A stretch of DNA of 64,000 nt from Thainema sp. (GTDB lineage: Bacteria > Cyanobacteriota > Cyanobacteriia > Phormidesmidales > Phormidesmidaceae). The position numbers and the translations under genes are program-made. Below are positions 1 through 64,000 of this stretch, piece after piece (the stretch's first letter is position 1; the number at the start of each line of letters is the position of its first letter). The notes below the pieces were generated by a model. The model had not been told where the DNA came from. It did no database searches and worked only from the letters and a program-made list of their open reading frames with translations. The stretch is from positions 66,827 to 130,826 of the forward strand of contig JBQLZK010000009.1 in the NCBI GenBank assembly GCA_052168235.1, in the 5' to 3' direction.

Positions 1-20
1 TCCTCTATCCAAGGATGTTC

Positions 21-2580
21 GTTTCCATTAGTTCAACTTCCGAAGAAGTTCAAAGCATTCCGGAGGTTCTCACCTCCTCTATCCAAGGATGTTCGTTTCC
101 ATTAGTTCAACTTCCGAAGAAGTTCAAAGTGGCAACAGTTTGTGCTTTGAGTGTCGCATTTCAAGCGGTTTCCATTAGTTCAACTTCCGAAGAAGTTCAA
201 AGTTTAAACATTCAGGTGTTAAACTATGCACCTGATGTAGTTTCCATTAGTTCAACTTCCGAAGAAGTTCAAAGTTGTTTTTTGGCAGACCGTTACCGGA
301 GGCACTATGTTTCCATTAGTTCAACTTCCGAAGAAGTTCAAAGAGTGACCCTGCTAGGATCGCAGCATTCCTTCAAGGGTTTCCATTAGTTCAACTTCCG
401 AAGAAGTTCAAAGCGGATGGCGTCTGCCCCCCTGGAACGGATAGAGCCGTGGGTTTCCATTAGTTCAACTTCCGAAGAAGTTCAAAGTCTGGATTTTTCC
501 AGATATAAGGGTCGTCCTCGCCGTTTCCATTAGTTCAACTTCCGAAGAAGTTCAAAGCAGATGTATCATCGCTTTTGAAGGGTAACTACGGCTACCGTTT
601 CCATTAGTTCAACTTCCGAAGAAGTTCAAAGGAATCCGTTTGCAGAAGCAGCAGCTCAGCGCCGCGTGTTTCCATTAGTTCAACTTCCGAAGAAGTTCAA
701 AGACGCAACAGAATACTCCCCTTGGGGTGGCATGAGTGTTTCCATTAGTTCAACTTCCGAAGAAGTTCAAAGCCGACTTCCATCCAGAAGCACAAGATAT
801 GGTGCTGTTTCCATTAGTTCAACTTCCGAAGAAGTTCAAAGTCGTCCAGATATTGGTCAGTTTGGAGAGTGTAGTTTTCGTTTCCATTAGTTCAACTTCC
901 GAAGAAGTTCAAAGACGCAGTCACTCGATGGTTAGATATCCATGAGCAAAACCGTTTCCATTAGTTCAACTTCCGAAGAAGTTCAAAGTTGGGGCAATCT
1001 TCAGTGTGACACCTGAAGAAGAAAGCGTTTCCATTAGTTCAACTTCCGAAGAAGTTCAAAGAGCAAGTCTTACCCCTGGAAAATGGGAATCTACAGGTAG
1101 GTTTCCATTAGTTCAACTTCCGAAGAAGTTCAAAGCTTGAAGAATTTGTTGGAGAACCAGAAAATCCTTTCACAGTTTCCATTAGTTCAACTTCCGAAGA
1201 AGTTCAAAGTCGTAACTGCCTGGGAGGCTTGCGAAGGCTACATAGGTTTCCATTAGTTCAACTTCCGAAGAAGTTCAAAGTTTGTTTTTTGGTTTTCTGC
1301 TTCTTGTTTCTTCGCGAGTTTCCATTAGTTCAACTTCCGAAGAAGTTCAAAGGCGTCTGGTACCCGTTGACGGGCACCAAGAGTGGTTTCCATTAGTTCA
1401 ACTTCCGAAGAAGTTCAAAGTTTCGGCAAACGCTGCCGCCTGCCGAAAAGGCTGTAGTGTTTCCATTAGTTCAACTTCCGAAGAAGTTCAAAGTTGAGCT
1501 TGAAGTGTATCACTCTACTGATGGTACGGTTTCCATTAGTTCAACTTCCGAAGAAGTTCAAAGTGGCCAACTCACGGGAGCCGATCTGTGGTAACCCCGC
1601 AGACGGTTTCCATTAGTTCAACTTCCGAAGAAGTTCAAAGTCGCCAGATGGAGGTGTACGGTGTAGACGAGAATGGGAAGTTTCCATTAGTTCAACTTCC
1701 GAAGAAGTTCAAAGGGCTTGGGGACATCGAGAGATAACCATCCACACGGCGGTTTCCATTAGTTCAACTTCCGAAGAAGTTCAAAGTTTACGATACTTTC
1801 GTTAATTATGAAGGGGTTGAATTTAGGTTTCCATTAGTTCAACTTCCGAAGAAGTTCAAAGTGACAATTAAAACCTTCAGAGGTGTATGCATGCCCCTGT
1901 TTCCATTAGTTCAACTTCCGAAGAAGTTCAAAGCACATATCTTGTTCAAGTTGGTCGGGTAACGGCTGTTTCCATTAGTTCAACTTCCGAAGAAGTTCAA
2001 AGGCTCAAATTAACCCGGCCCCATCGCAAGGGCAATCCTCGTTTCCATTAGTTCAACTTCCGAAGAAGTTCAAAGAATCTATCAAGGTTCTGACTATGAT
2101 GGAGATGGTGAGCTAGGTTTCCATTAGTTCAACTTCCGAAGAAGTTCAAAGAATCTGGACGCGTTGATCGCGACCAGAACCCGCACGGTTTCCATTAGTT
2201 CAACTTCCGAAGAAGTTCAAAGTCTTGTTGAGACCGCCAACGACGGAGATTTCTCTGTTTCCATTAGTTCAACTTCCGAAGAAGTTCAAAGCCTCTGGTG
2301 AAGAATATTGGTATAGTGGTCAAAGCCAGGTTTCCATTAGTTCAACTTCCGAAGAAGTTCAAAGCCCAACTGGTATCGCTAACGCAGCTCTGCTACTAGC
2401 CAGGTTTCCATTAGTTCAACTTCCGAAGAAGTTCAAAGCAGGATATCTTGGAGGTGCTTCAGGTCAACGAAGGTTTCCATTAGTTCAACTTCCGAAGAAG
2501 TTCAAAGTGCTCTAGCTACATCAGCTGGTGCACAGCAGTCGTCTGGTTTCCATTAGTTCAACTTCCGAAGAAGTTCAAAG
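21..2580 (-). CRISPR. CRISPR array 1: 36 copies of a 35-nt repeat (+ strand GTTTCCATTAGTTCAACTTCCGAAGAAGTTCAAAG), 35 complete spacers; continues beyond the window start
   Basis: Repeats counted from 21 to 2546-2580. The reverse complement ends in ATGGAAAC and folds AACTTC-TTCG-GAAGTT. A non-coding leader lies to the right. Confidence 0.99.
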
Positions 2581-2940
2581 GGTCGGGTTCTAGAACCCTT
2601 GCCTCGTCTACATTCTACACCCCCATTTTTCTCGGGGTCGCCCCAAACCTAAAATTAATGCAAAGATTTCTCAATAACGCCTTGTGGAAAACCCCCGAAA
2701 CCCTTACCCCATCAGCCTCGCGCTGGGTTCAACGAAAGAATGCGGGTTTCAGCGATCCACAGACCCCAAGAAGAAACCGAGCATTCGCAAGCTCTAGCCA
2801 CATAATGCCTAATTATCACCTTTAATCTACTCTCACCATCCAAAACGCCCATAAATCCTATTTTGCCCAAAATCAGCCACTCTCATCCCGATGATTCAGA
2901 ACCACAGATTACCCCTCTACCAGCACCCTGACATAGCCTT
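2581..2940 (-). promoter_or_regulatory. Leader of CRISPR array 1
   Basis: Non-coding, next to the last repeat, and shares positionally conserved motifs with the array 2 leader. The right boundary is approximate. Confidence 0.75.
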
Positions 2941-2945
2941 TATTC

Positions 2946-2980
2946 AATCCAAAATCGCCAATCCAAAATCCAAAATCGCC
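2946..2980. repeat. Short tandem heptamer-type repeat (AATCCAA/AATCGCC units), cyanobacterial STRR-like
   Basis: aatccaaaatcgccaatccaaaatccaaaatcgcc. Confidence 0.6.
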
Positions 2981-3066
2981 ACCACATTAACCTCCATCAA
3001 AAATCACCGTTCAAACCCCAAAGACTCACTATAATTAGCCCCAGCAAACTAACGATAAACCTCACT

Positions 3067-3891
3067 ATGGATTGGCTCCCCTGGCTCGATGTTGCCCACT
3101 CCCTCCACTGGCTCTCCCAAACACCTACGCCAACTCCACCCCCCAACCCCACTGCCACCGAACTCGAACTGCTCAGACAGCAAATCGACTTCCTCAAAGA
3201 AGCCAACGCCTCCCTTGATAAAAACTTTGAACGCTACGTCAACATGATGCAGCTCAGCATCGGCGTAGCAGGAGGAGTCATTCTGGCATTGGGAGCAGCG
3301 CTCTCTGTGAAAAACCTAAACGACTTTAACTCTGCCCTCAGAGGAATCAATAGCAAAGTGCGCGAAGCCGTCGATCAACGAATCGCCGTCGCCATCCGCA
3401 GTGAACGACAACGCCTGAATCGCCTCGAAGCCGTCCTCGATCGCGAAGACACCCCAGAGCGAATCACAATTGATTATGTTGTCCCTGCTCAAAAGTCACG
3501 GCAGCCAAAGAAAGAACTCAACATTTTGCTCAAAATCCTAGAAAACCGAGGCTTCGGAACCTTCTTAAAATATGAATCCGAATTTCAAGATCCAAACTCA
3601 ACCCAGCACAAATCCGAATTTGGAGCTGATGTTGTAGTTCTCGATCTCCACCACGCTGGTCTAGACAACAATACAGATAAGGATAAAGCCGAAGCGGTGA
3701 TCCGAGCCGTTGGAGCCAAACTGCGATCAACTGAGCCATCGGCACTAGTTGTTTATGGCAACGGTTACTTTGATGCCGTCACTCAGCTTAATCGAGATGA
3801 TAAGTACTGTGGCGCATCCAATACACCTCTAACCTTCGTCGCCAGAGTCCTAGAAGCAGCTTATGTCGTTGATGCAGTGAAGAGGTTGTAA
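3067..3891 (+). CDS. Membrane-anchored protein (coiled coil + TM + REC-like/Rossmannoid C-terminal domain); putative type III CRISPR effector (Cam2/NARF-like)
   Basis: Hydrophobic stretch LSIGVAGGVILALGAAL. C-terminal motifs NRGF, ADVVVLD, LVVY and ASNTPLTF..AAYV are shared with 16712..17545. Lies inside the CRISPR locus. Confidence 0.6.
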   Translation: MDWLPWLDVAHSLHWLSQTPTPTPPPNPTATELELLRQQIDFLKEANASLDKNFERYVNMMQLSIGVAGGVILALGAALSVKNLNDFNSALRGINSKVREAVDQRIAVAIRSERQRLNRLEAVLDREDTPERITIDYVVPAQKSRQPKKELNILLKILENRGFGTFLKYESEFQDPNSTQHKSEFGADVVVLDLHHAGLDNNTDKDKAEAVIRAVGAKLRSTEPSALVVYGNGYFDAVTQLNRDDKYCGASNTPLTFVARVLEAAYVVDAVKRL

Positions 3892-3894
3892 ACG

Positions 3895-3927
3895 CCCTCA
3901 CCCTAGCCCTCTCCCGCTAGGAGAGGG
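3895..3927. repeat. Short REP-like dispersed hairpin between convergent genes
   Basis: CCCTCACCCTAGCCCTCTCCCGCTAGGAGAGGG with a CCCTCTCC/GGAGAGGG stem. Confidence 0.55.
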
Positions 3928-3944
3928 AACAAGAAGCAAGTTGA

Positions 3945-4238
3945 TTACACCACCACATGTAGCTCTGGCCTAACCTGCCACGCATCAGGCCGATTACAAG
4001 CTTGAATTCGCTCCACGCAGCGGTTACACAAACCCACGAGCAGCAAACTATCCTCATTCGCCAAAATTTGCTCCAACTGCCAGCGTAGCAATTCGCGATC
4101 GCGCTGATTCAGCCGTATCCGAAAAATAGAATATTGCAGCGTCTCACCATAACCCTTCAGTAGCTTATGCGCCTTGCGCCAGCGCTTCGGATCGCGAATG
4201 TCGTAGCAAATCAAATAGTCGTGTTTCGGTTCCGCCAT
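3945..4238 (-). CDS. cas2: CRISPR-associated endoribonuclease Cas2
   Basis: YLICYDIRDPKRWRK and LQYSIF motifs, 97 aa, directly downstream of cas1. Confidence 0.97.
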   Translation of the reverse strand: MAEPKHDYLICYDIRDPKRWRKAHKLLKGYGETLQYSIFRIRLNQRDRELLRWQLEQILANEDSLLLVGLCNRCVERIQACNRPDAWQVRPELHVVV

Positions 4239-4257
4239 TAGTTCACCTCATTGCATC

Positions 4258-5919
4258 TCATCGCAACACCAGTTGAGCAAACAAGCCGCCTTCACCTAAC
4301 CATTCCTTCTCTAGCAGTCGCATTTCCAGCTCAATCAACCGCCGATAGGTCAGCGAATGCTTCACAATTGGGTGCTTCCAGGTGTCCTCCTTCCGCCGCT
4401 CATACAGATCAATCAGCTTGCGGCGACCCGCATCACTCAGCCACACCTGTTCATCGGTGATCTCAAAATCGGTTTCAGGATGCCACTGGTTGCGGTTAAT
4501 CGCCGCCACAATCGGCATATCCACCAGCGGCACTCGAAAGATCTCCATCAAGTCCAGCGCCAACGGCGACACCTGCCGCTGCGGCTGATGATAAAAGCCA
4601 ATGGCAGGCTCCAAGCCAACCGCCAAAATCGCATTCATCACATCCTTCAGCAATAGCGCATAGCCAAAGCCCAACATGGCATTGAAGCGATCCTTCGGTG
4701 GACGGCGGTTACGGCTAGCAAACTGAAATTCCGGTACCGCTGTCGGTGCTAACAAATGCGGCAACGCCTTGAAATACAAAGCCGCTAAGTTGCCTTCCAA
4801 TCCCAACAGCGACGCCAGCGAATCCGCCTGCGGAATCTGCTTCAATACCCGCTGCATCTGCTGAATCGCCTGCTCCAGTTCTAGATTTACCGTCCCCGCA
4901 TTGCGCTGACCCCGCATCAAAAACTTCCGCTGGCTCTGCCCCCGACAGATCACCAACTGTTGCGCCAAATTCAAACACAGCTCTGGCTTCGTCAACGCCT
5001 GATACTGTCGCAATCGTCGCTGAATCTGTCCCTGCCCAGCATTGAAACTGCCCAGATATCGTCCCCGACTGGAGACAAAATGCAACCCCACATTCCGCTC
5101 TGCACAAAAGTACATCGCCTGGGTCGAAATCTGCACGTAGCCGTGTAGCACCAACTGTCCCACCTGCCGAGACGGTAAGGCCATCTCACTGCCATCCCGC
5201 TTGGTGATCTTGAACTGCTCCCCGCTTTTGCCAATCACCGTTCCCGTCTCGGTGACATGCACAATCTGGCGCTCATCATCCACCGGAAACAACCACAGTG
5301 GCTTGCTTGTCTCTCCCTGAGCTAACCGTGTTGCGTTGGGCAAGCAAACATTCACGACCGAACAGCGATCGCACAAGTTTTCATTAGTCGCAATCGGTGG
5401 ACGCTCACTGGCAACCTGCAACCGCTGCACTTGCTCTAGTACCTCCTGCACGTCCCGTCGCGCTGCATCATCAAACGGTACATGTACCAACGCATTGTCG
5501 GCATGGTAGCGAATCCGACATTCTGGCACGGTGTAGCCCAATTCGGCTTCGATCAGACAGGCATAGGCTAAAACTTGAATGCGATCGCTCTCCCAGGCTT
5601 GCGGCTGGTTTTGCTCATCCCGATAGGATCGGCCTTTTTTGTGTTCGTAGGGAATCGCTTGTCCAGACTTTATCTTCAAAACATCAACTCTTCCTCTTAA
5701 GCCCAAATCGGCATTTTCTAGCACAAATTGCTGCCATTCATTGCCACCATCACGCTCTAGTTCGGTATGAAGCCGCAAGCCAGAATATACATCAGCGTTT
5801 GGAGTATGAACGCCTTCTACTTCTTGTAAATAGAACTGGCGTGGGCAATAAAGAAAAGCTTTGAGCGCACTAGCGTTGATAATCTCGTTCGATGAATGCA
5901 GAGTATCTAATGCTTTCAT
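4258..5919 (-). CDS. cas1: Cas4-Cas1 fusion (resembles MYXAN-type Cas1)
   Basis: N-terminal Cas4: YCPRQFY, GRVD..YEHKKG, CDRCSVVNVC (4 Cys). C-terminal Cas1: LLGLEG, RNRRPPKDRFNAML.FGY, GFYH, LALDLMEIFR. Confidence 0.95.
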   Translation of the reverse strand: MKALDTLHSSNEIINASALKAFLYCPRQFYLQEVEGVHTPNADVYSGLRLHTELERDGGNEWQQFVLENADLGLRGRVDVLKIKSGQAIPYEHKKGRSYRDEQNQPQAWESDRIQVLAYACLIEAELGYTVPECRIRYHADNALVHVPFDDAARRDVQEVLEQVQRLQVASERPPIATNENLCDRCSVVNVCLPNATRLAQGETSKPLWLFPVDDERQIVHVTETGTVIGKSGEQFKITKRDGSEMALPSRQVGQLVLHGYVQISTQAMYFCAERNVGLHFVSSRGRYLGSFNAGQGQIQRRLRQYQALTKPELCLNLAQQLVICRGQSQRKFLMRGQRNAGTVNLELEQAIQQMQRVLKQIPQADSLASLLGLEGNLAALYFKALPHLLAPTAVPEFQFASRNRRPPKDRFNAMLGFGYALLLKDVMNAILAVGLEPAIGFYHQPQRQVSPLALDLMEIFRVPLVDMPIVAAINRNQWHPETDFEITDEQVWLSDAGRRKLIDLYERRKEDTWKHPIVKHSLTYRRLIELEMRLLEKEWLGEGGLFAQLVLR

Positions 5920-6140
5920 GATTAATTCTCATAAAATCAAATCGCAAAGTACCAATTAATTCAGTACAAAAAGTTGCGATTTGCTTTACCTTCTATCTGT
6001 TCATTAACCCCAGAAAATCTGGCTCATGCCTGGGCAATCCTGCGGATCTTTTTTTGCGAATACATCTGTATTTCTTGGAAATCATCTAGATACAGTTGAT
6101 CTAACTAATGCATTTTGTTTTAATTTCAGGTTTCATTTCT

Positions 6141-6191
6141 AATAAAAATGGAAACTGAATTTTGGGTATCATCCAAAATTCAGTTTCCATT
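6141..6191 (-). terminator. 19-bp perfect hairpin plus T-rich tail at the trailer end of array 2
   Basis: AATGGAAACTGAATTTTGG (6147-6165) pairs with CCAAAATTCAGTTTCCATT (6173-6191), followed on the - strand by TTTATT. Confidence 0.7.
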
Positions 6192-8247
6192 AATTCGACT
6201 TCCGAAGAAGTTATTGGGCAGATGCGATCGCGATATTTGCTTTGACACCAGCGTGTTTCCATTAATTCGACTTCCGAAGAAGTCATTGGGCGTTCAAAAC
6301 CACAGCTACTTGTCCTCTGATGAGTTTCCATTAATTCGACTTCCGAAGAAGTCATTGGGAAGCATTAGTCAAGCTTGAAAATCTTGAACAGTCAGACGAA
6401 GTTTCCATTAATTCGACTTCCGAAGAAGTCATTGGGACGAGGCAATGGACTTAGCCCGACAACAGCGGGACAGCAATTCCAAGTTTCCATTAATTCGACT
6501 TCCGAAGAAGTCATTGGGCCGCAATACTATGTCACGGTCAGGCGCTACGGGCCCCAGTTTCCATTAATTCGACTTCCGAAGAAGTCATTGGGCGATCGCG
6601 CTTTCTTCAACTGGCTGCGGTTTCATTTTTGAGTTTCCATTAATTCGACTTCCGAAGAAGTCATTGGGCTGTCCCACCTGCTCCACCTGCTAATACTGCA
6701 ATCTTGGCAAGTTTCCATTAATTCGACTTCCGAAGAAGTCATTGGGGGATTTAAACAAAAACGCCCCGTTGTGAAACCGGGGGTTTCCATTAATTCGACT
6801 TCCGAAGAAGTCATTGGGTGGCGGCGGCGGCGGGCCATCGTTCTTTATCTGGCTGCGTTTCCATTAATTCGACTTCCGAAGAAGTCATTGGGCGCGCCAA
6901 AAACAAGAGCCGCCAGCAAGCGCAACGTGAGGTTTCCATTAATTCGACTTCCGAAGAAGTCATTGGGTAAATTGGCATATCTGGAAAAGGTAGATGTGGT
7001 TATCCCTACTGTTTCCATTAATTCGACTTCCGAAGAAGTCATTGGGGAAAGATCCTAATTCATGCGGCAAAGCGAGATTACGGTATGTTTCCATTAATTC
7101 GACTTCCGAAGAAGTCATTGGGACTGCTGAAGCTTTTAGGAGAATAACCATGTTCACCATCATGTTTCCATTAATTCGACTTCCGAAGAAGTCATTGGGT
7201 GGAATGAGCGTAGTGGCCTTATGCCAGTGCGGGGCAACTGTTTCCATTAATTCGACTTCCGAAGAAGTCATTGGGGGGCAACGCGGCGTTTATATGATTG
7301 TTCCTTTTGATTCAGTTTCCATTAATTCGACTTCCGAAGAAGTCATTGGGCAGCACCAGCCCACTTATCAGGCTTGAATTCGTTGTGAATCTCAAGTTTC
7401 CATTAATTCGACTTCCGAAGAAGTCATTGGGGAGGCTGGCAAAGCACTCATGAAGGAGTTCGGGTTGTTTCCATTAATTCGACTTCCGAAGAAGTCATTG
7501 GGTTTGTGCAACTGGGTGTGGAGTTCCACGAGATTGAGGGTGGGTTTCCATTAATTCGACTTCCGAAGAAGTCATTGGGTTTTCGTTAAACCCCTTGCAG
7601 AACATGCTGAAAGGTTTCCATTAATTCGACTTCCGAAGAAGTCATTGGGCCGACAAGGAGTAATATTGATGCGCAAGTATATTATTTTTCGGTTTCCATT
7701 AATTCGACTTCCGAAGAAGTCATTGGGGATCTGAGCTAAACCCGAAACCTAGCCCTTCGGGGGTTTCCATTAATTCGACTTCCGAAGAAGTCATTGGGGA
7801 ATTAACCCATGCTCAGCGGACTCGGCGACATGTACGCGTTTCCATTAATTCGACTTCCGAAGAAGTCATTGGGACAAATTCTTAAATCAGCTCAAATTAT
7901 GGAAATTGTTCGGTTTCCATTAATTCGACTTCCGAAGAAGTCATTGGGAGCAAGACGATATCCCATCAGCGAATATGAATGCGATCGCATGGGAGTTTCC
8001 ATTAATTCGACTTCCGAAGAAGTCATTGGGCCGCAAAATTATCTGGGCCTGGTAGACCTCCTCGGTTTCCATTAATTCGACTTCCGAAGAAGTCATTGGG
8101 TTGACGGAAATAACTCCTTAATTAAACTTCTATTCTGTTTCCATTAATTCGACTTCCGAAGAAGTCATTGGGATGCCCAGAATGGAAGCTGAAGTGCTGA
8201 AGGAGTATTACGTTTCCATTAATTCGACTTCCGAAGAAGTCATTGGG
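6183..8247 (-). CRISPR. CRISPR array 2: 28 copies of a 36-nt repeat (+ strand GTTTCCATTAATTCGACTTCCGAAGAAGTCATTGGG), 27 spacers
   Basis: Repeats counted from 6183 to 8212-8247. The leftmost copy has one mismatch (trailer end), which agrees with a leader on the right. Confidence 0.99.
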
Positions 8248-8640
8248 AGCGGAATCTAGATTCTCCATCCCATCTGCATTCTATAGCAACTTCTCAAGGT
8301 GGACTCAAGCATTGTCAATAAAGTAGCCTTATTTACAATACCAGCACCCGCAAAACGATTGAAACTCCTATTCCACAAGCAATTCAAGGTGGATGACAGC
8401 ACCATCATTGATCCAGCAATCCCCCAAAGGTGCTTGCATCCAGCATCTTACGTCCCACAAATCGCGATTTCTGCACAGCCACTCCATAACACACAAAGGT
8501 GCTTGCATGGACAACGTAACAAACTTTTTGACCTAGCCAAAGAAAATCTGAAGCTTTCTCGCCATCACCAAATAGAGCGAATAATTTGGAAAAACATGTC
8601 CGGAAACAGCCAATCCCAGGCTGAAGACCCCAAAAGACGA
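8248..8640 (-). promoter_or_regulatory. Leader of array 2 / divergent promoter region for the cmr operon
   Basis: Gap between the array and cas10. TCTAGA palindrome and TCTRCATTCTA sit at the same offsets as in the array 1 leader. Confidence 0.7.
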
Positions 8641-8658
8641 AATCGTTGAGGTTCGAGT

Positions 8659-13109
<4,451 letters not shown>

Positions 13110-13114
13110 TTTAA

Positions 13115-14092
13115 ATGACCAACTATCTGACTTATCTTTACTTGTTGACCCCCTTGCATACGGGAGGAAGCTCTAATGAAGGCAACCTAATGGGGATTGC
13201 CAGGGAAGTTCATACAGAGTTTCCCTATATGCCTGCATCTTCTGTACGGGGGCGAATTCGGGCCGCAGTAGAGCAGAAGCATCGGGATGAAAATGATCCA
13301 CTCAAAAAATATGTCCAAGCCTTTTTCGGCCACAAAATCGAAGGCGGAGGTCAGCCGACAGAGGGTGAAGTTTGGTTCGCCGATGCCACATTACTGTTCT
13401 TTCCTATCGCGTCACTGAGTCACCATCTAGTATGGGTTACTTGCCCACTCTGGCTTGAACGGTGGAGTCGATGGCTAGGCGAAGATAGTGAAAACATTCA
13501 AAAGCTAGCTAATACTTGCCGCACGAAGCTTTCAGATTTAGAAGACCAGGAAGGTAAATCTGCGATCACATCCAAAGCGGAACCTTTGTATTTGCAAACG
13601 GCTTTACTGAAACCAAATGACATTGACACTTCGGTTTCCTTTGAGAACCTGATGAAGCAAGTCAAAGCGGTCTTGGGAGAGGGGCAATTGATCAGCCAGC
13701 TCAAACAACGACTTATTGTGTTGAGTGACCAAGACTGCATTGCTCTCGTTGAGATGGGTCTTCAACGAGAAGTGAGAGTCGCCTTGAAAGAAGATCAGAA
13801 AGTTGTCCATGGAGGGTCATTTCGTTCCGAGGAAGCCATTCCACCAGAGGCCGTTCTCTTTTTTCCCTGGGCACCGAAGACAATGGATTCATTCAAGCCG
13901 AAACCAGGGATGAAACCTGAAGAGATATCAGCAGCCCAAGCAGAGCATGAAGCTAGGATTGGAAACCACGACAAAGTCAAAGACTCGTTAGTTGAGATTT
14001 TGAGCAACCGTCTTCAATTCGGAGGATTAGAAGGACTCGGTCGTGGTTGGGCAGAACTCAGCACAGAGGAGGGCGATACAAATGACAATTGA
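13115..14092 (+). CDS. cmr4: Cmr4 (Cas7-group RAMP)
   Basis: LLTPLHTGG..IAREVHTEFPYMPASSVRG, ADATLLFFP and QFGGLEGLGRG motifs. Confidence 0.95.
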   Translation: MTNYLTYLYLLTPLHTGGSSNEGNLMGIAREVHTEFPYMPASSVRGRIRAAVEQKHRDENDPLKKYVQAFFGHKIEGGGQPTEGEVWFADATLLFFPIASLSHHLVWVTCPLWLERWSRWLGEDSENIQKLANTCRTKLSDLEDQEGKSAITSKAEPLYLQTALLKPNDIDTSVSFENLMKQVKAVLGEGQLISQLKQRLIVLSDQDCIALVEMGLQREVRVALKEDQKVVHGGSFRSEEAIPPEAVLFFPWAPKTMDSFKPKPGMKPEEISAAQAEHEARIGNHDKVKDSLVEILSNRLQFGGLEGLGRGWAELSTEEGDTNDN

Positions 14093-14576
14093 CAACCGAG
14101 AATTTAGCCAGCAAGCCTACAAAGCGCTGAATGATTTGAAATGCCGACTAAATGACCTTGCTGAGGCGGTTCTCATAGAAGAGCTGAAAAAAAAGAAACG
14201 GCGTCCTTCTTCGCAAGAAATTAGTGAGCGAGCAGAGTCTTACTTCAAAAAGTCTAGTGGTTTAGTACAAGGACTCTCAACATACATAGCGACTTGGGGA
14301 CTCCATCGACTGACTGGGGATGCCAAGAAGTTTTCTCTCGGCACAGCATCAGATACGCAATACAAAGGTTCAGTATATGGGCTATTTTTAGAGCGGCTAA
14401 AGCACCTTAGCGGCGCAGATTTTGTTGTCTGGAGTGATGGGAAAGACGGCAAGGATGAAAAAACATTAGTCAATCTTGATCTCCGGGAATACACAGCTCT
14501 AAATCGATTGGCGATCAAATTGGCTAAAGAGTGGGGATTTTGGGCTGCAGCTGTTCTCGGCGAGGCAGAAGAATAA
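14082..14576 (+). CDS. cmr5: Cmr5 small subunit (Cas11)
   Basis: Small helical protein between cmr4 and cmr6; GLSTYIATWGL motif; ATG 14082 with GAGGAGG upstream. Confidence 0.75.
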   Translation: MTIDNREFSQQAYKALNDLKCRLNDLAEAVLIEELKKKKRRPSSQEISERAESYFKKSSGLVQGLSTYIATWGLHRLTGDAKKFSLGTASDTQYKGSVYGLFLERLKHLSGADFVVWSDGKDGKDEKTLVNLDLREYTALNRLAIKLAKEWGFWAAAVLGEAEE

Positions 14577-14578
14577 CA

Positions 14579-16618
14579 ATGGTGAACGGTAGAAACAGGA
14601 CAACACTTCAGGATTTGGCTTTTCTTAAAGACCAGTTGCCTGCAGAGAACAAGCAAGTCAAAAAGAAACCTAAGAAGAAGCAGACGAGTAAGTGGCCGAA
14701 ACCTGGTAGTAAGATACCGCTACAGGTTCTGCAGTTTGACGATCTTGAGATTTTAGATGTCCAAAATCAGGCTCAATACAGACAGCTATTTGATTGGCAA
14801 GAAATATTATCGAGCCTTCTATCAATCCAAACTTTTAAAAATCGAGTTCAACAAGTAGACTCTCTGATTAAGGATGAGCAGCCTAAGAGAGAACGTTCTA
14901 ACCGAAAAACAGAATTTGAAAAGATACTCGTCCGTATTAATGACGATCATCATAGTTTAAGCAACGAAATTCATCGCATGAGGATCCACAAGGAAATCCT
15001 CACCCTCGAAGACCAACGAATTCGTAAAGTCCTAACCAATTCCGTACACGCAGACAGCGATATTTGGCAGCCACTCTATGATGAACTTAATCAGCGAGTA
15101 AGGTTACTCGCCTGCGAAGTCGATACCAAAACCGGAGAACGGAAAAAAGCTATCGTCACAGTTCAGTATCCATGGCGAGTGCGTGTGGGCGGACTGCCGG
15201 GCTTTCGAGAGCGCCTGTTACCTGCAATGCACCCTGTATACGGTATTCCCTACGTACCAGCCAGCACCATTAAAGGCATCTTACGAGCATGGGCTGTTGA
15301 AAGTGGTCAAGATCATACTCAGATCAAACATCTGTTGGGTTTTCTAGAAGGCTCTAAAGCCGCCATGGCAGCAGTCGAAATCCTAGATGCCTTCCCGGAA
15401 CAGCCATCTCTCAGCGTAGATGTAGCGACTCCTCAGTGGTCGTGGCAAGGGGATAACGTCTCCTATGGCCCCAGCCCCCATCAGATGCTATCGCTTGAGA
15501 ACTTAAGCCTAAATATTGGTTTGACTTACACAAGCTATGGCAACGAGGCAGATGTAAAAGCTGTCATGGGCTGGCTAGAGCAAGCACTTCGCATCAAGGG
15601 ATTAGGCTCTCGTGTTAGTGCTGGCTATGGTCAAGCTACGCAGGTAAACAATACTGCGCCAAGTCCAGAGGCAACCTCCTGTAGAAAGATCTATCCCTTT
15701 AAGTTCTGGTCACAGGGAATGTATGGTGCAACTCCACCTGCACCTGACAATGGATACAACGGCGTCATGGAGTTTCGTACGTCTTCTATTCGTGGGGTAC
15801 TGCGTTACTGGTTCCGGGCGATCGCCCTAGGATTTTATTCATCCCAAACATGTAAGACTTTAGAGCAAGAAATATTTGGATCAATTGACCCTAAACCCGT
15901 TGCAGGCAAACTGCAAATTAAAGTTTGTCTGAAAGATGAAGTTCTGGATGGGAATCCTCACTATGCAGCAGGAGATATTTTTTTAGAATCTCAGAACACT
16001 CATTGTTTGGTCCTGATGGGCAAAGTACTGGAACTCGCCGTTCATTTGGGGGGAGTGGGGCGAGGCAGCCGACGACCACTGCACTGGAACGATGGTATGC
16101 GTGGATGTTACTGGCAGCTAGAGTCACCAGCAACTCTTCCCTGTGATTATCAGCAATGGCAAAACTTATTAAATGGCTCTAGTCACAACAGCATCAGAAA
16201 CCTGTTCCAATCTCTACATCCTTTTGGAACAATCGGTACTGGAGATCCTGGAACACCTGGGCAACGACAACAGGATGTACTCAATCAGAATTGTCGGATT
16301 TATTTGGTCGAGGCACCTAATCTCAAACATCCGCAAGTAGTTGGGAGTTGGGAAGCTGAGGGCAAAAATTCTGAAGTGCGCGGGCCAGCACTCAAATTGC
16401 TTTACTCTAACCAAAACTTCAAAGGTGGTAAACCTCCCAATGGCAAGCCAACTGTTGGTGGCAAATTGGGTACTCCCTCGTATGTCACGATTCAATCAAA
16501 TTTTCCTATCAGCAAGAATCCTTATCAAGCTGTCACTATTTTTGGTGCAAATCATCATGATCGTCAGACCTTTGAAAACAAGCTAGCAAGGCTCAATGGT
16601 GCTCAGCGAATTAGGTAG
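14579..16618 (+). CDS. cmr6: Cmr6-Cmr1 fusion RAMP protein
   Basis: Cmr6 half: HPVYGIPYVPASTIKG..GLGSRVSAGYG. Cmr1 half: FRTSSIRGVLRYWFRA..LGGVGRGSRR. Confidence 0.88.
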   Translation: MVNGRNRTTLQDLAFLKDQLPAENKQVKKKPKKKQTSKWPKPGSKIPLQVLQFDDLEILDVQNQAQYRQLFDWQEILSSLLSIQTFKNRVQQVDSLIKDEQPKRERSNRKTEFEKILVRINDDHHSLSNEIHRMRIHKEILTLEDQRIRKVLTNSVHADSDIWQPLYDELNQRVRLLACEVDTKTGERKKAIVTVQYPWRVRVGGLPGFRERLLPAMHPVYGIPYVPASTIKGILRAWAVESGQDHTQIKHLLGFLEGSKAAMAAVEILDAFPEQPSLSVDVATPQWSWQGDNVSYGPSPHQMLSLENLSLNIGLTYTSYGNEADVKAVMGWLEQALRIKGLGSRVSAGYGQATQVNNTAPSPEATSCRKIYPFKFWSQGMYGATPPAPDNGYNGVMEFRTSSIRGVLRYWFRAIALGFYSSQTCKTLEQEIFGSIDPKPVAGKLQIKVCLKDEVLDGNPHYAAGDIFLESQNTHCLVLMGKVLELAVHLGGVGRGSRRPLHWNDGMRGCYWQLESPATLPCDYQQWQNLLNGSSHNSIRNLFQSLHPFGTIGTGDPGTPGQRQQDVLNQNCRIYLVEAPNLKHPQVVGSWEAEGKNSEVRGPALKLLYSNQNFKGGKPPNGKPTVGGKLGTPSYVTIQSNFPISKNPYQAVTIFGANHHDRQTFENKLARLNGAQRIR

Positions 16619-16711
16619 CAACAAAATTCGATATTCCAGAGGCCCTATATGAATGAGAGCATCATAAGAAAAACACCTCAAAATCAACACTTTGACAGAT
16701 ATATATGAGCC

Positions 16712-17545
16712 ATGAGAATAAAGAATGAATCCTCTATGTTTGAATGGGTCAAATGGGCGATGTTTATTTTAGCGATCGCAGTCTCGATTGCCATAATTAG
16801 CTGGGCATTGAACTTATCGGCCATACTCACAAAGGTTTTGAACTTGCCTCCGAACAGTGATCCGCTAGCGCAAACGGACTCAGAGGTTCTAGCTAGCCAG
16901 CTAGAATTTATTTTGACGATGAACAGCGTCTTTCTGGGATTCCTTGGCATTATTGGGACATTATTAACCTGGTTCTTCAAGAACAGTCTTGAGGATGCTA
17001 AAGAAGTTGCAGGCAAGATGGTGCGAAGCGAACTAGATAAGCACATTCAAAAACGTATTCAGGATGAATTTCGTCATTGGGAGATGAGTGCTCGAACTGA
17101 GCGTGTAGTTAGCCAAACCTTAGTCAATTATTATCTGCCTGACGGTATAGAAGAACCCCGCGAGTTTTCATTAGTTAAAAATCGCGGCTTTCGGCATGTC
17201 TTATTTTGTAGCCGATTAGAGGAGGTTAGACGTTCATCTGCTGATGTAGTTATTTTAGATGTTCAAAATTGGACAACAGAATCAGGTCAGAGTGTTGTTC
17301 AGACTGAAAAAGGAAAACTGATTGACGAAAGCGAACAGCAAGTCAAACAGCAAATTGATTCTTTGAGAAAAATGATCTCAGATCATGTTGTTTTAGTCGT
17401 CTACGTTCGTGGAACTGTTAACTACCTTTATGATCCCCAATTTGCCGCCGAGTTTGTACTGGCAGCTAATAACCATGTAACGCTGTTAGGTCATGCGGTA
17501 AACGGAGCTTATGTGGCCTACGGCGATCGCATAGCAAATCGCTAG
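16712..17545 (+). CDS. Two-TM protein with REC-like/Rossmannoid C-terminal domain; putative type III effector, paralog of 3067..3891
   Basis: Two hydrophobic helices; NRGF, ADVVILD, LVVY and AANNHVTL..GAYV motifs; follows cmr6-cmr1. Confidence 0.6.
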   Translation: MRIKNESSMFEWVKWAMFILAIAVSIAIISWALNLSAILTKVLNLPPNSDPLAQTDSEVLASQLEFILTMNSVFLGFLGIIGTLLTWFFKNSLEDAKEVAGKMVRSELDKHIQKRIQDEFRHWEMSARTERVVSQTLVNYYLPDGIEEPREFSLVKNRGFRHVLFCSRLEEVRRSSADVVILDVQNWTTESGQSVVQTEKGKLIDESEQQVKQQIDSLRKMISDHVVLVVYVRGTVNYLYDPQFAAEFVLAANNHVTLLGHAVNGAYVAYGDRIANR

Positions 17546-17549
17546 TTTT

Positions 17550-18617
17550 ATGGGAGCAGGATCAGGTTCGTTGGAGATTAACATGAAGGCAATTCACTCC
17601 TGGTACTTTGTCAGCGAACTTGCCCTAGAAGACTTTGTTTGTGCCAACCTATGGCCGTTACTACGGCTACAACCCCTAGCACGGCAGTACGCTATCGATG
17701 GCCAAATCTGCGATATCCTCGCCCTCAGCCCCCAGCAGCAACTCGTCATCATCGAACTGAAAAATGTCGAAGACCGCTACGTCATCCCCCAACTCACCCG
17801 CTATTACGCCAGTCTCGCAAAAGCACAACCCTTTGCCGATCACGTTGATTACAGCCAACTCATCCGTTTACTTGCGATCGCACCCAGCTTTCATGTCCAT
17901 AACCTAATTGACCGAGACTACAGCCAACTTAACTTTGACTGTCTCACCTTTCAGGTAACCAAAACCGACCGTCAAGAGCTGATGCTGACCTTAACAGACT
18001 TGGATCAGAATTTGATCGGTGAAGTTGCGATCGCGCCGCTCTATCGCCGCTATCTTCAGGCAGAAGATAAAGAAATTGAACCCGAACCCATTCGCCAAAT
18101 CGGGCCACCACCCAAATCACTCCGAAAACTGCTCGATACACTCCCGCCCGAACAGCAACAAGAGTGGTTAACGGTGCGAGAGCAAATCCTAAATTTTGAC
18201 GAGCGGATTGCCGAAGTAGGCCGCAGCACCACAACCCAATATGGTCTGAGAAAAGGAAATACCGAGGTCTACAAAACAAAGCTCTGTGCAGAGATTCTAA
18301 CTAAAGGGACATCCCAGCCCCACTTGATGCTGCGCCTTCCCTATCCCAAACGCGAGTTTGGTGCTCCAGGTCGAACTTACAAGAAGCAACGGGTTTTGGG
18401 ATTTACATGGGCCACTGTGCCACTGCCCTATCAATTTCAACATGGGTGGCAAGTATCTTACCACTTGGGCAAATCTCGACTTAGCGCCAGTTTCACACTA
18501 CAACCATCTCAACTAGCACTCATGCATCAGCAACTGACTGGTCAAATCCGTCAAGTCACATCTACGCAGGATATCGTTGAGCTAGCCCTCGAACAGTGGG
18601 TTCAGCAGTTTTTATAA
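17550..18617 (+). CDS. PD-(D/E)XK nuclease, NucS/EndoMS-like catalytic domain with a C-terminal extension
   Basis: E.ALEDFV, CDILA..LVIIELK and QLTRY motifs. The start may be 17583. Confidence 0.75.
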   Translation: MGAGSGSLEINMKAIHSWYFVSELALEDFVCANLWPLLRLQPLARQYAIDGQICDILALSPQQQLVIIELKNVEDRYVIPQLTRYYASLAKAQPFADHVDYSQLIRLLAIAPSFHVHNLIDRDYSQLNFDCLTFQVTKTDRQELMLTLTDLDQNLIGEVAIAPLYRRYLQAEDKEIEPEPIRQIGPPPKSLRKLLDTLPPEQQQEWLTVREQILNFDERIAEVGRSTTTQYGLRKGNTEVYKTKLCAEILTKGTSQPHLMLRLPYPKREFGAPGRTYKKQRVLGFTWATVPLPYQFQHGWQVSYHLGKSRLSASFTLQPSQLALMHQQLTGQIRQVTSTQDIVELALEQWVQQFL

Positions 18618-18940
18618 GACTTAATGCTCGTCTATGCGAGTTTCAAAGCTCTCTGTCCAAGTTGCGATCGCAGCTTCAATAGGCTGACTACACGGGATGG
18701 CCCAAGAATTGACGGATCACTTTGGCTATTTCTTCAGCATCATCACGACACGGTGTGGCAGGGCTGGCTGTTCGAACTATCTTGCGATTGTTCAACTCCA
18801 GCACGGTTCGGTAAACAGGCAGCTTCTTCCCACGCGTTTTTTCTTGAACGGTTACCGTGTCGATATTCGACAACCCGAATCGTTGAGTCGTCTGTAAGCC
18901 TCGACGTTCAACTTTGCGAGCCACTCGGTTTTGCTCTTAT

Positions 18941-19056
18941 CAACGCAATGGCTCCATCAGCATTTTCAGAAAACGTTAAACGTTATCGAACATACCAAAC
19001 GGCACACCTAAAGCAATCAGGAAACCGTTCTCAACTGCACGATTGGCAGAACGGCT
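18941..19056 (+). repeat. Degenerate, internally deleted copy of 20718-20943
   Basis: ATGGCTCCATCA..TTTCAG..AAACGTTATC..CCAAACGG.ACACCTAAA matches 20718-20792; ACCGTTCTC..CTGCACGATTGGCAGAACGGCT matches 20911-20943. Confidence 0.85.
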
Positions 19057-19116
19057 AGAAACCAAGAATGAAGCTAGCTTTGCAGATGTATCGCCCAAAT
19101 AGGTTCTAGGATGAGG

Positions 19117-19254
19117 TTAGCTTGCGGTCTGTATTTGTAGTAATGCCACGATCTCATCCCGACCATGCAGATAAATGAGGGCGTCGAGAATATCACCTAA
19201 CTCATACTCAGTCAGAGATTCAAGGATGTCGGGATGTAGGTTTTCCATTGCCAT
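19117..19254 (-). CDS. Small hypothetical protein (45 aa, MAMENLHPDILESL...)
   Basis: ATG-to-TAA ORF read manually, AGGA upstream, same strand as neighbours. Confidence 0.4.
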   Translation of the reverse strand: MAMENLHPDILESLTEYELGDILDALIYLHGRDEIVALLQIQTAS

Positions 19255-19316
19255 AGTCCTGTGTATGTTCGCTATGTGGCAGATTGAGGGGGCTAGATGC
19301 CCCCAGTGACTAGCGT

Positions 19317-19550
19317 CTAATGCTCGTCAGTGCGAGTCTCGAAACGTTCTGTCCAAGTTGAGATCGCAACCGGGCGAATGATGCGCTTGAACATCTCAGG
19401 CCGTCGCCGAATGCGAACATATTCAGCCTGCCAATGTTTTAAATAGTCCGGATGGGCAGATTGAGGCATGATGCCGTGCGCACCATCACTTGCGCCTTCG
19501 TAGGCCATTGCCGACAGGATTGGTTCAGGTTGATTGAGTTGTGCAATCAT
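19317..19550 (-). CDS. Small hypothetical protein
   Basis: ATG ORF preceded by GGAG; part of the - strand small-gene cluster. Confidence 0.5.
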   Translation of the reverse strand: MIAQLNQPEPILSAMAYEGASDGAHGIMPQSAHPDYLKHWQAEYVRIRRRPEMFKRIIRPVAISTWTERFETRTDEH

Positions 19551-19657
19551 AGATGTGCTCCAACGTGAGTAATGAGGGCGATTGAGCTTTGGTCAGTGCG
19601 GTCGCCCTCGTTTGCAGCTTTGGGGTATTGTTCAGCCTGCCCCAAGGCGAAGGCTTG

Positions 19658-20074
19658 TTAGGCCGCGATCGCGTCGCTATCCTCCAGTGCCGCTTCGTAC
19701 AGCTCAATGAACTGTGGCTTCGTCAGCGACTTGCCATGACGGGTAGCTGGAATGTTAAAAGTCTTGCGAAGACGGGCCTTCTTCAAATCACGGATGTCCC
19801 ACTTTGACCAATCAATAGCCACGATCTCAGGCTTACGGTAAGGACGTTGAAACGGGACGACCGCGTCCTCAATGATTGGCCGATGATGCGCGTCCATCTG
19901 TGCGAGTTCCGCCTCGATATCAATGTCAAGATCCGGAACCATCGTTCCACTGTTGGCACTGCAAATGTGGCGATCACGCTCATACTGCCCAAAGCCCCTC
20001 ACAAACACAGTTGCAAAAAACGCAAAACATGAAATGGTGAACGCTTCGATTGCGAACGTAAAAACGGATTGCAT
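19658..20074 (-). CDS. Hypothetical protein with an N-terminal hydrophobic segment and a basic HeH/Rho-N-like C-terminus
   Basis: WDIRDLKKARLRKTFNIP..LTKPQFIELY. The domain call is tentative. Confidence 0.55.
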   Translation of the reverse strand: MQSVFTFAIEAFTISCFAFFATVFVRGFGQYERDRHICSANSGTMVPDLDIDIEAELAQMDAHHRPIIEDAVVPFQRPYRKPEIVAIDWSKWDIRDLKKARLRKTFNIPATRHGKSLTKPQFIELYEAALEDSDAIAA

Positions 20075-20254
20075 TGTAAATACCTAGATAACAACATGCC
20101 CTTGAAACGGTGGGCAAAGAATCAGCAAACCTTGAAGTGACAACTCGCGCGTTGATTACAACGGGCGTGAAGCGTTCCCCAGATAGTTCCAACTCTCATT
20201 CGTCGGTAACGCTCTGTGCCCTTGGATCTGATATCTCATTTATCTGGTACTATT

Positions 20255-20313
20255 TTACAGATATCTGTAAGGATATGTCAACAGATATCTGTAAAAAAAC
20301 GACAGGTATCTGT
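20255..20313. promoter_or_regulatory. Three palindromic operators ACAG(A/G)TATCTGT between divergent genes
   Basis: Cores at 20257-20268, 20281-20292 and 20302-20313; the first extends to TTACAGATATCTGTAA. Confidence 0.8.
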
Positions 20314-20345
20314 GGGTTTCCCCTATTAACATCAACGTTCTCGAT

Positions 20346-20558
20346 ATGAGAGTGAAAAGTAATCTTCCTGTATTAATGGCTCAGCATGAGCCGCCCCTAA
20401 ACCAAGCTGATGTTGCGAGGCAAGCTAAAGTCAGCCCCACCACCATCAATCAGCTCTATAACGACAAATTGCAGCGATTAGATAGAAAGCTGTGCAAGAG
20501 TCTATACGATGCATTCGGATGGACACCCGGTGATATTTGGATCGTCGTACCCGATTGA
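20346..20558 (+). CDS. XRE/Cro-C1 family HTH regulator
   Basis: LNQADVARQAKVSPTTINQLYN HTH and C-terminal TPGDI, 70 aa. Confidence 0.88.
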   Translation: MRVKSNLPVLMAQHEPPLNQADVARQAKVSPTTINQLYNDKLQRLDRKLCKSLYDAFGWTPGDIWIVVPD

Positions 20559-20634
20559 TTCTTTCATCTGCGATCGCAACTGGATGCACAGAACAGCACA
20601 CGTTTTATGTCCCCACTCACCATTCCGGCTGCGA

Positions 20635-20684
20635 CTTCATTCGTGTCACTTAAATGGACGACTAAATAAGTGACACGAATGAAG
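20635..20684. repeat. Dispersed site 1: ATTCGTGT-N26-ACACGAAT (18-bp perfect arms in this copy)
   Basis: CTTCATTCGTGTCACTTA / TAAGTGACACGAATGAAG. Confidence 0.9.
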
Positions 20685-20841
20685 CCGCGAAAACCGGGAC
20701 CTGCCACTGCTCATCTGCAACGGTATGGCTCCATCAACACTTTCAGGAAACGTTATCCAACGTCCCAAACGGGACACCTAAAACAACAAGGATTTTAGCT
20801 ACACTGCGGGGATAACAGTCACGAGTCCATTGAGGATTGGC

Positions 20842-21260
20842 ATGAGCATTCGCCCATTTCATCTAGCATTTCCGGTCAACGATTTAGCGGCGACTCGCCA
20901 CTTCTATGAGACCGTTCTCGGCTGCACGATTGGCAGAACGGCTGACACCTGGATTGACTTTAATCTATTTGGGCATCAGGTCACAGCCCATTTAAGCCCA
21001 TCTCATGCGGCAACAATGCCGACCAATGATGTTGATGGCAAACCAGTTCCGGTACAGCATCGGGGCGTCATTTTAGAGATGCCACAATGACAGAGGTGGG
21101 CCAAGCAACTTCAACAGCACGGAATCGACTTCATTATTGAGCCTCATATTCGCTTTAAGGGAGAAGTCGGAGAACAAGCCACCATGTTTTTCTTGGATGT
21201 CAACGGACATGCACTGGAGTTCAAAGCCTTTCAACAGGATGAAGCTATCTTTGCGGTGAC
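20842..21260 (+). pseudogene. VOC/glyoxalase family gene with an in-frame TGA at 21088-21090
   Basis: PFHLAFPVNDL..WIDFNLFGHQ; the frame continues after the stop as [28 protein letters not shown]. Confidence 0.85.
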
Positions 21261-21297
21261 ATCACATCAACATCACATCAATAGGTCATTGATAGCG

Positions 21298-21711
21298 CTA
21301 GGGTTGGCCATACATCACCCCGTCCTTAAATCCCTGATATTCAGAATTCAGCCGCTCGTATTCCAGCGCTTGCTGTTCTGCCGTCCATTTTGCCCGTTCT
21401 TGCTGGAGCAGTGCATCTACCTCAGATTGGGTTAGGGTTGGCTCCTGCTGCTTGGGTTTCAATGCCTGAATAAGCAGAAGCAGGGCTACGAAAAAGCAGG
21501 TTGCTGCGATCGCAGCTCTCACCGCATCCCAGTTGATGCCAGATTGAGGCACGGTAAACACTCCGACCTGTTCATGGGGCTCCTCCACCAGTTCTGCTTG
21601 AACTGGCTGTGACTGTCGCACCAGCGGTTGCGCTGCAACAACTGGACTAGAGGTGGGTAACTGTCGCTGTTGGTCGTGGGGGAGATTGATGTTGATACTG
21701 ATTGGGTTCAT
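21298..21711 (-). CDS. Single-TM protein with a C-terminal coiled coil (FtsK operon)
   Basis: [16 protein letters not shown] helix; GAGG before ATG. Confidence 0.7.
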
Positions 21712-21776
21712 AATAACCTCGTCTCTTGATTGGAGATGAGGCAGGGGGACTTTTGCGGGTTCCCCTGCCTGCTAAT

Positions 21777-22151
21777 TCAGTGATTGACAGCGGCCAGCCA
21801 CATGCCAGCCAGAAGTGCCGGAATGAGCAAGAGAGCCGAATAGATGCTCATGCCAACTGCGATCGCACATCCGACCGGAATGATCGCAACCAGCAGTCCG
21901 TAGAACAACGTTCGACCGACGAACCGGAGCCGCTCGTCGAGTCGAACAATGGCCACGTATTCCCCCAAGTATCGGCTCATCGCTTCATCGCTGGCTTGGG
22001 CGAGGCAAAAGCCTTTGTAGTTCCGATCGAGCCGCTGTGAGTAGCTGGATTCAGCCACATCAAATTGAAGGTCGGCGAGGTGTTGGCCAATTGCGATCGC
22101 AAGAGTTGGATCGAACTCATCCGGGATGTGCTCGATGTCTTCAGGCTTCAT
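21777..22151 (-). CDS. Small membrane protein with two C-terminal TM helices (FtsK operon)
   Basis: Hydrophobic C-terminus; ATG 22151 with GAGG, overlapping the upstream stop. Confidence 0.65.
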   Translation of the reverse strand: MKPEDIEHIPDEFDPTLAIAIGQHLADLQFDVAESSYSQRLDRNYKGFCLAQASDEAMSRYLGEYVAIVRLDERLRFVGRTLFYGLLVAIIPVGCAIAVGMSIYSALLLIPALLAGMWLAAVNH

Positions 22152-22536
22152 CGGCCTCGTCCTCATGGGGTGTAATGTAGGCCGAGCGGATACTGCCCGC
22201 TTTGACTGCCATGCCATTGAAGAGCGATGCCATCATGTAGTTCGTTCGCTTGACGAGTTGCTGACCGCGCTCCTTGAATCGCTTCTCCATGCCATGCTCA
22301 GCCGCATCAAAGGCCGCATCGACGAGTTCAGTTCCGCCTTGAACCAGTTGGGCCGGTTCAAACTGTTCAACATCGACGTTCACATTGGGATTTTCAGTTT
22401 GAACGGCGGGTGGACGATAGGGTTTGGATTGTGTTTTGCCGCGCGCCACCTTGTCGCTTGATGCAGTACTGACTGAACGAGCTAAGCCTATTTGTGTTTC
22501 TGTGGTTTGTTCGGAATTAGTAGGTTTGTTGGTCAT
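22141..22536 (-). CDS. Hypothetical protein (FtsK operon)
   Basis: Tightly packed ORF on the operon strand. Confidence 0.6.
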   Translation of the reverse strand: MTNKPTNSEQTTETQIGLARSVSTASSDKVARGKTQSKPYRPPAVQTENPNVNVDVEQFEPAQLVQGGTELVDAAFDAAEHGMEKRFKERGQQLVKRTNYMMASLFNGMAVKAGSIRSAYITPHEDEADEA

Positions 22537-22548
22537 GACTGAAATCCC

Positions 22549-22971
22549 CTATGCAACAGTACTTTGAACATTAATCGTGTCCTGCTGAATGCGCCGTTGA
22601 TTTTGGCGCATGAGCATCTCTTCAATGCCAACATTGCAGTCTGCTTCTGAACCACCGGCTAGTGCAACAACCGCCCAAATTTCTGCATCAGTTTGGTGAT
22701 TGATGAACTCAATGATTTCGCTTTCAGGAATTTGATGTCTCCCTTTTGCATACTGCAAATGGCGATAAAGCGTGACGCAGTAAATAGTTTTCACTTCGGC
22801 TCGGGAGAGAGAAGCCCGATAGGCTCGCTCACCCCACAAGATTTTGGTGTCACGACTGATCTGATAGAGGGGTGCGCCCAACATATCTGCCACATCCTGT
22901 TTCGGAAATTGTGCGATCGCATCAACGATTTGAGGAACACGAGTGGTTGCTGGGCGTTTACGAATTGGCAT
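22549..22971 (-). CDS. Hypothetical protein, possibly HTH DNA-binding (FtsK operon)
   Basis: KQDVADMLGAPLYQISRD is HTH-like; ATG 22971 has GGAG upstream. Confidence 0.6.
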   Translation of the reverse strand: MPIRKRPATTRVPQIVDAIAQFPKQDVADMLGAPLYQISRDTKILWGERAYRASLSRAEVKTIYCVTLYRHLQYAKGRHQIPESEIIEFINHQTDAEIWAVVALAGGSEADCNVGIEEMLMRQNQRRIQQDTINVQSTVA

Positions 22972-23178
22972 GTCATGCAGTCTCCATAAGGGTTTTGCAA
23001 GATGGGGGTTAAAAGACCGTCGAGTTGCAGCATTTGCAAAACTTGTATGCATTAGCAGCACGTCAACCCCCGGTGTTGCAAGTTAGAACAATTCTGATAA
23101 AGCCTGTATCAGTTACAGGAGCTGAATTGCAGCACTGAATTTGCAACCTGCGGGTTGCAAGTGCAACCTTTTACGCCA

Positions 23179-25032
23179 TCAACTGCTGTCGTCCCAATCT
23201 GAACTAGGGGGTCGATTTTCAGGATGGTCTTGCATGGTGATATCTAAGAACTCCTGCTGGGCGGCTGGCCAGCCTGCATCACCCTCAGCCACATTCCAAA
23301 CGCGACTGATAATGTAGGCATTAGATTTGCCTTTGCTGCGTAACTCGAAGATGCGATCGCGTTTCTGCTCACGGGTGAGTTTGGCGATTTTAGGAAAGCA
23401 CCATTCCTTCAGGTCGCTGATGGAGGTGTCATAGGCTTGCAGTCGCACGGGCTCTTCTCCACCCCGACGGGCCAGCATGTCACCTTTACCGAGCAACCGT
23501 TCACAGCCTGCCTGCTGAATGACCAGCTCCGAGTCTTTATCCCGCTGGAGCAGTAAGCCGATGCGATGGCCGATTTTGGCGTCTACCTGACGGTGAATCG
23601 TCTTTCGATCAGGCGCTTGGGTGCAGAACAGGATCAGCCAGCCAAAGGTTGCCGCAACCGACATCACATCCGATAGGCGCTTGACCTGTGTCGGTTTGCC
23701 GTCGATGACCATCGATTCTTTCCGCATATCGGGAAAGCCGATGTGGGACTCGTCAAGAATCCAGACTTTGTAATCGGCTTTGGTGACGCCTTCGAGGTGG
23801 TTAAAGTCCTCAATGTTGGACACACCTTGATAGGCGAATAGGCTACGACGGTTTTCGATATCCTGTTCGACCCATTGCAGTTGGAGTTCTGCATCATCTT
23901 CGGAGTGCCCGACCAGGCGGTTAGCGGTCGATGGCCATTCCGCCAGGTAGGGGGAATTCTTGAGCGGGTTCAGTTCCGTACCTTTGCCGTCAAAGACGAG
24001 GAACTGAATGTGACGGTATGAGTAGTTTTTGGCGGCGAAGCCGATCATCTGCCGGATCAGGTTGGTCTTGCCAGCCACACGGGGCAGACCACCGATTAAA
24101 ACAGCCTCCATCTGTTTGCCGTCGAGATGGATGTAATGACGAATCTCTTTCAGGTCTACGCCCAGAAATAGCGATGGACGTTTGGGGACTGGGATATCGT
24201 CGATTTCATCTGCTAGCTTCCGCAGCTCCCGATCGGGACGTGCCAGCGACAGAGATAAAAAGCCATGCTCGTTATCTGACATGGGCAGTTTGGGCAGGTG
24301 TAGACTGGCCTGGACAATCGACGGGGTTCGGTCGATGGCTTCTGATAGCTTCTTCGGATCTCGCATCTCCAGAATGAACTGGATAAACGAAGGCCCCTTG
24401 AAGCAGGTCACATAATCGGCGTAATAGTTCGCCTTGTGCACCGCTTTGAGCGTGGCCTGCAAGAGTCCATGCACCGTTGGATCGTCTGGGGGATTAGGGA
24501 TGCGAGGTTCTGAGGTATCATTTTCCCGCGACACGGCTTGAACAGGTAACGCTTCTGGCTGTGGCGCACTGAGCGCTTTCAGTTCTGCCACGTCAATGCC
24601 GAGAATCGCCGCAATTTCCTCGTCACCTTTCTCTTCAGCTCGCAGGTTTTCCACCACTTGCGCAATTTTCAGCATCTCGGAACTGGTCAGCAGTTGCCGC
24701 TGGAGTTCTTCCTGCTCCCGAACGGCTCGCAGCCGCAGTTCATGATTGAGTTGGCGTAATAGCTCCCGTTCTTCCTTCTCAGCCAGTTTGCTGGTGTGGA
24801 AAGCTTTGCTGAAACCTGCGATCGCAATCATGATGCCAGCCATCTTTGACCAAGAATCCGGTGCATAAATGGCTGCAATTTGAGCACGATTGGTGACAGC
24901 CCAATGCGGCAACCGCTGACCAGCTGGTGTAACGACGGTTGGATCAAGCCGTCCCCATGAGGCAACCAGCAGGCCCGTGACTCCAGCGGCTTGATAAATC
25001 AAGATAGATTGTCGGTGGATTGAGAAGTCCAT
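23179..25032 (-). CDS. FtsK/SpoIIIE-family ATPase with N-terminal membrane segments and a C-terminal HTH-like tail
   Basis: VLIGGLPRVAGKT (atypical Walker A), VFDGKGTEL, WILDE (Walker B), CTQAP and GCERLLGKGDML motifs. Confidence 0.85.
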   Translation of the reverse strand: MDFSIHRQSILIYQAAGVTGLLVASWGRLDPTVVTPAGQRLPHWAVTNRAQIAAIYAPDSWSKMAGIMIAIAGFSKAFHTSKLAEKEERELLRQLNHELRLRAVREQEELQRQLLTSSEMLKIAQVVENLRAEEKGDEEIAAILGIDVAELKALSAPQPEALPVQAVSRENDTSEPRIPNPPDDPTVHGLLQATLKAVHKANYYADYVTCFKGPSFIQFILEMRDPKKLSEAIDRTPSIVQASLHLPKLPMSDNEHGFLSLSLARPDRELRKLADEIDDIPVPKRPSLFLGVDLKEIRHYIHLDGKQMEAVLIGGLPRVAGKTNLIRQMIGFAAKNYSYRHIQFLVFDGKGTELNPLKNSPYLAEWPSTANRLVGHSEDDAELQLQWVEQDIENRRSLFAYQGVSNIEDFNHLEGVTKADYKVWILDESHIGFPDMRKESMVIDGKPTQVKRLSDVMSVAATFGWLILFCTQAPDRKTIHRQVDAKIGHRIGLLLQRDKDSELVIQQAGCERLLGKGDMLARRGGEEPVRLQAYDTSISDLKEWCFPKIAKLTREQKRDRIFELRSKGKSNAYIISRVWNVAEGDAGWPAAQQEFLDITMQDHPENRPPSSDWDDSS

Positions 25033-25568
25033 TGGTTTAAGTACGCTTGCCAGGCAGCGTCATAGGCTTTTTCAGAATTGGACTGCTGCGATTCGACCGG
25101 AGTTTGCTGCTGAGCTTTGGGCTGTCGAGCATTGAAGAACACTCGAAACAGACCTGCACTGAGCACAAACCCAATCGCAACGATGAAGAATTTCCAGATG
25201 GGACTGCCTTGGTAGTAAAACAGGCCCAGAAGTAGATCCCAACTGGCCAAAAGCGTCGCAATAATGACGCCAAAGGCTGTTATCCCGACCAATGTGAATA
25301 AGTTGGGATGACCCGCGATCGCAACATAGAAACAGGCCAAAAGACCAGCCCCGGCAAGGATTCCGTAGATAAAAGCGAAGTCAGGCAAGAGCCGAGCCAG
25401 GAACGTGAGAAACATCCAACTGCCCACCAGCAAACCGAACATTGAACCCGCTCGGTTGATGGTGTGGAAGTTCCAAGTTGGGACTTCAGGATGAGGAGCG
25501 ACTGCGATCGCAGATTCTTGCAGTGCTCGCAGCCGCTCTAGTTCAGGGTTGTGTTGCTGTGTGTACAT
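24999..25568 (-). CDS. Integral membrane protein, about 4 TM (FtsK operon)
   Basis: Four hydrophobic helices; ATG 25568 with GGAG. Confidence 0.75.
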   Translation of the reverse strand: MYTQQHNPELERLRALQESAIAVAPHPEVPTWNFHTINRAGSMFGLLVGSWMFLTFLARLLPDFAFIYGILAGAGLLACFYVAIAGHPNLFTLVGITAFGVIIATLLASWDLLLGLFYYQGSPIWKFFIVAIGFVLSAGLFRVFFNARQPKAQQQTPVESQQSNSEKAYDAAWQAYLNQWTSQSTDNLS

Positions 25569-25578
25569 AAGCAACTCC

Positions 25579-26253
25579 CTATGCAACCAGATTCAGAATG
25601 CGCTGAAACGGGCCTGGAGCTTTGCCGCTGTTGGGCGTATAGTCATCGGCTCGGATGTAGCGTTTCAGAGCAATTTCTTCTTGTTTCTGTTGCTCCTTAG
25701 CTGCCGCTTTCTGCCGAGCATCGTCGAGCTTCATCTGAGTTTCCTTACCGATGCTAGTGCCCATCTGCTGGAGCTTTGAAGCTTGGAGCTGTCGAGCCTG
25801 TTGCGCCTTGAGTTGATACTTGGTCGTCAGGGTGTCGCGTTCCATCTGGCCTTGTTCTGCGATCGCACTTAAGCCCAACTGAGTGGCATGGGCCGTGGTT
25901 TGCAGTGATTGCATATATTGCCCGGTTTGCAACTGGGCACGACTGACCAAGTTATCGACGGCTTTAGCACCTTCAAGACCTTTGGCCAGCAGGTAAGTAC
26001 GCAGCTCTTCAATCGTGACTTTTGACTTGATAACGTCCTCGCTGGCCGATTTGTACTGCTTCGCTAAAACGACCTGCTGACGAAGATCTTTTGCTAGTTG
26101 TGATTGGGCACGAACCTCAGACGGGGTGAGGCGACCAAGTTTATTAATATCAACGCGAAATTCATCATTGACGCGAGCTGCACCACCCGATGAGATGCCA
26201 GTCTGTCCGACTCTCCAATTCATTTGCGGCGGGCTACCGGTTGCAAGTGCCAT
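25579..26253 (-). CDS. Coiled-coil protein, first gene of the FtsK operon
   Basis: Q/K/A-rich helical sequence; GAGGA upstream. Confidence 0.7.
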   Translation of the reverse strand: MALATGSPPQMNWRVGQTGISSGGAARVNDEFRVDINKLGRLTPSEVRAQSQLAKDLRQQVVLAKQYKSASEDVIKSKVTIEELRTYLLAKGLEGAKAVDNLVSRAQLQTGQYMQSLQTTAHATQLGLSAIAEQGQMERDTLTTKYQLKAQQARQLQASKLQQMGTSIGKETQMKLDDARQKAAAKEQQKQEEIALKRYIRADDYTPNSGKAPGPFQRILNLVA

Positions 26254-26409
26254 ACATTCTTTTCCTCATGTAGCGATAGAAGCAAAATTTGCAAGTGCTG
26301 CAACATTTGCTCAAACGAATGCTAACATAACTGTCATTGATTAGTTACTAATTAGTCAAAATAGATTCAGGGTTGTTACTAAATCGTCAATCAGTCATAC
26401 GATAGGAGC

Positions 26410-26616
26410 ATGATTTTTATGATCGATGATGCAGTGAGTAAAAGGTTCTATATCTCTTTGCCTGACGGAATTGCAGATGTGCTAACCCGTTGGGCTGAAA
26501 GCGAGGGCAACAAACCCACATCCCTAGCGGCTTTTTTGGTTGAAAAAGCTGTAAGGGAAGCAATTGACAGCGGAAAAGTTCCACCTCCACATGAGATAGA
26601 TAGATCCGATAAGTAA
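26410..26616 (+). CDS. CopG-like ribbon-helix-helix regulator
   Basis: KRFYISLPD..LTRWAESEG..TSLAAFLVE; divergent from the FtsK operon. Confidence 0.82.
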   Translation: MIFMIDDAVSKRFYISLPDGIADVLTRWAESEGNKPTSLAAFLVEKAVREAIDSGKVPPPHEIDRSDK

Positions 26617-26629
26617 GGCGCGATCTCAG

Positions 26630-27233
26630 ATGAGTAATAGTGAAACAGTTAAAGCTCAACGTGCGATAGTTCGCATCGGCAACCTTAAGGTTGAAGGCTT
26701 CATGCTGCCCGATGGCAGTTATCGCATGTCTCAAACCCAAGCCGCTGAATGTGTGCAGAAGCCCGAAATTAACGCCCGACGTTTTTTAGATTCAAAGGCT
26801 ATCAAAGCCATGCTGGGTAAAGGTTATACGCCCGACAGTATTGAAATTGAATCGGACTTAGATCGGCGTGGACAGAGCCGATTCAACGCGCTGCCATTGG
26901 AAGTGATTACAGCTTTCTGGGTCAATGAGTGTTTTAAGGGCAATCGTGTGGCATTGGCATTAGTCATGGCCTTAGCGACAGAAACACTGGAGCGCCGATT
27001 TGATTCAGCGTTTGGCGTGACGCGAGGAGGAGGATTACGATCAGCAGCTGGCTGAGCGAACAGAACAGATTGAGAAAGCCTTTGGTGATGCCTTTGCCGA
27101 TGAAGCGGTGAGCGAACGGGATTATTTTCTGCGGCTGCTACAGGAGAACGGAATTGCCCCCTACGGCATTCCAGGTGAGGAGGAGCCCGTTAATCTAACT
27201 TGTTGTGCCCAAAGCAAATTCGATACAGATTGA
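26630..27233 (+). pseudogene. Antirepressor-like (P63C-related) gene with a probable frameshift near 27025
   Basis: GFMLPDGSYRMSQTQAA..ETLERRFDSAFGV, then protein-like sequence EEDYDQQLAER..RLLQENGIAPY continues in another frame to TGA 27231-27233. Confidence 0.6.
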
Positions 27234-27314
27234 TTTGGGATACATATAGCAAGACCAAGTTTGTCCCAATGCCCGTCCAAGAGGTGAGTTAGATGTGAAA
27301 ATCCTAAGAAAGTC

Positions 27315-27437
27315 AAAAACCCCAGCTGGTGGTAACAGCAAGGGTTTGTAGATGACTTTTATATTCGCTTTTTGAGATAGCTGGGAACCTAACCGATTGC
27401 TTTGGCGGACGTGACGTTAGGTGACCCATAGAGTCTT
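27315..27437 (-). ncRNA. Putative countertranscript (antisense) RNA upstream of the rep-like gene
   Basis: - strand TTGACT-N19-TAGGAT with extended TG (27474-27444); hairpin plus T-run at 27315-27347. Confidence 0.4.
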
Positions 27438-27597
27438 GCGTCTATCCTAGCATAGGGTCAAGCGGTAAAGTCAACATCGCGAGATCTTTTGTAGCAATTT
27501 CCGCGCAGCACTCTCTATCTCTCCTTTAGACGGTGGTAGAGAGCTTTTTAATGCTTTCTATCTCCGATCCCTCTACAGAATCGAAGGAGATAGAGCC

Positions 27598-29157
27598 ATG
27601 AGCCAAGCAACATCTGGGCGTCAGGATACCCGACGTTCCCATCCAGAACCGTTACCCGCCGATGCCAACGGTAAGCGGCTGTGTGAATTATTCAACTACC
27701 CCTGGCAGTTCATCACCGCCACCCTCGACTATCCCCACTACAAACCGAAGTGGGAAACCATCACCCGCTATCCCCTGCGCCCGCGTAACCTGTGGACACA
27801 GTGGCAAGACCCCAATCAGTTAATCGGTGTCCGATTTGGCCACACGACGACCTATGCTCTGATCGACATCGATGCCAAAAGCCAATACATCAATCCAACT
27901 GCGATCGCAGATCTCCAGTACGCCCTGGAAACCATCGGCATCTGCCGCGTTATGATCCTGCGCTCTAGCTGGAGCGGCGGCCTGCACCTCTACCTACCCT
28001 TACCCGAAGCCGTCAACACCTTCTCCCTGGCCTGCACGCTCAAACACAGCCTCACCGCCCAAGGATTTGAACTCGCCCCCGGTCAACTCGAACTCTTCCC
28101 CAACGTCAAAGCCTGGGCCAACCACTACCGAGGCGAATTCACCCAGTACAACGGCCACCGCCTCCCCCTGCAACCCGATAGCGGCTCCACCCTGCTCGAT
28201 GCTGAGCTTAACCCCCAACCACACGGCACCGATCTCAGTTTGTTCTTCCAGCAGTGGGACATTAGCGCCGATGGCCAAGATCTCACCCTGCTCAACAGCG
28301 CCCTCAACCAGGGCCGCAACCATCAGCGCAAACGCAATCGCCACCATAATCCCCACAGCCACATCGTCGCCACCTGGCAAGCCGACCTCGAAGACGAAAT
28401 CGCCCAAGGCTGGACGGACTATAGCCAAACCAACCACCTGCTCAAAACCATCGCCTGCTACGGCGTCGTTTTCCAGCAGCTCAGCGGCGATGACCTAATC
28501 GACTACATCCAGCACACCGCCACCCATAGCCCCGGCTACGACCAATGGTGCCGCCACCGCCACGAAATTCGAGCGCGAGCCAAAGCCTGGGCCAAAGCCG
28601 CCGAGAGCTACTATTGGCCTCTTGGCAGTAACCCCAAACGCAACACCGAGCATTCCCAACTAGACGGCACCAACAACATCGTCAACTTTAACCAAGAGCG
28701 AGCCACCGACGCACAGAACCGAATTCGAGCCGCTGTGGAACAACTGAGAGCCGATAACCAGCTACCGGACGGAATTACTGCTAGAGCAACTGCGATCGCA
28801 CCCGTTGCCAATACGAGTCGCAAAACGCTCTATAAACCTCGCAATTTAGCCCTGTGGCATCCACAGCATGAGGAGGAGAACCAACAGGTACAGTCTTCAA
28901 ATCCCGATACGAAGCAGCGATCGTGTGAACGACCAGACTCCACAAGCAATCCAGCCCATGATCCGACCCATCAGCCGAATTCCGCTCAACGGCTGAAACG
29001 ACCACACCGCAAGAAAGTACACACCCTCAAGAAAAATATGAAAGGTAGCCTACTGCCAGCAGCACAATCTAGGTTTCCGGGAAATTTGCGCATCAATCAA
29101 AGCCAAGGGCTACCAAAATTCCAGATACATCATCCACAAACAGATATCACAGACTGA
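27598..29157 (+). CDS. AEP (primase/prim-pol)-like replication protein candidate with a C-terminal HTH
   Basis: YALIDID (motif I), RSSWSGGLHLY (motif II), PGQLELFPN and RKTLY..LWHP motifs; AAGGAG RBS. Confidence 0.7.
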   Translation: MSQATSGRQDTRRSHPEPLPADANGKRLCELFNYPWQFITATLDYPHYKPKWETITRYPLRPRNLWTQWQDPNQLIGVRFGHTTTYALIDIDAKSQYINPTAIADLQYALETIGICRVMILRSSWSGGLHLYLPLPEAVNTFSLACTLKHSLTAQGFELAPGQLELFPNVKAWANHYRGEFTQYNGHRLPLQPDSGSTLLDAELNPQPHGTDLSLFFQQWDISADGQDLTLLNSALNQGRNHQRKRNRHHNPHSHIVATWQADLEDEIAQGWTDYSQTNHLLKTIACYGVVFQQLSGDDLIDYIQHTATHSPGYDQWCRHRHEIRARAKAWAKAAESYYWPLGSNPKRNTEHSQLDGTNNIVNFNQERATDAQNRIRAAVEQLRADNQLPDGITARATAIAPVANTSRKTLYKPRNLALWHPQHEEENQQVQSSNPDTKQRSCERPDSTSNPAHDPTHQPNSAQRLKRPHRKKVHTLKKNMKGSLLPAAQSRFPGNLRINQSQGLPKFQIHHPQTDITD

Positions 29158-30543
29158 AAAATTCACGAATTCCGGCCCAACCAACCGATATTCCGCTGAA
29201 TTACGAACCTGATCTAACAAAAAATCAGACACAAACGAGCTGTATTGCTTATCCTCTGGGGAATTACCATCATCGGCACATAATAAGCTTGGGGATAAGG
29301 CTTTCTCTTCTACATCCAGCTTTTCTGCCTTGATCTGATCCGTTTGATGTTTTTCCAGATCCTCTGGATGCCATAGATCCCGATGTCGATATAAACTTCC
29401 TCCACCAATTCCATAGCTTGTTAAGATCTTGAATCGTTCTGTTGTTTGGCTCGGTAACTGATTCTTTTCTAAAAGATCTGCGATCGCAGCCTGAATTTTT
29501 TTACGAGTATCTTCAGATTTCTGTTGATTCCAACTCGTTCCTTTAGGCTGTTCCGACAAAGTTTTATACTTTCCTTTTGAATAGCCATAGTGAAAGTAGT
29601 GACTTGATTCAATACATTTAGCCCACTCTTCTATCCGAGACTCTATCTCATGTTGATGCCTGCACCACTCTTTATACCCGGGCAAGGATGTAGCGATTTG
29701 AAGAATGTTTTCAATCAGTCTTTTTCCGTCTAGCGGTGGTTCATTCGTCAAAATATGATGAAAGATATACGATCTCATCGTAATCCGACCGAGCAGCCGA
29801 TTAGTTTGACCAAACCCAGTCCAACCCGCTTCAACTTCTGTGTTTAAATCGTCTAGAAATTTCTGAGCTCGTCCAGAGAGTTGATAATAATACTGCCTCT
29901 GAACTTGCCTTAAAATTGCAGCAAGTTGCTTTTGATCAACTTTGTTTTGAGTTTGGCAGTACTGCCATTGGCGCACAAAAAGAGACTGACAGCTCCAAAC
30001 TGGTTCAAAATCACTGTTCAGCAAGTATGAGCCAATTTGAAGCGGTAATCGGTGAGCGTTAAATAGACTGAGTGTTCCATCCCCAGGGTAAGTCCGTCGG
30101 TTTGGAAAAAGCTCCAGTTGACCGGGTGACAGTTTAAAGCCCGAATGCTCTAACAAATATGAAACAGCATTCGCAAGTTGCCACGATTTAATCGTCTTTT
30201 GCAGTGGGAAGTAAAGGTGTAAGCCATTACTGTAGCTTGATGTGCAGGTGATATGCGTTGAGATGCCTAAAGGTTCAAGCGCCTCTAGGATTTTTGCGAT
30301 CGCAAAGGGATCAGTGTTTGGATGGTACTGGCTGCCAATATCAATATCGAGCAAAAAATAGTTTGTAGTCGAGCCAGGACGGACACCAAAGAGTTGTTTC
30401 CCCTGCTGAATGAGGCGATCTGACAGAGGATATCGGGTTTCAGTGTGCCATTGGGGAGACTCTCCTGCTTCTGGATAGGGAGCATAGATAAAGTCATAAC
30501 GATTCGGGAAGAGAGACAAAAACTCGTCGTCCCACTCCTGCAC
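29110..30543 (-). CDS. Second AEP-like replication protein candidate, paralog of 27598..29157
   Basis: YFLLDID, SSYSNGLHLY, PGQLELFPN, HRLPLQ, WCRH.HEI and SLY..LWHP motifs are shared. Confidence 0.7.
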   Translation of the reverse strand: MQEWDDEFLSLFPNRYDFIYAPYPEAGESPQWHTETRYPLSDRLIQQGKQLFGVRPGSTTNYFLLDIDIGSQYHPNTDPFAIAKILEALEPLGISTHITCTSSYSNGLHLYFPLQKTIKSWQLANAVSYLLEHSGFKLSPGQLELFPNRRTYPGDGTLSLFNAHRLPLQIGSYLLNSDFEPVWSCQSLFVRQWQYCQTQNKVDQKQLAAILRQVQRQYYYQLSGRAQKFLDDLNTEVEAGWTGFGQTNRLLGRITMRSYIFHHILTNEPPLDGKRLIENILQIATSLPGYKEWCRHQHEIESRIEEWAKCIESSHYFHYGYSKGKYKTLSEQPKGTSWNQQKSEDTRKKIQAAIADLLEKNQLPSQTTERFKILTSYGIGGGSLYRHRDLWHPEDLEKHQTDQIKAEKLDVEEKALSPSLLCADDGNSPEDKQYSSFVSDFLLDQVRNSAEYRLVGPEFVNFSVCDICLWMMYLEFW

Positions 30544-31292
30544 ATACCTAAATCGGTCAGTGGCAACCGTGCTAACGATATGCCACCTCCGCTACAGCCA
30601 CTGCAGCTGGGCACCAAAAACGAAGCTGACCCAATACTTTGGGTGCACTTAGCGCCTTTCGTTGGCGCTTGCGACAATTAGCTTGCCTAACCATTAGTAC
30701 AGCCTGAAGCATTGAGAACTTTTGACCAGCAGCAACGTCCCAGCATTGAAAACTTTGTTTCAGTGCTAGATGGACTTTGTAATCAATAATCACATTGCGA
30801 AGATAGTGACCAAAAATCTGACAAAAGCGCTGACTATTCAAATCACTGAGCAGCAGTTCACAATTCAAGTTTTGCATTGTCTTCTACCTCGATAAGATGC
30901 TGCGATCGCAACTGTGTTGCTCACGGCAGGATAGAGAGCTTGCACCATATCGATAGAAGTGTCGTAATATGGACACAAAGCTCTAGGCATAAAGCTCTAG
31001 GTATAAAGTTCTGTGGGACACCTAATTCTTCGCCTGCCACAGCACTGGTTAGGTTCCCTATGAATGTGAGATTGAGTCCCTCGCTGTTATACAGTTGAGG
31101 GATTTAATTTATGGCTACTGTTAGGTCATTTCTTACGCCTCAGCAAAAGCATAAAAGTAGTTATAGCAAGCGCTTTGATGACAAAATACGGCCATGACGC
31201 GCTCCTAAAGCAGCTTTTGTAATCAAAAATGGGTTGATCTGACGGCGCGGATCGTCAAACGACTCGAAATCTCGTCGGCATCAAAACAGATC

Positions 31293-32215
31293 GTCCCAAG
31301 GGTCTAGATTTTTTGTCCCAGGGGGTCTAGATTTTTTGTCCTGTGGTTCTAGAAAACGGTGTAATCATTGCGGCTCTGTCATCAAACGCAATACTAAACT
31401 TCAGCACAAAGGCTGTATTCTTCTCCAGACAAGCATTTCGACTTCTGTATTAACCTCTAACGATAAGCAAAAGGACAAGGGCCGACATGAAGAGGCATCT
31501 GCTTGTAACTTGCCATTACGAGAATTGATATCAGTCACTAGATTCTGTATGTTCCAGGGTTTTAGAGCAATTGTGTAATCGCTTAGCTTTGTCCCAGGGC
31601 TTTAGAGGAAGCTGTAATCAACGCTATCTCTGTAATCAAGTCGTATGTCCTAAGGCTCTAGAATCACCTGTAATCAAACTCCGAAATCTGTAATCAGGTT
31701 CTGTATGTCCCAGGGTTTTAGAGCAATTTGTAATCACCACGTATAGATCAGTAGAAAGCACGTCCCGAGGGTTTAGAGCAATTTGTAATCAACTTTGGCT
31801 AATTTGAACTTCAGAACGAAGGGCACTATAGCAAGCCATATTGATTAGGACGTTGGGAAACTCTGAGAACGTTCGAGCGGTTCAGCGTTAGATTCTGCAA
31901 ATGTCTCAACAAAAGAGCGACGCCGTAGTTACATCTCTTGATGCTCAACCAAGTTGTACTAGGTCCGTGTATAGGAACATTGTTTATTTTGTGTGAAATG
32001 CTTGCTGAGCAAGCATTTCACACAAAATAAACAATGGAGTTTTACCAAATCTCATATTACTACTAAGGTTCTACATGTCCCAACGGTCTAGAAGACTATG
32101 TAATCAAAGGTTCTGTAGCATAGGTTTATGTCCCGACGGTCTAGAGCGACTTGTAGTCAAGCTGTCGCCTGTAATCAGGTTATACGTCTTGGGGGGTCTA
32201 GAACACTTGTAATCA
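31293..32215 (+). repeat. Iteron-like direct repeat field, candidate oriV
   Basis: About 11 units GTCCC-N5-7-TAGA, mostly followed by N5-7-TGTAATCA (e.g. 31551, 31591, 31647, 31707, 31762, 32077, 32130, 32186), plus lone TGTAATCA boxes. Confidence 0.8.
31978..32036. repeat. 59-bp palindrome (29-bp perfect arms, 1-nt centre)
   Basis: CATTGTTTATTTTGTGTGAAATGCTTGCT-G-AGCAAGCATTTCACACAAAATAAACAATG. Confidence 0.95.
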
Positions 32216-32230
32216 AAATTAGTGTCGCCG

Positions 32231-33658
32231 CTACATGAACTCGAATGCCCGTTGTAAGGCGGCTTCAGTTTCAGCAGTAATTTGGCGCTCTCCTTTTTCG
32301 ATGAGCGAAATCAGAGATTGGCTCAAACCGGTGAAGGAAGCGAGTTTGCGCTGCGACCAACCGCGCTGATTACGCTGTTTTTTGACATCAGCACTAGTCA
32401 TTACAACTATGCTGGATTCACTCTCTGTATCCGTCTGCAAATCAGCATCAATCTGAGACGGTAGTGATAACGAAAACCAGTCATCCGGTGGACTAATCCA
32501 TACTTTCGCCGTTAATAGCTGTTCAAAAAAACCTTTAGGGCGATTTGCCGTTTCTCGACCCAACCCATAGGGCCGAATATCGTTAGGGTAGGTTTCGGCA
32601 TCAAATTGAATTCCCCAACCCTGATCTCTCAGTACAAACAAATCCTCATCCCAAGCATTGGCAATTCTGGAGCGAATCTTTCGATTTGAGATCGCTTGGT
32701 TCAGTCTCTCGCTACTATAAGCCACTTCCATCAACGTTTTTACATCGTAGGGATAAAGCTGATTCTGCTGAGATTTAAACAGGAGCCAGATCATTAAGCG
32801 GGCAGCGCCCTCACGATGTTGCCAGATACTCATCACGCTCTCTAGCAGAGCCTTAGAGAGATTGCTGTATTGAGGCGAATCAGCTGATCCACCGTCCCCA
32901 GACTCGCTCAAAAAATGCTTTGCCCACGATCCAGGCTTGATAACAAAAGTCATTCCAGCAATATCCTTTGTATCATCCAGTAAGTTCTGCTGATAGTGAT
33001 ATCGCGTTTCAATTAAATGCCAAAGTCGCCCTTCGGCAACCGTAAATCCTTTTTGCTTGGGCGTACTTTTCCAAGTAATAAACGTGGTAATTTTGCAGGG
33101 CTGCTCAACTAAGTCTTTGATGAGCTCTAGCTTCTGCTGTCGATTTAAGTCCGTGCGTTTGTAAAGCCCCAGATACTTCTCAAGCTGTCTGTCATCAACA
33201 ACAATTTCATGCTCCCACGGATCTTCGACCCGAGCAGCATAAGCGGCATATACCAAGTGCATACAAGCGGCTCGGATATCAAACGTATCAATTACGGCCA
33301 AAGCCGCAGCACTCGCCAATCCAACGGGATGATCGCTTTCGGCCTCATCTGTTACCCAAAAATGGATCGCGCCCTCTCCCGTGTCAAAATCACGCACATA
33401 GGACAGACGGCCATCCGGATCGGTCTGCCAAGGTAAATGCTTGCGGCGAGTTAGGATATTGCTTGCTTCCAGAAGCGGTAAGGAAGACGGGACAGGAGTC
33501 GTGCTGCTGTCAGAAAACAAATCTGGATGCGTCATGCGGCGCTCATCAACTAAGTTAGATGCCGCTTTTACTTTGCCCCGTTTTTTCTGAGGTCGCTCAT
33601 CCCGATCTGAGCTATGAGTTGGATGATTAGCGTCCTGCTGAGATCTAGAAGAAGCCAT
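32231..33658 (-). CDS. Large protein with a C-terminal XRE HTH; candidate iteron-binding initiator
   Basis: RNQRGWSQRKLASFTGLSQSLISLIEKGER HTH; its stop abuts the repeat field. The initiator role is inference. Confidence 0.65.
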   Translation of the reverse strand: MASSRSQQDANHPTHSSDRDERPQKKRGKVKAASNLVDERRMTHPDLFSDSSTTPVPSSLPLLEASNILTRRKHLPWQTDPDGRLSYVRDFDTGEGAIHFWVTDEAESDHPVGLASAAALAVIDTFDIRAACMHLVYAAYAARVEDPWEHEIVVDDRQLEKYLGLYKRTDLNRQQKLELIKDLVEQPCKITTFITWKSTPKQKGFTVAEGRLWHLIETRYHYQQNLLDDTKDIAGMTFVIKPGSWAKHFLSESGDGGSADSPQYSNLSKALLESVMSIWQHREGAARLMIWLLFKSQQNQLYPYDVKTLMEVAYSSERLNQAISNRKIRSRIANAWDEDLFVLRDQGWGIQFDAETYPNDIRPYGLGRETANRPKGFFEQLLTAKVWISPPDDWFSLSLPSQIDADLQTDTESESSIVVMTSADVKKQRNQRGWSQRKLASFTGLSQSLISLIEKGERQITAETEAALQRAFEFM

Positions 33659-33797
33659 ATCGCGAATAGATGAGACGATTGCGGTAAAACGTGCGATCGC
33701 AAAAGTAGAAATTGCCTAACTGAGCCAAGAAAGACTTAATCCTAACACCGCCTCTGATTTCGGCAACACGAGGCGACAATAAATTACACTACCCCAA

Positions 33798-34862
33798 CTA
33801 ATTATCTGTCTCAGTGTCATCTTCTAGCTCTTCAGCTGCGGTGCTGAGTTCAGTCTCAAGCTGTTCAATCGTGGGTAAATTATTTTGAAAATTGGGTGGC
33901 AGTTGAGACTGTAGTTCATAGGTTGAAACGCCAATTGGCTGTTGGCTTCCTTGCAGCGCATATTCCACAGTTGTTTTATCCTTGGCTTTGCAGAGAATAA
34001 TGCCAATCGTGGGATCATCTCGTTCACTACGCAGTAAATTGTCTACTGCCGCGACATAAAAGCTCATCTGTCCCGAATGCTGTGGCTCAAATTCACCCAT
34101 TTTCAAATCGATGACCACATAGCAATGAAGATGGACATGGTAGAACAGGAGATCAAGCCGATATTCTTTGCCGCTAACCACTAATGGATATTGACTCCCC
34201 AAAAAGGCAAACCCTAGCCCTAGCTCCATCAAGAAATCGCGGATATGCTTAACCAGAGCATGTTCTAGCTCCCGCTCCTGAGCCGCCTCGGTGAGGGTCA
34301 AAAAATCAAAGTGATACGGATCCTTCACGAGCTGCTGAGCCAGGTCAGATTGAGGGGCAGGTAAAGCCCGCTCAAAATTCGTCACTGCTCCACCTTGCCG
34401 CTGGTACAGATTACTCTCAATCTGCATTACCAAAATATTGCGACTCCACCCGTTAGTAATCGTTCGCTGTACGTACCAGAGTCGTTCATCCTGATCCTTC
34501 ACCAGCTCCAACAACCGAATATTGTGGCCCCACGGAATTTGGCCAACAAGCTGTTGGACAATTTGCTCATCAGGATACGCCTCGGCAAACGCGCGCATAT
34601 TTTTGAGATTGGAGCGAGAAAACCCCTTCATGTCCGGGAATTCTTTTTTGAGATCTGCCGCTAGCCGATCAATTACCTTTGCACCCCAGCCTTCCGATTC
34701 TTGCTTGGCCAGAATATCCTGCCCAATTTGCCAATAGAGATAGATCAGCTCTTGGTTTACGGCCAACGCAGCTCTCACCTGCGCTGAACGAATACGCTGC
34801 TTTAAGCCATTGAGAAAATCGTTATAGTTGCGATCGGAAAAAAGAGAAGACTGTCGAGGCAT
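33798..34862 (-). CDS. DUF1016/YhcG PD-(D/E)XK nuclease family protein
   Basis: VNQELIYLYWQIG, GFSRSNL, KDPY.FDFL and DLLFYH..YVVIDLK motifs. Confidence 0.92.
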   Translation of the reverse strand: MPRQSSLFSDRNYNDFLNGLKQRIRSAQVRAALAVNQELIYLYWQIGQDILAKQESEGWGAKVIDRLAADLKKEFPDMKGFSRSNLKNMRAFAEAYPDEQIVQQLVGQIPWGHNIRLLELVKDQDERLWYVQRTITNGWSRNILVMQIESNLYQRQGGAVTNFERALPAPQSDLAQQLVKDPYHFDFLTLTEAAQERELEHALVKHIRDFLMELGLGFAFLGSQYPLVVSGKEYRLDLLFYHVHLHCYVVIDLKMGEFEPQHSGQMSFYVAAVDNLLRSERDDPTIGIILCKAKDKTTVEYALQGSQQPIGVSTYELQSQLPPNFQNNLPTIEQLETELSTAAEELEDDTETDN

Positions 34863-35084
34863 GGTTATTTGTAGTCGCCAATGATGTGAGACGAGGAAAA
34901 TTTCTGATTAGTAAGGATTTAGTTTGGTTGCTTCTAGCTACATTATTCGAGCCGTCATCGTATATCCTAAGTTACTGACTGAGAAAACGAACGCCATTCG
35001 AGCGGTAAATTGGGTGCTTGAAGGAGCAGGGGAGCAAGGGAGAAGTGGAGCAGGATTTGCGCTTGAAGGCCAAAGGATTGCGAG

Positions 35085-35106
35085 TTACCCAAAACGTTTT
35101 GGGTAA
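35085..35106. promoter_or_regulatory. parS candidate palindrome TTACCCAAAACGTTTTGGGTAA
   Basis: Perfect 22-bp palindrome upstream of parA; an identical core lies inside parB. Confidence 0.7.
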
Positions 35107-35292
35107 TTCACGACAAAGACGAAAAGCTCAGTATATCAAGCCTTTCTTGAACTCAATGAAGATAGATCATGATAAAAATCCGATGCTCCTAGATATCAGT
35201 TATTAATCCTTCCAACACTGTCAGTTCTAACAACGACCAAAGCTCCTCCACGTCTAAAGCCTCTAAAGTCCTGTCACAAATCATGCTCTAAT

Positions 35293-35373
35293 TAGACCTC
35301 TTGCATGAATCGAAAAACACAACGTAATCATAGAGGTTTCAGCCTTCAAACTCTGGTTCGTGCAAGAGGTCTA
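35293..35373. mobile_element. 81-bp MITE-like element
   Basis: Terminal inverted repeats TAGACCTCTTGCA / TGCAAGAGGTCTA with TA at both ends, non-coding. Confidence 0.65.
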
Positions 35374-35405
35374 TTCCGTCCATTCCAAATATCCATTCCG
35401 AATCT

Positions 35406-36161
35406 ATGAGTAAAGTCATTACGCTATTTAATCAGTCAGGAGGGGTTGCCAAGACCACACTGACAATGAATCTGGGGTATCACCTCGCCAAGAAGCGACA
35501 TCGAGTGCTATTGGTTGACATGGATCCCCAAGCATCATTAACCACGTTTCTCGGACTCGATCCCGTCGAGCTATCGCAAACGATCTATGAATCGGTGGTG
35601 GGTGAGGAAAGCCTGCCGATTCATCATAAGATCCACGGTTGTGATGTGGTTCCATCCAACATTAACTTGAGTGCCGCTGAGCTAGAGCTGGTTTCTGCGC
35701 TGATGCGTGAAATGCGGCTCAAGGATGCGCTAGCTCCAGTGCTGGATCAGTATGATTTTATTCTGATCGACTGTCCTCCGAGCCTTGGCATTTTGAGCGT
35801 GATTAGCTTGGCCGCAGCAACTCATGTGCTGGTACCAATTCAGACTCAGTTCAAGGCATTTCAAGGAACTGATTTGCTGCTGAGCACTATTGCCGGACTG
35901 CGATCGCGCGTTAACCGCTCACTTGCGATCGCAGGTTTTGTCCCCACGATGTACGACAGCCGCACCGCTCAAGAAAGCCGAACGCTGAAAGCCATTCAAG
36001 ATCAGCTATCTGTCTTAGGGACTGTCTTTGATCCCATTCCAAAATCGATTGCTTTTGCGGATGCTTCAGAAGCTCGTCTGCCGTTGGCAGTTTATAACGC
36101 CAAGCATCCTGCCGTTCGCGTACTGAAGAAAATTGCCACTGGCATGGAGAAACTGACGTGA
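35406..36161 (+). CDS. parA: ParA family partition ATPase
   Basis: NQSGGVAKTT, VDMDPQASLT and ILIDCPPSLG motifs. Confidence 0.95.
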   Translation: MSKVITLFNQSGGVAKTTLTMNLGYHLAKKRHRVLLVDMDPQASLTTFLGLDPVELSQTIYESVVGEESLPIHHKIHGCDVVPSNINLSAAELELVSALMREMRLKDALAPVLDQYDFILIDCPPSLGILSVISLAAATHVLVPIQTQFKAFQGTDLLLSTIAGLRSRVNRSLAIAGFVPTMYDSRTAQESRTLKAIQDQLSVLGTVFDPIPKSIAFADASEARLPLAVYNAKHPAVRVLKKIATGMEKLT

Positions 36162-37102
36162 ATACCCGCAAAAAAGATCAGCCTTATACCAGTCAACTGA
36201 GAGGCGTCGCAGCACTCTTGGGAACGCAGCCAATCGACTCAGCCACAGAGGCCGCCGCCGAGTTTGTAGAGATTAGCCAAATCACACTGCCCAATTCTCA
36301 ACCACGTCGATACTTCGATCCCCAAAAGCTACAAGAACTCTCAGCCTCTATTAAAGAACATGGTGTTTTAGAACCATTACTGACTCGTTCATTGAATGGT
36401 CAGTACGAACTAGTCGCTGGAGAGCGCCGTTACAGAGCCGCCAAGCTTGCTGGGCTAACACAAGTTCCGGTTGTCGTAAAACAGCTTACCGATCAGGAAG
36501 CGCTCCAGCTGGCCCTAATCGAAAACCTTCAGCGTGAGGATCTCAATCCGGTAGAAGAAACACAGGGCATTCTCGATCTGCTGGCCGTCCGCCTCGACAC
36601 CACTGTAGAAGAAGTCATTTCACTGCTCCATCGGATGCAGAATGAAGCAAAAGGCAAAGTTACCCAAAACGTTTTGGGTAACTCACAAGGTCAAGCTATC
36701 CAAAACGTTTTCGACTCACTTGGCTTGATTGGTTGGGAATCCTTCGCGACCAGTCGCCTCCCCTTACTCAAACTGCCAACTGATGTGCTGGATGCACTGC
36801 AAGCAGGAAAAATTGCTTACACCAAGGCAAGTGCGATCGCGCGGATCAAGGATGCCGATCAGCGGCACAAATTATTGACAGAAGCCATTAAGCAACAGTA
36901 TTCACTATCCCAAATCAAAGCCCAAATTAAACACATTCAGGCACCAGCCAAACACATCACACCTTCAGCCGATTTGGGTCATCGTGTGGATCAAGTCTAC
37001 AAAGCTGTAAAGCGCTCCAAGGTCTGGAATAACCCTCAAAAGCGAAAGCGACTTGAGAAACTACTGACGTCGATTGAAGATTTACTAGAATCTGGACAGT
37101 AA
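36158..37102 (+). CDS. parB: ParB/Spo0J family partition protein
   Basis: QPRRYF, VAGERRYRAA and ENLQREDLNP motifs; GTGA overlap with parA. Confidence 0.95.
   Translation: MNTRKKDQPYTSQLRGVAALLGTQPIDSATEAAAEFVEISQITLPNSQPRRYFDPQKLQELSASIKEHGVLEPLLTRSLNGQYELVAGERRYRAAKLAGLTQVPVVVKQLTDQEALQLALIENLQREDLNPVEETQGILDLLAVRLDTTVEEVISLLHRMQNEAKGKVTQNVLGNSQGQAIQNVFDSLGLIGWESFATSRLPLLKLPTDVLDALQAGKIAYTKASAIARIKDADQRHKLLTEAIKQQYSLSQIKAQIKHIQAPAKHITPSADLGHRVDQVYKAVKRSKVWNNPQKRKRLEKLLTSIEDLLESGQ
36658..36683. promoter_or_regulatory. parS candidate inside parB
   Basis: AGTTACCCAAAACGTTTTGGGTAACT, perfect 26-bp palindrome. Confidence 0.7.
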
Positions 37103-37245
37103 TCCCGTTGCTCTTTCATAGAAATCCAAATCTGCTGTGTGAGCATCGGGGCAAGCGGCGGTAGATCTGCTATCCGTAGCCGTATTGAGACAATTAACAT
37201 GCATCTGCGGTTAACAGCCTGTCAAACACAGGAAGATGACAAAAA

Positions 37246-38052
37246 ATGCACCTCACTACACTTCAAGGTCAACCCGTCAGTCGGCTCGGTTTAGCCAGCC
37301 AGTATATCGAAGAGGCCAATTGCGTTCCCACTGCTTTTGATGCCGGAATCAACTATTTCTTTTCCTACAGCACACCGACTGGTATCTTTCTCCAAGAACT
37401 GCGATCGCTAGTTGCAGGCCATCGTGAACAGCTAATCGTCGCAACGGGCAGCGAACATCGTGATACCAAGCCACTTCAGCATCGACTTGATGAAATCCGT
37501 CAGCAGTTAAATACAGATATTGTGGACGTGTTCTTTCTAGAATATATTTCTCCCGATGAAGACATAAATCGAGTCAAAACTGCAATCGAGCAACTGTACA
37601 CATGGCAACGACAAGGATCAATTCGCTATGTTGGTATTACCACTCATAATCGGTCAATTGCCTTAAACTTTGTGCAGACGCAGCAATGTGATGTGCTGAT
37701 GCACCGCTACAATATGGCGCATCGACAAGTTGAAGCAACTGTTTTGCCTGTTGCTCAAGCTGCTGAAATTCCCGTCATTGCATTTACCTGCACTCGCTGG
37801 AGCACTCTTTTGCAAGGCCATCCAGATTGGCCAGACTCACCACCATCCGCATCCGATTGTTATCGCTATACGCTTCAACAACCGTCGGTTCACTGCGCGC
37901 TTACCAGCCCGAAATCGCTATCCCAGCTTCAAGAAAATCTCAGCGTTTTAACGGCTCCACCTCTACCTCCGGCTGAGGTCAAACGCTGGCAACAATACGG
38001 AGATCTGATCTATGGCAGTGGACAAGACTCATTTGAAACACGCTGGCCATAG
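37246..38052 (+). CDS. Aldo/keto reductase family protein
   Basis: VSRLGL, AGINYFF, LNTDIVDVFF and GSIRYVGITTH motifs. Confidence 0.8.
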   Translation: MHLTTLQGQPVSRLGLASQYIEEANCVPTAFDAGINYFFSYSTPTGIFLQELRSLVAGHREQLIVATGSEHRDTKPLQHRLDEIRQQLNTDIVDVFFLEYISPDEDINRVKTAIEQLYTWQRQGSIRYVGITTHNRSIALNFVQTQQCDVLMHRYNMAHRQVEATVLPVAQAAEIPVIAFTCTRWSTLLQGHPDWPDSPPSASDCYRYTLQQPSVHCALTSPKSLSQLQENLSVLTAPPLPPAEVKRWQQYGDLIYGSGQDSFETRWP

Positions 38053-38475
38053 TTAACAAGATTTCAATTTAAAAATCTAGATCTAAGTAGGTACGGGCTG
38101 AAACCTGCATCTGTGTAACTGAATGCAAACAAGAGGTAAACCGATTGATGGCTATAGCCTTCGAGTTGTTTGCAAATCTCAACATGGCGTAGTTTTTCTA
38201 CCCCAACCTACTTACTAGGCAGTAATTCATCTCGTAACAACCAAATCTTTTGGCGCACGTGCAAGAGCTACAGCAACACGGCTACATTTTGGGAGCACAA
38301 GAATTACCCAGAAAAAACGGTCTGCCAGCATTCAGTTCCAGGTCAATCCCGAGAAGATCAGCTGTCACGAATGAGCCATGCATATCACCTCGTGCACCTT
38401 TGTTTCTAGACCAAAAAATATTGACCACTTGTCTTGAGGCTTTGAATTAACTGGTATATGGCAAAAGAAGATAAG

Positions 38476-38523
38476 TTCATTCGTGTTAATTTGTAGGATT
38501 CTCGCAAAAGTAACACGAATGAA
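38476..38523. repeat. Dispersed site 2: ATTCGTGT-N26-ACACGAAT
   Basis: TTCATTCGTGTTA / TAACACGAATGAA. Confidence 0.9.
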
Positions 38524-38560
38524 TACTATTCAGCTTCATCTTACTGTCGGCACTTTCACA

Positions 38561-38974
38561 TTAGTCGCGGATGTTGCCACGTAAGGATTTGAGCTGACTC
38601 CTTTTGGTTTTACTATCAAGGCGTTTTTGCTTTGCGCGGCGAGAGGGTTTGGTGGGTTTGCGCTTTTTGGGGGTGACAGTCACGCTTTTGATCAGGTCTT
38701 TGAGTCGATTGAGGGCGTCTTCTTTATTTTGGTCTTGGGTGCGGTGCTGCTGAGCTTTGATGACAATGATGCCGTCTTTGGTGATGCGGCTGTCATTGAG
38801 AGTGAGCAGACGTTCTTTGTAGAGAGGAGACAGGGAAGAGGCATTGATATCAAAACGCAAATGAATGGCGGTGGCCACCTTATTCACGTTTTGACCATCG
38901 GCACCTTGCGATCGCACTGCGCTGATCTCAATTTCGTTGAGCGGGATGGCTGTATGTTTAGTAATTTGCAGCAC
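38561..38974 (-). CDS. arfB: ArfB/YaeJ-type peptidyl-tRNA hydrolase with GGQ changed to DGQ
   Basis: VRSQGADGQNVNKVATA, HRTQDQNKEDAL.RL and a basic tail KRKPTKPS..KRLDSK. Confidence 0.85.
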   Translation of the reverse strand: MLQITKHTAIPLNEIEISAVRSQGADGQNVNKVATAIHLRFDINASSLSPLYKERLLTLNDSRITKDGIIVIKAQQHRTQDQNKEDALNRLKDLIKSVTVTPKKRKPTKPSRRAKQKRLDSKTKRSQLKSLRGNIRD

Positions 38975-39110
38975 GATTTGGCAAGGGGTCGTTAACTAGA
39001 TCGATCGTATCAGTTGAGGCCAGAACTGTCAGACTATAGGGATTGGTCTACTGCCGTTAAAAACTGGCAAAATGCTTGGGACTCTTGTATGTGTGGCATG
39101 ATCTATTGGC

Positions 39111-39476
39111 TCATAGCGTTATCCCTTGATCAATGCCAGCTTGCAGATGAGGGCTAGCGGTTTCAACTTCAACCAAATCGATAGAGAAGCCAGACAGGGC
39201 CGTCAACCGAGCCACTGCTTTGATGTAGTCAGTGGAAGATAAGCCCCAAACGGCTAGGTCTAGATCTGAGTTTTCATGAAAAGATGCTTCGCTTAGCACA
39301 GAGCCAAATAAGACAATCTGCCTGACGCCAAATTCCTCCCGTAGGACTTGAGCCGCGTTTTGAGCTACAGCTAGCCCTTGCTCCCGACGTTGGCGGAGTT
39401 GATCGTGTTGTTGCTGCTGTCTGCAGCGGGCGGTATCGATGTAAACCTGCATTTTAGCGGCGGGGGGCAGTGCCAT
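39111..39476 (-). CDS. Minimal nucleotidyltransferase (MNT antitoxin-like); no HEPN partner seen
   Basis: LFGSV..SDLDLAV..IDLV motifs. Confidence 0.85.
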   Translation of the reverse strand: MALPPAAKMQVYIDTARCRQQQQHDQLRQRREQGLAVAQNAAQVLREEFGVRQIVLFGSVLSEASFHENSDLDLAVWGLSSTDYIKAVARLTALSGFSIDLVEVETASPHLQAGIDQGITL

Positions 39477-39508
39477 AGTTGTTGATTGCTCTACTCCATT
39501 ACTCCGTC

Positions 39509-39601
39509 TTAGTCTATAACGCTGCTTATATCTTGCAAGAGATCGAGATGATTAAGGCAAGCAAGGGCAATCAGGAGGCTGGAGTTAGATACCACAAGCA
39601 T
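39509..39601 (-). pseudogene. Truncated DUF3368/PIN-like toxin N-terminus
   Basis: MLVVSNSSLLIALACLNHLDLL, then a stop after 30 codons; immediately after the UPF0175 gene. Confidence 0.6.
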
Positions 39602-39605
39602 CGGC

Positions 39606-39881
39606 CTAGTGTTCCATGAGCTGCTCAATCGCTTTGACTTCAGCGGTCAGTTCATTTAGAGTTTCACTGAAGTAAGAAATTTGGTGTTGAGCCAGAAGCT
39701 CGATAAAGCTATGTTTTGAGATGCCGAGTAATTCTGCTGCTTTGCCAGCCGAAATCCGTTGCTGTCGAAAGAGATCCAGCGCGAGAAGCTCTATAAGATG
39801 CTGGGGAAGCTGCGATTTAGGGATGTTTAAGGCTTTCACAAAATCGCGAGGTGGATTGAGATTGATGGTTAGATTGCTCAT
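39606..39881 (-). CDS. UPF0175 family putative antitoxin
   Basis: LFRQQRISAGKAAELLGISKHSFIELL. Confidence 0.85.
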   Translation of the reverse strand: MSNLTINLNPPRDFVKALNIPKSQLPQHLIELLALDLFRQQRISAGKAAELLGISKHSFIELLAQHQISYFSETLNELTAEVKAIEQLMEH

Positions 39882-39994
39882 GGGTTTAGGATTTTACCGA
39901 TACTCCCATCATGCAGCCATCTAACCGAAAAGACTGACCTGCGATCGCAACTATAAGAAGCAGGTCAAAGTTTGCTATCTCTAGGAGAGTAGCC

Positions 39995-40246
39995 ATGATT
40001 CAAATCCAGCTCAACTTACCCGAAAGTGCCTTCTCCGCGCTGCGTAGCACTCCTGATGAATTCGGCCAAGAACTGCTAATCGCCGCTGTTGTGAAATGGT
40101 ATGAAGTGGGCATGATCTCTCAATCGAAAGCCGCTGAAATTGCAGGCATCAGCCGCCAAGACTTTCTCCAGGCATGCGATCGCTTTAAAGTTTCACCCGT
40201 CCAAACCACTCCAGAAGAACTGACTGAGGAGGTTAATCGCGGTTAG
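39995..40246 (+). CDS. UPF0175 family putative antitoxin
   Basis: VKWYEVGMISQSKAAEIAGISRQDFL. Confidence 0.85.
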   Translation: MIQIQLNLPESAFSALRSTPDEFGQELLIAAVVKWYEVGMISQSKAAEIAGISRQDFLQACDRFKVSPVQTTPEELTEEVNRG

Positions 40247-40315
40247 ACGCTAGGTAGCTCAGTGCTTTGCTGCTCATGAGCTTAGCCTAGATGAACCTGC
40301 GTGAAGAAAAAACAG

Positions 40316-40361
40316 TTATTCGTGTTGTTTTAAAGAATTCTATTTTAGGTGACACGAATAA
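40316..40361. repeat. Dispersed site 3: ATTCGTGT-N26-ACACGAAT
   Basis: TTATTCGTGT / ACACGAATAA. Confidence 0.9.
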
Positions 40362-40578
40362 TGGGTGTATTTTTAGAGAAGGTGCGATCGCATTACGTCA
40401 AGCCAATTATCTTTCACCTAGAGTGGGAATAGGAAGATCTTGGTCGAGGTTCATCAGGTTGTGCGTGATCTAGCCGGAGCTGTACTTGCCGATGAACACG
40501 TTGGTCACCGTTTCATCATTGAACACGGCTTAATTCGAGCGATGGAAGTTTGTCCGCTGCCATCACCGACCTCGGTTC

Positions 40579-41484
40579 CTAACCACTTCTTCCAGTGATG
40601 CTATCTTCCACATAATGGTGGATTGTCTGAATAAACTCGCGCAGCACAGGCGATGGATTTTGAGAGCGCCATACAGCCAAAGTCTCAATCTCAAACGTCG
40701 GTTGTATATCCTTGTAGACTACCCCAGTCCGCTGTAGATTCTGCATTGAGGCGGGCACGAGTGCAACCCCGATTTTTCCAGCAACTAGACCTAATGCGGT
40801 TTGGAGCCACCGGGCTTGTTGCACGACTGTTGGGATAAACCCATTGTCCTGGCAAAGGTTCAGGACTTGATGATAAAACCCTTGTACTAGGTGAGACGGG
40901 GGTAGAATAAATGGTTCTTGGCTGAGCACCTTGAGGGGAATTTTGGGGTGAGATCGGAGTGGATGCTCTTGATGGATGGCAACAATTAGTGGTTCTTTGA
41001 GGACAGAGAAAAAACTCAAATCGCCATTGCTGGGGATTGGGGCATTGAGGAAACTACAATCAATCGTGCGATCGCTCAGCCGTTGAATTTGCGTTTGAGA
41101 ATCCAGTTCGCATAAGCTCAACTGAACCTGGGGAAATCGAGTTTGAAAGGCGTTCAGGATAGTTGGCAGAACACTTTGAGTTACGGTGCTATTAAACCCA
41201 ATCGCTAAGTGTCCGACTTCTCCTCGATTGGCTTGTTGAGCCATCAGAGTTGCCTGTTCAACTTGAGCCAAAACCAACTGCGCCTGCTTTAAGAAGGCTT
41301 GTCCTGCATGGGTCAACTGAAGGGGACGCTTATCCCGTTCAAGCAACTGCACGCCCAGTTCAGTTTCCAGCGCCCGAATTTGCTGGCTCAGAGGTGGCTG
41401 AGCCATGTGTAACCGCTCAGCCGCTCGACTGAAATTTAACTCTTCTGCAACCGTGACGAAGTATCGCAGGTGCCGTAGTTCCAT
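40579..41484 (-). CDS. LysR family transcriptional regulator
   Basis: MELRHLRYF..FSRAAERLHMAQPPLSQQIR. Confidence 0.95.
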   Translation of the reverse strand: MELRHLRYFVTVAEELNFSRAAERLHMAQPPLSQQIRALETELGVQLLERDKRPLQLTHAGQAFLKQAQLVLAQVEQATLMAQQANRGEVGHLAIGFNSTVTQSVLPTILNAFQTRFPQVQLSLCELDSQTQIQRLSDRTIDCSFLNAPIPSNGDLSFFSVLKEPLIVAIHQEHPLRSHPKIPLKVLSQEPFILPPSHLVQGFYHQVLNLCQDNGFIPTVVQQARWLQTALGLVAGKIGVALVPASMQNLQRTGVVYKDIQPTFEIETLAVWRSQNPSPVLREFIQTIHHYVEDSITGRSG

Positions 41485-41511
41485 TGTTGAAGCTCATCGC
41501 TGATTTCAAGA

Positions 41512-41530
41512 CTATATCTCAAAAGTATAG
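41512..41530. promoter_or_regulatory. Candidate LysR box (T-N11-A within CTATA-N9-TATAG)
   Basis: CTATATCTCAAAAGTATAG in the lysR/trpB divergent gap. Confidence 0.45.
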
Positions 41531-41619
41531 TGGGCCGATCTAACCAATATTGGACATATCAAAACCCTGCTCTTATCGTTTCAGTAGGACTGTTTACCCG
41601 ATTGAAGCAGCACAGCATT

Positions 41620-42888
41620 ATGGTTATCTCATCATCGGTAGGGGCGATCTCCACCCCCCAATTACTAAGCCAGAAAGGATATTACGGCGAGTTTGGCGGA
41701 CGCTTTACGCCTGAGATTTTGCATGAAACATTGGAGGCAGTCACCGCTGCCTATGAAGCTGCCAGACAGGATCAGGCGTTTTGGAATGAGTTTGTCGCCT
41801 TGTTATCTAACTATTCTGGTCGTCCGACATCCCTCACCTATGCCGAAGGTTTAACGCGTTACCTAGGGGGTGCCAAAATTTTCATCAAGCGAGAAGACTT
41901 AAACCATACCGGTTCACACAAATTGAATAACGGGCTGGGGCAAATGCTGCTGGCTAAACGGATGGGCAAGACGCGAGTGATCGCAGAAACAGGCGCGGGT
42001 CAACATGGCGTCGCAACGGCCACGCTTGCCGCCAAGTTCGGACTCCGCTGCACCATTTACATGGGGGCGATCGATGTTGACCGGCAATATCCGAATGTGT
42101 TCTGGATGCGAAAGTTGGGGGCAGAGGTCGTCCCTGTTTCATCTGGAACTCAAACGCTCAAAGATGCGATGAATGAAGCGTTGCGGGATTGGTCTACTCA
42201 CATGGACACCACGCACTACGTCATCGGAACCGCCTGTGGGCCGCATCCGTTTCCAGAAATGGTCGCTTGGTTTCAATCGGTGATTGGACTGGAAGCGCGA
42301 TCGCAAATTCTGCAACAGGCTGAAACCTTACCGACAGCCGTTTATGCCTGTGTCGGAGGAGGCTCCAATGCGATCGGGATTTTTAGTGGATTTCTGGATG
42401 ATGCAGGGGTGCAGTTAGTGGGCGTAGAAGCAGGGGGATTGGGCATCCATACACCGCATCATGCCTCGCGCTTAGCAGCATCTGATGCATCTGTTGGAAT
42501 TGCTCAGGGGTACAAAACCTATTTTCTGCAAAACCAGGATGGACAAATGCAGGATACCCATTCTGTCGCAGCAGGGCTTGACTACATTGGTGTTTCACCT
42601 CTTCTGGCTCACTTGACTCAAACGGATCGCATTAACGTTAAGGCCGCAACCGATGCAGAAGTGCTTGAAGCGTGTCAGTTGTGCATGAGTCAAGAAGGAT
42701 TAATTCCTGCTCTGGAATCGGCTCATGCGTTTGTTCAAGCCTTCAAAGATGCACCCCACTACACGTCCAATGACTGCATTGTGATTAATCAATCCGGACG
42801 TGGTGATAAAGATATTTTCACAATCGCCAATGCTTTTGGTGATACTGAGTGGAAATCATTTTTAAGCAATCAAGTATCCTCATTCTAA
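41620..42888 (+). CDS. trpB: Tryptophan synthase beta chain
   Basis: KREDLNHTGSHKLNN, AETGAGQHG, CVGGGSNA and PALESAHA motifs. Confidence 0.95.
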   Translation: MVISSSVGAISTPQLLSQKGYYGEFGGRFTPEILHETLEAVTAAYEAARQDQAFWNEFVALLSNYSGRPTSLTYAEGLTRYLGGAKIFIKREDLNHTGSHKLNNGLGQMLLAKRMGKTRVIAETGAGQHGVATATLAAKFGLRCTIYMGAIDVDRQYPNVFWMRKLGAEVVPVSSGTQTLKDAMNEALRDWSTHMDTTHYVIGTACGPHPFPEMVAWFQSVIGLEARSQILQQAETLPTAVYACVGGGSNAIGIFSGFLDDAGVQLVGVEAGGLGIHTPHHASRLAASDASVGIAQGYKTYFLQNQDGQMQDTHSVAAGLDYIGVSPLLAHLTQTDRINVKAATDAEVLEACQLCMSQEGLIPALESAHAFVQAFKDAPHYTSNDCIVINQSGRGDKDIFTIANAFGDTEWKSFLSNQVSSF

Positions 42889-42913
42889 TAGTAAAAATAA
42901 GGTATTAAAGAAG

Positions 42914-43888
<975 letters not shown>

Positions 43889-43919
43889 TCAATATCTTGA
43901 AGACTAAGTACATAAGAAC

Positions 43920-44471
43920 TCATTTACGCACCTCATAGCGCAATTCGACCATGCCGTTGCCAAGCTGCTGGACAGACATTAAACACAGATTTGGACTCAG
44001 CACCCGACGAGGAAATAGCGGCTTACCTTTGCCAAGCGTAACCGACCCAATTTGGATGATGAGTTCGTCTAAAAGACCAACATCGTAGAACTGACCTGCG
44101 AGATCTCCTCCCCCGACAATCCAGATATTCTTCTCTCCTGCGGCAATTTGCATTTCAGCATGAATATCGCGCACATCACCTTTGACAAAATGTAGGTTTG
44201 CACCTTCGATGAGCGGCAGTGTGCGACTGGAAAATATCCAAGCTGGCTGGGTGTAGGGCCACGGTGAGCCGACCTCGGCAACGACCTGTTCTGCGTTGCG
44301 GAGCATCCACTCATAAGTAGTAGACCCCATTGCCAACGCACCGACATTCGCAATGAATTCTGGATAGCTAGAGTGATTGAGATCGCCAAGTGGAAATAGC
44401 CAGTCTAGTGAGTCATCTTCGGTTGCAATAAATCCATCCAGACTGGTCGCTGTAAAGTACTGAGTTTTCAT
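43920..44471 (-). CDS. Dihydrofolate reductase/RibD C-terminal family protein
   Basis: ATSLDGFIA, MGSTTYE, IWIVGGG and LGKGKPLF motifs; GAGGAGG before ATG 44471. Confidence 0.9.
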   Translation of the reverse strand: MKTQYFTATSLDGFIATEDDSLDWLFPLGDLNHSSYPEFIANVGALAMGSTTYEWMLRNAEQVVAEVGSPWPYTQPAWIFSSRTLPLIEGANLHFVKGDVRDIHAEMQIAAGEKNIWIVGGGDLAGQFYDVGLLDELIIQIGSVTLGKGKPLFPRRVLSPNLCLMSVQQLGNGMVELRYEVRK

Positions 44472-44636
44472 GACCTGCACCTCCTCAAAAGGCTCTTTAC
44501 CCAATCGTTGTTTATGATGCCACCTGCTCAGTGATCCATTGCACCAGTTGCAACCTCCATCACCCAACTTGATACGGTCGGTGTGCAACGAGATTGTTGG
44601 ATGGCTCCTCGCTGCCATTGCAGGGTTGAGTATTGC

Positions 44637-45275
44637 TCAGTCTGCCGCAGCAAAATGCGCCATCTGGTCTGCGTGTGCCTTCATAAATGAGGGGCGTGCC
44701 GTGGCGCGCGCAACATAGTCATGGCAAGCAGGATATACCGTCAACCCGTCGAATCGATCAACCAGGCGCAGCACATCCGCCATGAGAATATCGGCAATCG
44801 AGAAGGTTTCGACCAACCATTCGCGTCCGGCCAAGACGTTTTCCATGTGCTGGAGCCGAGCCTCAAGGAAGCTCTCAAAAAACTGCCGCATGGGAGTTTC
44901 GTCGGTGTCACCTGAGAACTGGAAGAAGGACCAGGGCTGACTGGCGGCTTCGACTGAAGCAAGAGCTGCGAATAGCCACTGCTTGACATCATTGCGATCG
45001 TGCGGCTCAGTAGGCATCAGCTTGCTGCTCAGTTCGCCCAGATGAAGCAGGATGGCACCACTCTCGAAAATAGAGAGGTCTCCATCGGTTAACCACGGCA
45101 CCTGCCCGAAGGGTTGGTGCGAGAAATGATCGCTGCCGCGATCTCGAAATGGCACACTATTGACGCGATAGGGTAACCCAGCCTCTTCCAGTGCCCAACG
45201 CACGCGTAAGTCGCGCACATAGCCTCGCGGAGCTTCGGGAACCCAATCGAACGTGGTGAGAATCAGATCGGTCAT
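44637..45275 (-). CDS. Glutathione S-transferase family protein
   Basis: RVRWALEEAGLPY, QPFGQVP, FESGAIL and FSIADI motifs. Confidence 0.92.
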   Translation of the reverse strand: MTDLILTTFDWVPEAPRGYVRDLRVRWALEEAGLPYRVNSVPFRDRGSDHFSHQPFGQVPWLTDGDLSIFESGAILLHLGELSSKLMPTEPHDRNDVKQWLFAALASVEAASQPWSFFQFSGDTDETPMRQFFESFLEARLQHMENVLAGREWLVETFSIADILMADVLRLVDRFDGLTVYPACHDYVARATARPSFMKAHADQMAHFAAAD

Positions 45276-45427
45276 TCAGTGAACCCTCACGCTTAAATAA
45301 CGGTATGTTATGTCGTTTGAAAGTCTTGCCCTTTGGACGTTACAGTTGAAGGAGTGCAGCAGGCCAGTCTTTTGTTCGTCTTCACGGATGGTGTTGAGTA
45401 ACTAGCAATGGGTATTCATCCTGTCAT

Positions 45428-45805
45428 TCAAATGGTCTGTTGAGCCTGTCGTGAAGCCGCGATCGCATGAACAGCAGTCATCAGCACCAGCCAGAAGCCT
45501 GTATCGATATCCAGGACAATGCCGAAAATGGCAATTGCCAGCAGTCCCCAACCCACAAACGATGGTAGGGGTAGGGCTAATTGATGTTCGATCCAGTAGC
45601 ACAGCAGGCCGAAAAGGATGAGCAAAAAACCTGGTGTCAACAACCAGTAGTAGCCCCAGATGCTTAAGGAGTCTGGGCTTGCAGCATCAACGACTCCGGC
45701 AGCAGCAATGTCCTGCCAGATGTTGCTGAAACCGAAAAATCCCGGCATCAGGAGCGCTAGCAGGGAGTGAAGCAGACCAATGCCCATCAAAGCGAAGCCG
45801 GTCAT
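45428..45805 (-). CDS. Small membrane protein
   Basis: Several hydrophobic helices; IGLLH and TGFWL motifs. Confidence 0.6.
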   Translation of the reverse strand: MTGFALMGIGLLHSLLALLMPGFFGFSNIWQDIAAAGVVDAASPDSLSIWGYYWLLTPGFLLILFGLLCYWIEHQLALPLPSFVGWGLLAIAIFGIVLDIDTGFWLVLMTAVHAIAASRQAQQTI

Positions 45806-45828
45806 TTTTCTTATAGTGATTGTTTCCC

Positions 45829-46314
45829 TCAAGCTAGGGTGATGAGTAGCGCAACCAGGCTCAAAAGCCCGAAGACGGCTCTGGCGACGTGGGAATATTC
45901 CCAGCGATCGCGCAACTCCGTCCAAACGGGGGTGTCCGTTTCGCTGGAAGAGCGGGTGCCAAAGGTGAAAAAACCAGAGCTAAAGCGATCGAGGCTTTCC
46001 CCTTCGACCCAAAACTGATTCACCGGATGGGTGATTAGCCAGTACACCGCCTGCATACCGATGAGTCCGATCAGCGCCAGGAGCGTCAGCCAAAACTCGG
46101 CGCTACCGGCTGGCGTTAGCCATAGCAGGGTTGCCGTCAAGATAATGCTGACTGGCTCGCTGATGCCCCCATCGTAAAGCCGGGATAGTAGATAGTTTGG
46201 GTAGCATAGTAGGTTTCCTGATTGAGCCTCATTTTTCCGGGTAATTCCAGCGCGTGGGCTAGAGCCAGCGAGCTCAACCAGCAATGTCGTCGTAATTTGC
46301 AGTAGGTTAAACAC
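45829..46314 (-). pseudogene. DUF1772-like membrane protein gene with two apparent compensating frameshifts
   Basis: The family-like segment LALAHALELPGKMRL..QTIYYPGFT is in a different frame from the N- and C-termini (THPVNQFW, LRDRWEYSHVAR). Confidence 0.6.
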
Positions 46315-46471
46315 GATTGATTTCTCTCTACATCATCCATATGTTGGCTTCTGTGGCCAATCGGCAGGTAAATCCTCAACATCCTCCTGCCAACCATAGG
46401 ACATATTCATGGAGTAGTCGTTTGAAAAAGGGGGGGATCGACAAGGGAACGAAAATTTTCAACCCAATTCT

Positions 46472-46663
46472 CTAGGTAGATGAGAATTTGTCTTGAATCA
46501 GCTTTTTGTAAAAAAGTTGATCTGATTCACCTCCCTGTTCAGCTAACGGTCTGGCCCGTTCTGGGGAGCGAGTTACCGCGACGACCTCATGTCCTTGAGC
46601 CAGCAACTGGGTCATCAGCGGACAACCGATCGCCCCTGTCGCTCCTGCAACAAAAATTTTCAT
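46472..46663 (-). pseudogene. Truncated NAD-dependent epimerase/dehydratase
   Basis: MKIFVAGATGAIG Rossmann start; similarity is lost after about 45 aa. Confidence 0.8.
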
Positions 46664-46701
46664 CTATTGAATCTTAAAGACAGTAAAACATTCACCCATA
46701 A

Positions 46702-46728
46702 GACGAGATAGCCTCATCGGTTGTGACA
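46702..46728 (-). promoter_or_regulatory. ECF41-type promoter TGTCACA-N16-CGTC
   Basis: Exact motif and 16-nt spacing upstream of an epimerase gene, a typical ECF41 target class. Confidence 0.65.
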
Positions 46729-46827
46729 AGTCGCCAAAATTCGGGTGCTGTTTCCTTGGCCGGAAGGATAGGCAGCAACTACTTCATCCGTTACGCTGAG
46801 AGTGTTTTGGAGCTATCACGAATTTAG

Positions 46828-47304
46828 TTGCAATCGCACCGTGCTGATCTCGATTTTGGCAATGGCGAACGGGTCACGCTGCGTGACATCGGTGAATGGT
46901 CGCTGCCGCAGACTGACCTGGTTGTCCTGAGTGCCTGTGAAACGGCTGTGAGTGAAGAACTGGGCAACGGGGAAGAGATCCTCGGCTTTGGCTACCAGAT
47001 GCAGCGGATTGGCGTGGAAGCTGCGATCTCATCGCTGTGGCAAGTGAGCGATGGGGGAACGCAAGTGCTGATGAATACGCTGTATGCCTCATTGCAAGAT
47101 GGTCACAGTACCGCAGCAGCTTTACAACAAGCACAGATGGCGTTAATCGCAGGCGAATGTTACGGGGTAGAAAACTGCGATCTCAGTTTTCCAAGAGGTA
47201 TTGCGGTAATTGGAATTGAGCCAAATCAGCCATCATCTGTCAGCACCAACCTGAGCCATCCCTACTACTGGGCACCGTTCATTCTGATTGGCAATGGCTT
47301 ATAA
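46828..47304 (+). pseudogene. C-terminal fragment of a CHAT-domain protein
   Basis: LVVLSACETA, SSLWQVSD and HPYYWAPFILIGN motifs; the N-terminal part is absent. Confidence 0.85.
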
Positions 47305-47344
47305 CATTAGTGTTGATGGCCCCCCCAAATCCTGACCAGATGTC

Positions 47345-47388
47345 TATTCGTGTTGTTTCTGCCACATTTTACAGGAGTAACACGAATA
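47345..47388. repeat. Dispersed site 4: ATTCGTGT-N26-ACACGAAT
   Basis: TATTCGTGTT / AACACGAATA. Confidence 0.9.
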
Positions 47389-47439
47389 AACTGATTTGCT
47401 AGGTGCATTAGAGCAGTGCGATCTCATCTTCAACTCCTG

Positions 47440-48303
47440 CTATCTCAAGCTTTCACAAGCAACTCTATCATCATCTCCATCGAGTCGATGTGGATCACCA
47501 GGAGAGGACTCCAGTACATCTTGAGCCTGTCTCCAACTGGAAAAATCGCCACAGTCGCAGTCACTGTTGATGCAGGCAGGCAAGTCTGCCGCAGCGGTCG
47601 GTGATGGTTCAGTCGCTGAAGGGGCAGAAGGTGAAACGGCTGGAGTGGACGAAGCGGTTACTGGGCGTTTTCCTTGGCGATAGTCCCAGGGCTTAATGAA
47701 TGCTAAGTCACCCCAGACTCCCTTGCCAGTTGATCGGGCTCGTTCTTCTGCCGCCAGTAACTCATCTGCATTGTTGCCACAGTTACTTAGATATTGGGTG
47801 TAGACCACGGCATCGCCTGACTCCAGCATTTGCAGATTGATAAAATTGCCTTCTGCCGTATATACCTCAGCGACTGTGCGCCCATACGCATCCTGATCCA
47901 CGACGTTGAGCTGTATTTGTCCCGATATCAAACTGGATAGTCGCTCAGTGGCATCTGCACCATGTGGTGCCTGAGCTGACTCTGGCGAATCGATACAGGC
48001 TAACCTCACGGTAATCGTCTCGCCATCGCGAAAAGCGTCGATCGTGTCGCCATCATAAATTTTTGACACTGTGTAAAGTGGTTCGGTATTTGTCTCTTCA
48101 TCTACAGCAGTTGGTGCTTGAGATGATGGAGATGCTGTGTTCTGAGCTGTATCTGTAGAGATTGATGGACTAACTGGCCGGTTATCCGCAACATCTGCAT
48201 TGTAACTGTTAATGACAGCAAAAATGATCAACGCTAGCCCCATTCCAACGACAGCTAGGCTAGAGAGAATCAGCCATTTATAGTGATACCAGCGTTGAAA
48301 CAT
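47440..48303 (-). CDS. Membrane-anchored thermonuclease (SNase) with a C-terminal excalibur-like Ca-binding domain
   Basis: IYDGDTI, VRLACIDSPE, DAYGRTVA and DCDCGDF..LDGDDDRVACE motifs. Confidence 0.9.
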   Translation of the reverse strand: MFQRWYHYKWLILSSLAVVGMGLALIIFAVINSYNADVADNRPVSPSISTDTAQNTASPSSQAPTAVDEETNTEPLYTVSKIYDGDTIDAFRDGETITVRLACIDSPESAQAPHGADATERLSSLISGQIQLNVVDQDAYGRTVAEVYTAEGNFINLQMLESGDAVVYTQYLSNCGNNADELLAAEERARSTGKGVWGDLAFIKPWDYRQGKRPVTASSTPAVSPSAPSATEPSPTAAADLPACINSDCDCGDFSSWRQAQDVLESSPGDPHRLDGDDDRVACESLR

Positions 48304-48345
48304 AAGTCGATATGAGTTTCGGTCGAAAGATTGCGCCTGTCTAGT

Positions 48346-48700
48346 TTACTGTTCAGCTTTACCTAGCAGCGCTTGTTCAAGTTCCCGTGCGCTGTGCCGA
48401 TCGCCTAGCTCTAGAAAATCAAAGACATATTCATCCCGAACCGCTAGGTTAGCTTGATTTCGCAGTGACTCTGGCAGCGTCTCGGCAAAGTTAGTCTGGT
48501 TCAATAGCGTCTTTTCATAGGACTGGTTCTCGATCTGATGAATCAAAACGCTCTTTGTCCATCCATATTTGCGAGTCATGCGGATGTAGAACTCTCGCTC
48601 CAGATCATCCTTACACTTCTCGATAATGACCAGGTTATGGCTTCAACCAATTTCTCGCACGAGTGGTGCGAGTTTTTCAGAACGCTCATAGGTTTCATAG
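48346..48700 (-). pseudogene. Internal fragment of a second DUF1016 gene
   Basis: MTRKYGWTKSVLIHQIENQSYE..DEYVFDFLEL..RELEQALL is homologous to 33798..34862. The upstream boundary is approximate. Confidence 0.8.
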
Positions 48701-48933
48701 AAGAGTTTCATCCGCATCTCGATTCATTGCTCCACCTCGCTCCATCTTAAATATCGGTATCGGCTGCTTCGGTAGCTTCTTATCAGATAGTTTGCCGAGT
48801 TCTGCGAGCGGCTTGAGCTAAACGACAGACGCATCAACTGCGATCGCATCTGCATCCGCTAGGGAGAGATGAAGAAGATGGGGTATTTGAGGTGCGATCG
48901 CAGATCTATTCGATAACTCGGTCGGCTCAAACA

Positions 48934-50043
48934 TTAAATCGATTCTCCTGCTACTACGACTGGCTCTACAAATGGAAGACTGAGCTGCTGATATTCAATC
49001 GGCTGAGTACTGGTCAGATTAGAAATGGTAATCCCTAATAGCCGCACCTTAGCTCCGGGCTGCACATTCTCTTGCAGCAACGCTTTCGCCGTTTGATAGA
49101 TCCGGGTTGCGTCCCGAAATGGAGTCGGTTGGGTACAGCTGCGTGTCATCTGCTGATAATCGGCAGACTTCACCTTCAGCGTTAGCGTATAGCCATAGCG
49201 CTGATGCCTCATTAACCGCTGCTCAACCTGATGCGCAATCTCATCCAGTTCCTGGCACATCTGCTCTATCTCACTCAAGTCTTCATAGAACGACTGCTCG
49301 GCTCCCACCGACTTACGGATGCGATTGGGATTGACGGGTCGATGATCTTGCCCGCGTGCCACCTGATAATAGAATCGACCCACTTTGCCAAAGTGACGCA
49401 CCAGAGACTCTTCCGGCCACTGCTTTAGATCGGCTCCCGTGTGAATACCCAACGCCTGCATCTTTTGCGCCGTCACCTGACCAATGCCATAGAACTGGCG
49501 GATGGGAAGTGCTTCCACAAAGGATGCCGATTGTTCAGGTGGAATGAGGGATAGCCCATCCGGTTTATCTAAATCTGAAGCAATCTTGGCCAAGAACTTG
49601 TTAATCGATACTCCTGCTGATGCCGTGAGTCGAGTTTCGCGCAGAATATCCCGCTTAATCTGACGTGCGATCGCCATTGCCGACGCGCAGTCAATTTTAT
49701 TCTGCGTCACATCCAAGTAGGCTTCGTCTAGAGATAACGGCTCAATCAGATCGGTATAGCGATGAAAGACGGCCCGGATTTGCTGAGAGACTTGGCGATA
49801 CACCTCAAAGCGAGGTTTGACAAAGATGAGATGGGGACAGCGCTGCACGGCAATTCGAGACGGCAAAGCGGAATGAATGCCGTAGCGACGTGCTTCATAG
49901 CTGGCGGCGGCTACGGCTCCCCGTTGCTCGGGTCGTCCACCCACCACAATCGGGCGATCTCGATAGGCCGGATGGTCGCGCTGCTCAATGGAGGTGTAGA
50001 ACGCGTCCATATCGACATGAATGATTTTGCGAATCGGTTCCAT
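48934..50043 (-). CDS. dinB: DNA polymerase IV
   Basis: IIHVDMDAFY, SYEARRYGI, SLDEAYLD and KIASDLDKPDG motifs. Confidence 0.96.
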   Translation of the reverse strand: MEPIRKIIHVDMDAFYTSIEQRDHPAYRDRPIVVGGRPEQRGAVAAASYEARRYGIHSALPSRIAVQRCPHLIFVKPRFEVYRQVSQQIRAVFHRYTDLIEPLSLDEAYLDVTQNKIDCASAMAIARQIKRDILRETRLTASAGVSINKFLAKIASDLDKPDGLSLIPPEQSASFVEALPIRQFYGIGQVTAQKMQALGIHTGADLKQWPEESLVRHFGKVGRFYYQVARGQDHRPVNPNRIRKSVGAEQSFYEDLSEIEQMCQELDEIAHQVEQRLMRHQRYGYTLTLKVKSADYQQMTRSCTQPTPFRDATRIYQTAKALLQENVQPGAKVRLLGITISNLTSTQPIEYQQLSLPFVEPVVVAGESI

Positions 50044-50325
50044 TGCCCGATCTCAAAACAGTGTGGAGAGCCCTAGCATTTTGTTGTGCTAGAGCTCCAC
50101 TATTTTAGTTGATGCATACTGCATTTATCTACATAGTTGCCTGCTTAGCCCAGCTGATCAGCAGCTTTAGGCTCTGTTGCAATGAATAAGATCCGTCTCC
50201 AGACGCGTCGTTGACTCAAGTGGGCCGACTGCATGTGACGATAGAACGCTATTTGAACAGTTTCAAGCAGAAGTGGACTTTCAGCAAGTAAGGAGGAAAG
50301 TCTTACTGCTGTCATTTCTCTGGTT

Positions 50326-50363
50326 CAATAAGGTGAGAGTACAGTAATGCTCTCACCTTATTG
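50326..50363. terminator. 14-bp stem hairpin downstream of the giant protein gene
   Basis: CAATAAGGTGAGAG / CTCTCACCTTATTG. Confidence 0.55.
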
Positions 50364-50418
50364 GATCTCATGGTTTAAGAGTCAGTTGGCCAAGCTTATC
50401 GGCGGATAGCTGTTGGCC

Positions 50419-53400
50419 TCAAACAACTACATCCCAAGCTAAATCAAATACAGTTGGTGAAATAGACCCTGTATTGGTGACACTGCCATTATCAATAGAC
50501 CAAGTTGTAATCTGTCCGCCAAACAGTATGCTGTGGTTACGCCACAGCAAATCATCCGTGTAGCCATCGCCATCAAAATCGCTGACACCTTCAATTCGCC
50601 AGTTCGCTCCCATTGTTGGTAGTGTAGTCACCGTATTTTCGACGATCAAACCATCTGTCTCCCAAATCGTGTTTTGACCTGTTTGGCGGTTGCGCCAAAC
50701 AATATCATCAATGTTGCCATTCGCTTCAAAGTCTCCAACACCTTGGGCTTGCCAGTCAGTGTCAACTGTCCCAAAATCAAGATTTCCAGTTTTAGTCGCA
50801 CCATCCATTGTCCAGACAATCGTGCTACCGTTACCCTGATGTTGCCAAAGGATGTCATCCACATAGCCAGAATGGTCAAAATCGCCGATACCCTGAATTG
50901 TCCAATCGGTATTTGTAACGGTATCAAGCGTGGCATTACCAACCTTATTGAGACCATCCATGAACCAGATAACATTTTGGCCATTAACAGTATTACGCCA
51001 GAGGATATCGTCTCGATTACCATCTTTGTCGTAGTCACCAACACCTGCAGTAATCCAACTGGAACTTGAAACAGTGTCGCTCGTAGAACCACTACTCAGT
51101 CTATTCTGTCCATCTGTGAACCAAATGCTGGTTAATCCACGACTGGCATTGCGCCAGACTAAGTCGGGCAGGTCATCCCCATTAAAATCGGTTTTGCTAT
51201 CATCAGTTCCGTTGACTGTAATAACGATATCCTGAGCAGTTCCGTCATCTGTTGTCACAGTAAACGTCTCCGTGACAGCATTACCGTCAATCAAAACATT
51301 AGTATCCTCATCAGCATTATTTAGCGTATAAAGCCAATTACCTTGAGCGTCGATGCTGAAGCTGCCATACATACCAACAGTATGAGTTTGAGCTGTAAAA
51401 CCAACTGTGGAATCTATATCGCTCGCACTGAGGCTACCTGTAACACTACTAGTTGATGCATCTTCAGTCACACTCCCTACTGCGTCACCTGTAATGACAG
51501 CCGGATCATTAATATTCTCGATTGTTAGCTCAAAGGTATCAGAAGACGTTGCATCGGCCTGATCAGTGGCTGTAACGGTGATTGATAGGACACCAACATT
51601 CTCATTGAGAGGAGTACCACTGAAGTTGTTGCCATCAAAGCTTAGCCAAGACGGCAACGGTGTGCCGTCAGCGAGAGTTGCAACCAAAGTTAAAGGGTCG
51701 TTTACGTCAATATCGCTAAAGGTATCTGACGGAATCGTATAACTGAATATCTCATCTTCGATTGCCGTTTGATTACTTAGCTCATTCGCAACAGTCGGTG
51801 CATCATTGACAGGAGTAACCGAGAAACTGCGAAAAACACCTGTGATGTCGCCACCATTACTATCAGTTACGGTGTAAGTCAGAGTAACAGTCCCGTTGAA
51901 GTTTGCATTTGGTGAAAAGGTATAGGTGCCATCACCGTTATCAATAACGCTACCCTCATCAGAGGTTAGCCCAATGACCAATAGGACATCACCATCTGGA
52001 TCGCTGAAACCTTCAAGCAGGGTGCTGAGCTGAATGATGAGATCGTTATCCTCTAATGTGTTAGACACTGTACCTGATGCCGTGCCTGTTGGAGAATCGT
52101 TAGTGTTTGCAATAGTCAAGTTAAAGGTATCAGAAGTGGTTGCTCCTGACTGATCCGTCGCGATAACCGTAATCGATAAGACACCAACATCCGCGTTAAG
52201 AGGAGTACCACTGAAACTGCTGCCGTCAAAGCTCAGCCAGGAGGGTAGCGGTGTACCGTCGGCTAGAGTAGCGCTGAACGTTAGCGAGTCACCCGCATCA
52301 ACATCACTGAATGCATTAACTGGAATGGTGTAGCTAAATACTTCATCCTCTATCGCTGTTTGATGACTGAATTCATTCGCAACAGCGGGCGCATCATTGA
52401 CAGACGTAACCGAGAAAGTATGAGTAACTCCTGTGATGTCACCACCATTGTTATCAGTGACGGTATAGGTCAGAGTCACTCTGCCGTTATAGTCAGCATC
52501 AGGGGAGAACGTATAGGTGCCGTCATTGTTGTCCATCAGGGTGCCGACATCAGCGGTCAATCCACTCACGGATAAAGTGTCGCCATCTGCATCAGTAAAG
52601 CCCTCAAGTAGAGTGCTAAGTTGAATGATGAGATCGTTATCTTCTGCGGTATCGGGGACTATACTAGTCGCTACACCAGTTGGTGCGTCATTGACGTTTT
52701 CTACAACTAAATCAAAAGTATTTGAAATCGTGTCACCTGATTGATCAATAGCTGTAATCGTAATTGAGAGGACACCAACATCCGCGTTAAGAGGTATACC
52801 AGTGAAGCTGTTACCGTCAAAACTCAGCCAAGTCGGTAGTGGTGCGCCGTCAGCGAGAGTTGCATCCAAAGTTAAAGAATCGTTTGAGTCAATATCGCTA
52901 AAGGTATCTGACGGAATTGTGTAACTGAAAACTTCATCTTCGGTTGCGGTTTGATCACTTAGCTCATTCGCAACAGTCGGTGCATCATTGACAGAGGTTA
53001 CCGAGAAACTACGAGAAACACCTGTGATGTCGCCACCATTACTGTCAGTTACGGTATAAGTCAGCGTGACACTGCCGTTGAAGTCAGCATCTGGTGAGAA
53101 GGTAAAGGTGCCATCATTGTTATCGACCATCGTACCTGCATCAGATGTCAATCCACTAACTGATAGCGCATCACTTTCTGGATCACTGAAACCTTCAAGC
53201 AAGGTGCTGAGCTGAATGATGAGGTCAGTGTCTTCTGTGGTATCAGGCACGATACCTGTTGCTGTACCAGTTGGGGCATCATTGATGTTCTCAATAACCA
53301 AATCAAAGGTATTAGAAGTGATTGCCCCTAATTGATCAGTGGCGATAACCGTGATTGATAGGACACCCACATCCTCGTTGAAAGGAGTACCCGTGAAGCG

Positions 53401-56400
53401 GCTGCCGTCAAAGCTTAGCCAAGTTGGGAGGGCTGAGCCATCAGCCAAAGTGGCTGTGAACGTGAGCGAGTCACCCACATCAGTATCACTGAATGCATTA
53501 GCTGGAATGGTGTAGCTAAATGCTTCATCTTCGATTGCCGTTTGATTACTTAGCTCATGCGCGACAGTCGGTGCATCGTTAGTGTTCTCGACCACTAAAC
53601 TGAAAGTGTTAGAGGTTGCGGCACCCGATTGGTCAGTTGCAGTGACAGTGATTAACAGAGTTCCCACATCCTCATTGAGAGGCGTACCGCTGAAGCTATT
53701 GCCATTGAAATTCAGCCAACTTGGGAGGGCTGAGCCATCAGCTAAAGTAGCGCTGTAGGTTATTAAGTCTCCTGCATCAACATCGCTGAATGCATCGTCT
53801 GGAATGGTGTAACTGAATGCTCCATCTTCGGTTGCGGTTTGATCACTTAGCTCATTCGCAACATCTGGTGCATCGTTGGCAGGAGTAACCAAGAAACTGC
53901 GGGTCACGCCTGTGATGTCGCCACCATTGTTATCGGTGACGGTATAAGTCAGAGTAACGTTGCCATTGAAGTTTTCATCTGGTGAGAGGGTATAGGTGCC
54001 ATCACCATTGTCGATCAGAGTACCCTCGTTGGAGGTTAGTCCAGTGACGGATAGAGCATCGCTGTCTGGATCGCTAAAGCCTTCAAGTAGGGTGCTGAGT
54101 TGGATGATAAGGTCAGTATCTTCTGCCGTGTTGGATACAATACCTGTTGCTGTTCCTGTTGGAGCACTATTATTGCTTGCGATCTCAATACTGTCGCTGG
54201 TAACTGTTTCCGCCGTACCACCTTGGTCAACATAGCTTATCTGCACCCGAATAAGCTGATTGGCCTGATCGTTGCTAGGAGTAAATGTGCTGTCAGTTGC
54301 TCCCGCAATATCATTCCAGGTGAAACCATCAAACTGCTGCCACTGATAAGTATAGGTGCTGCTATCAGGTAAGCCGTCAGCATCTACTAGGTTAGATATG
54401 TCTGCTGTGAGTAAGCTGTCTTCTTCAGGAATACCATTAATTGCGATAGGTATATCGATCCCTAGATTGATTACATGAAGCCCAGTGTTGTAATCCACAA
54501 CATAAGCGTAGTTACCAATTACACTTATACCCGTCGCATCTCCAGAGGTATTGTAACTGCTAACCAAGACGGGATTGCTTGGATCGCTGATATCTACAAC
54601 TTGTAGACCACTGTCAGCAGCAGCGACATAGGCGTAGTTACCAACGATATTTATATCGTGCGCATAGAACGTAGTATAGTACTCGCTCACAGTGGTGAGA
54701 TTATAAGGGTCGCTAATATCAATGACTTGCAGACCGCTATCAGCAGAAGCGATATAAGCATAACCCCCAACAATTTCTAGTTCTTCTAGCCTGCTAGCAG
54801 AAATATCGTATGTGCTGACGAGAAAAGGGTTATAGGGGTCACTAATATCAATGATTTGCAGACTACTATTAAAGTCATCTTCAACAGCAACATAAGCATA
54901 GTTGCCTATGACATTGATATCGCGAATTCCGCCTGAAACATCATAAGTACTAAGACGAGACGGCTTATATGGATAGGAATCTTGGTCACTAATGTCTACA
55001 ATTTGCAGACCGCCATTAAATCCATTATCACCGATATAAGCATAGTTGCCTATGACTTCTACTGCTGAAACATCGCTTGTATTGCCGTAGTTATCATAAC
55101 TACCGATAAGAGTAGGGTTATTGGGGTTACTGATATCAACGACTTGCAGGCCATCATAGCGAGTAGCAATATAGGCATAGTCCCCAACAATGGTTATATC
55201 TTCCGCATAGTTCCCTATGGAGTTGTCACTGACCAAAATAGGAGTATTGGGATCGCTAATATAAATGGCCTGTAAACCTTGATAATCGTTGGATATGACA
55301 TAGGCATAGTTCCCTGATACGCTTATGTCCCATGCAGATAACAGCGCATCGTAGGTGCTAGCAAGAGTCGGATTTTCAGGAAGCGCTTCACCCACTGGTG
55401 CATCATTAACTGGGGTAACGGCAAATTCACGGATCACTCCTGTAATGTCACCACCATTATTGTCAGTGACGGTATAGGTCAGAGTGGCACTGCCGTTGTA
55501 ATTAGCATTAGGTGAAAAGATATAAGTCCCATCACCGTTGTCAACAATTGAGCCTGTATCCGTAATAAGATCAACCACATACAAACTATCTCCCTCAGCA
55601 TCACTAAAACCTTCCGTTAGAGTGCTGAGCTGAATGATGAGGTCAGTGTCTTCCGCCGCATCGGGTATTGTCCCCGTTGCAGAACCTGAAGGCGGTGTAT
55701 TGTTTACATCGGTAATCCTGACCTGATCACTAGCAACCGTTTCAGTTGTGTCACCCTGATCGGTGTAGCTCATTTGGACTCGGATATCTTTGTTGATCTG
55801 ATCATCACCAGGAGTAAACGTGCTGTCAGTTGCTCCTACAATGTCGTTCCATGTGAAACCATCAAACTGCTGCCATTGGTAGGTATAGGTACCGCTATCA
55901 GGCAAGCCATCCGCGTCTACTAGATTGAAACTATCCGCAGTGAGCAGATTGTCTGTTTTAGGAACGCCACTAATCGAGATAGGATCAATGCTGATGCCCA
56001 AATCTATAATCTGAAGACCTTCAGTCTCGTCTGTAAGATAAGCGTAGTTACCTACTACACTGATACCTGTTACATTTCCAGAGGCATTGAAACTACCAAT
56101 CAAGACGAGATTATTTGGATCGCTGATGTCTAAAATTTGCAGACCGCTATCAGTGTCATTGACTGCAATATAGGCATAGTTGCCAACTATGTTTATGTCC
56201 CGTGCAAAACCAGATGTATTGTATTCACTTGCAAATATCGGATTGTATGGGTCGCTAATATTAATAACTTGCAGACCACCGTAAGAAGCAGCGACATAAG
56301 CATAATCTCCGGCAATTTTTAAATCTTCCGGTCTGCCAGAAATATCGTATGTGCTGACAAGAAAAGGATTATAGGGATCACTAATATCAATAATTTGCAG

Positions 56401-58965
56401 ACTACTATTAAAGTCATCTTCAACAGCAACATAAACATATTTGTCTATGACATTAATATCGCGAATCCAGCCAGAAATGCTATAAGTGCTAAGAGGGTAT
56501 TCGTAGTTGATTTCTACAATTTGCAGCCCATCATTAAACCCACCACCGATATAAGCATAGTCTCCTACAACTTCAACTGCTGAGACACTGCTTATATTGC
56601 CGTAATCATCATAGCTACTAACGAAAATAGGGTCGCCAGGGTTGCTGATATCAATAATTTGTAGACCGTCATAGCGAGTAGCGATATAGACATAATCACC
56701 AACTATGCTGATGTCTTCGGCATAGTTTCCTATGTAATTGTCACTAACCAGGATAGGACTATTCGGATCGCTAATATCGATGACCTGCAAACCTTGAGCA
56801 TCACTAAATATTACATAGGCATAGTTCCCTAATACCCTCAAGTCCTCCGCATGAACTAGCGTATCGTAGGTGATAACGAGAGTCGGGCTACTAGGAGCTT
56901 TTTTACCTACCGGTGTATCATTGGCTGGAGTGACAAAGAAACTGCGGGTTACACCTCTAATCTCACCGCCATTACCATCGGTCACAGTGTATGTTAAGGT
57001 GGCGCTGCCGTTGTGGTCTGCATTAGGCGAGAAAGTATAGGTACCGTCTCTGTTATCAATAATTGTTCCTGCATCGGCAGTAAGACCACTGATAAAAAGA
57101 TTATCTCCATCCGCATCGCTGAAGCCTTCGATGAGATCTTGATAATCGATGATCAGATCCGTATCTTCTACAGTATCCGGTACTGTTCCTGTAGCTGTCC
57201 CGAATGGGGCATCATTGATATTGGTGATTATTACTCCCGCACTAGTAACTGTTTCAGTCGTACCACCCTGATCGGTGTAGCTCATCTGGACTCGTATTTC
57301 TTGCCCAACTTGGTCATCACCAGGAGTAAATGTGTTGTCAGTTGCTCCCGTAATATCGTTCCAAGTAAAGCCATCGAACTGCTGCCATTTATAGGTGTAA
57401 GTGCTGCTATCGGGTAGTCCATCTGCATCTGCCAGATTAGAAGTGTCTGCAGTAAGTAAATTATCTTCTTGAGGAGTCCCGCTAATGGCAATTGGGTTGC
57501 TACCTAGTTCTATGATCTGAAGACCGTCAAAACCCTTTGCAATGTAGGCATAGTTGCCGACCACGCTCACCCCATATGCACCTGATGAACCTGAGTTAAT
57601 AGTACCCGTAGAAACAGGATTACTTGGATCGCTGATATCAATAATTTGTAAGCTTCTGAAGCCATCTGCAACATAAGCATAGTTGCCAATGATTTTGACA
57701 TCAAGAGCAAACCCCAGAGTGTTGTAAGTTCCAATTAGAGCAAGGCTGTTTGGGTTGCTGATGTCGATAATCTGCAGACCGTCAGCACCATCTGCAACAT
57801 AGGCATAGTTGTCGAATATAGTGACACTAGACGCGTAACCAGGTGTATCTTGTGCACTGAGCAAAACAGGACTATTAGGGTCACTAACGTCAATAATTTG
57901 TAGACCGTTGTAGCCGCTCACAATATAAGCATAGTTACCAACAATACTCACACCTTCAACTCGACTCGATATATCGCAGTTGCCAACAAGAGTAGGACTA
58001 TTAGGGTCGCTAATATCAATAATTTGTAGACCGCTATTACCATCAGCAACATAGGCATAGTTGCCAACAATACTTACGTCATACATATGGTGTGAGCTAC
58101 TATAGCTGCCTATAGAAATAGGACTAGCAGGGTTGCTAACATCAATAATTTGTAGACCATTCGTAGCATCTGTAACGTACGCATAGTTACCGACAACACT
58201 GATGCCATTAGCATAGCCTGAAGTATTGTAGTTCCCTATTAGGATAGGATTTTCTGGGTTGCTGATATCAATGATCTGTAGGCCACTAGAACCATCAGCA
58301 GTATAGGCATAATTGCCGATAACTACCACGTCTCGGGACTCGCCCGAAGTATTATAAGTGCTGGTCAAAGTAGGATTATTCGGAGCACCTTGATCGGCTG
58401 GAGGAGTGTTGAACATTCCTTGATAACTGCTGAGTACAGATGTGGTCCAAGGTGAAACCGAAATGCGGCCAGATGTTCGCCCTAGAAGCAAATTAAGTTG
58501 CCATGTTCCGCCATGTCTTAAGCTTCCTACAGCTTGGGAAGAGGCATATATGTTTGCCTGAGTTATGCAATACAGTTGGCCTAAAAACTCTTCACCAGCG
58601 TCACCAGCAGCAACATTACAGCCATATAGAAAAAGTGAAGATTGAGGAACACACCAGGTTTTGAGTTGTTGAGAATAGGTTTTTAGGGTATCAAGACTAA
58701 GCTGACTGTTACCAAGGTAAAGACAGCCAGGTGAGCCATGAGAGACGAGATGGAGAGAAAAGCAATTTATGAGTTGGAGTTTTAGACTTTGCAAAATTTC
58801 AGTGATTTGAATAATGCCGTCTCGCCCTGGGTCAAGAACGAAAATATCGAATTCAGGAGACGCGTTAGCAATCAGAAATTGGTGGTCGTTGACATGTGTG
58901 TCAATAATCAAAATTTGGCGAGATAGACTGTGACTGTCAAAAGACTGAAGGGATGGTTGTAGCAT
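50419..58965 (-). CDS. Giant surface/adhesin-like protein: DUF4347, three LVIVD-repeat blocks, cadherin-like and Ig repeats, VCBS, C-terminal FG-GAP-like repeats
   Basis: HLVSHGSPG..YGCNVAAG, many GNYAYVAD..GLQIIDIS repeats, NDAP/LPSWLSFDG repeats and GDFD..DDILW repeats. The start is 58965 or 59064. Confidence 0.9.
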   Translation of the reverse strand: MLQPSLQSFDSHSLSRQILIIDTHVNDHQFLIANASPEFDIFVLDPGRDGIIQITEILQSLKLQLINCFSLHLVSHGSPGCLYLGNSQLSLDTLKTYSQQLKTWCVPQSSLFLYGCNVAAGDAGEEFLGQLYCITQANIYASSQAVGSLRHGGTWQLNLLLGRTSGRISVSPWTTSVLSSYQGMFNTPPADQGAPNNPTLTSTYNTSGESRDVVVIGNYAYTADGSSGLQIIDISNPENPILIGNYNTSGYANGISVVGNYAYVTDATNGLQIIDVSNPASPISIGSYSSSHHMYDVSIVGNYAYVADGNSGLQIIDISDPNSPTLVGNCDISSRVEGVSIVGNYAYIVSGYNGLQIIDVSDPNSPVLLSAQDTPGYASSVTIFDNYAYVADGADGLQIIDISNPNSLALIGTYNTLGFALDVKIIGNYAYVADGFRSLQIIDISDPSNPVSTGTINSGSSGAYGVSVVGNYAYIAKGFDGLQIIELGSNPIAISGTPQEDNLLTADTSNLADADGLPDSSTYTYKWQQFDGFTWNDITGATDNTFTPGDDQVGQEIRVQMSYTDQGGTTETVTSAGVIITNINDAPFGTATGTVPDTVEDTDLIIDYQDLIEGFSDADGDNLFISGLTADAGTIIDNRDGTYTFSPNADHNGSATLTYTVTDGNGGEIRGVTRSFFVTPANDTPVGKKAPSSPTLVITYDTLVHAEDLRVLGNYAYVIFSDAQGLQVIDISDPNSPILVSDNYIGNYAEDISIVGDYVYIATRYDGLQIIDISNPGDPIFVSSYDDYGNISSVSAVEVVGDYAYIGGGFNDGLQIVEINYEYPLSTYSISGWIRDINVIDKYVYVAVEDDFNSSLQIIDISDPYNPFLVSTYDISGRPEDLKIAGDYAYVAASYGGLQVINISDPYNPIFASEYNTSGFARDINIVGNYAYIAVNDTDSGLQILDISDPNNLVLIGSFNASGNVTGISVVGNYAYLTDETEGLQIIDLGISIDPISISGVPKTDNLLTADSFNLVDADGLPDSGTYTYQWQQFDGFTWNDIVGATDSTFTPGDDQINKDIRVQMSYTDQGDTTETVASDQVRITDVNNTPPSGSATGTIPDAAEDTDLIIQLSTLTEGFSDAEGDSLYVVDLITDTGSIVDNGDGTYIFSPNANYNGSATLTYTVTDNNGGDITGVIREFAVTPVNDAPVGEALPENPTLASTYDALLSAWDISVSGNYAYVISNDYQGLQAIYISDPNTPILVSDNSIGNYAEDITIVGDYAYIATRYDGLQVVDISNPNNPTLIGSYDNYGNTSDVSAVEVIGNYAYIGDNGFNGGLQIVDISDQDSYPYKPSRLSTYDVSGGIRDINVIGNYAYVAVEDDFNSSLQIIDISDPYNPFLVSTYDISASRLEELEIVGGYAYIASADSGLQVIDISDPYNLTTVSEYYTTFYAHDINIVGNYAYVAAADSGLQVVDISDPSNPVLVSSYNTSGDATGISVIGNYAYVVDYNTGLHVINLGIDIPIAINGIPEEDSLLTADISNLVDADGLPDSSTYTYQWQQFDGFTWNDIAGATDSTFTPSNDQANQLIRVQISYVDQGGTAETVTSDSIEIASNNSAPTGTATGIVSNTAEDTDLIIQLSTLLEGFSDPDSDALSVTGLTSNEGTLIDNGDGTYTLSPDENFNGNVTLTYTVTDNNGGDITGVTRSFLVTPANDAPDVANELSDQTATEDGAFSYTIPDDAFSDVDAGDLITYSATLADGSALPSWLNFNGNSFSGTPLNEDVGTLLITVTATDQSGAATSNTFSLVVENTNDAPTVAHELSNQTAIEDEAFSYTIPANAFSDTDVGDSLTFTATLADGSALPTWLSFDGSRFTGTPFNEDVGVLSITVIATDQLGAITSNTFDLVIENINDAPTGTATGIVPDTTEDTDLIIQLSTLLEGFSDPESDALSVSGLTSDAGTMVDNNDGTFTFSPDADFNGSVTLTYTVTDSNGGDITGVSRSFSVTSVNDAPTVANELSDQTATEDEVFSYTIPSDTFSDIDSNDSLTLDATLADGAPLPTWLSFDGNSFTGIPLNADVGVLSITITAIDQSGDTISNTFDLVVENVNDAPTGVATSIVPDTAEDNDLIIQLSTLLEGFTDADGDTLSVSGLTADVGTLMDNNDGTYTFSPDADYNGRVTLTYTVTDNNGGDITGVTHTFSVTSVNDAPAVANEFSHQTAIEDEVFSYTIPVNAFSDVDAGDSLTFSATLADGTPLPSWLSFDGSSFSGTPLNADVGVLSITVIATDQSGATTSDTFNLTIANTNDSPTGTASGTVSNTLEDNDLIIQLSTLLEGFSDPDGDVLLVIGLTSDEGSVIDNGDGTYTFSPNANFNGTVTLTYTVTDSNGGDITGVFRSFSVTPVNDAPTVANELSNQTAIEDEIFSYTIPSDTFSDIDVNDPLTLVATLADGTPLPSWLSFDGNNFSGTPLNENVGVLSITVTATDQADATSSDTFELTIENINDPAVITGDAVGSVTEDASTSSVTGSLSASDIDSTVGFTAQTHTVGMYGSFSIDAQGNWLYTLNNADEDTNVLIDGNAVTETFTVTTDDGTAQDIVITVNGTDDSKTDFNGDDLPDLVWRNASRGLTSIWFTDGQNRLSSGSTSDTVSSSSWITAGVGDYDKDGNRDDILWRNTVNGQNVIWFMDGLNKVGNATLDTVTNTDWTIQGIGDFDHSGYVDDILWQHQGNGSTIVWTMDGATKTGNLDFGTVDTDWQAQGVGDFEANGNIDDIVWRNRQTGQNTIWETDGLIVENTVTTLPTMGANWRIEGVSDFDGDGYTDDLLWRNHSILFGGQITTWSIDNGSVTNTGSISPTVFDLAWDVVV

Positions 58966-59801
58966 GTAAATCTGACCTTTAGAAACTGTGTTGAGTGAGA
59001 GAAGCGCTTTTATCAATAGATGTGCAGTTTGATGCCGTTTTATGATATAGGTCGCAAATAGCACATCTATCGAAAGCGCTTTTCGAAACGTTATACAGTT
59101 CTAAACTTCCCGTAACCAAGCAAAGAATTGATAGTCAATAGTAAATTTATTATCTGTTTTTTATGCCTATTCAATATGGTTCTTTATTGAATAAGCATGA
59201 TTTATTAAGTAGATTTACGCATATAACAATACTTTCAATATAGAAAATTTTAACTGGCTCTTTTTTTAAGCTGTTATTTTTAGTTCTCATCGTTATTCAA
59301 TAGCTCTGTTTTTGGTTAAGCTAATGTTTTAGCTTAAGCTAATGTTTTAGCTTTTTTAGACATTTTAATTTTGTAATATGAATTGTGATTATAGGTAATT
59401 TTAGAATGTGCGATCGCACTCCCATCTGCTCTTCTAAAGTTGCCCAATTTTCACACCTATAATACATGTTATGCCGAGTGTTTGGGGTGAGAGGGGTGAG
59501 TCTTAAGATGAGTTTTGTGTTGGTTAACTTGAGTCTTATTTTAAGAAGCTACTGATAAGCCTGAAGAAAACGTCATAGCTCATTGCTAATCAGGATGAAG
59601 GGTGCCCAGTAATAGGGATGGTGGCCCAAAATCTCAGCTTCGCTATTTAAGGGTCTTATAGCAGAAGAGTTAAACTCAGCCTTTGGGGGACAAAGCAATG
59701 GGAGTTTGCTAAATTTTCGCCTTCTTTGCATTTCCTTCCTGTTTGGTGGGCATTCTGATTGAAAGAATATTGATAAAGAATATTGATAAGGTATACGGGA
59801 G

Positions 59802-62447
59802 ATGAGGGTGGATTTCTCTCGACCGGGGCAAGCAGCAGAAATTTGGCAGAATCTTCAGATTGAAACGAACTGGGAGCATTATGGTCGCCCTTCAGGTCAG
59901 AGATTCTTAGGTAGCATTCGGATACCTAGGCAGAACTCAGAACAACCACCCGACTCAGAACAACTGCTTGATATTGCAGCTCAAAATCTAGGTCGCGTTA
60001 GCTCCTTAACATTTAACCGCTTGTGTGAAAGGTTTAATGTTTATGATCCTCAGAGATATTGGATTCGGATTGTTACTCTGGCATTGTCTGAATATGCATA
60101 CTACGGCGAAGGCGAGGCCGGTTTTTGGCAAGGAGTATGCGATCGCCTAAAGTTACAAAATACTCAGGGCACTCAAAATGCGTTACGAGAGGTAGTCCGA
60201 CAAGGAAGCGATTTGCTTGGGCTAAGAGTTATTAAAGACAAACGAAATGAAGGAGTTCGCTGCGTCTCCACTTTGTGTTTACAAAGTGGAATTCCTCAGC
60301 AGAATATCAGCCATTTTGCAGCATTATTAGAAGAGCTCGCTCGGCAATATGACTGGTGGGATATTGCCCATGCTGAACCAGAAGATCTATCCCAGTTGCT
60401 GTATGAATTTTGTCAGCAGAATCACCCCCAGTGGGGAAAGTTGCTCACGTTTCTTAAAAGCAGTTGTACGGATAGTGATGAGGAAGCTGAACCAGTCTCA
60501 GGAGAGCTTCTTCAGGGACTTGCGGTTGTTACCCAAGCTTTGGAAAGACAGGGATTAGAGCCAGCAGTTTTGCAAGATGCCCATCAACGAGAGCAGCGGC
60601 TACAAAATTTTTGCTTGCCCAATACGTTTTTTCTCCGCAGTTGGGATAACTTAATCCAAGTTCTGACACTACAGGAAGGGAGGTCAAGTTATCGACGAAA
60701 AATTATCAGTTTGCGGAAGAAGCCCCTCCTACTTATGCTGGATGTTGCTGATTCAATGGATATTCAGCTTGTTTTATCTGCTCAAATGCTTTGGCAGTCC
60801 GACTGGCGAAACTGGCGGGGAACCTTTGCTCAGATCCAGGAGTACCCTTGGGAAACAACGTTACCGATAGATGGAGCCTTGGAGATTCCAGAACTGACAT
60901 TGCCAATTTGCAATATAGCGCAGGATTGGGTCTGGCACTTACGATCGCATACTGGTGCATTGCTCGTTGAATGGCGTTGCCAAGGTGTTAATCAGGACTT
61001 TCCTGTTTTAATCTTTGATGCTTGGACAGGCGATCGCTTAGTTCTTTCCCATGAATTGACGGGAAAAACTGAGATTATTTGCTTCTACGATAGAACAATT
61101 CAGTTAAGGATGTCAGATGGGATTGAACTGATTGATAGCTTTGTGCCTTGCAGTATTTCAGGTTGGCGAGGACAGCAACTACAACTTATCAGCGAGAAAG
61201 CTCAACTCACAATTGGCTCTGCTCAATCCACACAGGTAATTGATTGGGATAACTCTCAAACAAACTATCCCAAACTGAGGGGAATCAAACTAAAGCTTAA
61301 AGAAACGACTTATCTAGAAATACCCTCGATATGGTATCCGCCCATCACGCTGCCCAAGACACTCAACATTCAAATCGAGGATATTGAGAGCCGCCAAATA
61401 CTGACCGCATCAAATGAGCAACTGTCCTTGTTGGCTAGCTCAGATTGGCAGCAGATTCAATTATCACAGTGGATTACTCAGAGCAGCGTCTATGTTGTAA
61501 AACTGTGGTCTGGGAGTGAACACTGGTCTGAAAAGTTTGAATTGCAGTCCACTTTCACGCTAGATCAGTCTAACCCAATTCCTTCTATCCAAGTTTGCGA
61601 TCGCACCGATTGCCCTATTGAAACTCCACGGCAAATCTCTTCAAGCAGTAAATTCTGGTTAGAAGAGTTAACATTACAAAATTTATGGCCCTTGGAAGAA
61701 GTAAGTTTCCTACTATCGAACGGACAGGAAAATTATAATTTTGTCAGGCAAGCCAATATATCTGGCGTTTTGCCTCTTAATTTAGCAGCACTGCGCGATG
61801 TCTTATCTGAATCAGATTGGTATTGTTTGAGCTATCAACGATTGGGGGAAGAACGCTGTGACTTGCTTAAAATATCTACCGCGCAGTCAGTAAACTGCAC
61901 ATGGACGCAACAAGCAATTCATCTATCAGGATTACGTTCAGAGCAATCTTATACGTTATCTCTCTGGAATCTTTTACGTCCAGATCAACCATTACTTAGC
62001 TTCAATCTTGAGGAGAATCGAGAGTATTGCACAGCTCCTCTACAAGATTGGTTGTCCGGTACTTTTGGGATTTTCCATGTTGAGTTGGGAGACTCGACAG
62101 TCTCTCGTCAGAGCTTAGGATGGTGGTCGAACATTCAGGAAATCAAAAATTTTATATTGCCTGATGAGCTTTTTAATGATTACTGCCTCAATATTATTAA
62201 CAATGAATGTCATGAGGATTTCCGTAGATTTTGTGCGAACATCATTCCATCTATTGATCGCGATCAGATCAGAAGAGCGATCCAAGACTTAAGCTCAGAA
62301 AATCTTGACGGATTTATACCAGGCGGAATTGATCGGGAAATATTGATAGTAAAAACACTGTTTTTTTTGCCCGAGACGGATTCAGAATATGTGCCTATAA
62401 TTCAAAAAATATTAACCTTTTTCCCATCATTAAAAGAAAGAGTCTAA
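59802..62447 (+). CDS. Large hypothetical protein, first gene of the helicase operon
   Basis: 881-aa ORF, co-directional and tightly linked to the next two genes. Confidence 0.7.
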   Translation: MRVDFSRPGQAAEIWQNLQIETNWEHYGRPSGQRFLGSIRIPRQNSEQPPDSEQLLDIAAQNLGRVSSLTFNRLCERFNVYDPQRYWIRIVTLALSEYAYYGEGEAGFWQGVCDRLKLQNTQGTQNALREVVRQGSDLLGLRVIKDKRNEGVRCVSTLCLQSGIPQQNISHFAALLEELARQYDWWDIAHAEPEDLSQLLYEFCQQNHPQWGKLLTFLKSSCTDSDEEAEPVSGELLQGLAVVTQALERQGLEPAVLQDAHQREQRLQNFCLPNTFFLRSWDNLIQVLTLQEGRSSYRRKIISLRKKPLLLMLDVADSMDIQLVLSAQMLWQSDWRNWRGTFAQIQEYPWETTLPIDGALEIPELTLPICNIAQDWVWHLRSHTGALLVEWRCQGVNQDFPVLIFDAWTGDRLVLSHELTGKTEIICFYDRTIQLRMSDGIELIDSFVPCSISGWRGQQLQLISEKAQLTIGSAQSTQVIDWDNSQTNYPKLRGIKLKLKETTYLEIPSIWYPPITLPKTLNIQIEDIESRQILTASNEQLSLLASSDWQQIQLSQWITQSSVYVVKLWSGSEHWSEKFELQSTFTLDQSNPIPSIQVCDRTDCPIETPRQISSSSKFWLEELTLQNLWPLEEVSFLLSNGQENYNFVRQANISGVLPLNLAALRDVLSESDWYCLSYQRLGEERCDLLKISTAQSVNCTWTQQAIHLSGLRSEQSYTLSLWNLLRPDQPLLSFNLEENREYCTAPLQDWLSGTFGIFHVELGDSTVSRQSLGWWSNIQEIKNFILPDELFNDYCLNIINNECHEDFRRFCANIIPSIDRDQIRRAIQDLSSENLDGFIPGGIDREILIVKTLFFLPETDSEYVPIIQKILTFFPSLKERV

Positions 62448-62454
62448 TAAAGTA

Positions 62455-63375
62455 ATGTATACAGACCTGATCATTCAAATTCTCTACAATCACCGACAAC
62501 CTCATGATCTAAGGCATCCAAAAGCGCTGAAAATTCGAACAATTAAAAATTTAGTTGAACATAGTTGCTCCCCCAACCATACTGTTACTTCTGAACAAAT
62601 CAAAGAAGACTTGCAAGAGTTGCAAGCTCGGCGTGAGGTTTTAGCAGGTACAGGGAACCAATTTTGTATAGCTCCTCCAGTAATTTTGGTAGAGGATGAG
62701 AAGAATCTTGTAGGAGTTTTATTTAAGGGCGATCTCGCGTACCTAAAATTAGCTCATCAAGCCTTAGAAACGGGTCAACCGATTACCACAAATCCACTTC
62801 GCCCTAAAATTCATGGCTTTCACCGGATCAAAGAGCGCCTGAAAAATCATGGGATTCGCCTGTTGACAGTCACGGATAGTGTCGAGCATCTTCCTCAGCC
62901 CAAAAAGCCCGAACTCCATCTACTTTCTGGAGCAGAGTGGCATGAAGATCCATTTCAGTGCTGGTCAACATCAGGCTTGATTCAAGTCTATCGCCCAACA
63001 TCTCAGTGGCAGAATCAAGGGGAACGATGGCAACACATCACCCAGACTGATGTCACGGGTAATTCTCTCCTCAAACTATCTACAGGGGAATATCTCTGGT
63101 TTGCAGCAGATCAGTTTTATGAGTTATCGCCTGATGCCGCAAGTTTAGCCATGTTCTGGCTAGATAAACAAGCAAGCTTGCCATTGCTGGTTGAGTACGA
63201 TGAGGTACCTGGTCGCTTGAACTTGCAAGGAACTATTCTGCCTAGTTCCTACGCTCAATGGCTTTGGCGACTTTCTAAGCCCGATCCCGATCAACCACGA
63301 ACACGGCTATTTGAGCTAACTCAACGTGCGATCGTTCGCCAAGCCTTAACTCAATTGGGTTGTTCCCTTGTTTAG
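62455..63375 (+). CDS. Hypothetical protein, second gene of the helicase operon
   Basis: 306-aa ORF 7 nt after the previous stop. Confidence 0.7.
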   Translation: MYTDLIIQILYNHRQPHDLRHPKALKIRTIKNLVEHSCSPNHTVTSEQIKEDLQELQARREVLAGTGNQFCIAPPVILVEDEKNLVGVLFKGDLAYLKLAHQALETGQPITTNPLRPKIHGFHRIKERLKNHGIRLLTVTDSVEHLPQPKKPELHLLSGAEWHEDPFQCWSTSGLIQVYRPTSQWQNQGERWQHITQTDVTGNSLLKLSTGEYLWFAADQFYELSPDAASLAMFWLDKQASLPLLVEYDEVPGRLNLQGTILPSSYAQWLWRLSKPDPDQPRTRLFELTQRAIVRQALTQLGCSLV

Positions 63376-63405
63376 TTATTCTCTGCTTCTCCCTCTAGTA
63401 CCATC

Positions 63406-64000
63406 ATGTCCTACTATCTTGATCCAATTGATGCCGCTAACCAGCCTCGTAAGAGTCTGATTCGTTATTTACTGACAGCCTACCCTTTGCGAGATCCACA
63501 TCTGCGGTATGGATTTAAGCAATTGCTAGAGGAGCCAGGGGCGATCGCTCAAGATCCCTATCTGGAAGGAGCGCAACCCTATAAAACGGGAAAAACCATT
63601 GGCGAGTTGGTAGAGGAGGGGATATTACATCCGGAAATGTTGCGCCTGTTCAATCCTGAACGCTTGCCTGAACGCTTGTTATACAAACATCAGGAAGATG
63701 CCATTCGATCGGTAGTTCAGCAAAAGGAAAATATTGTTGTTGCTACGGGGACGGGTTCTGGAAAGACGGAATGCTTTTTGATCCCCATGATAGATCACCT
63801 ATTAAAGCATCTAGAGGTAGGCGTTCAGGCGCTGATTCTATATCCGATGAATGCTCTGGTGAATGATCAGGTGAAGCGGCTACGTCAGTTACTCTGTCGG
63901 CAGGAAAACGATCAGGAACTGATTCGGTTTGGATTTTATACCAGCCGCACGGAAACTGATCCAAAAGATGCCAGGGAAGCATTGAAGGCAGAGCTAGCCG
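63406..64000 (+). CDS. DEAD/DEAH-box helicase, N-terminal part (runs off the window), DruE/YprA-like
   Basis: Manual translation: LYKHQEDAI, VVATGTGSGKTECFLIP and ALILYPMNALVNDQVKRL. Confidence 0.9.
   Translation, partial: MSYYLDPIDAANQPRKSLIRYLLTAYPLRDPHLRYGFKQLLEEPGAIAQDPYLEGAQPYKTGKTIGELVEEGILHPEMLRLFNPERLPERLLYKHQEDAIRSVVQQKENIVVATGTGSGKTECFLIPMIDHLLKHLEVGVQALILYPMNALVNDQVKRLRQLLCRQENDQELIRFGFYTSRTETDPKDAREALKAELA

Follow-up and report, generated by a model that had tools for sequence, protein, structure and literature searches.

Gene content of the locus

The window, i.e. the complete stretch of 64,000 nucleotides of Thainema sp. DNA analyzed in this report, starts with a CRISPR array. 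Array 1 (21..2580, + strand) comprises 36 identical 35-nt repeats within the window (36 matches in a pattern search versus 0 expected) and extends upstream past the window edge. Overall, repeats of this type cover G000:C9:55636-75038. The gene protA (3067..3891, +; 274 aa) codes for a Cam2-like protein of clade A and sits between array 1 and the adaptation genes. These are cas2 (3945..4238; PF09827, E 3.5e-18) and a cas4-cas1 fusion (4258..5919; PF01867, E 3.9e-90; PF01930, E 9.5e-20), both on the - strand. Array 2 (6183..8247, +) has 36-nt repeats that were read directly from the sequence. The first ~29 nt of these repeats are similar to array 1 and the 3' end is different.

Downstream of array 2 the full cmr set is present on the + strand, as identified with Pfam, NCBIfam and PADLOC models. 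It consists of cas10/cmr2 (8659..11916; Cmr2_N, E 8.4e-32; palm2, E 3.3e-16; PADLOC Cas10b, 1226.7 bits), cmr3 (11913..13109; PF09700, E 3.7e-49), cmr4 (13115..14092; TIGR02580, E 2.7e-37), cmr5 (14043..14576; PADLOC Cmr5, E 4.6e-15) and a cmr6-cmr1 fusion of 695 aa (14531..16618). In the fusion, residues 232-369 match TIGR01898 (E 2.6e-10) and residues 406-452 match TIGR01894 (E 8.7e-8); PADLOC Cmr6 matches with E 1.9e-31. The gene protB (16712..17545, +; 277 aa), coding for a Cam2-like protein of clade B, starts 93 nt past cmr6/1 on the same strand. Most likely it is co-transcribed with cmr2-6/1. The two open reading frames named in the original prediction are thus present where it had placed them, both on the + strand.

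The N-terminal region of Cas10 reads KLYALLQLP at the place of the HD dyad, and the motifs GDGDGMG and SGGDDVM are present. This agrees with the earlier reading of retained DGD and GGDD motifs and of LYALLQ at the expected HD position. Among the Cas10 orthologs, the HD dyad is missing in 6/6 of those having an N-terminus and GGDD is found in 8/8. Since the HD dyad is lost and GGDD is kept, Cas10 of this locus is predicted to be capable of signaling only.

No cas6 gene was found at the window locus and the only two Cas6 matches of the genome lie on other contigs (C55 and C33). By its gene content, the locus is classified as a III-Bv-like variant of type III-B that lacks Cas6 and contains an HD-less Cas10, which bears out its original designation as a type III-B variant. 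The published description of the Synechocystis CRISPR3 system (subtype III-Bv; PMC12464536) likewise concerns a cyanobacterial Cmr system without associated Cas6; there, RNase E and RNase J carry out crRNA maturation.

Models of CARF, SAVED, HEPN, NucC and ring nucleases have no match among the ORFs tested in 1..23 kb (Pfam, NCBIfam, PADLOC), in line with the reported lack of recognizable CARF/HEPN, NucC and ring nuclease genes. Models of other known messenger-responsive effectors from the same collections match nothing in the locus. The claim that protA and protB are the only apparent effectors holds inside the window. It does not hold beyond it, as just upstream of the arrays lies a NERD+UvrD gene that belongs to a further accessory family of type III systems (PADLOC C3a187, E 4.5e-95). 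For histidine kinases, the HisKA and HATPase models find no match among the window ORFs tested.

Paralogy and architecture of protA and protB

A BLASTP alignment of protA with protB yields 32.7 bits (E 5e-6) and 64/293 identities (~22%). In the pairwise alignment, ordered motifs are common to both proteins (ENRGF/KNRGF, ADVVVLD/ADVVILD, ALVVY/VLVVY and GASNTPLTF..AAYV/AANNHVTLL..GAYV). Profile-profile comparison of the two families with hhalign (22 and 19 sequences) gives a probability of 98.4% and an E-value of 5.7e-15 over 203 columns. The similarity is beyond chance and identifies protA and protB as true paralogs.

Hydropathy analysis assigns one transmembrane (TM) segment to protA (about residues 60-84) and two to protB (about 12-40 and 66-90). 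In the AlphaFold2 models of both proteins, a long continuous stalk helix precedes the globular domain. By homology, the stalk and the TM2 region are common to both. The C-terminal (beta-alpha)5 domain of protA (residues 134-273) is modeled with pLDDT >90; for protB the pLDDT is 86.3. The best structural matches of the protB domain are receiver (REC) domains, and those of the protA domain are mixed (REC, B12-binding, SDR and TIR folds). Taken together, the paralogy, the TM segments and the REC-like fold of the original prediction are corroborated. The globular domain is predicted to be cytoplasmic because of the positive-inside rule.

Family assignment and conserved residues

By profile match, the proteins belong to a family that is not new but already catalogued in PADLOC as Mem_02 (PDLC01156) and C3a55 (PDLC01054). 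The E-values for Mem_02 and C3a55 are 3.1e-72 and 3.2e-37 for protB, and 1.6e-30 and 3.6e-26 for protA. A third copy of the family is encoded elsewhere in the genome, inside a second CRISPR locus with RT-Cas1 (E 4.2e-66 and 1.7e-61, respectively). C3a55 corresponds to cluster 55 among the type III accessory clusters of Shah et al. 2018, with the representative Nos7107_2836. In the table of that report the cluster is listed under subtypes B and D, which agrees with the findings here. The table also carries the label 'ABC permease' for cluster 55; no ABC or permease Pfam match was obtained here.

The published architecture of Cam2 (CRISPR-associated membrane protein 2), as given by Hoikkala et al. 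2024 (PMC11229360), who count 26 loci in complete genomes, is matched by protA and protB in the N-terminal TM region, the REC-like C-terminal domain, the location in a type III locus and the lack of a partner histidine kinase. The proposed Cam2-like architecture is therefore retained. In the same account, Cam2 is modeled as a cA3-activated trimer. No experimental study of Cam2-type proteins was found in the literature searched.

The resemblance to NARF, which had been proposed together with Cam2, is not substantiated. Pfam PF20299 matches neither protA nor protB at E <= 0.1, has no six-frame match genome-wide at E <= 1 and is not among the families listed for 42 family members. The only trace of NARF is among weak language-model neighbors (scores 0.79-0.81): NARF occurs on 12% and 30% of the members in the clusters of these neighbors. 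CARF and SAVED models in Pfam, NCBIfam and PADLOC do not match protA or protB. The only trace is a weak match of protA to PADLOC Mem_04 (E 0.029), whose description in PADLOC reads 'could be a CARF domain diverged beyond r...'.

The most conserved residues over 99 sequences are (protB numbering) D183 (98%), E130 and Y140 (each 96%), R158 (94%), F160 and N253 (each 93%) and Y231 (89%). D183, Y231, N253 and the RGF motif are common to both clades. D183 lies where beta-3 ends, and its counterpart in the alignment with REC domains is the phospho-acceptor Asp. The five-stranded (beta-alpha)5 fold of REC (PF00072) is likewise present in the C-terminal domain, a likeness at fold level only. PF00072 has no match to protA or protB at E <= 0.1, is not among the 25 families listed of the 40 matched by 42 family members, and comparison with a small REC profile in hhalign has a probability of 0.9%. 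Membership in the REC family is thus not borne out by sequence. Judged by position in the alignment and the model strands, the place after beta-1 where REC has its acidic pair appears to vary, and an invariant Asn appears to stand where REC has its conserved Lys after beta-5. There is no partner kinase in the window locus.

Clades and genomic contexts

The tree of the family has two deep clades, A and B (support 100/100). The layout with two copies is seen again in another genus (G190). These two clades, the two-copy layout in a second genus and the third copy in this genome are new here; the available text of Shah et al. 2018 mentions neither the split nor multiple copies per locus or genome.

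Of the 34 loci collected for the B clade, the contexts of 27 were examined. A cmr cassette resembling that of the window is located directly upstream in seven of these, and in another seven, other RAMP or Cas10 genes lie at a distance of up to ~7 kb. Type III genes hence adjoin 14/27 loci. Five loci have only Cas6 or RT-Cas1, and one only a TIR protein. No cas gene is nearby in the remaining seven, four of which are at a contig edge. A Cas10 from a different type III subtype (830 aa), encoded beside B-clade genes, likewise lacks the N-terminal HD and retains GGDD. The B-clade gene moves between III-B and this different subtype of type III. Three loci (L011, L022 and L029) encode TIR proteins of 418-422 aa beside their B-clade genes, one of these proteins with a SAVED match. 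Uma2, TA and IS genes are frequent neighbors.

The A-clade contexts in four other genomes are all CRISPR-linked. In G253, the slot downstream of cmr6/1 is filled by an A-clade gene without a B-clade partner, and a B-type copy is on another contig. In G261, the A and B copies are on different contigs. Two genomes (G335 and G261) have protA-clade genes beside arrays or adaptation genes (cas1-cas2), with no cmr cassette in ~11-19 kb per side. These contexts would also fit an array- or adaptation-linked role. A B-clade gene is carried by 4/5 genomes with an A-clade gene. Homologs mostly outside type III loci would have spoken against a link to type III signaling; the relatives instead mostly adjoin type III or other CRISPR genes.

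Proposed mechanism and alternative explanations

The defense output of the locus is probably exerted by the two Mem_02/C3a55 (Cam2-like) membrane proteins, which would convert a CRISPR messenger into membrane damage. We assign this reading a probability of roughly 0.6. Cas10 would be activated upon binding of target RNA and would produce a nucleotide messenger; a cyclic oligoadenylate is the most likely product. This messenger may bind in a putative pocket of the cytoplasmic REC-like domain, at the C-terminal edge of its beta-sheet, formed by D183, Y231 and N253. The resulting change would be relayed via the long stalk helix to the glycine-rich TM helices of a homo-oligomer. The membrane would be permeabilized or depolarized and growth of the infected cell would stop. 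This mechanism has also been proposed for Cam2 in the account of Hoikkala et al. 2024 (PMC11229360). Most likely, the paralogs are separate effectors, each of which we infer to be homo-oligomeric.

The two homo-oligomers could also be different sensors that answer different messengers or thresholds, e.g. cyclic oligoadenylate rings of different size, and so provide two output channels. The deep split of the clades at ~22% identity, the different number of TM segments (one versus two), the different positions in the locus, the two-copy layout kept in G190 and the B-clade gene in most A-clade genomes are consistent with this. However, the most conserved residues (D183, Y231, N253 and RGF) occur in both clades, which argues for the same ligand chemistry, and in G253 an A-clade gene alone fills the slot of protB. 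Different sensors are therefore regarded as unlikely. A comparably doubtful proposal is that the clades are non-redundant, forming a heteromeric messenger-gated channel or reading different Cas10 products. In the latter case, one HD-less Cmr complex would have two distinct membrane outputs via a nucleotide receptor with a REC-like fold and no relation to CARF or SAVED. The one-TM A clade would be tied specifically to the array and adaptation side.

It is improbable that the proteins sense no messenger and rather act at the membrane as tethers or organizers of the Cmr or the adaptation machinery. Membrane anchoring was suggested generally for uncharacterized type III-linked membrane families in the preprint of Shmakov et al. 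2018, and such a role would suit the A-clade genes of G335 and G261, which neighbor arrays and cas1-cas2 without a cmr cassette nearby. A tether, however, would have no need of a conserved polar candidate pocket where this fold usually binds its ligand. Furthermore, the Cas10 partners are HD-less and predicted to be cyclase-competent, and the locus has no other effector. The B-clade genes also shift among type III subtypes, which is easier to reconcile with a diffusible signal than with specific protein contact.

The hetero-oligomer of both paralogs considered in the original prediction is disfavored. An obligate heteromeric channel would accord with the joint presence of A and B in a single locus, both in this genome and in G190, with the homologous stalk and TM2 region and with the B-clade gene in 4/5 A-clade genomes. 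But an A-clade gene is absent from the fetched flanks of all 34 B-clade loci (the only protA matches in these flanks are weak cross-matches to the B gene), and the copies are on separate contigs in G253, with its solitary A-clade gene after cmr6/1, and in G261. Such a channel is thus very improbable. Least probable are autonomous membrane toxins or abortive-infection genes of defense islands, or phosphorylation-controlled pseudo-receivers, that hitch-hike near CRISPR loci: the seven loci without a cas gene nearby, the Uma2, TA and IS neighbors and the 98% conserved Asp at the phospho-acceptor position are outweighed by 14/27 loci with type III effector genes and five more with other cas genes, by the lack of a histidine kinase in the window locus and by the variable acidic-pair site and the Asn at the Lys site, as placed by position.

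Significance and comparison with known systems

If the preferred reading, messenger-driven membrane damage by Cam2-like effectors, is true, Cam2-type proteins are a third kind of CRISPR-signaling nucleotide receptor beside CARF and SAVED. The locus offers a clean natural test case, with a Cas10 predicted only to signal, no match to any other known messenger-responsive effector and a candidate effector directly behind cmr6/1. Experiments are narrowed by the two-clade split, by the near-invariant D183, Y231, N253 and R158-G-F160 and by the gene movement between III-B and the other type III subtype. If the family binds no product of Cas10, the HD-less systems have no known output except RNA cleavage, which would need explaining.

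Among the known membrane effectors, the sensor of Cam1 is a CARF domain, and Csx23 and CRISPR-associated CorA each have a unique sensor domain. These folds differ from that of protA and protB; there is no sequence relation, and no CARF or CorA model matches here. According to their published descriptions, Cam1, Csx23 and CorA each combine a small TM module with a cytoplasmic sensor, so that receipt of the Cas10 product disturbs the membrane. By analogy, the proposed action of protA and protB would follow the same logic.

Organization of the CRISPR locus

The genes of the two paralogous membrane proteins, protA and protB, flank a type III-B cmr cassette. CRISPR array 1 (21..2580, plus strand) consists of 36 identical 35-nt repeats, where 0 are expected, and is followed by protA (3067..3891, plus strand in the ORF listing). 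Family scans place cas2 (3945..4238) and a cas4-cas1 fusion (4258..5919) on the minus strand, ahead of CRISPR array 2 (6183..8247, plus strand). The 36-nt repeats of array 2 have the first ~29 nt in common with array 1 and end differently. The cassette lies entirely on the plus strand and comprises cas10/cmr2 (8659..11916), cmr3 (11913..13109), cmr4 (13115..14092), cmr5 (14043..14576, PADLOC/family scan) and a cmr6-cmr1 fusion of 695 aa (14531..16618), the others likewise recognized by family scans. The ORF of protB (16712..17545, plus strand) starts 93 nt after this fusion gene. Scans for promoters and terminators around protA and protB gave counts not above those of shuffled sequences.

In the genome of the window, repeats of the window type span contig positions C9:55636 to C9:75038, so that the array region continues for ~11 kb beyond the upstream edge of the window. 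The repeats there include a third variant, which ends in ...GTTTAGAG (L079:16212-16752, L079 being a stretch fetched from the same genome). Thus, the locus contains at least three repeat types with different 3' ends. The locus lacks cas6, and the two Cas6 matches of the genome sit on other contigs. The absence of cas6 is shared with Synechocystis CRISPR3, described as a Cas6-less III-Bv type (PMC12464536).

The original prediction that Cas10 lacks the HD motif is borne out. The segment KLYALLQLP near the N-terminus takes the expected position of the dyad, and SGGDD is kept. The dyad is missing in all six Cas10 orthologs with a recovered N-terminus (LLQL, FLQS, FLRS, FLHA), and GGDD is kept in 8 of 8 orthologs. 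The 830-aa Cas10 of two further loci (L006 and L009) is also without an N-terminal HD and retains GGDD.

A 355-aa NucS_C-like PD-(D/E)XK gene (17550..18617, plus strand, family scan) follows protB after 4 nt. It was set aside as a co-effector, as tblastn gave no match behind protB in any of the other loci; the sole match elsewhere lies ~6 kb upstream of a family gene (L016). The nearest neighbors of its product are large cyanobacterial NucS_C clusters. Outside the window, ~1.3 kb upstream of the arrays, a NERD + UvrD-like helicase of 639 aa is encoded (L079:12451-14367, corresponding to C9:52450-54366). It matches PADLOC C3a187 ('NERD+UvrD', another type III accessory cluster) with an E-value of 4.5e-95, and no match to this gene was found in the other fetched loci. 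Downstream of the locus (19658..26253), successive minus-strand ORFs with no family match, together with an FtsK/SpoIIIE-like protein (23179..25032), may be a mobile element. Tandem repeats at 57989..58311 and 31293..31736 (periods 126, 23 and 60 nt) are unrelated to the CRISPR arrays.

Two old clades of a catalogued family

Neither protein is covered by a Pfam or NCBIfam model. Both belong to PADLOC Mem_02 ('Membrane protein (2TM) with a globular domain'; E-values of 3.1e-72 for protB and 1.6e-30 for protA) and also match PADLOC C3a55 (3.2e-37 and 3.6e-26, respectively). The latter corresponds to cluster 55 as tabulated by Shah et al. 2018. That entry has 7 members, is represented by Nos7107_2836, covers subtypes B and D and carries the label 'ABC permease', for which this analysis gave no support.

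A relationship to NARF, as originally suggested, was not found. The corresponding Pfam family PF20299 (112 positions) matches neither protein, hits nothing in the whole genome at E ≤ 1 and is not among the families listed for 42 aligned members. Weak language-model neighbors (0.79–0.81) fall in clusters in which NARF occurs on 12% and 30% of the members. In the literature searched, 'NARF' was not found jointly with CRISPR/CARF or Rossmann/transmembrane terms.

The ordered motifs reported to be shared by protA and protB recur in a whole-length alignment of the two (E 5e-6, 22% identity). The homolog set of protB comprises 67 proteins and that of protA 26, and all named members are from filamentous cyanobacteria. 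The profiles built from these sets align over 203 columns with a probability of 98.4% (E 5.7e-15), and the paralogy is therefore genuine and ancient. The A and B clades split with 100/100 support in a maximum-likelihood tree of 69 rows. When 1.84 billion representatives were searched with a profile, 180 clusters matched at E ≤ 0.001, 139 of them at E ≤ 1e-10; no fused forms are present among the clusters listed (all about 60–345 aa).

Domain architecture and conserved residues

Hydropathy suggests one transmembrane segment in protA (about residues 60–84) and two in protB (about residues 12–40 and 66–90). A Lys/Arg-rich stretch follows the last transmembrane helix in both proteins, and the globular domain should therefore be cytoplasmic. 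A Gly inside this last helix is invariant in both clades. Weak matches to Saf_2TM, the Pfam model of a SAVED-fused 2TM effector domain, occur in 2 of the 42 members of alignment A3 (best E 0.03); as a lead, the transmembrane hairpin of the family may resemble this CBASS effector module.

AlphaFold2 models based on the family alignments have a mean pLDDT of 86.3 for protB and 74.0 for protA (>90 over its C-terminal domain). Each model has a long helix that leads from the membrane into a predicted (βα)5 domain. The proposed likeness to REC domains holds for the fold and fails for the sequence. PF00072 matches neither protein and is not among the families listed for the 42 aligned members, and comparison with a three-sequence REC profile by hhalign gives a probability of 0.9%. 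This weak alignment matches ADVVILD to the strand of REC with the phospho-acceptor Asp at its end. A Foldseek search of the PDB with the protB model returned nothing at E ≤ 0.001, and 'REC-like' is thus a statement about the fold. The best match is a GH3 glucosidase (E 1.7e-3), followed by flavodoxin-like and REC entries. Searching solved structures with the sequence profiles of protA and protB gave no match at E ≤ 10.

Conservation was determined for 99 sequences, namely the two window proteins and, out of 149 representatives, the 97 with a length of 230–320 aa. The residues with the highest conservation, in protB numbering, are Asp183 (98%), Glu130 and Tyr140 (both 96%), Arg158 (94%), Phe160 and Asn253 (both 93%) and Tyr231 (89%). 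By the strands of the model, Asp183, Tyr231 and Asn253 are located at the C-terminal ends of β3, β4 and β5, respectively. These ends are the usual ligand side of the (βα)5 fold, and we infer that the three residues line one candidate pocket.

Genomic contexts of the B clade

The 34 B-clade loci, from species-representative genomes, are all cyanobacterial. Seven have window-like cmr genes directly upstream (L001, L002, L003, L012, L017, L021, L031). The 20 loci beyond this group that were scanned with Pfam comprise seven in which RAMP and/or Cas10 genes belonging to another type III subtype lie no more than about 7 kb away (L005, L006, L009, L011, L022, L027, L028), five with Cas6 or RT-Cas1/Cas2 only (L010, L015, L016, L023, L024), one with a TIR protein only (L029) and seven without a cas gene (L004, L007, L013, L014, L020, L025, L026). 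In four of these last seven (L007, L020, L025, L026) the family gene is less than 1 kb from the contig end. The other seven loci are short contigs covered by tblastn alone, without a Pfam scan (L008, L018, L019, L030, L032, L033, L034). Members linked to cmr and to other type III genes are intermixed in the tree, and the gene thus moves between type III subtypes.

TIR proteins of 418–422 aa are encoded near three B-clade genes (L011:6168-7433, L022:6555-7820, L029:3297-4550), the first of them with an additional SAVED match. A search for SAVED in the genome of the window gave no match, and the control genomes were likewise without one, so that this negative carries no weight. In the RT-Cas1-type loci, B-clade genes are repeatedly preceded, at a short distance, by the gene of a STAND/AAA ATPase of about 471–477 aa (L015:8480-9892, L023:3118-4548, L009:258-1670, L039:9665-11083). 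Uma2-family genes ('putative restriction endonuclease') adjoin or lie near the family gene in L005, L006, L009, L011, L013, L024, L027, L029, L039, L067 and L079, which may reflect the mere abundance of Uma2 in cyanobacteria.

The A clade and the two-copy layout

In a sample of 401 genomes of the class, only the genome of the window and four others gave strong A-clade matches. The two-copy layout is conserved in one of them, a complete genome of a different genus (G190). Here an array and protA are followed by about 5 kb of TA-type genes and then, on the opposite strand, by protB-cmr6/1-cmr5-cmr4-cmr3-cas10. In G335 and G261 the neighbors of the A-clade gene are cas1/cas2 or a cas4 fragment together with an array, and the stretches fetched around it contain no cmr cassette. 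The family has three copies each in the genome of the window and G190, two each in G261 and G253, and one in G335 (88% complete).

The third copy in the genome of the window (C33:75095-75883; L039:17063-17893) matches Mem_02 with an E-value of 4.2e-66. It belongs to a second CRISPR locus (L039, C33:58000-76557) with RT-Cas1, Cas2, an HTH-STAND ATPase and long arrays of a different repeat. Two 23S_rRNA_IVP-family genes, a Cas1 fragment and a HEPN/nucleotidyltransferase pair are also present. Contig C118 carries a type III cassette of another subtype, which matches this second locus. The third copy of G190 is located between a second cmr-like cassette and cas1-cas2.

A hetero-oligomer of protA and protB, which the original prediction considered, would agree with the B-clade gene found in four of the five genomes that carry an A-clade gene. 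The numerous loci with only a B-clade gene weaken this proposal, as does G253, where an A-clade gene occupies the position of protB immediately downstream of cmr6/1.

Proposed functional model and comparison with Cam2

Cas10 is without HD and cyclase-competent, no other messenger-responsive effector is recognizable, and a conserved membrane protein, whose predicted cytoplasmic domain is of a small-molecule type, is encoded directly behind the effector genes. A messenger model in the style of Cam2 is therefore the best fit for protA and protB. The product of Cas10 would bind the REC-like domain, and the transmembrane part would then damage the membrane. A cyclic oligonucleotide is favored over SAM-AMP as the putative messenger, because SAVED proteins adjoin family genes in some loci. 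SAM-AMP has so far been tied to CorA (PMC13294483).

The initial observation of the two paralogs is real, and the functional idea attached to it is reasonable and not original. The two proteins add new members to a family that had already been catalogued and is experimentally untouched. The additions made here are modest, namely the deep split into two clades, the recurrence of the layout with two copies and a defined list of residues that may form the pocket.

In the literature searched, 'Cam2' together with 'type III CRISPR' appears only in Hoikkala et al. 2024, and the supplement of the NAR paper has Cam2 in figure legends only, without sequences. The likeness of protA and protB to Cam2 is one of architecture: as described by Hoikkala et al., Cam2 consists of transmembrane helices and a REC-like domain (PMC11229360), the same arrangement as in both window proteins. 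Cam2 is reported from 26 type III loci, one of them beside NucC and two beside SAVED-CHAT, and its activation by cA3 is predicted, with the protein modelled as a trimer (PMC11229360).

Follow-up and report, generated by a model that had tools for sequence, protein, structure and literature searches.

A hairpin-forming palindrome with genome-specific arm spacing in thin filamentous cyanobacteria

The stretch of Thainema sp. DNA analyzed here (64,000 nucleotides; from here: the window) carries four dispersed palindromic sites. Each is intergenic and separates functionally unrelated genes, as ORF domain annotation confirmed for 4/4 sites. The flanking genes are XRE and a VOC fragment at site 1, AKR and an arfB-like gene at site 2, UPF0175 and LysR at site 3 and a CHAT fragment and SNase at site 4. 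Convergent gene pairs flank three of the four copies, and a promoter is not expected there. The intergenic location, truncated genes next to several of the sites and the fixed interior of 26 nt had been pointed out in a first-pass annotation of the sequence, and all were borne out, the truncated genes being VOC, CHAT and SnoaL-like fragments. The annotation's statement that the window encodes no recombinase also held for the 67 of 79 ORFs that were scanned, which included neither an integrase nor a transposase or resolvase; Cas1 was the only integrase-type protein, and the remaining 12 ORFs comprise 51–71 aa. The window also contains CRISPR arrays (positions 1 to ~2620 and 6182 to ~8280). Their repeats are unrelated in sequence to the hairpin sites, and an identity of the sites with CRISPR repeats was rejected on these grounds. 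The features are compiled in Table 1.

Table 1. Features of the window that bear on the hairpin sites
Feature	Position	Strand	Details
Counterpart of L022:3931-4214	18661..18943	-	94% identity; contains ORF 18688-18924
Internal duplicate of sequence right of the site 1 unit	18932..19071	+	20708-20792 at 76%, 20908-20957 at 84%
Hairpin site 1	20633..20686	none	Core 20639-20680, interior 26 nt, stem to ~22 bp
VOC/glyoxalase N-terminal fragment (half)	20830..21090	+	Profile 3-58 of 121; 149 nt right of site 1
Two convergent family-B genes	27598..30543	+ and -	27598-29157 (+), 29110-30543 (-)
Hairpin site 2	38473..38526	none	Core 38479-38520; between ORF/AKR gene (+) and convergent arfB-like gene (-)
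UPF0175 antitoxin-family gene	39995..40246	+	71 nt left of site 3
Hairpin site 3	40312..40365	none	Core 40318-40359; 4 stem pairs are G.T wobbles on the + strand
SnoaL-like gene 3' remnant, 5'-truncated	40395..40580	+	Homology to Kovacikia ORF L034:2799-3182
CHAT-domain C-terminal fragment (last third)	46828..47304	+	Profile 173-289 of 289; 41 nt left of site 4
Hairpin site 4	47340..47393	none	Core 47346-47387; between CHAT C-terminal fragment (+) and convergent SNase-domain gene (-)

The exact pattern ATTCGTGT-N26-ACACGAAT matched four times in the window and in 0/100 dinucleotide shuffles. On both strands together the 8-mer arm occurs eight times, always as an arm of one of the four sites, compared with a mean of 1.91 and a maximum of 6 in the shuffles. 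Tolerance of 3 mismatches yielded a single extra match, at 42586, which is at chance level. A covariance model built from the relatives and run with filters off returned the four known sites as its sole matches in the window.

Each window site folds into a stem of 13–22 bp (-14.7 to -34.8 kcal/mol, z -3.7 to -10.3). The middle had previously been described as mostly unpaired, but the stems run both inward and outward from the 8-bp arms. The element is a palindrome of roughly 50 bases, with conserved arms of ~15 nt that consist of 8 invariant bases and a conserved inner part, TACTTTT / AAAAGTA. The ~15-nt arms stand 10–14 nt apart and the invariant 8-nt arms 24–29 nt apart. In the consensus of 36 copies the stem foot reads ATTCGTGT / ACACGAAT. 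That the arms are 100% identical in other genomes was imposed by the exact-arm search pattern; in these copies the arm columns outside the pattern were conserved too. Pairing was found in 91.3% of 612 stem cells, compared with 37–49% for slid partners, and the stem covariation score was exceeded by 0/500 shuffles. The outer stem pair was T-A in 23 cases and C-G in 6. The 612 stem cells revealed no conserved bulge; the folds are continuous stems. Past the arms, pairing continues into the non-conserved flank at outward positions 1–4 (30, 26, 21 and 20 of 35 copies) and is at background beyond, which amounts to ~4 further bp outside each conserved arm. In the 35 copies the flanks are inverted complements and not direct repeats.

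With a G+C content of 24–44%, an A+T-rich stem, a T-rich 5' and an A-rich 3' flank and no T tail, the element does not qualify as a canonical intrinsic (Rho-independent) terminator, and a terminator consensus scan did not flag sites 2 and 3. The first-pass preference for a protein-bound site over a terminator therefore stands as far as the terminator is concerned, but not in its premise of an unpaired middle. Rfam gave no match in the window at the gathering score; sub-threshold matches to generic miRNA precursors were obtained at sites 2 and 3 only.

A motif search beyond the window, as suggested in the first-pass annotation, detected the element in 18 other assemblies, most of them named as cyanobacterial. 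Copies with exact arms number 2–4 per assembly and four in this 64-kb window; these counts are lower bounds set by the exact-arm pattern, and diverged copies were sought within 4 kb around exact matches. The spacing, fixed at 26 nt in this genome, is not conserved at this value in the relatives: genomes differ in the arm-to-arm distance, which spans 24–29 nt, but inside each of them it is near-constant. The within-genome sum of squares was 2.42 versus 19.6 (0/20,000 permutations), and this was unchanged without the window. Two copies added by the covariance model conformed to the spacing of their genomes (26 and 27). The centers of the copies in one genome, in turn, are unrelated sequences. 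These data support the hairpin sites as a real, non-random and sequence-specific family. No description of the element was found in Rfam or in the literature searched, and this palindrome family of thin filamentous cyanobacteria is apparently undescribed. The constant spacing within a genome could also reflect a recent spread of copies inside that genome.

In 10/35 copies the start codon of an uncharacterized protein of ~117 aa, family A, follows 2–9 nt after the hairpin, and this placement is operator-like behavior. The A-linked copy and the remaining copies of a genome correlated in their spacing (r = 0.85; exact permutations 96/5040), and the orthologous copy before family A shifts its spacing together with the other copies of its genome. 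The proteins themselves measure 116–117 aa at every spacing from 25 to 28, so family A is not an obvious ruler. There was no match to Pfam, NCBIfam or PHROG, the best PDB fold match had E = 0.2, and a conserved histidine pair is absent among the invariant residues. Among 30 distant A-family proteins scanned, two carry a fused Dam DNA methyltransferase domain and one a fused RHH domain. The family comprises 88 representatives at 50% clustering. Hexamers resembling a -10 element occur in the loop of 4/10 A units, amounting to just two independent pairs. Hairpin copies flank family A on both sides in loci L016 and L017. In other genomes family B stands before the hairpin-A unit, and the order B-hairpin-A is kept through the hairpin in L013, L015, L016, L017 and L019 at 68–78% DNA identity. 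The family-B genes of the window have no adjoining hairpin. Because family A is not encoded in the window, the proposed partner is unseen for its four copies. Plain co-inheritance could account for the linkage between site and family A.

Junctions are indeed present at the sites. The stretch homologous to the intact Kovacikia ORF starts 36 nt right of site 3, and the 5' half of the SnoaL-like gene is absent from the window. On the other side of this site the UPF0175 gene is not followed by a toxin gene; ORFs 40291-40473 and 40440-40598 gave no Pfam match. Site 1 lies within a unit of ~93 bp (20621-20713) in common with the close relative at L022, where this hairpin unit is in a different context and a hairpin is located 264 nt upstream of an intact gene of 292 aa. 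In the window, ORF 18688-18924 represents the final 78 codons of that gene. With respect to this relative the DNA is rearranged at site 1. Of the synteny breaks that the first-pass annotation proposed to map against the sites, junctions are seen at sites 1 and 3, but the locatable breakpoints fall 2–36 nt outside the hairpins and none inside.

With their near-constant spacing in each genome and frequent place before family A, the sites resemble targets that a host factor recognizes. Our tentative first choice, rated somewhat below an even chance, is that they are read by a genome-specific host factor for which family A is the best candidate. The four sites represent one dyad-symmetric cis element of low copy number that forms hairpins around a sequence-free center. 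A sequence-specific factor encoded in each genome would recognize both arms at a defined distance from each other, on either the folded stem-loop or duplex DNA. If this factor is family A, its own gene may be autoregulated through the preceding site, while the remaining copies, including the four in the window, may also bind it and serve at accessory module borders as operators, roadblocks or insulators. Being short shared palindromes that move along with modules, the sites would gather rearrangement junctions and gene remnants beside them. The data do not require a dedicated crossover at the site.

Such a crossover was the central proposal of the first-pass annotation, which regarded the sites as crossover points for the shuffling of modules. 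A recombinase encoded elsewhere would act on the folded or duplex site, and modules bearing two sites would be excised, inserted or exchanged as with attC or Acinetobacter pdif. We consider crossover activity possible but unlikely to explain the sites. Its supporting observations stand: the sites border unrelated modules and adjoin gene remnants, and two copies bracket parAB in L006, RecD2 in L009, family A in L016 and L017, an ORF in L017 and, in the window, the segment between sites 2 and 3. Homologous units of hairpin plus gene have differing neighbors on one side (L016:1574-1765 and L017:5540-5738; L013 and L015), and the hairpin unit is placed differently in L022 and in the window. Two short tyrosine-recombinase ORFs occur in hairpin-A loci, one of them merely 62 nt from a hairpin. 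Uniform site length within a genome is a trait shared with the attC sites of sedentary chromosomal integrons. However, conserved synteny, which the first-pass annotation had itself named as evidence against crossover, was found through the site for B-hairpin-A in five genomes. The co-occurring recombinase family to be expected did not recur either: short Phage_integrase ORFs account for 2/142 Pfam-scanned ORFs from 23 loci and for none in the window. Complementarity persists in the outer flanks, which shows that the copies are no left/right hybrids; together with breakpoints beyond the hairpin, this is evidence against crossover inside the site. The missing 5' half of the SnoaL-like gene was not found at the far end of the segment between sites 2 and 3, which was therefore not inserted as a unit. 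Finally, some tyrosine recombinases require identical overlap regions for strand exchange, and the unrelated centers would block exchange by such enzymes.

Similarly improbable is an element acting at the RNA level, in which the transcribed hairpin controls the translation of family A and elsewhere stabilizes mRNA 3' ends or signals processing or factor-dependent termination, with family A as a possible binding partner. The stable folds are consistent with it, and the hairpin abuts the family A start codon so closely that a free ribosome-binding region has no space. The A sense strand folds better by >4 kcal/mol in four hairpin-A units and the antisense strand in none, most contexts have at least one gene 3' end facing the hairpin, and the wobbling strand of site 3 is the sense strand of the upstream gene. 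Over all copies the bias toward wobbles is weak, though, with 34 G.T pairs versus 21 A.C mismatches (9 versus 5 in A units). The better-folding strand in L023 and L030 is antisense to both neighboring genes, six or more copies are situated between divergent genes, and the lack of a U tail and of a match to an Rfam family also speaks against this explanation.

Quite improbable is a mobile palindrome that is non-autonomous, either REP/REPIN-like or a minimal MITE, and is copied within genomes by a transposase whose gene is located elsewhere, family A taking the role of RAYT: dispersed intergenic palindromes of genome-specific form, a ~93-bp unit in two contexts in close relatives and family A between copies in L016 and L017 are set against the few copies, the lack of Y1 or any other transposase in the 142 scanned ORFs or the window, unrelated centers that copy-paste of a master element would not yield, orthologous copies that are stable across genomes and flanks without direct target duplications. 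A passage in one source describes RAYT genes as flanked by REPs (PMC5581495). Classification as a MITE was rejected, given the inverted flanks and the absence of a transposase from the window and the loci.

If a host factor reads the sites, they point to an uncharacterized system of protein–nucleic acid recognition in poorly studied cyanobacteria, at the borders of plasmid maintenance, toxin-antitoxin and defense modules. Genome-constant spacing around a free center is an unusual and directly testable molecular-ruler signature, and the element offers a handle for finding the function of the orphan family A. Experiments are feasible, since the cultured strain cf. Phormidesmis sp. LEGE 11477 (L016) carries a hairpin-A-hairpin arrangement. 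If the sites were crossover points, they would constitute a cassette system of a new type that fits neither the integron nor the Xer paradigm. In a far-reaching and rather doubtful extension, the hairpins would form a new module-boundary system in cyanobacteria together with a host ruler factor, which would be either family A or a partner so far unseen. Site geometry and factor would co-evolve in each genome separately, and the factor would build, insulate or move accessory and defense modules on plasmids and chromosomes.

Among known systems, REP/RAYT (REPINs) share the short extragenic hairpin palindromes of genome-specific form, with an associated gene between copies and other copies dispersed between genes. 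REPs, however, number in the hundreds, compared with a handful here (a lower bound from exact arms); the cyanobacterial stems are A+T-rich and their centers unrelated, and the flanked gene, family A, has neither a HUH/Y1 transposase domain nor any known domain, the Pfam scans of window and loci having given no Y1 match. Integron attC sites likewise have a conserved stem foot, a variable top, a location at gene borders and bracketed genes, and in sedentary chromosomal integrons they are uniform in length within the host. An identity with attC was nevertheless rejected: the core differs, the 3' end of the 36-copy consensus has no GTT-type core, extrahelical bases and an unpaired central spacer are missing, the element is shorter (~50 nt), and neither IntI, as judged from the scanned ORFs, nor a co-oriented array is present, the sites lying between convergent, tandem and divergent genes. 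The pdif/Xer modules of Acinetobacter plasmids resemble the sites in their inverted arms, fixed spacing, variable center and dispersal at accessory module borders on plasmids, with the recombinase gene not adjacent. Whereas dif and pdif have two ~11-bp arms and a central region of 6–8 bp, arms of ~15 nt, a center of 10–14 nt and a self-complementary interior were found here. Global plasmid regulators of the KorB type have a palindrome directly before their own gene and more copies in other intergenic regions of the replicon. In contrast to their operators, the spacer of the element is long and variable between genomes, pairing enters the non-conserved flanks, many copies lie where a promoter is not expected, and family A has no recognized DNA-binding fold. 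The lambda N protein at nut (boxB) and phage coat proteins bind an RNA hairpin just upstream of their own gene; the small protein gene just downstream of a hairpin and the few further copies may be compared with this arrangement, although the phage hairpins are much smaller and their loops fixed. In function, the proposed ruler-factor system would parallel integron attC/IntI or REP/RAYT with unrelated parts.

The pattern ATTCGTGT-N26-ACACGAAT has four exact matches in the window, here called sites 1 to 4, and none in 100 dinucleotide-preserving shuffles. On both strands the 8-mer occurs eight times, in each case as an arm of one of these sites (shuffle mean 1.91, largest 6), and tolerating 3 mismatches adds a single, chance-level match to the window. 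All four sites fold as a single hairpin with stems of 13–22 bp and loops of roughly 8–14 nt, with plus-strand energies of −34.8, −20.7, −14.7 and −18.9 kcal/mol, respectively (z-scores −10.3 to −3.7; minus strand similar). The first-pass annotation had wrongly described the middle of the sites as mostly unpaired; the neighbouring genes that it had named were borne out by Pfam. The presence of ParA/ParB, an FtsK-like gene and iteron-like repeats indicates that the window is plasmid DNA.

Features of the window, in window coordinates; for sites 1 to 4 and the chance-level match the start is given
Feature	Position	Strand	Remark
CRISPR array	1–~2620
cas2 to end of Cmr set	3945–16618
cas2	3945–4238	−
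cas4-cas1 fusion	4258–5919	−
CRISPR array	6182–~8280
Cmr2/Cas10	8659–11916
51-bp repeat pair	18622–18672 and 19318–19368
Region matching L022	18661–18943		no hairpin
Truncated ORF	18688–18924		last 78 codons
Block matching L022	19585–19067
Internal duplication	18932–19071 and 20708–20957		76–84% identity
XRE-type HTH	20346–20558		neighbour of site 1
Site 1	20639
VOC N-terminal fragment	20830–21090		neighbour of site 1
Family B paralogue	27598–29157	+	519 aa
Family B paralogue	29110–30543	−	477 aa
Iteron-like repeats	31338–32159		eight, ~30 nt, direct
Palindrome	31980–32037		26-bp arms, 3-nt centre
Weak covariance model match	31980–32034
Gene with C-terminal HTH_3 domain	32231–33658	−	475 aa
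YhcG/DUF1016	33798–34862	−	full length
ParA/ParB	35406–37102
AKR	37246–38052		neighbour of site 2
Site 2	38479
arfB-like RF-1-domain gene	38561–38974	−	neighbour of site 2
UPF0175 antitoxin-family gene	39995–40246		neighbour of site 3
Site 3	40318
LysR	40579–41484	−	neighbour of site 3
Chance-level match	42586		3 mismatches tolerated
CHAT C-terminal fragment	46828–47304		neighbour of site 4
Site 4	47346
SNase-domain gene	47440–48303	−	neighbour of site 4
YhcG-type PDDEXK nuclease fragment	48346–48579	−	77 aa, near site 4
LVIVD-repeat protein	50419–59064	−	2881 aa

For comparison, 185,579 species-representative genomes were scanned with a pattern that fixed both 8-mers and the five flanking positions common to sites 1 to 4 and left 16–36 nt free between the arms. 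This yielded 33 loci (numbered with the prefix L), against approximately ten matches expected by chance according to our own arithmetic assuming uniform base composition. Two were duplicates (L007 of L006, L018 of L017), and four that belong to non-cyanobacterial records and have interiors of 19, 35, 19 and 21 nt were treated as unrelated palindromes. The remaining 27 loci stem from 18 assemblies, mostly titled Phormidesmis, Elainellaceae, Synechococcales or "cyanobacterium"; two assemblies are titled "uncultured bacterium", one of which (L022) has up to 94% DNA identity to the window. Alignment of 36 non-redundant copies gave the consensus TT-ATTCGTGTTACTTTTT ... AAAAGTAACACGAAT-AA, in which conservation extends to left-arm columns that were free in the search pattern; these columns complement the fixed right-arm bases. 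Along the 17-bp stem, standard pairs fill 91.3% of 612 cells compared to 37–49% when the partners are slid by 1–3 columns, and none of 500 shuffles reached the covariation score. At the outermost conserved pair, T-A (23) alternates with C-G (6). Even the non-conserved flank still pairs: outward positions 1 to 4 are paired in 30, 26, 21 and 20 of 35 copies, and beyond them pairing falls to background.

A covariance model derived from this alignment and run with filters off detected only sites 1 to 4 in the window. In the loci the model added two copies with one arm mismatch each (L009:6775–6828 and L017:3285–3339); a run with filters off over 95,381 bases added nothing besides a weak match at L016:4544, from cf. 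Phormidesmis sp. LEGE 11477. Neither the Kovacikia locus nor three loci of complete Leptolyngbya plasmids (137,430 bases) gave a hairpin with the model, although they encode relatives of families B or C. The 2–4 copies per assembly are a lower bound, because the exact pattern imposed perfect arm identity in the other genomes and diverged copies are thus under-counted. In L011, a 189-bp repeat occurs twice (1943–2131 and 3804–3992), each copy matching, at 81% identity, the other's position in the orthologous L012; one of the two stops 9 nt from the hairpin, and beside the other no hairpin was detected.

Several further features of the window were recorded. The two CRISPR arrays, with two related 35–36-nt repeat variants, flank cas2 and the cas4-cas1 fusion and are followed by a type III-B Cmr set including Cmr2/Cas10, Cmr3 and RAMPs; ORFs called within the arrays are spurious. 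Despite this locus, a link to CRISPR was rejected, the repeats being unrelated to the hairpin. The iteron-like repeats lie beside the gene of the 475-aa HTH_3 protein, relatives of which occur in 44 PLSDB cyanobacterial plasmid records under no other names than XRE-family, HTH regulator or hypothetical; together they are probably an origin of replication plus its initiator. The perfect palindrome of the iteron region, possibly an origin feature, has a sequence unrelated to that of the hairpin family, and the weak model match there was rejected as a fifth copy because this palindrome is different and longer. The full-length YhcG/DUF1016 gene adjoins the probable replication gene, and a YhcG homologue in L009 is located between parAB and a hairpin. 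The giant protein combines 20 LVIVD repeats with cadherin-like, Big_9 and He_PIG domains, and its internal DNA repeats dominate the repeat finder output. The cyanobacterial HIP1 octamer GCGATCGC occurs 53 times in the 64-kb window, with some copies close to sites 1, 3 and 4. The right flanks of sites 3 and 4 match at 19 of 21 nt, but this motif includes a HIP1-like core and was set aside in view of the HIP1 frequency.

The fixed geometry proposed in the first-pass annotation is real as constant spacing, though 26 nt is not universal: the interior between the arms measures 24–29 nt across genomes and is a genome-specific constant. It is nearly invariant inside a genome, with 24, 24, 24 and 24 nt in CAZGDE01, 25, 25 and 25 nt in JADEXO01, 28, 27, 27 and 27 nt in CALDSK01 and 26 nt at all four window sites. 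The sum of squares within genomes is 2.42 compared to 19.6 when permuted, none of 20,000 permutations being as low, and the result is unchanged with the window omitted. Both copies found only by the model conform to their own genomes' spacing (26 and 27 nt). Central sequences of copies from the same genome are unrelated (positional identity 0–0.58). This constancy points to selection exerted by something able to gauge how far apart the arms are, since neutral decay should give indels beside the saturated substitutions of the centre.

The element is tightly linked to the start of family A, an uncharacterised protein of ~117 aa. Its start codon follows 2–9 nt past the hairpin in 10 loci (L013, L015, L016, L017, L019, L021, L024, L026, L032 and L033), and hairpins flank the A gene on either side in L016 and L017. 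Between genomes the hairpin copy before family A is orthologous, and its spacing follows the spacing of the remaining copies of each genome (r = 0.85, 7 genomes, 96 of 5040 exact permutations). The window does not encode family A according to a six-frame profile search (best E = 0.46), and the family is absent from all 72,556 PLSDB records. It has 54 close homologues, few with a source name; those named are "hypothetical protein" of Phormidesmis-type cyanobacteria or Synechococcus sp. PCC 7335. An exhaustive profile search brought 88 representatives. The structure, predicted with confidence (pLDDT 88), consists of a helix, three strands plus a short helix, and a long C-terminal helix. Searches gave no match in Pfam, NCBIfam or PHROG, nothing better than E = 0.2 in a PDB fold search with the model, and as remote matches weak coiled-coil-type noise only (E up to 5). 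An assignment to DUF6788, carried by 19% of one Atlas cluster, was dropped as Pfam did not confirm it. A scan of 30 members that are distant or longer showed fusion to a Dam-type DNA adenine methyltransferase domain in two, to RHH in one and to GAF in one, a modest hint that family A may have a DNA-related role. In P0117 and P0137 from the profile search, a distant family A forms the N-terminal domain ahead of a phage-type Dam DNA adenine methyltransferase domain.

Upstream of the hairpin-A unit, L013, L016, L017 and L019 encode family B, a protein of ~650 aa that occurs as "hypothetical protein" on 74 PLSDB cyanobacterial plasmids. The two window paralogues lack a hairpin; they are convergent, slightly overlapping and shorter than these relatives. 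Profile hints for family B were weak only, to a phage primase N-terminally and to the slr1353 family C-terminally.

The element is placed at module borders. We tentatively favour a mechanism in which each genome encodes a factor that recognises the two arms when they are a set distance apart; the best candidate is family A. This protein would regulate its own gene through the adjoining copy and would bind the remaining copies as well, and these may then serve at module borders as operators, roadblocks or insulators. Rearrangements could build up beside the shared palindromes, and a dedicated crossover at the sites would not be needed. This reading and the three discussed below are not fully exclusive.

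That the sites are true recombination sites, in line with the cassette crossover proposed in the first-pass annotation, appears unlikely, although several junctions speak for it. Homology of the window to an intact SnoaL-like ORF of the Kovacikia plasmid starts 36 nt to the right of site 3 and covers its 3′ part only; past this remnant, lysR synteny with Kovacikia persists. The missing 5′ half was found nowhere in the window, hence an insertion of the segment between sites 2 and 3 into this gene was rejected. Antitoxin-family genes of the UPF0175 type are normally paired with a toxin gene; no toxin gene follows the one to the left of site 3. In the close relative L022, a hairpin unit of ~93 bp homologous to site 1 directly follows a block shared with the window and lies upstream of an intact 292-aa gene. 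The window retains only the end of that gene, and its copy of the unit is 1.6 kb away beside the internal duplication, which connects the surroundings of the truncated gene with the right side of site 1. A third repeat pair, of 51 bp, lies in the same region. Homologous units of gene end plus hairpin have differing far-side neighbours in L016, L017 and L001, and two copies bracket parAB (L006), RecD2 (L009), family A or an ORF (L017). The genes around sites 2 to 4 have homologues each on different plasmids, two adjacent genes being found together only on Kovacikia. Ends of homology blocks lie near hairpin edges in 18 of 152 cases compared to 1.95 expected; this excess is real, yet partly trivial, as the hairpin forms a conserved island next to a gene that is itself conserved.

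Against recombination at the sites, synteny of the B-hairpin-A module is unbroken through the hairpin in five genomes at 68–78% identity. Moreover, breakpoints lie beside the hairpins and none inside, each hairpin retains its own complementary outer flanks, and the centres differ. Finally, no recombinase family recurs. The survey covered 149 ORFs of at least 90 aa from 23 loci, of which 142 were scanned with Pfam; BLAST clustering placed the other seven with ParA, ParB or RecD2. Only two short Phage_integrase ORFs were found (L024:36–587 and L026:3347–3940), and no transposase or resolvase among the 142 scanned. The genes around the hairpins are in part of plasmid type (ParAB), in part for defence (BREX, Cap4, NACHT) and in part ordinary genes of chromosomes (Era/PFK, nitrile hydratase, histidine kinases).

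Action at the RNA level is likewise improbable in our view. G·T pairs outnumber A·C mismatches by only 34 to 21 overall and, counted on the sense strand of A, by only 9 to 5. Of the copies linked to A, four have a much better fold as the sense strand and none as the antisense strand; at L023 and L030 the better-folding strand runs antisense to both neighbours. Loops with −10-like hexamers in 4 of 10 A units represent only two independent orthologous pairs. A REP-like mobile palindrome we hold to be quite unlikely; a MITE with target duplications is ruled out by the hairpin flanks.

Neither the element nor family A turned up in Rfam, Pfam, NCBIfam, PHROGs or the PDB, and the sections of the literature covered by searches, including those for the string ATTCGTGTTAC, cyanobacterial small dispersed repeats and plasmid hairpins or cassettes, gave no description of such an element or of family A. 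It matched no Rfam family or tRNA and was flagged neither as a canonical promoter nor as a canonical terminator, its A+T-rich stem having T on the 5′ side, A on the 3′ side and no T tail. Its sequence and geometry do not fit attC or dif-type sites. It is a conserved, dyad-symmetric and hairpin-capable element.
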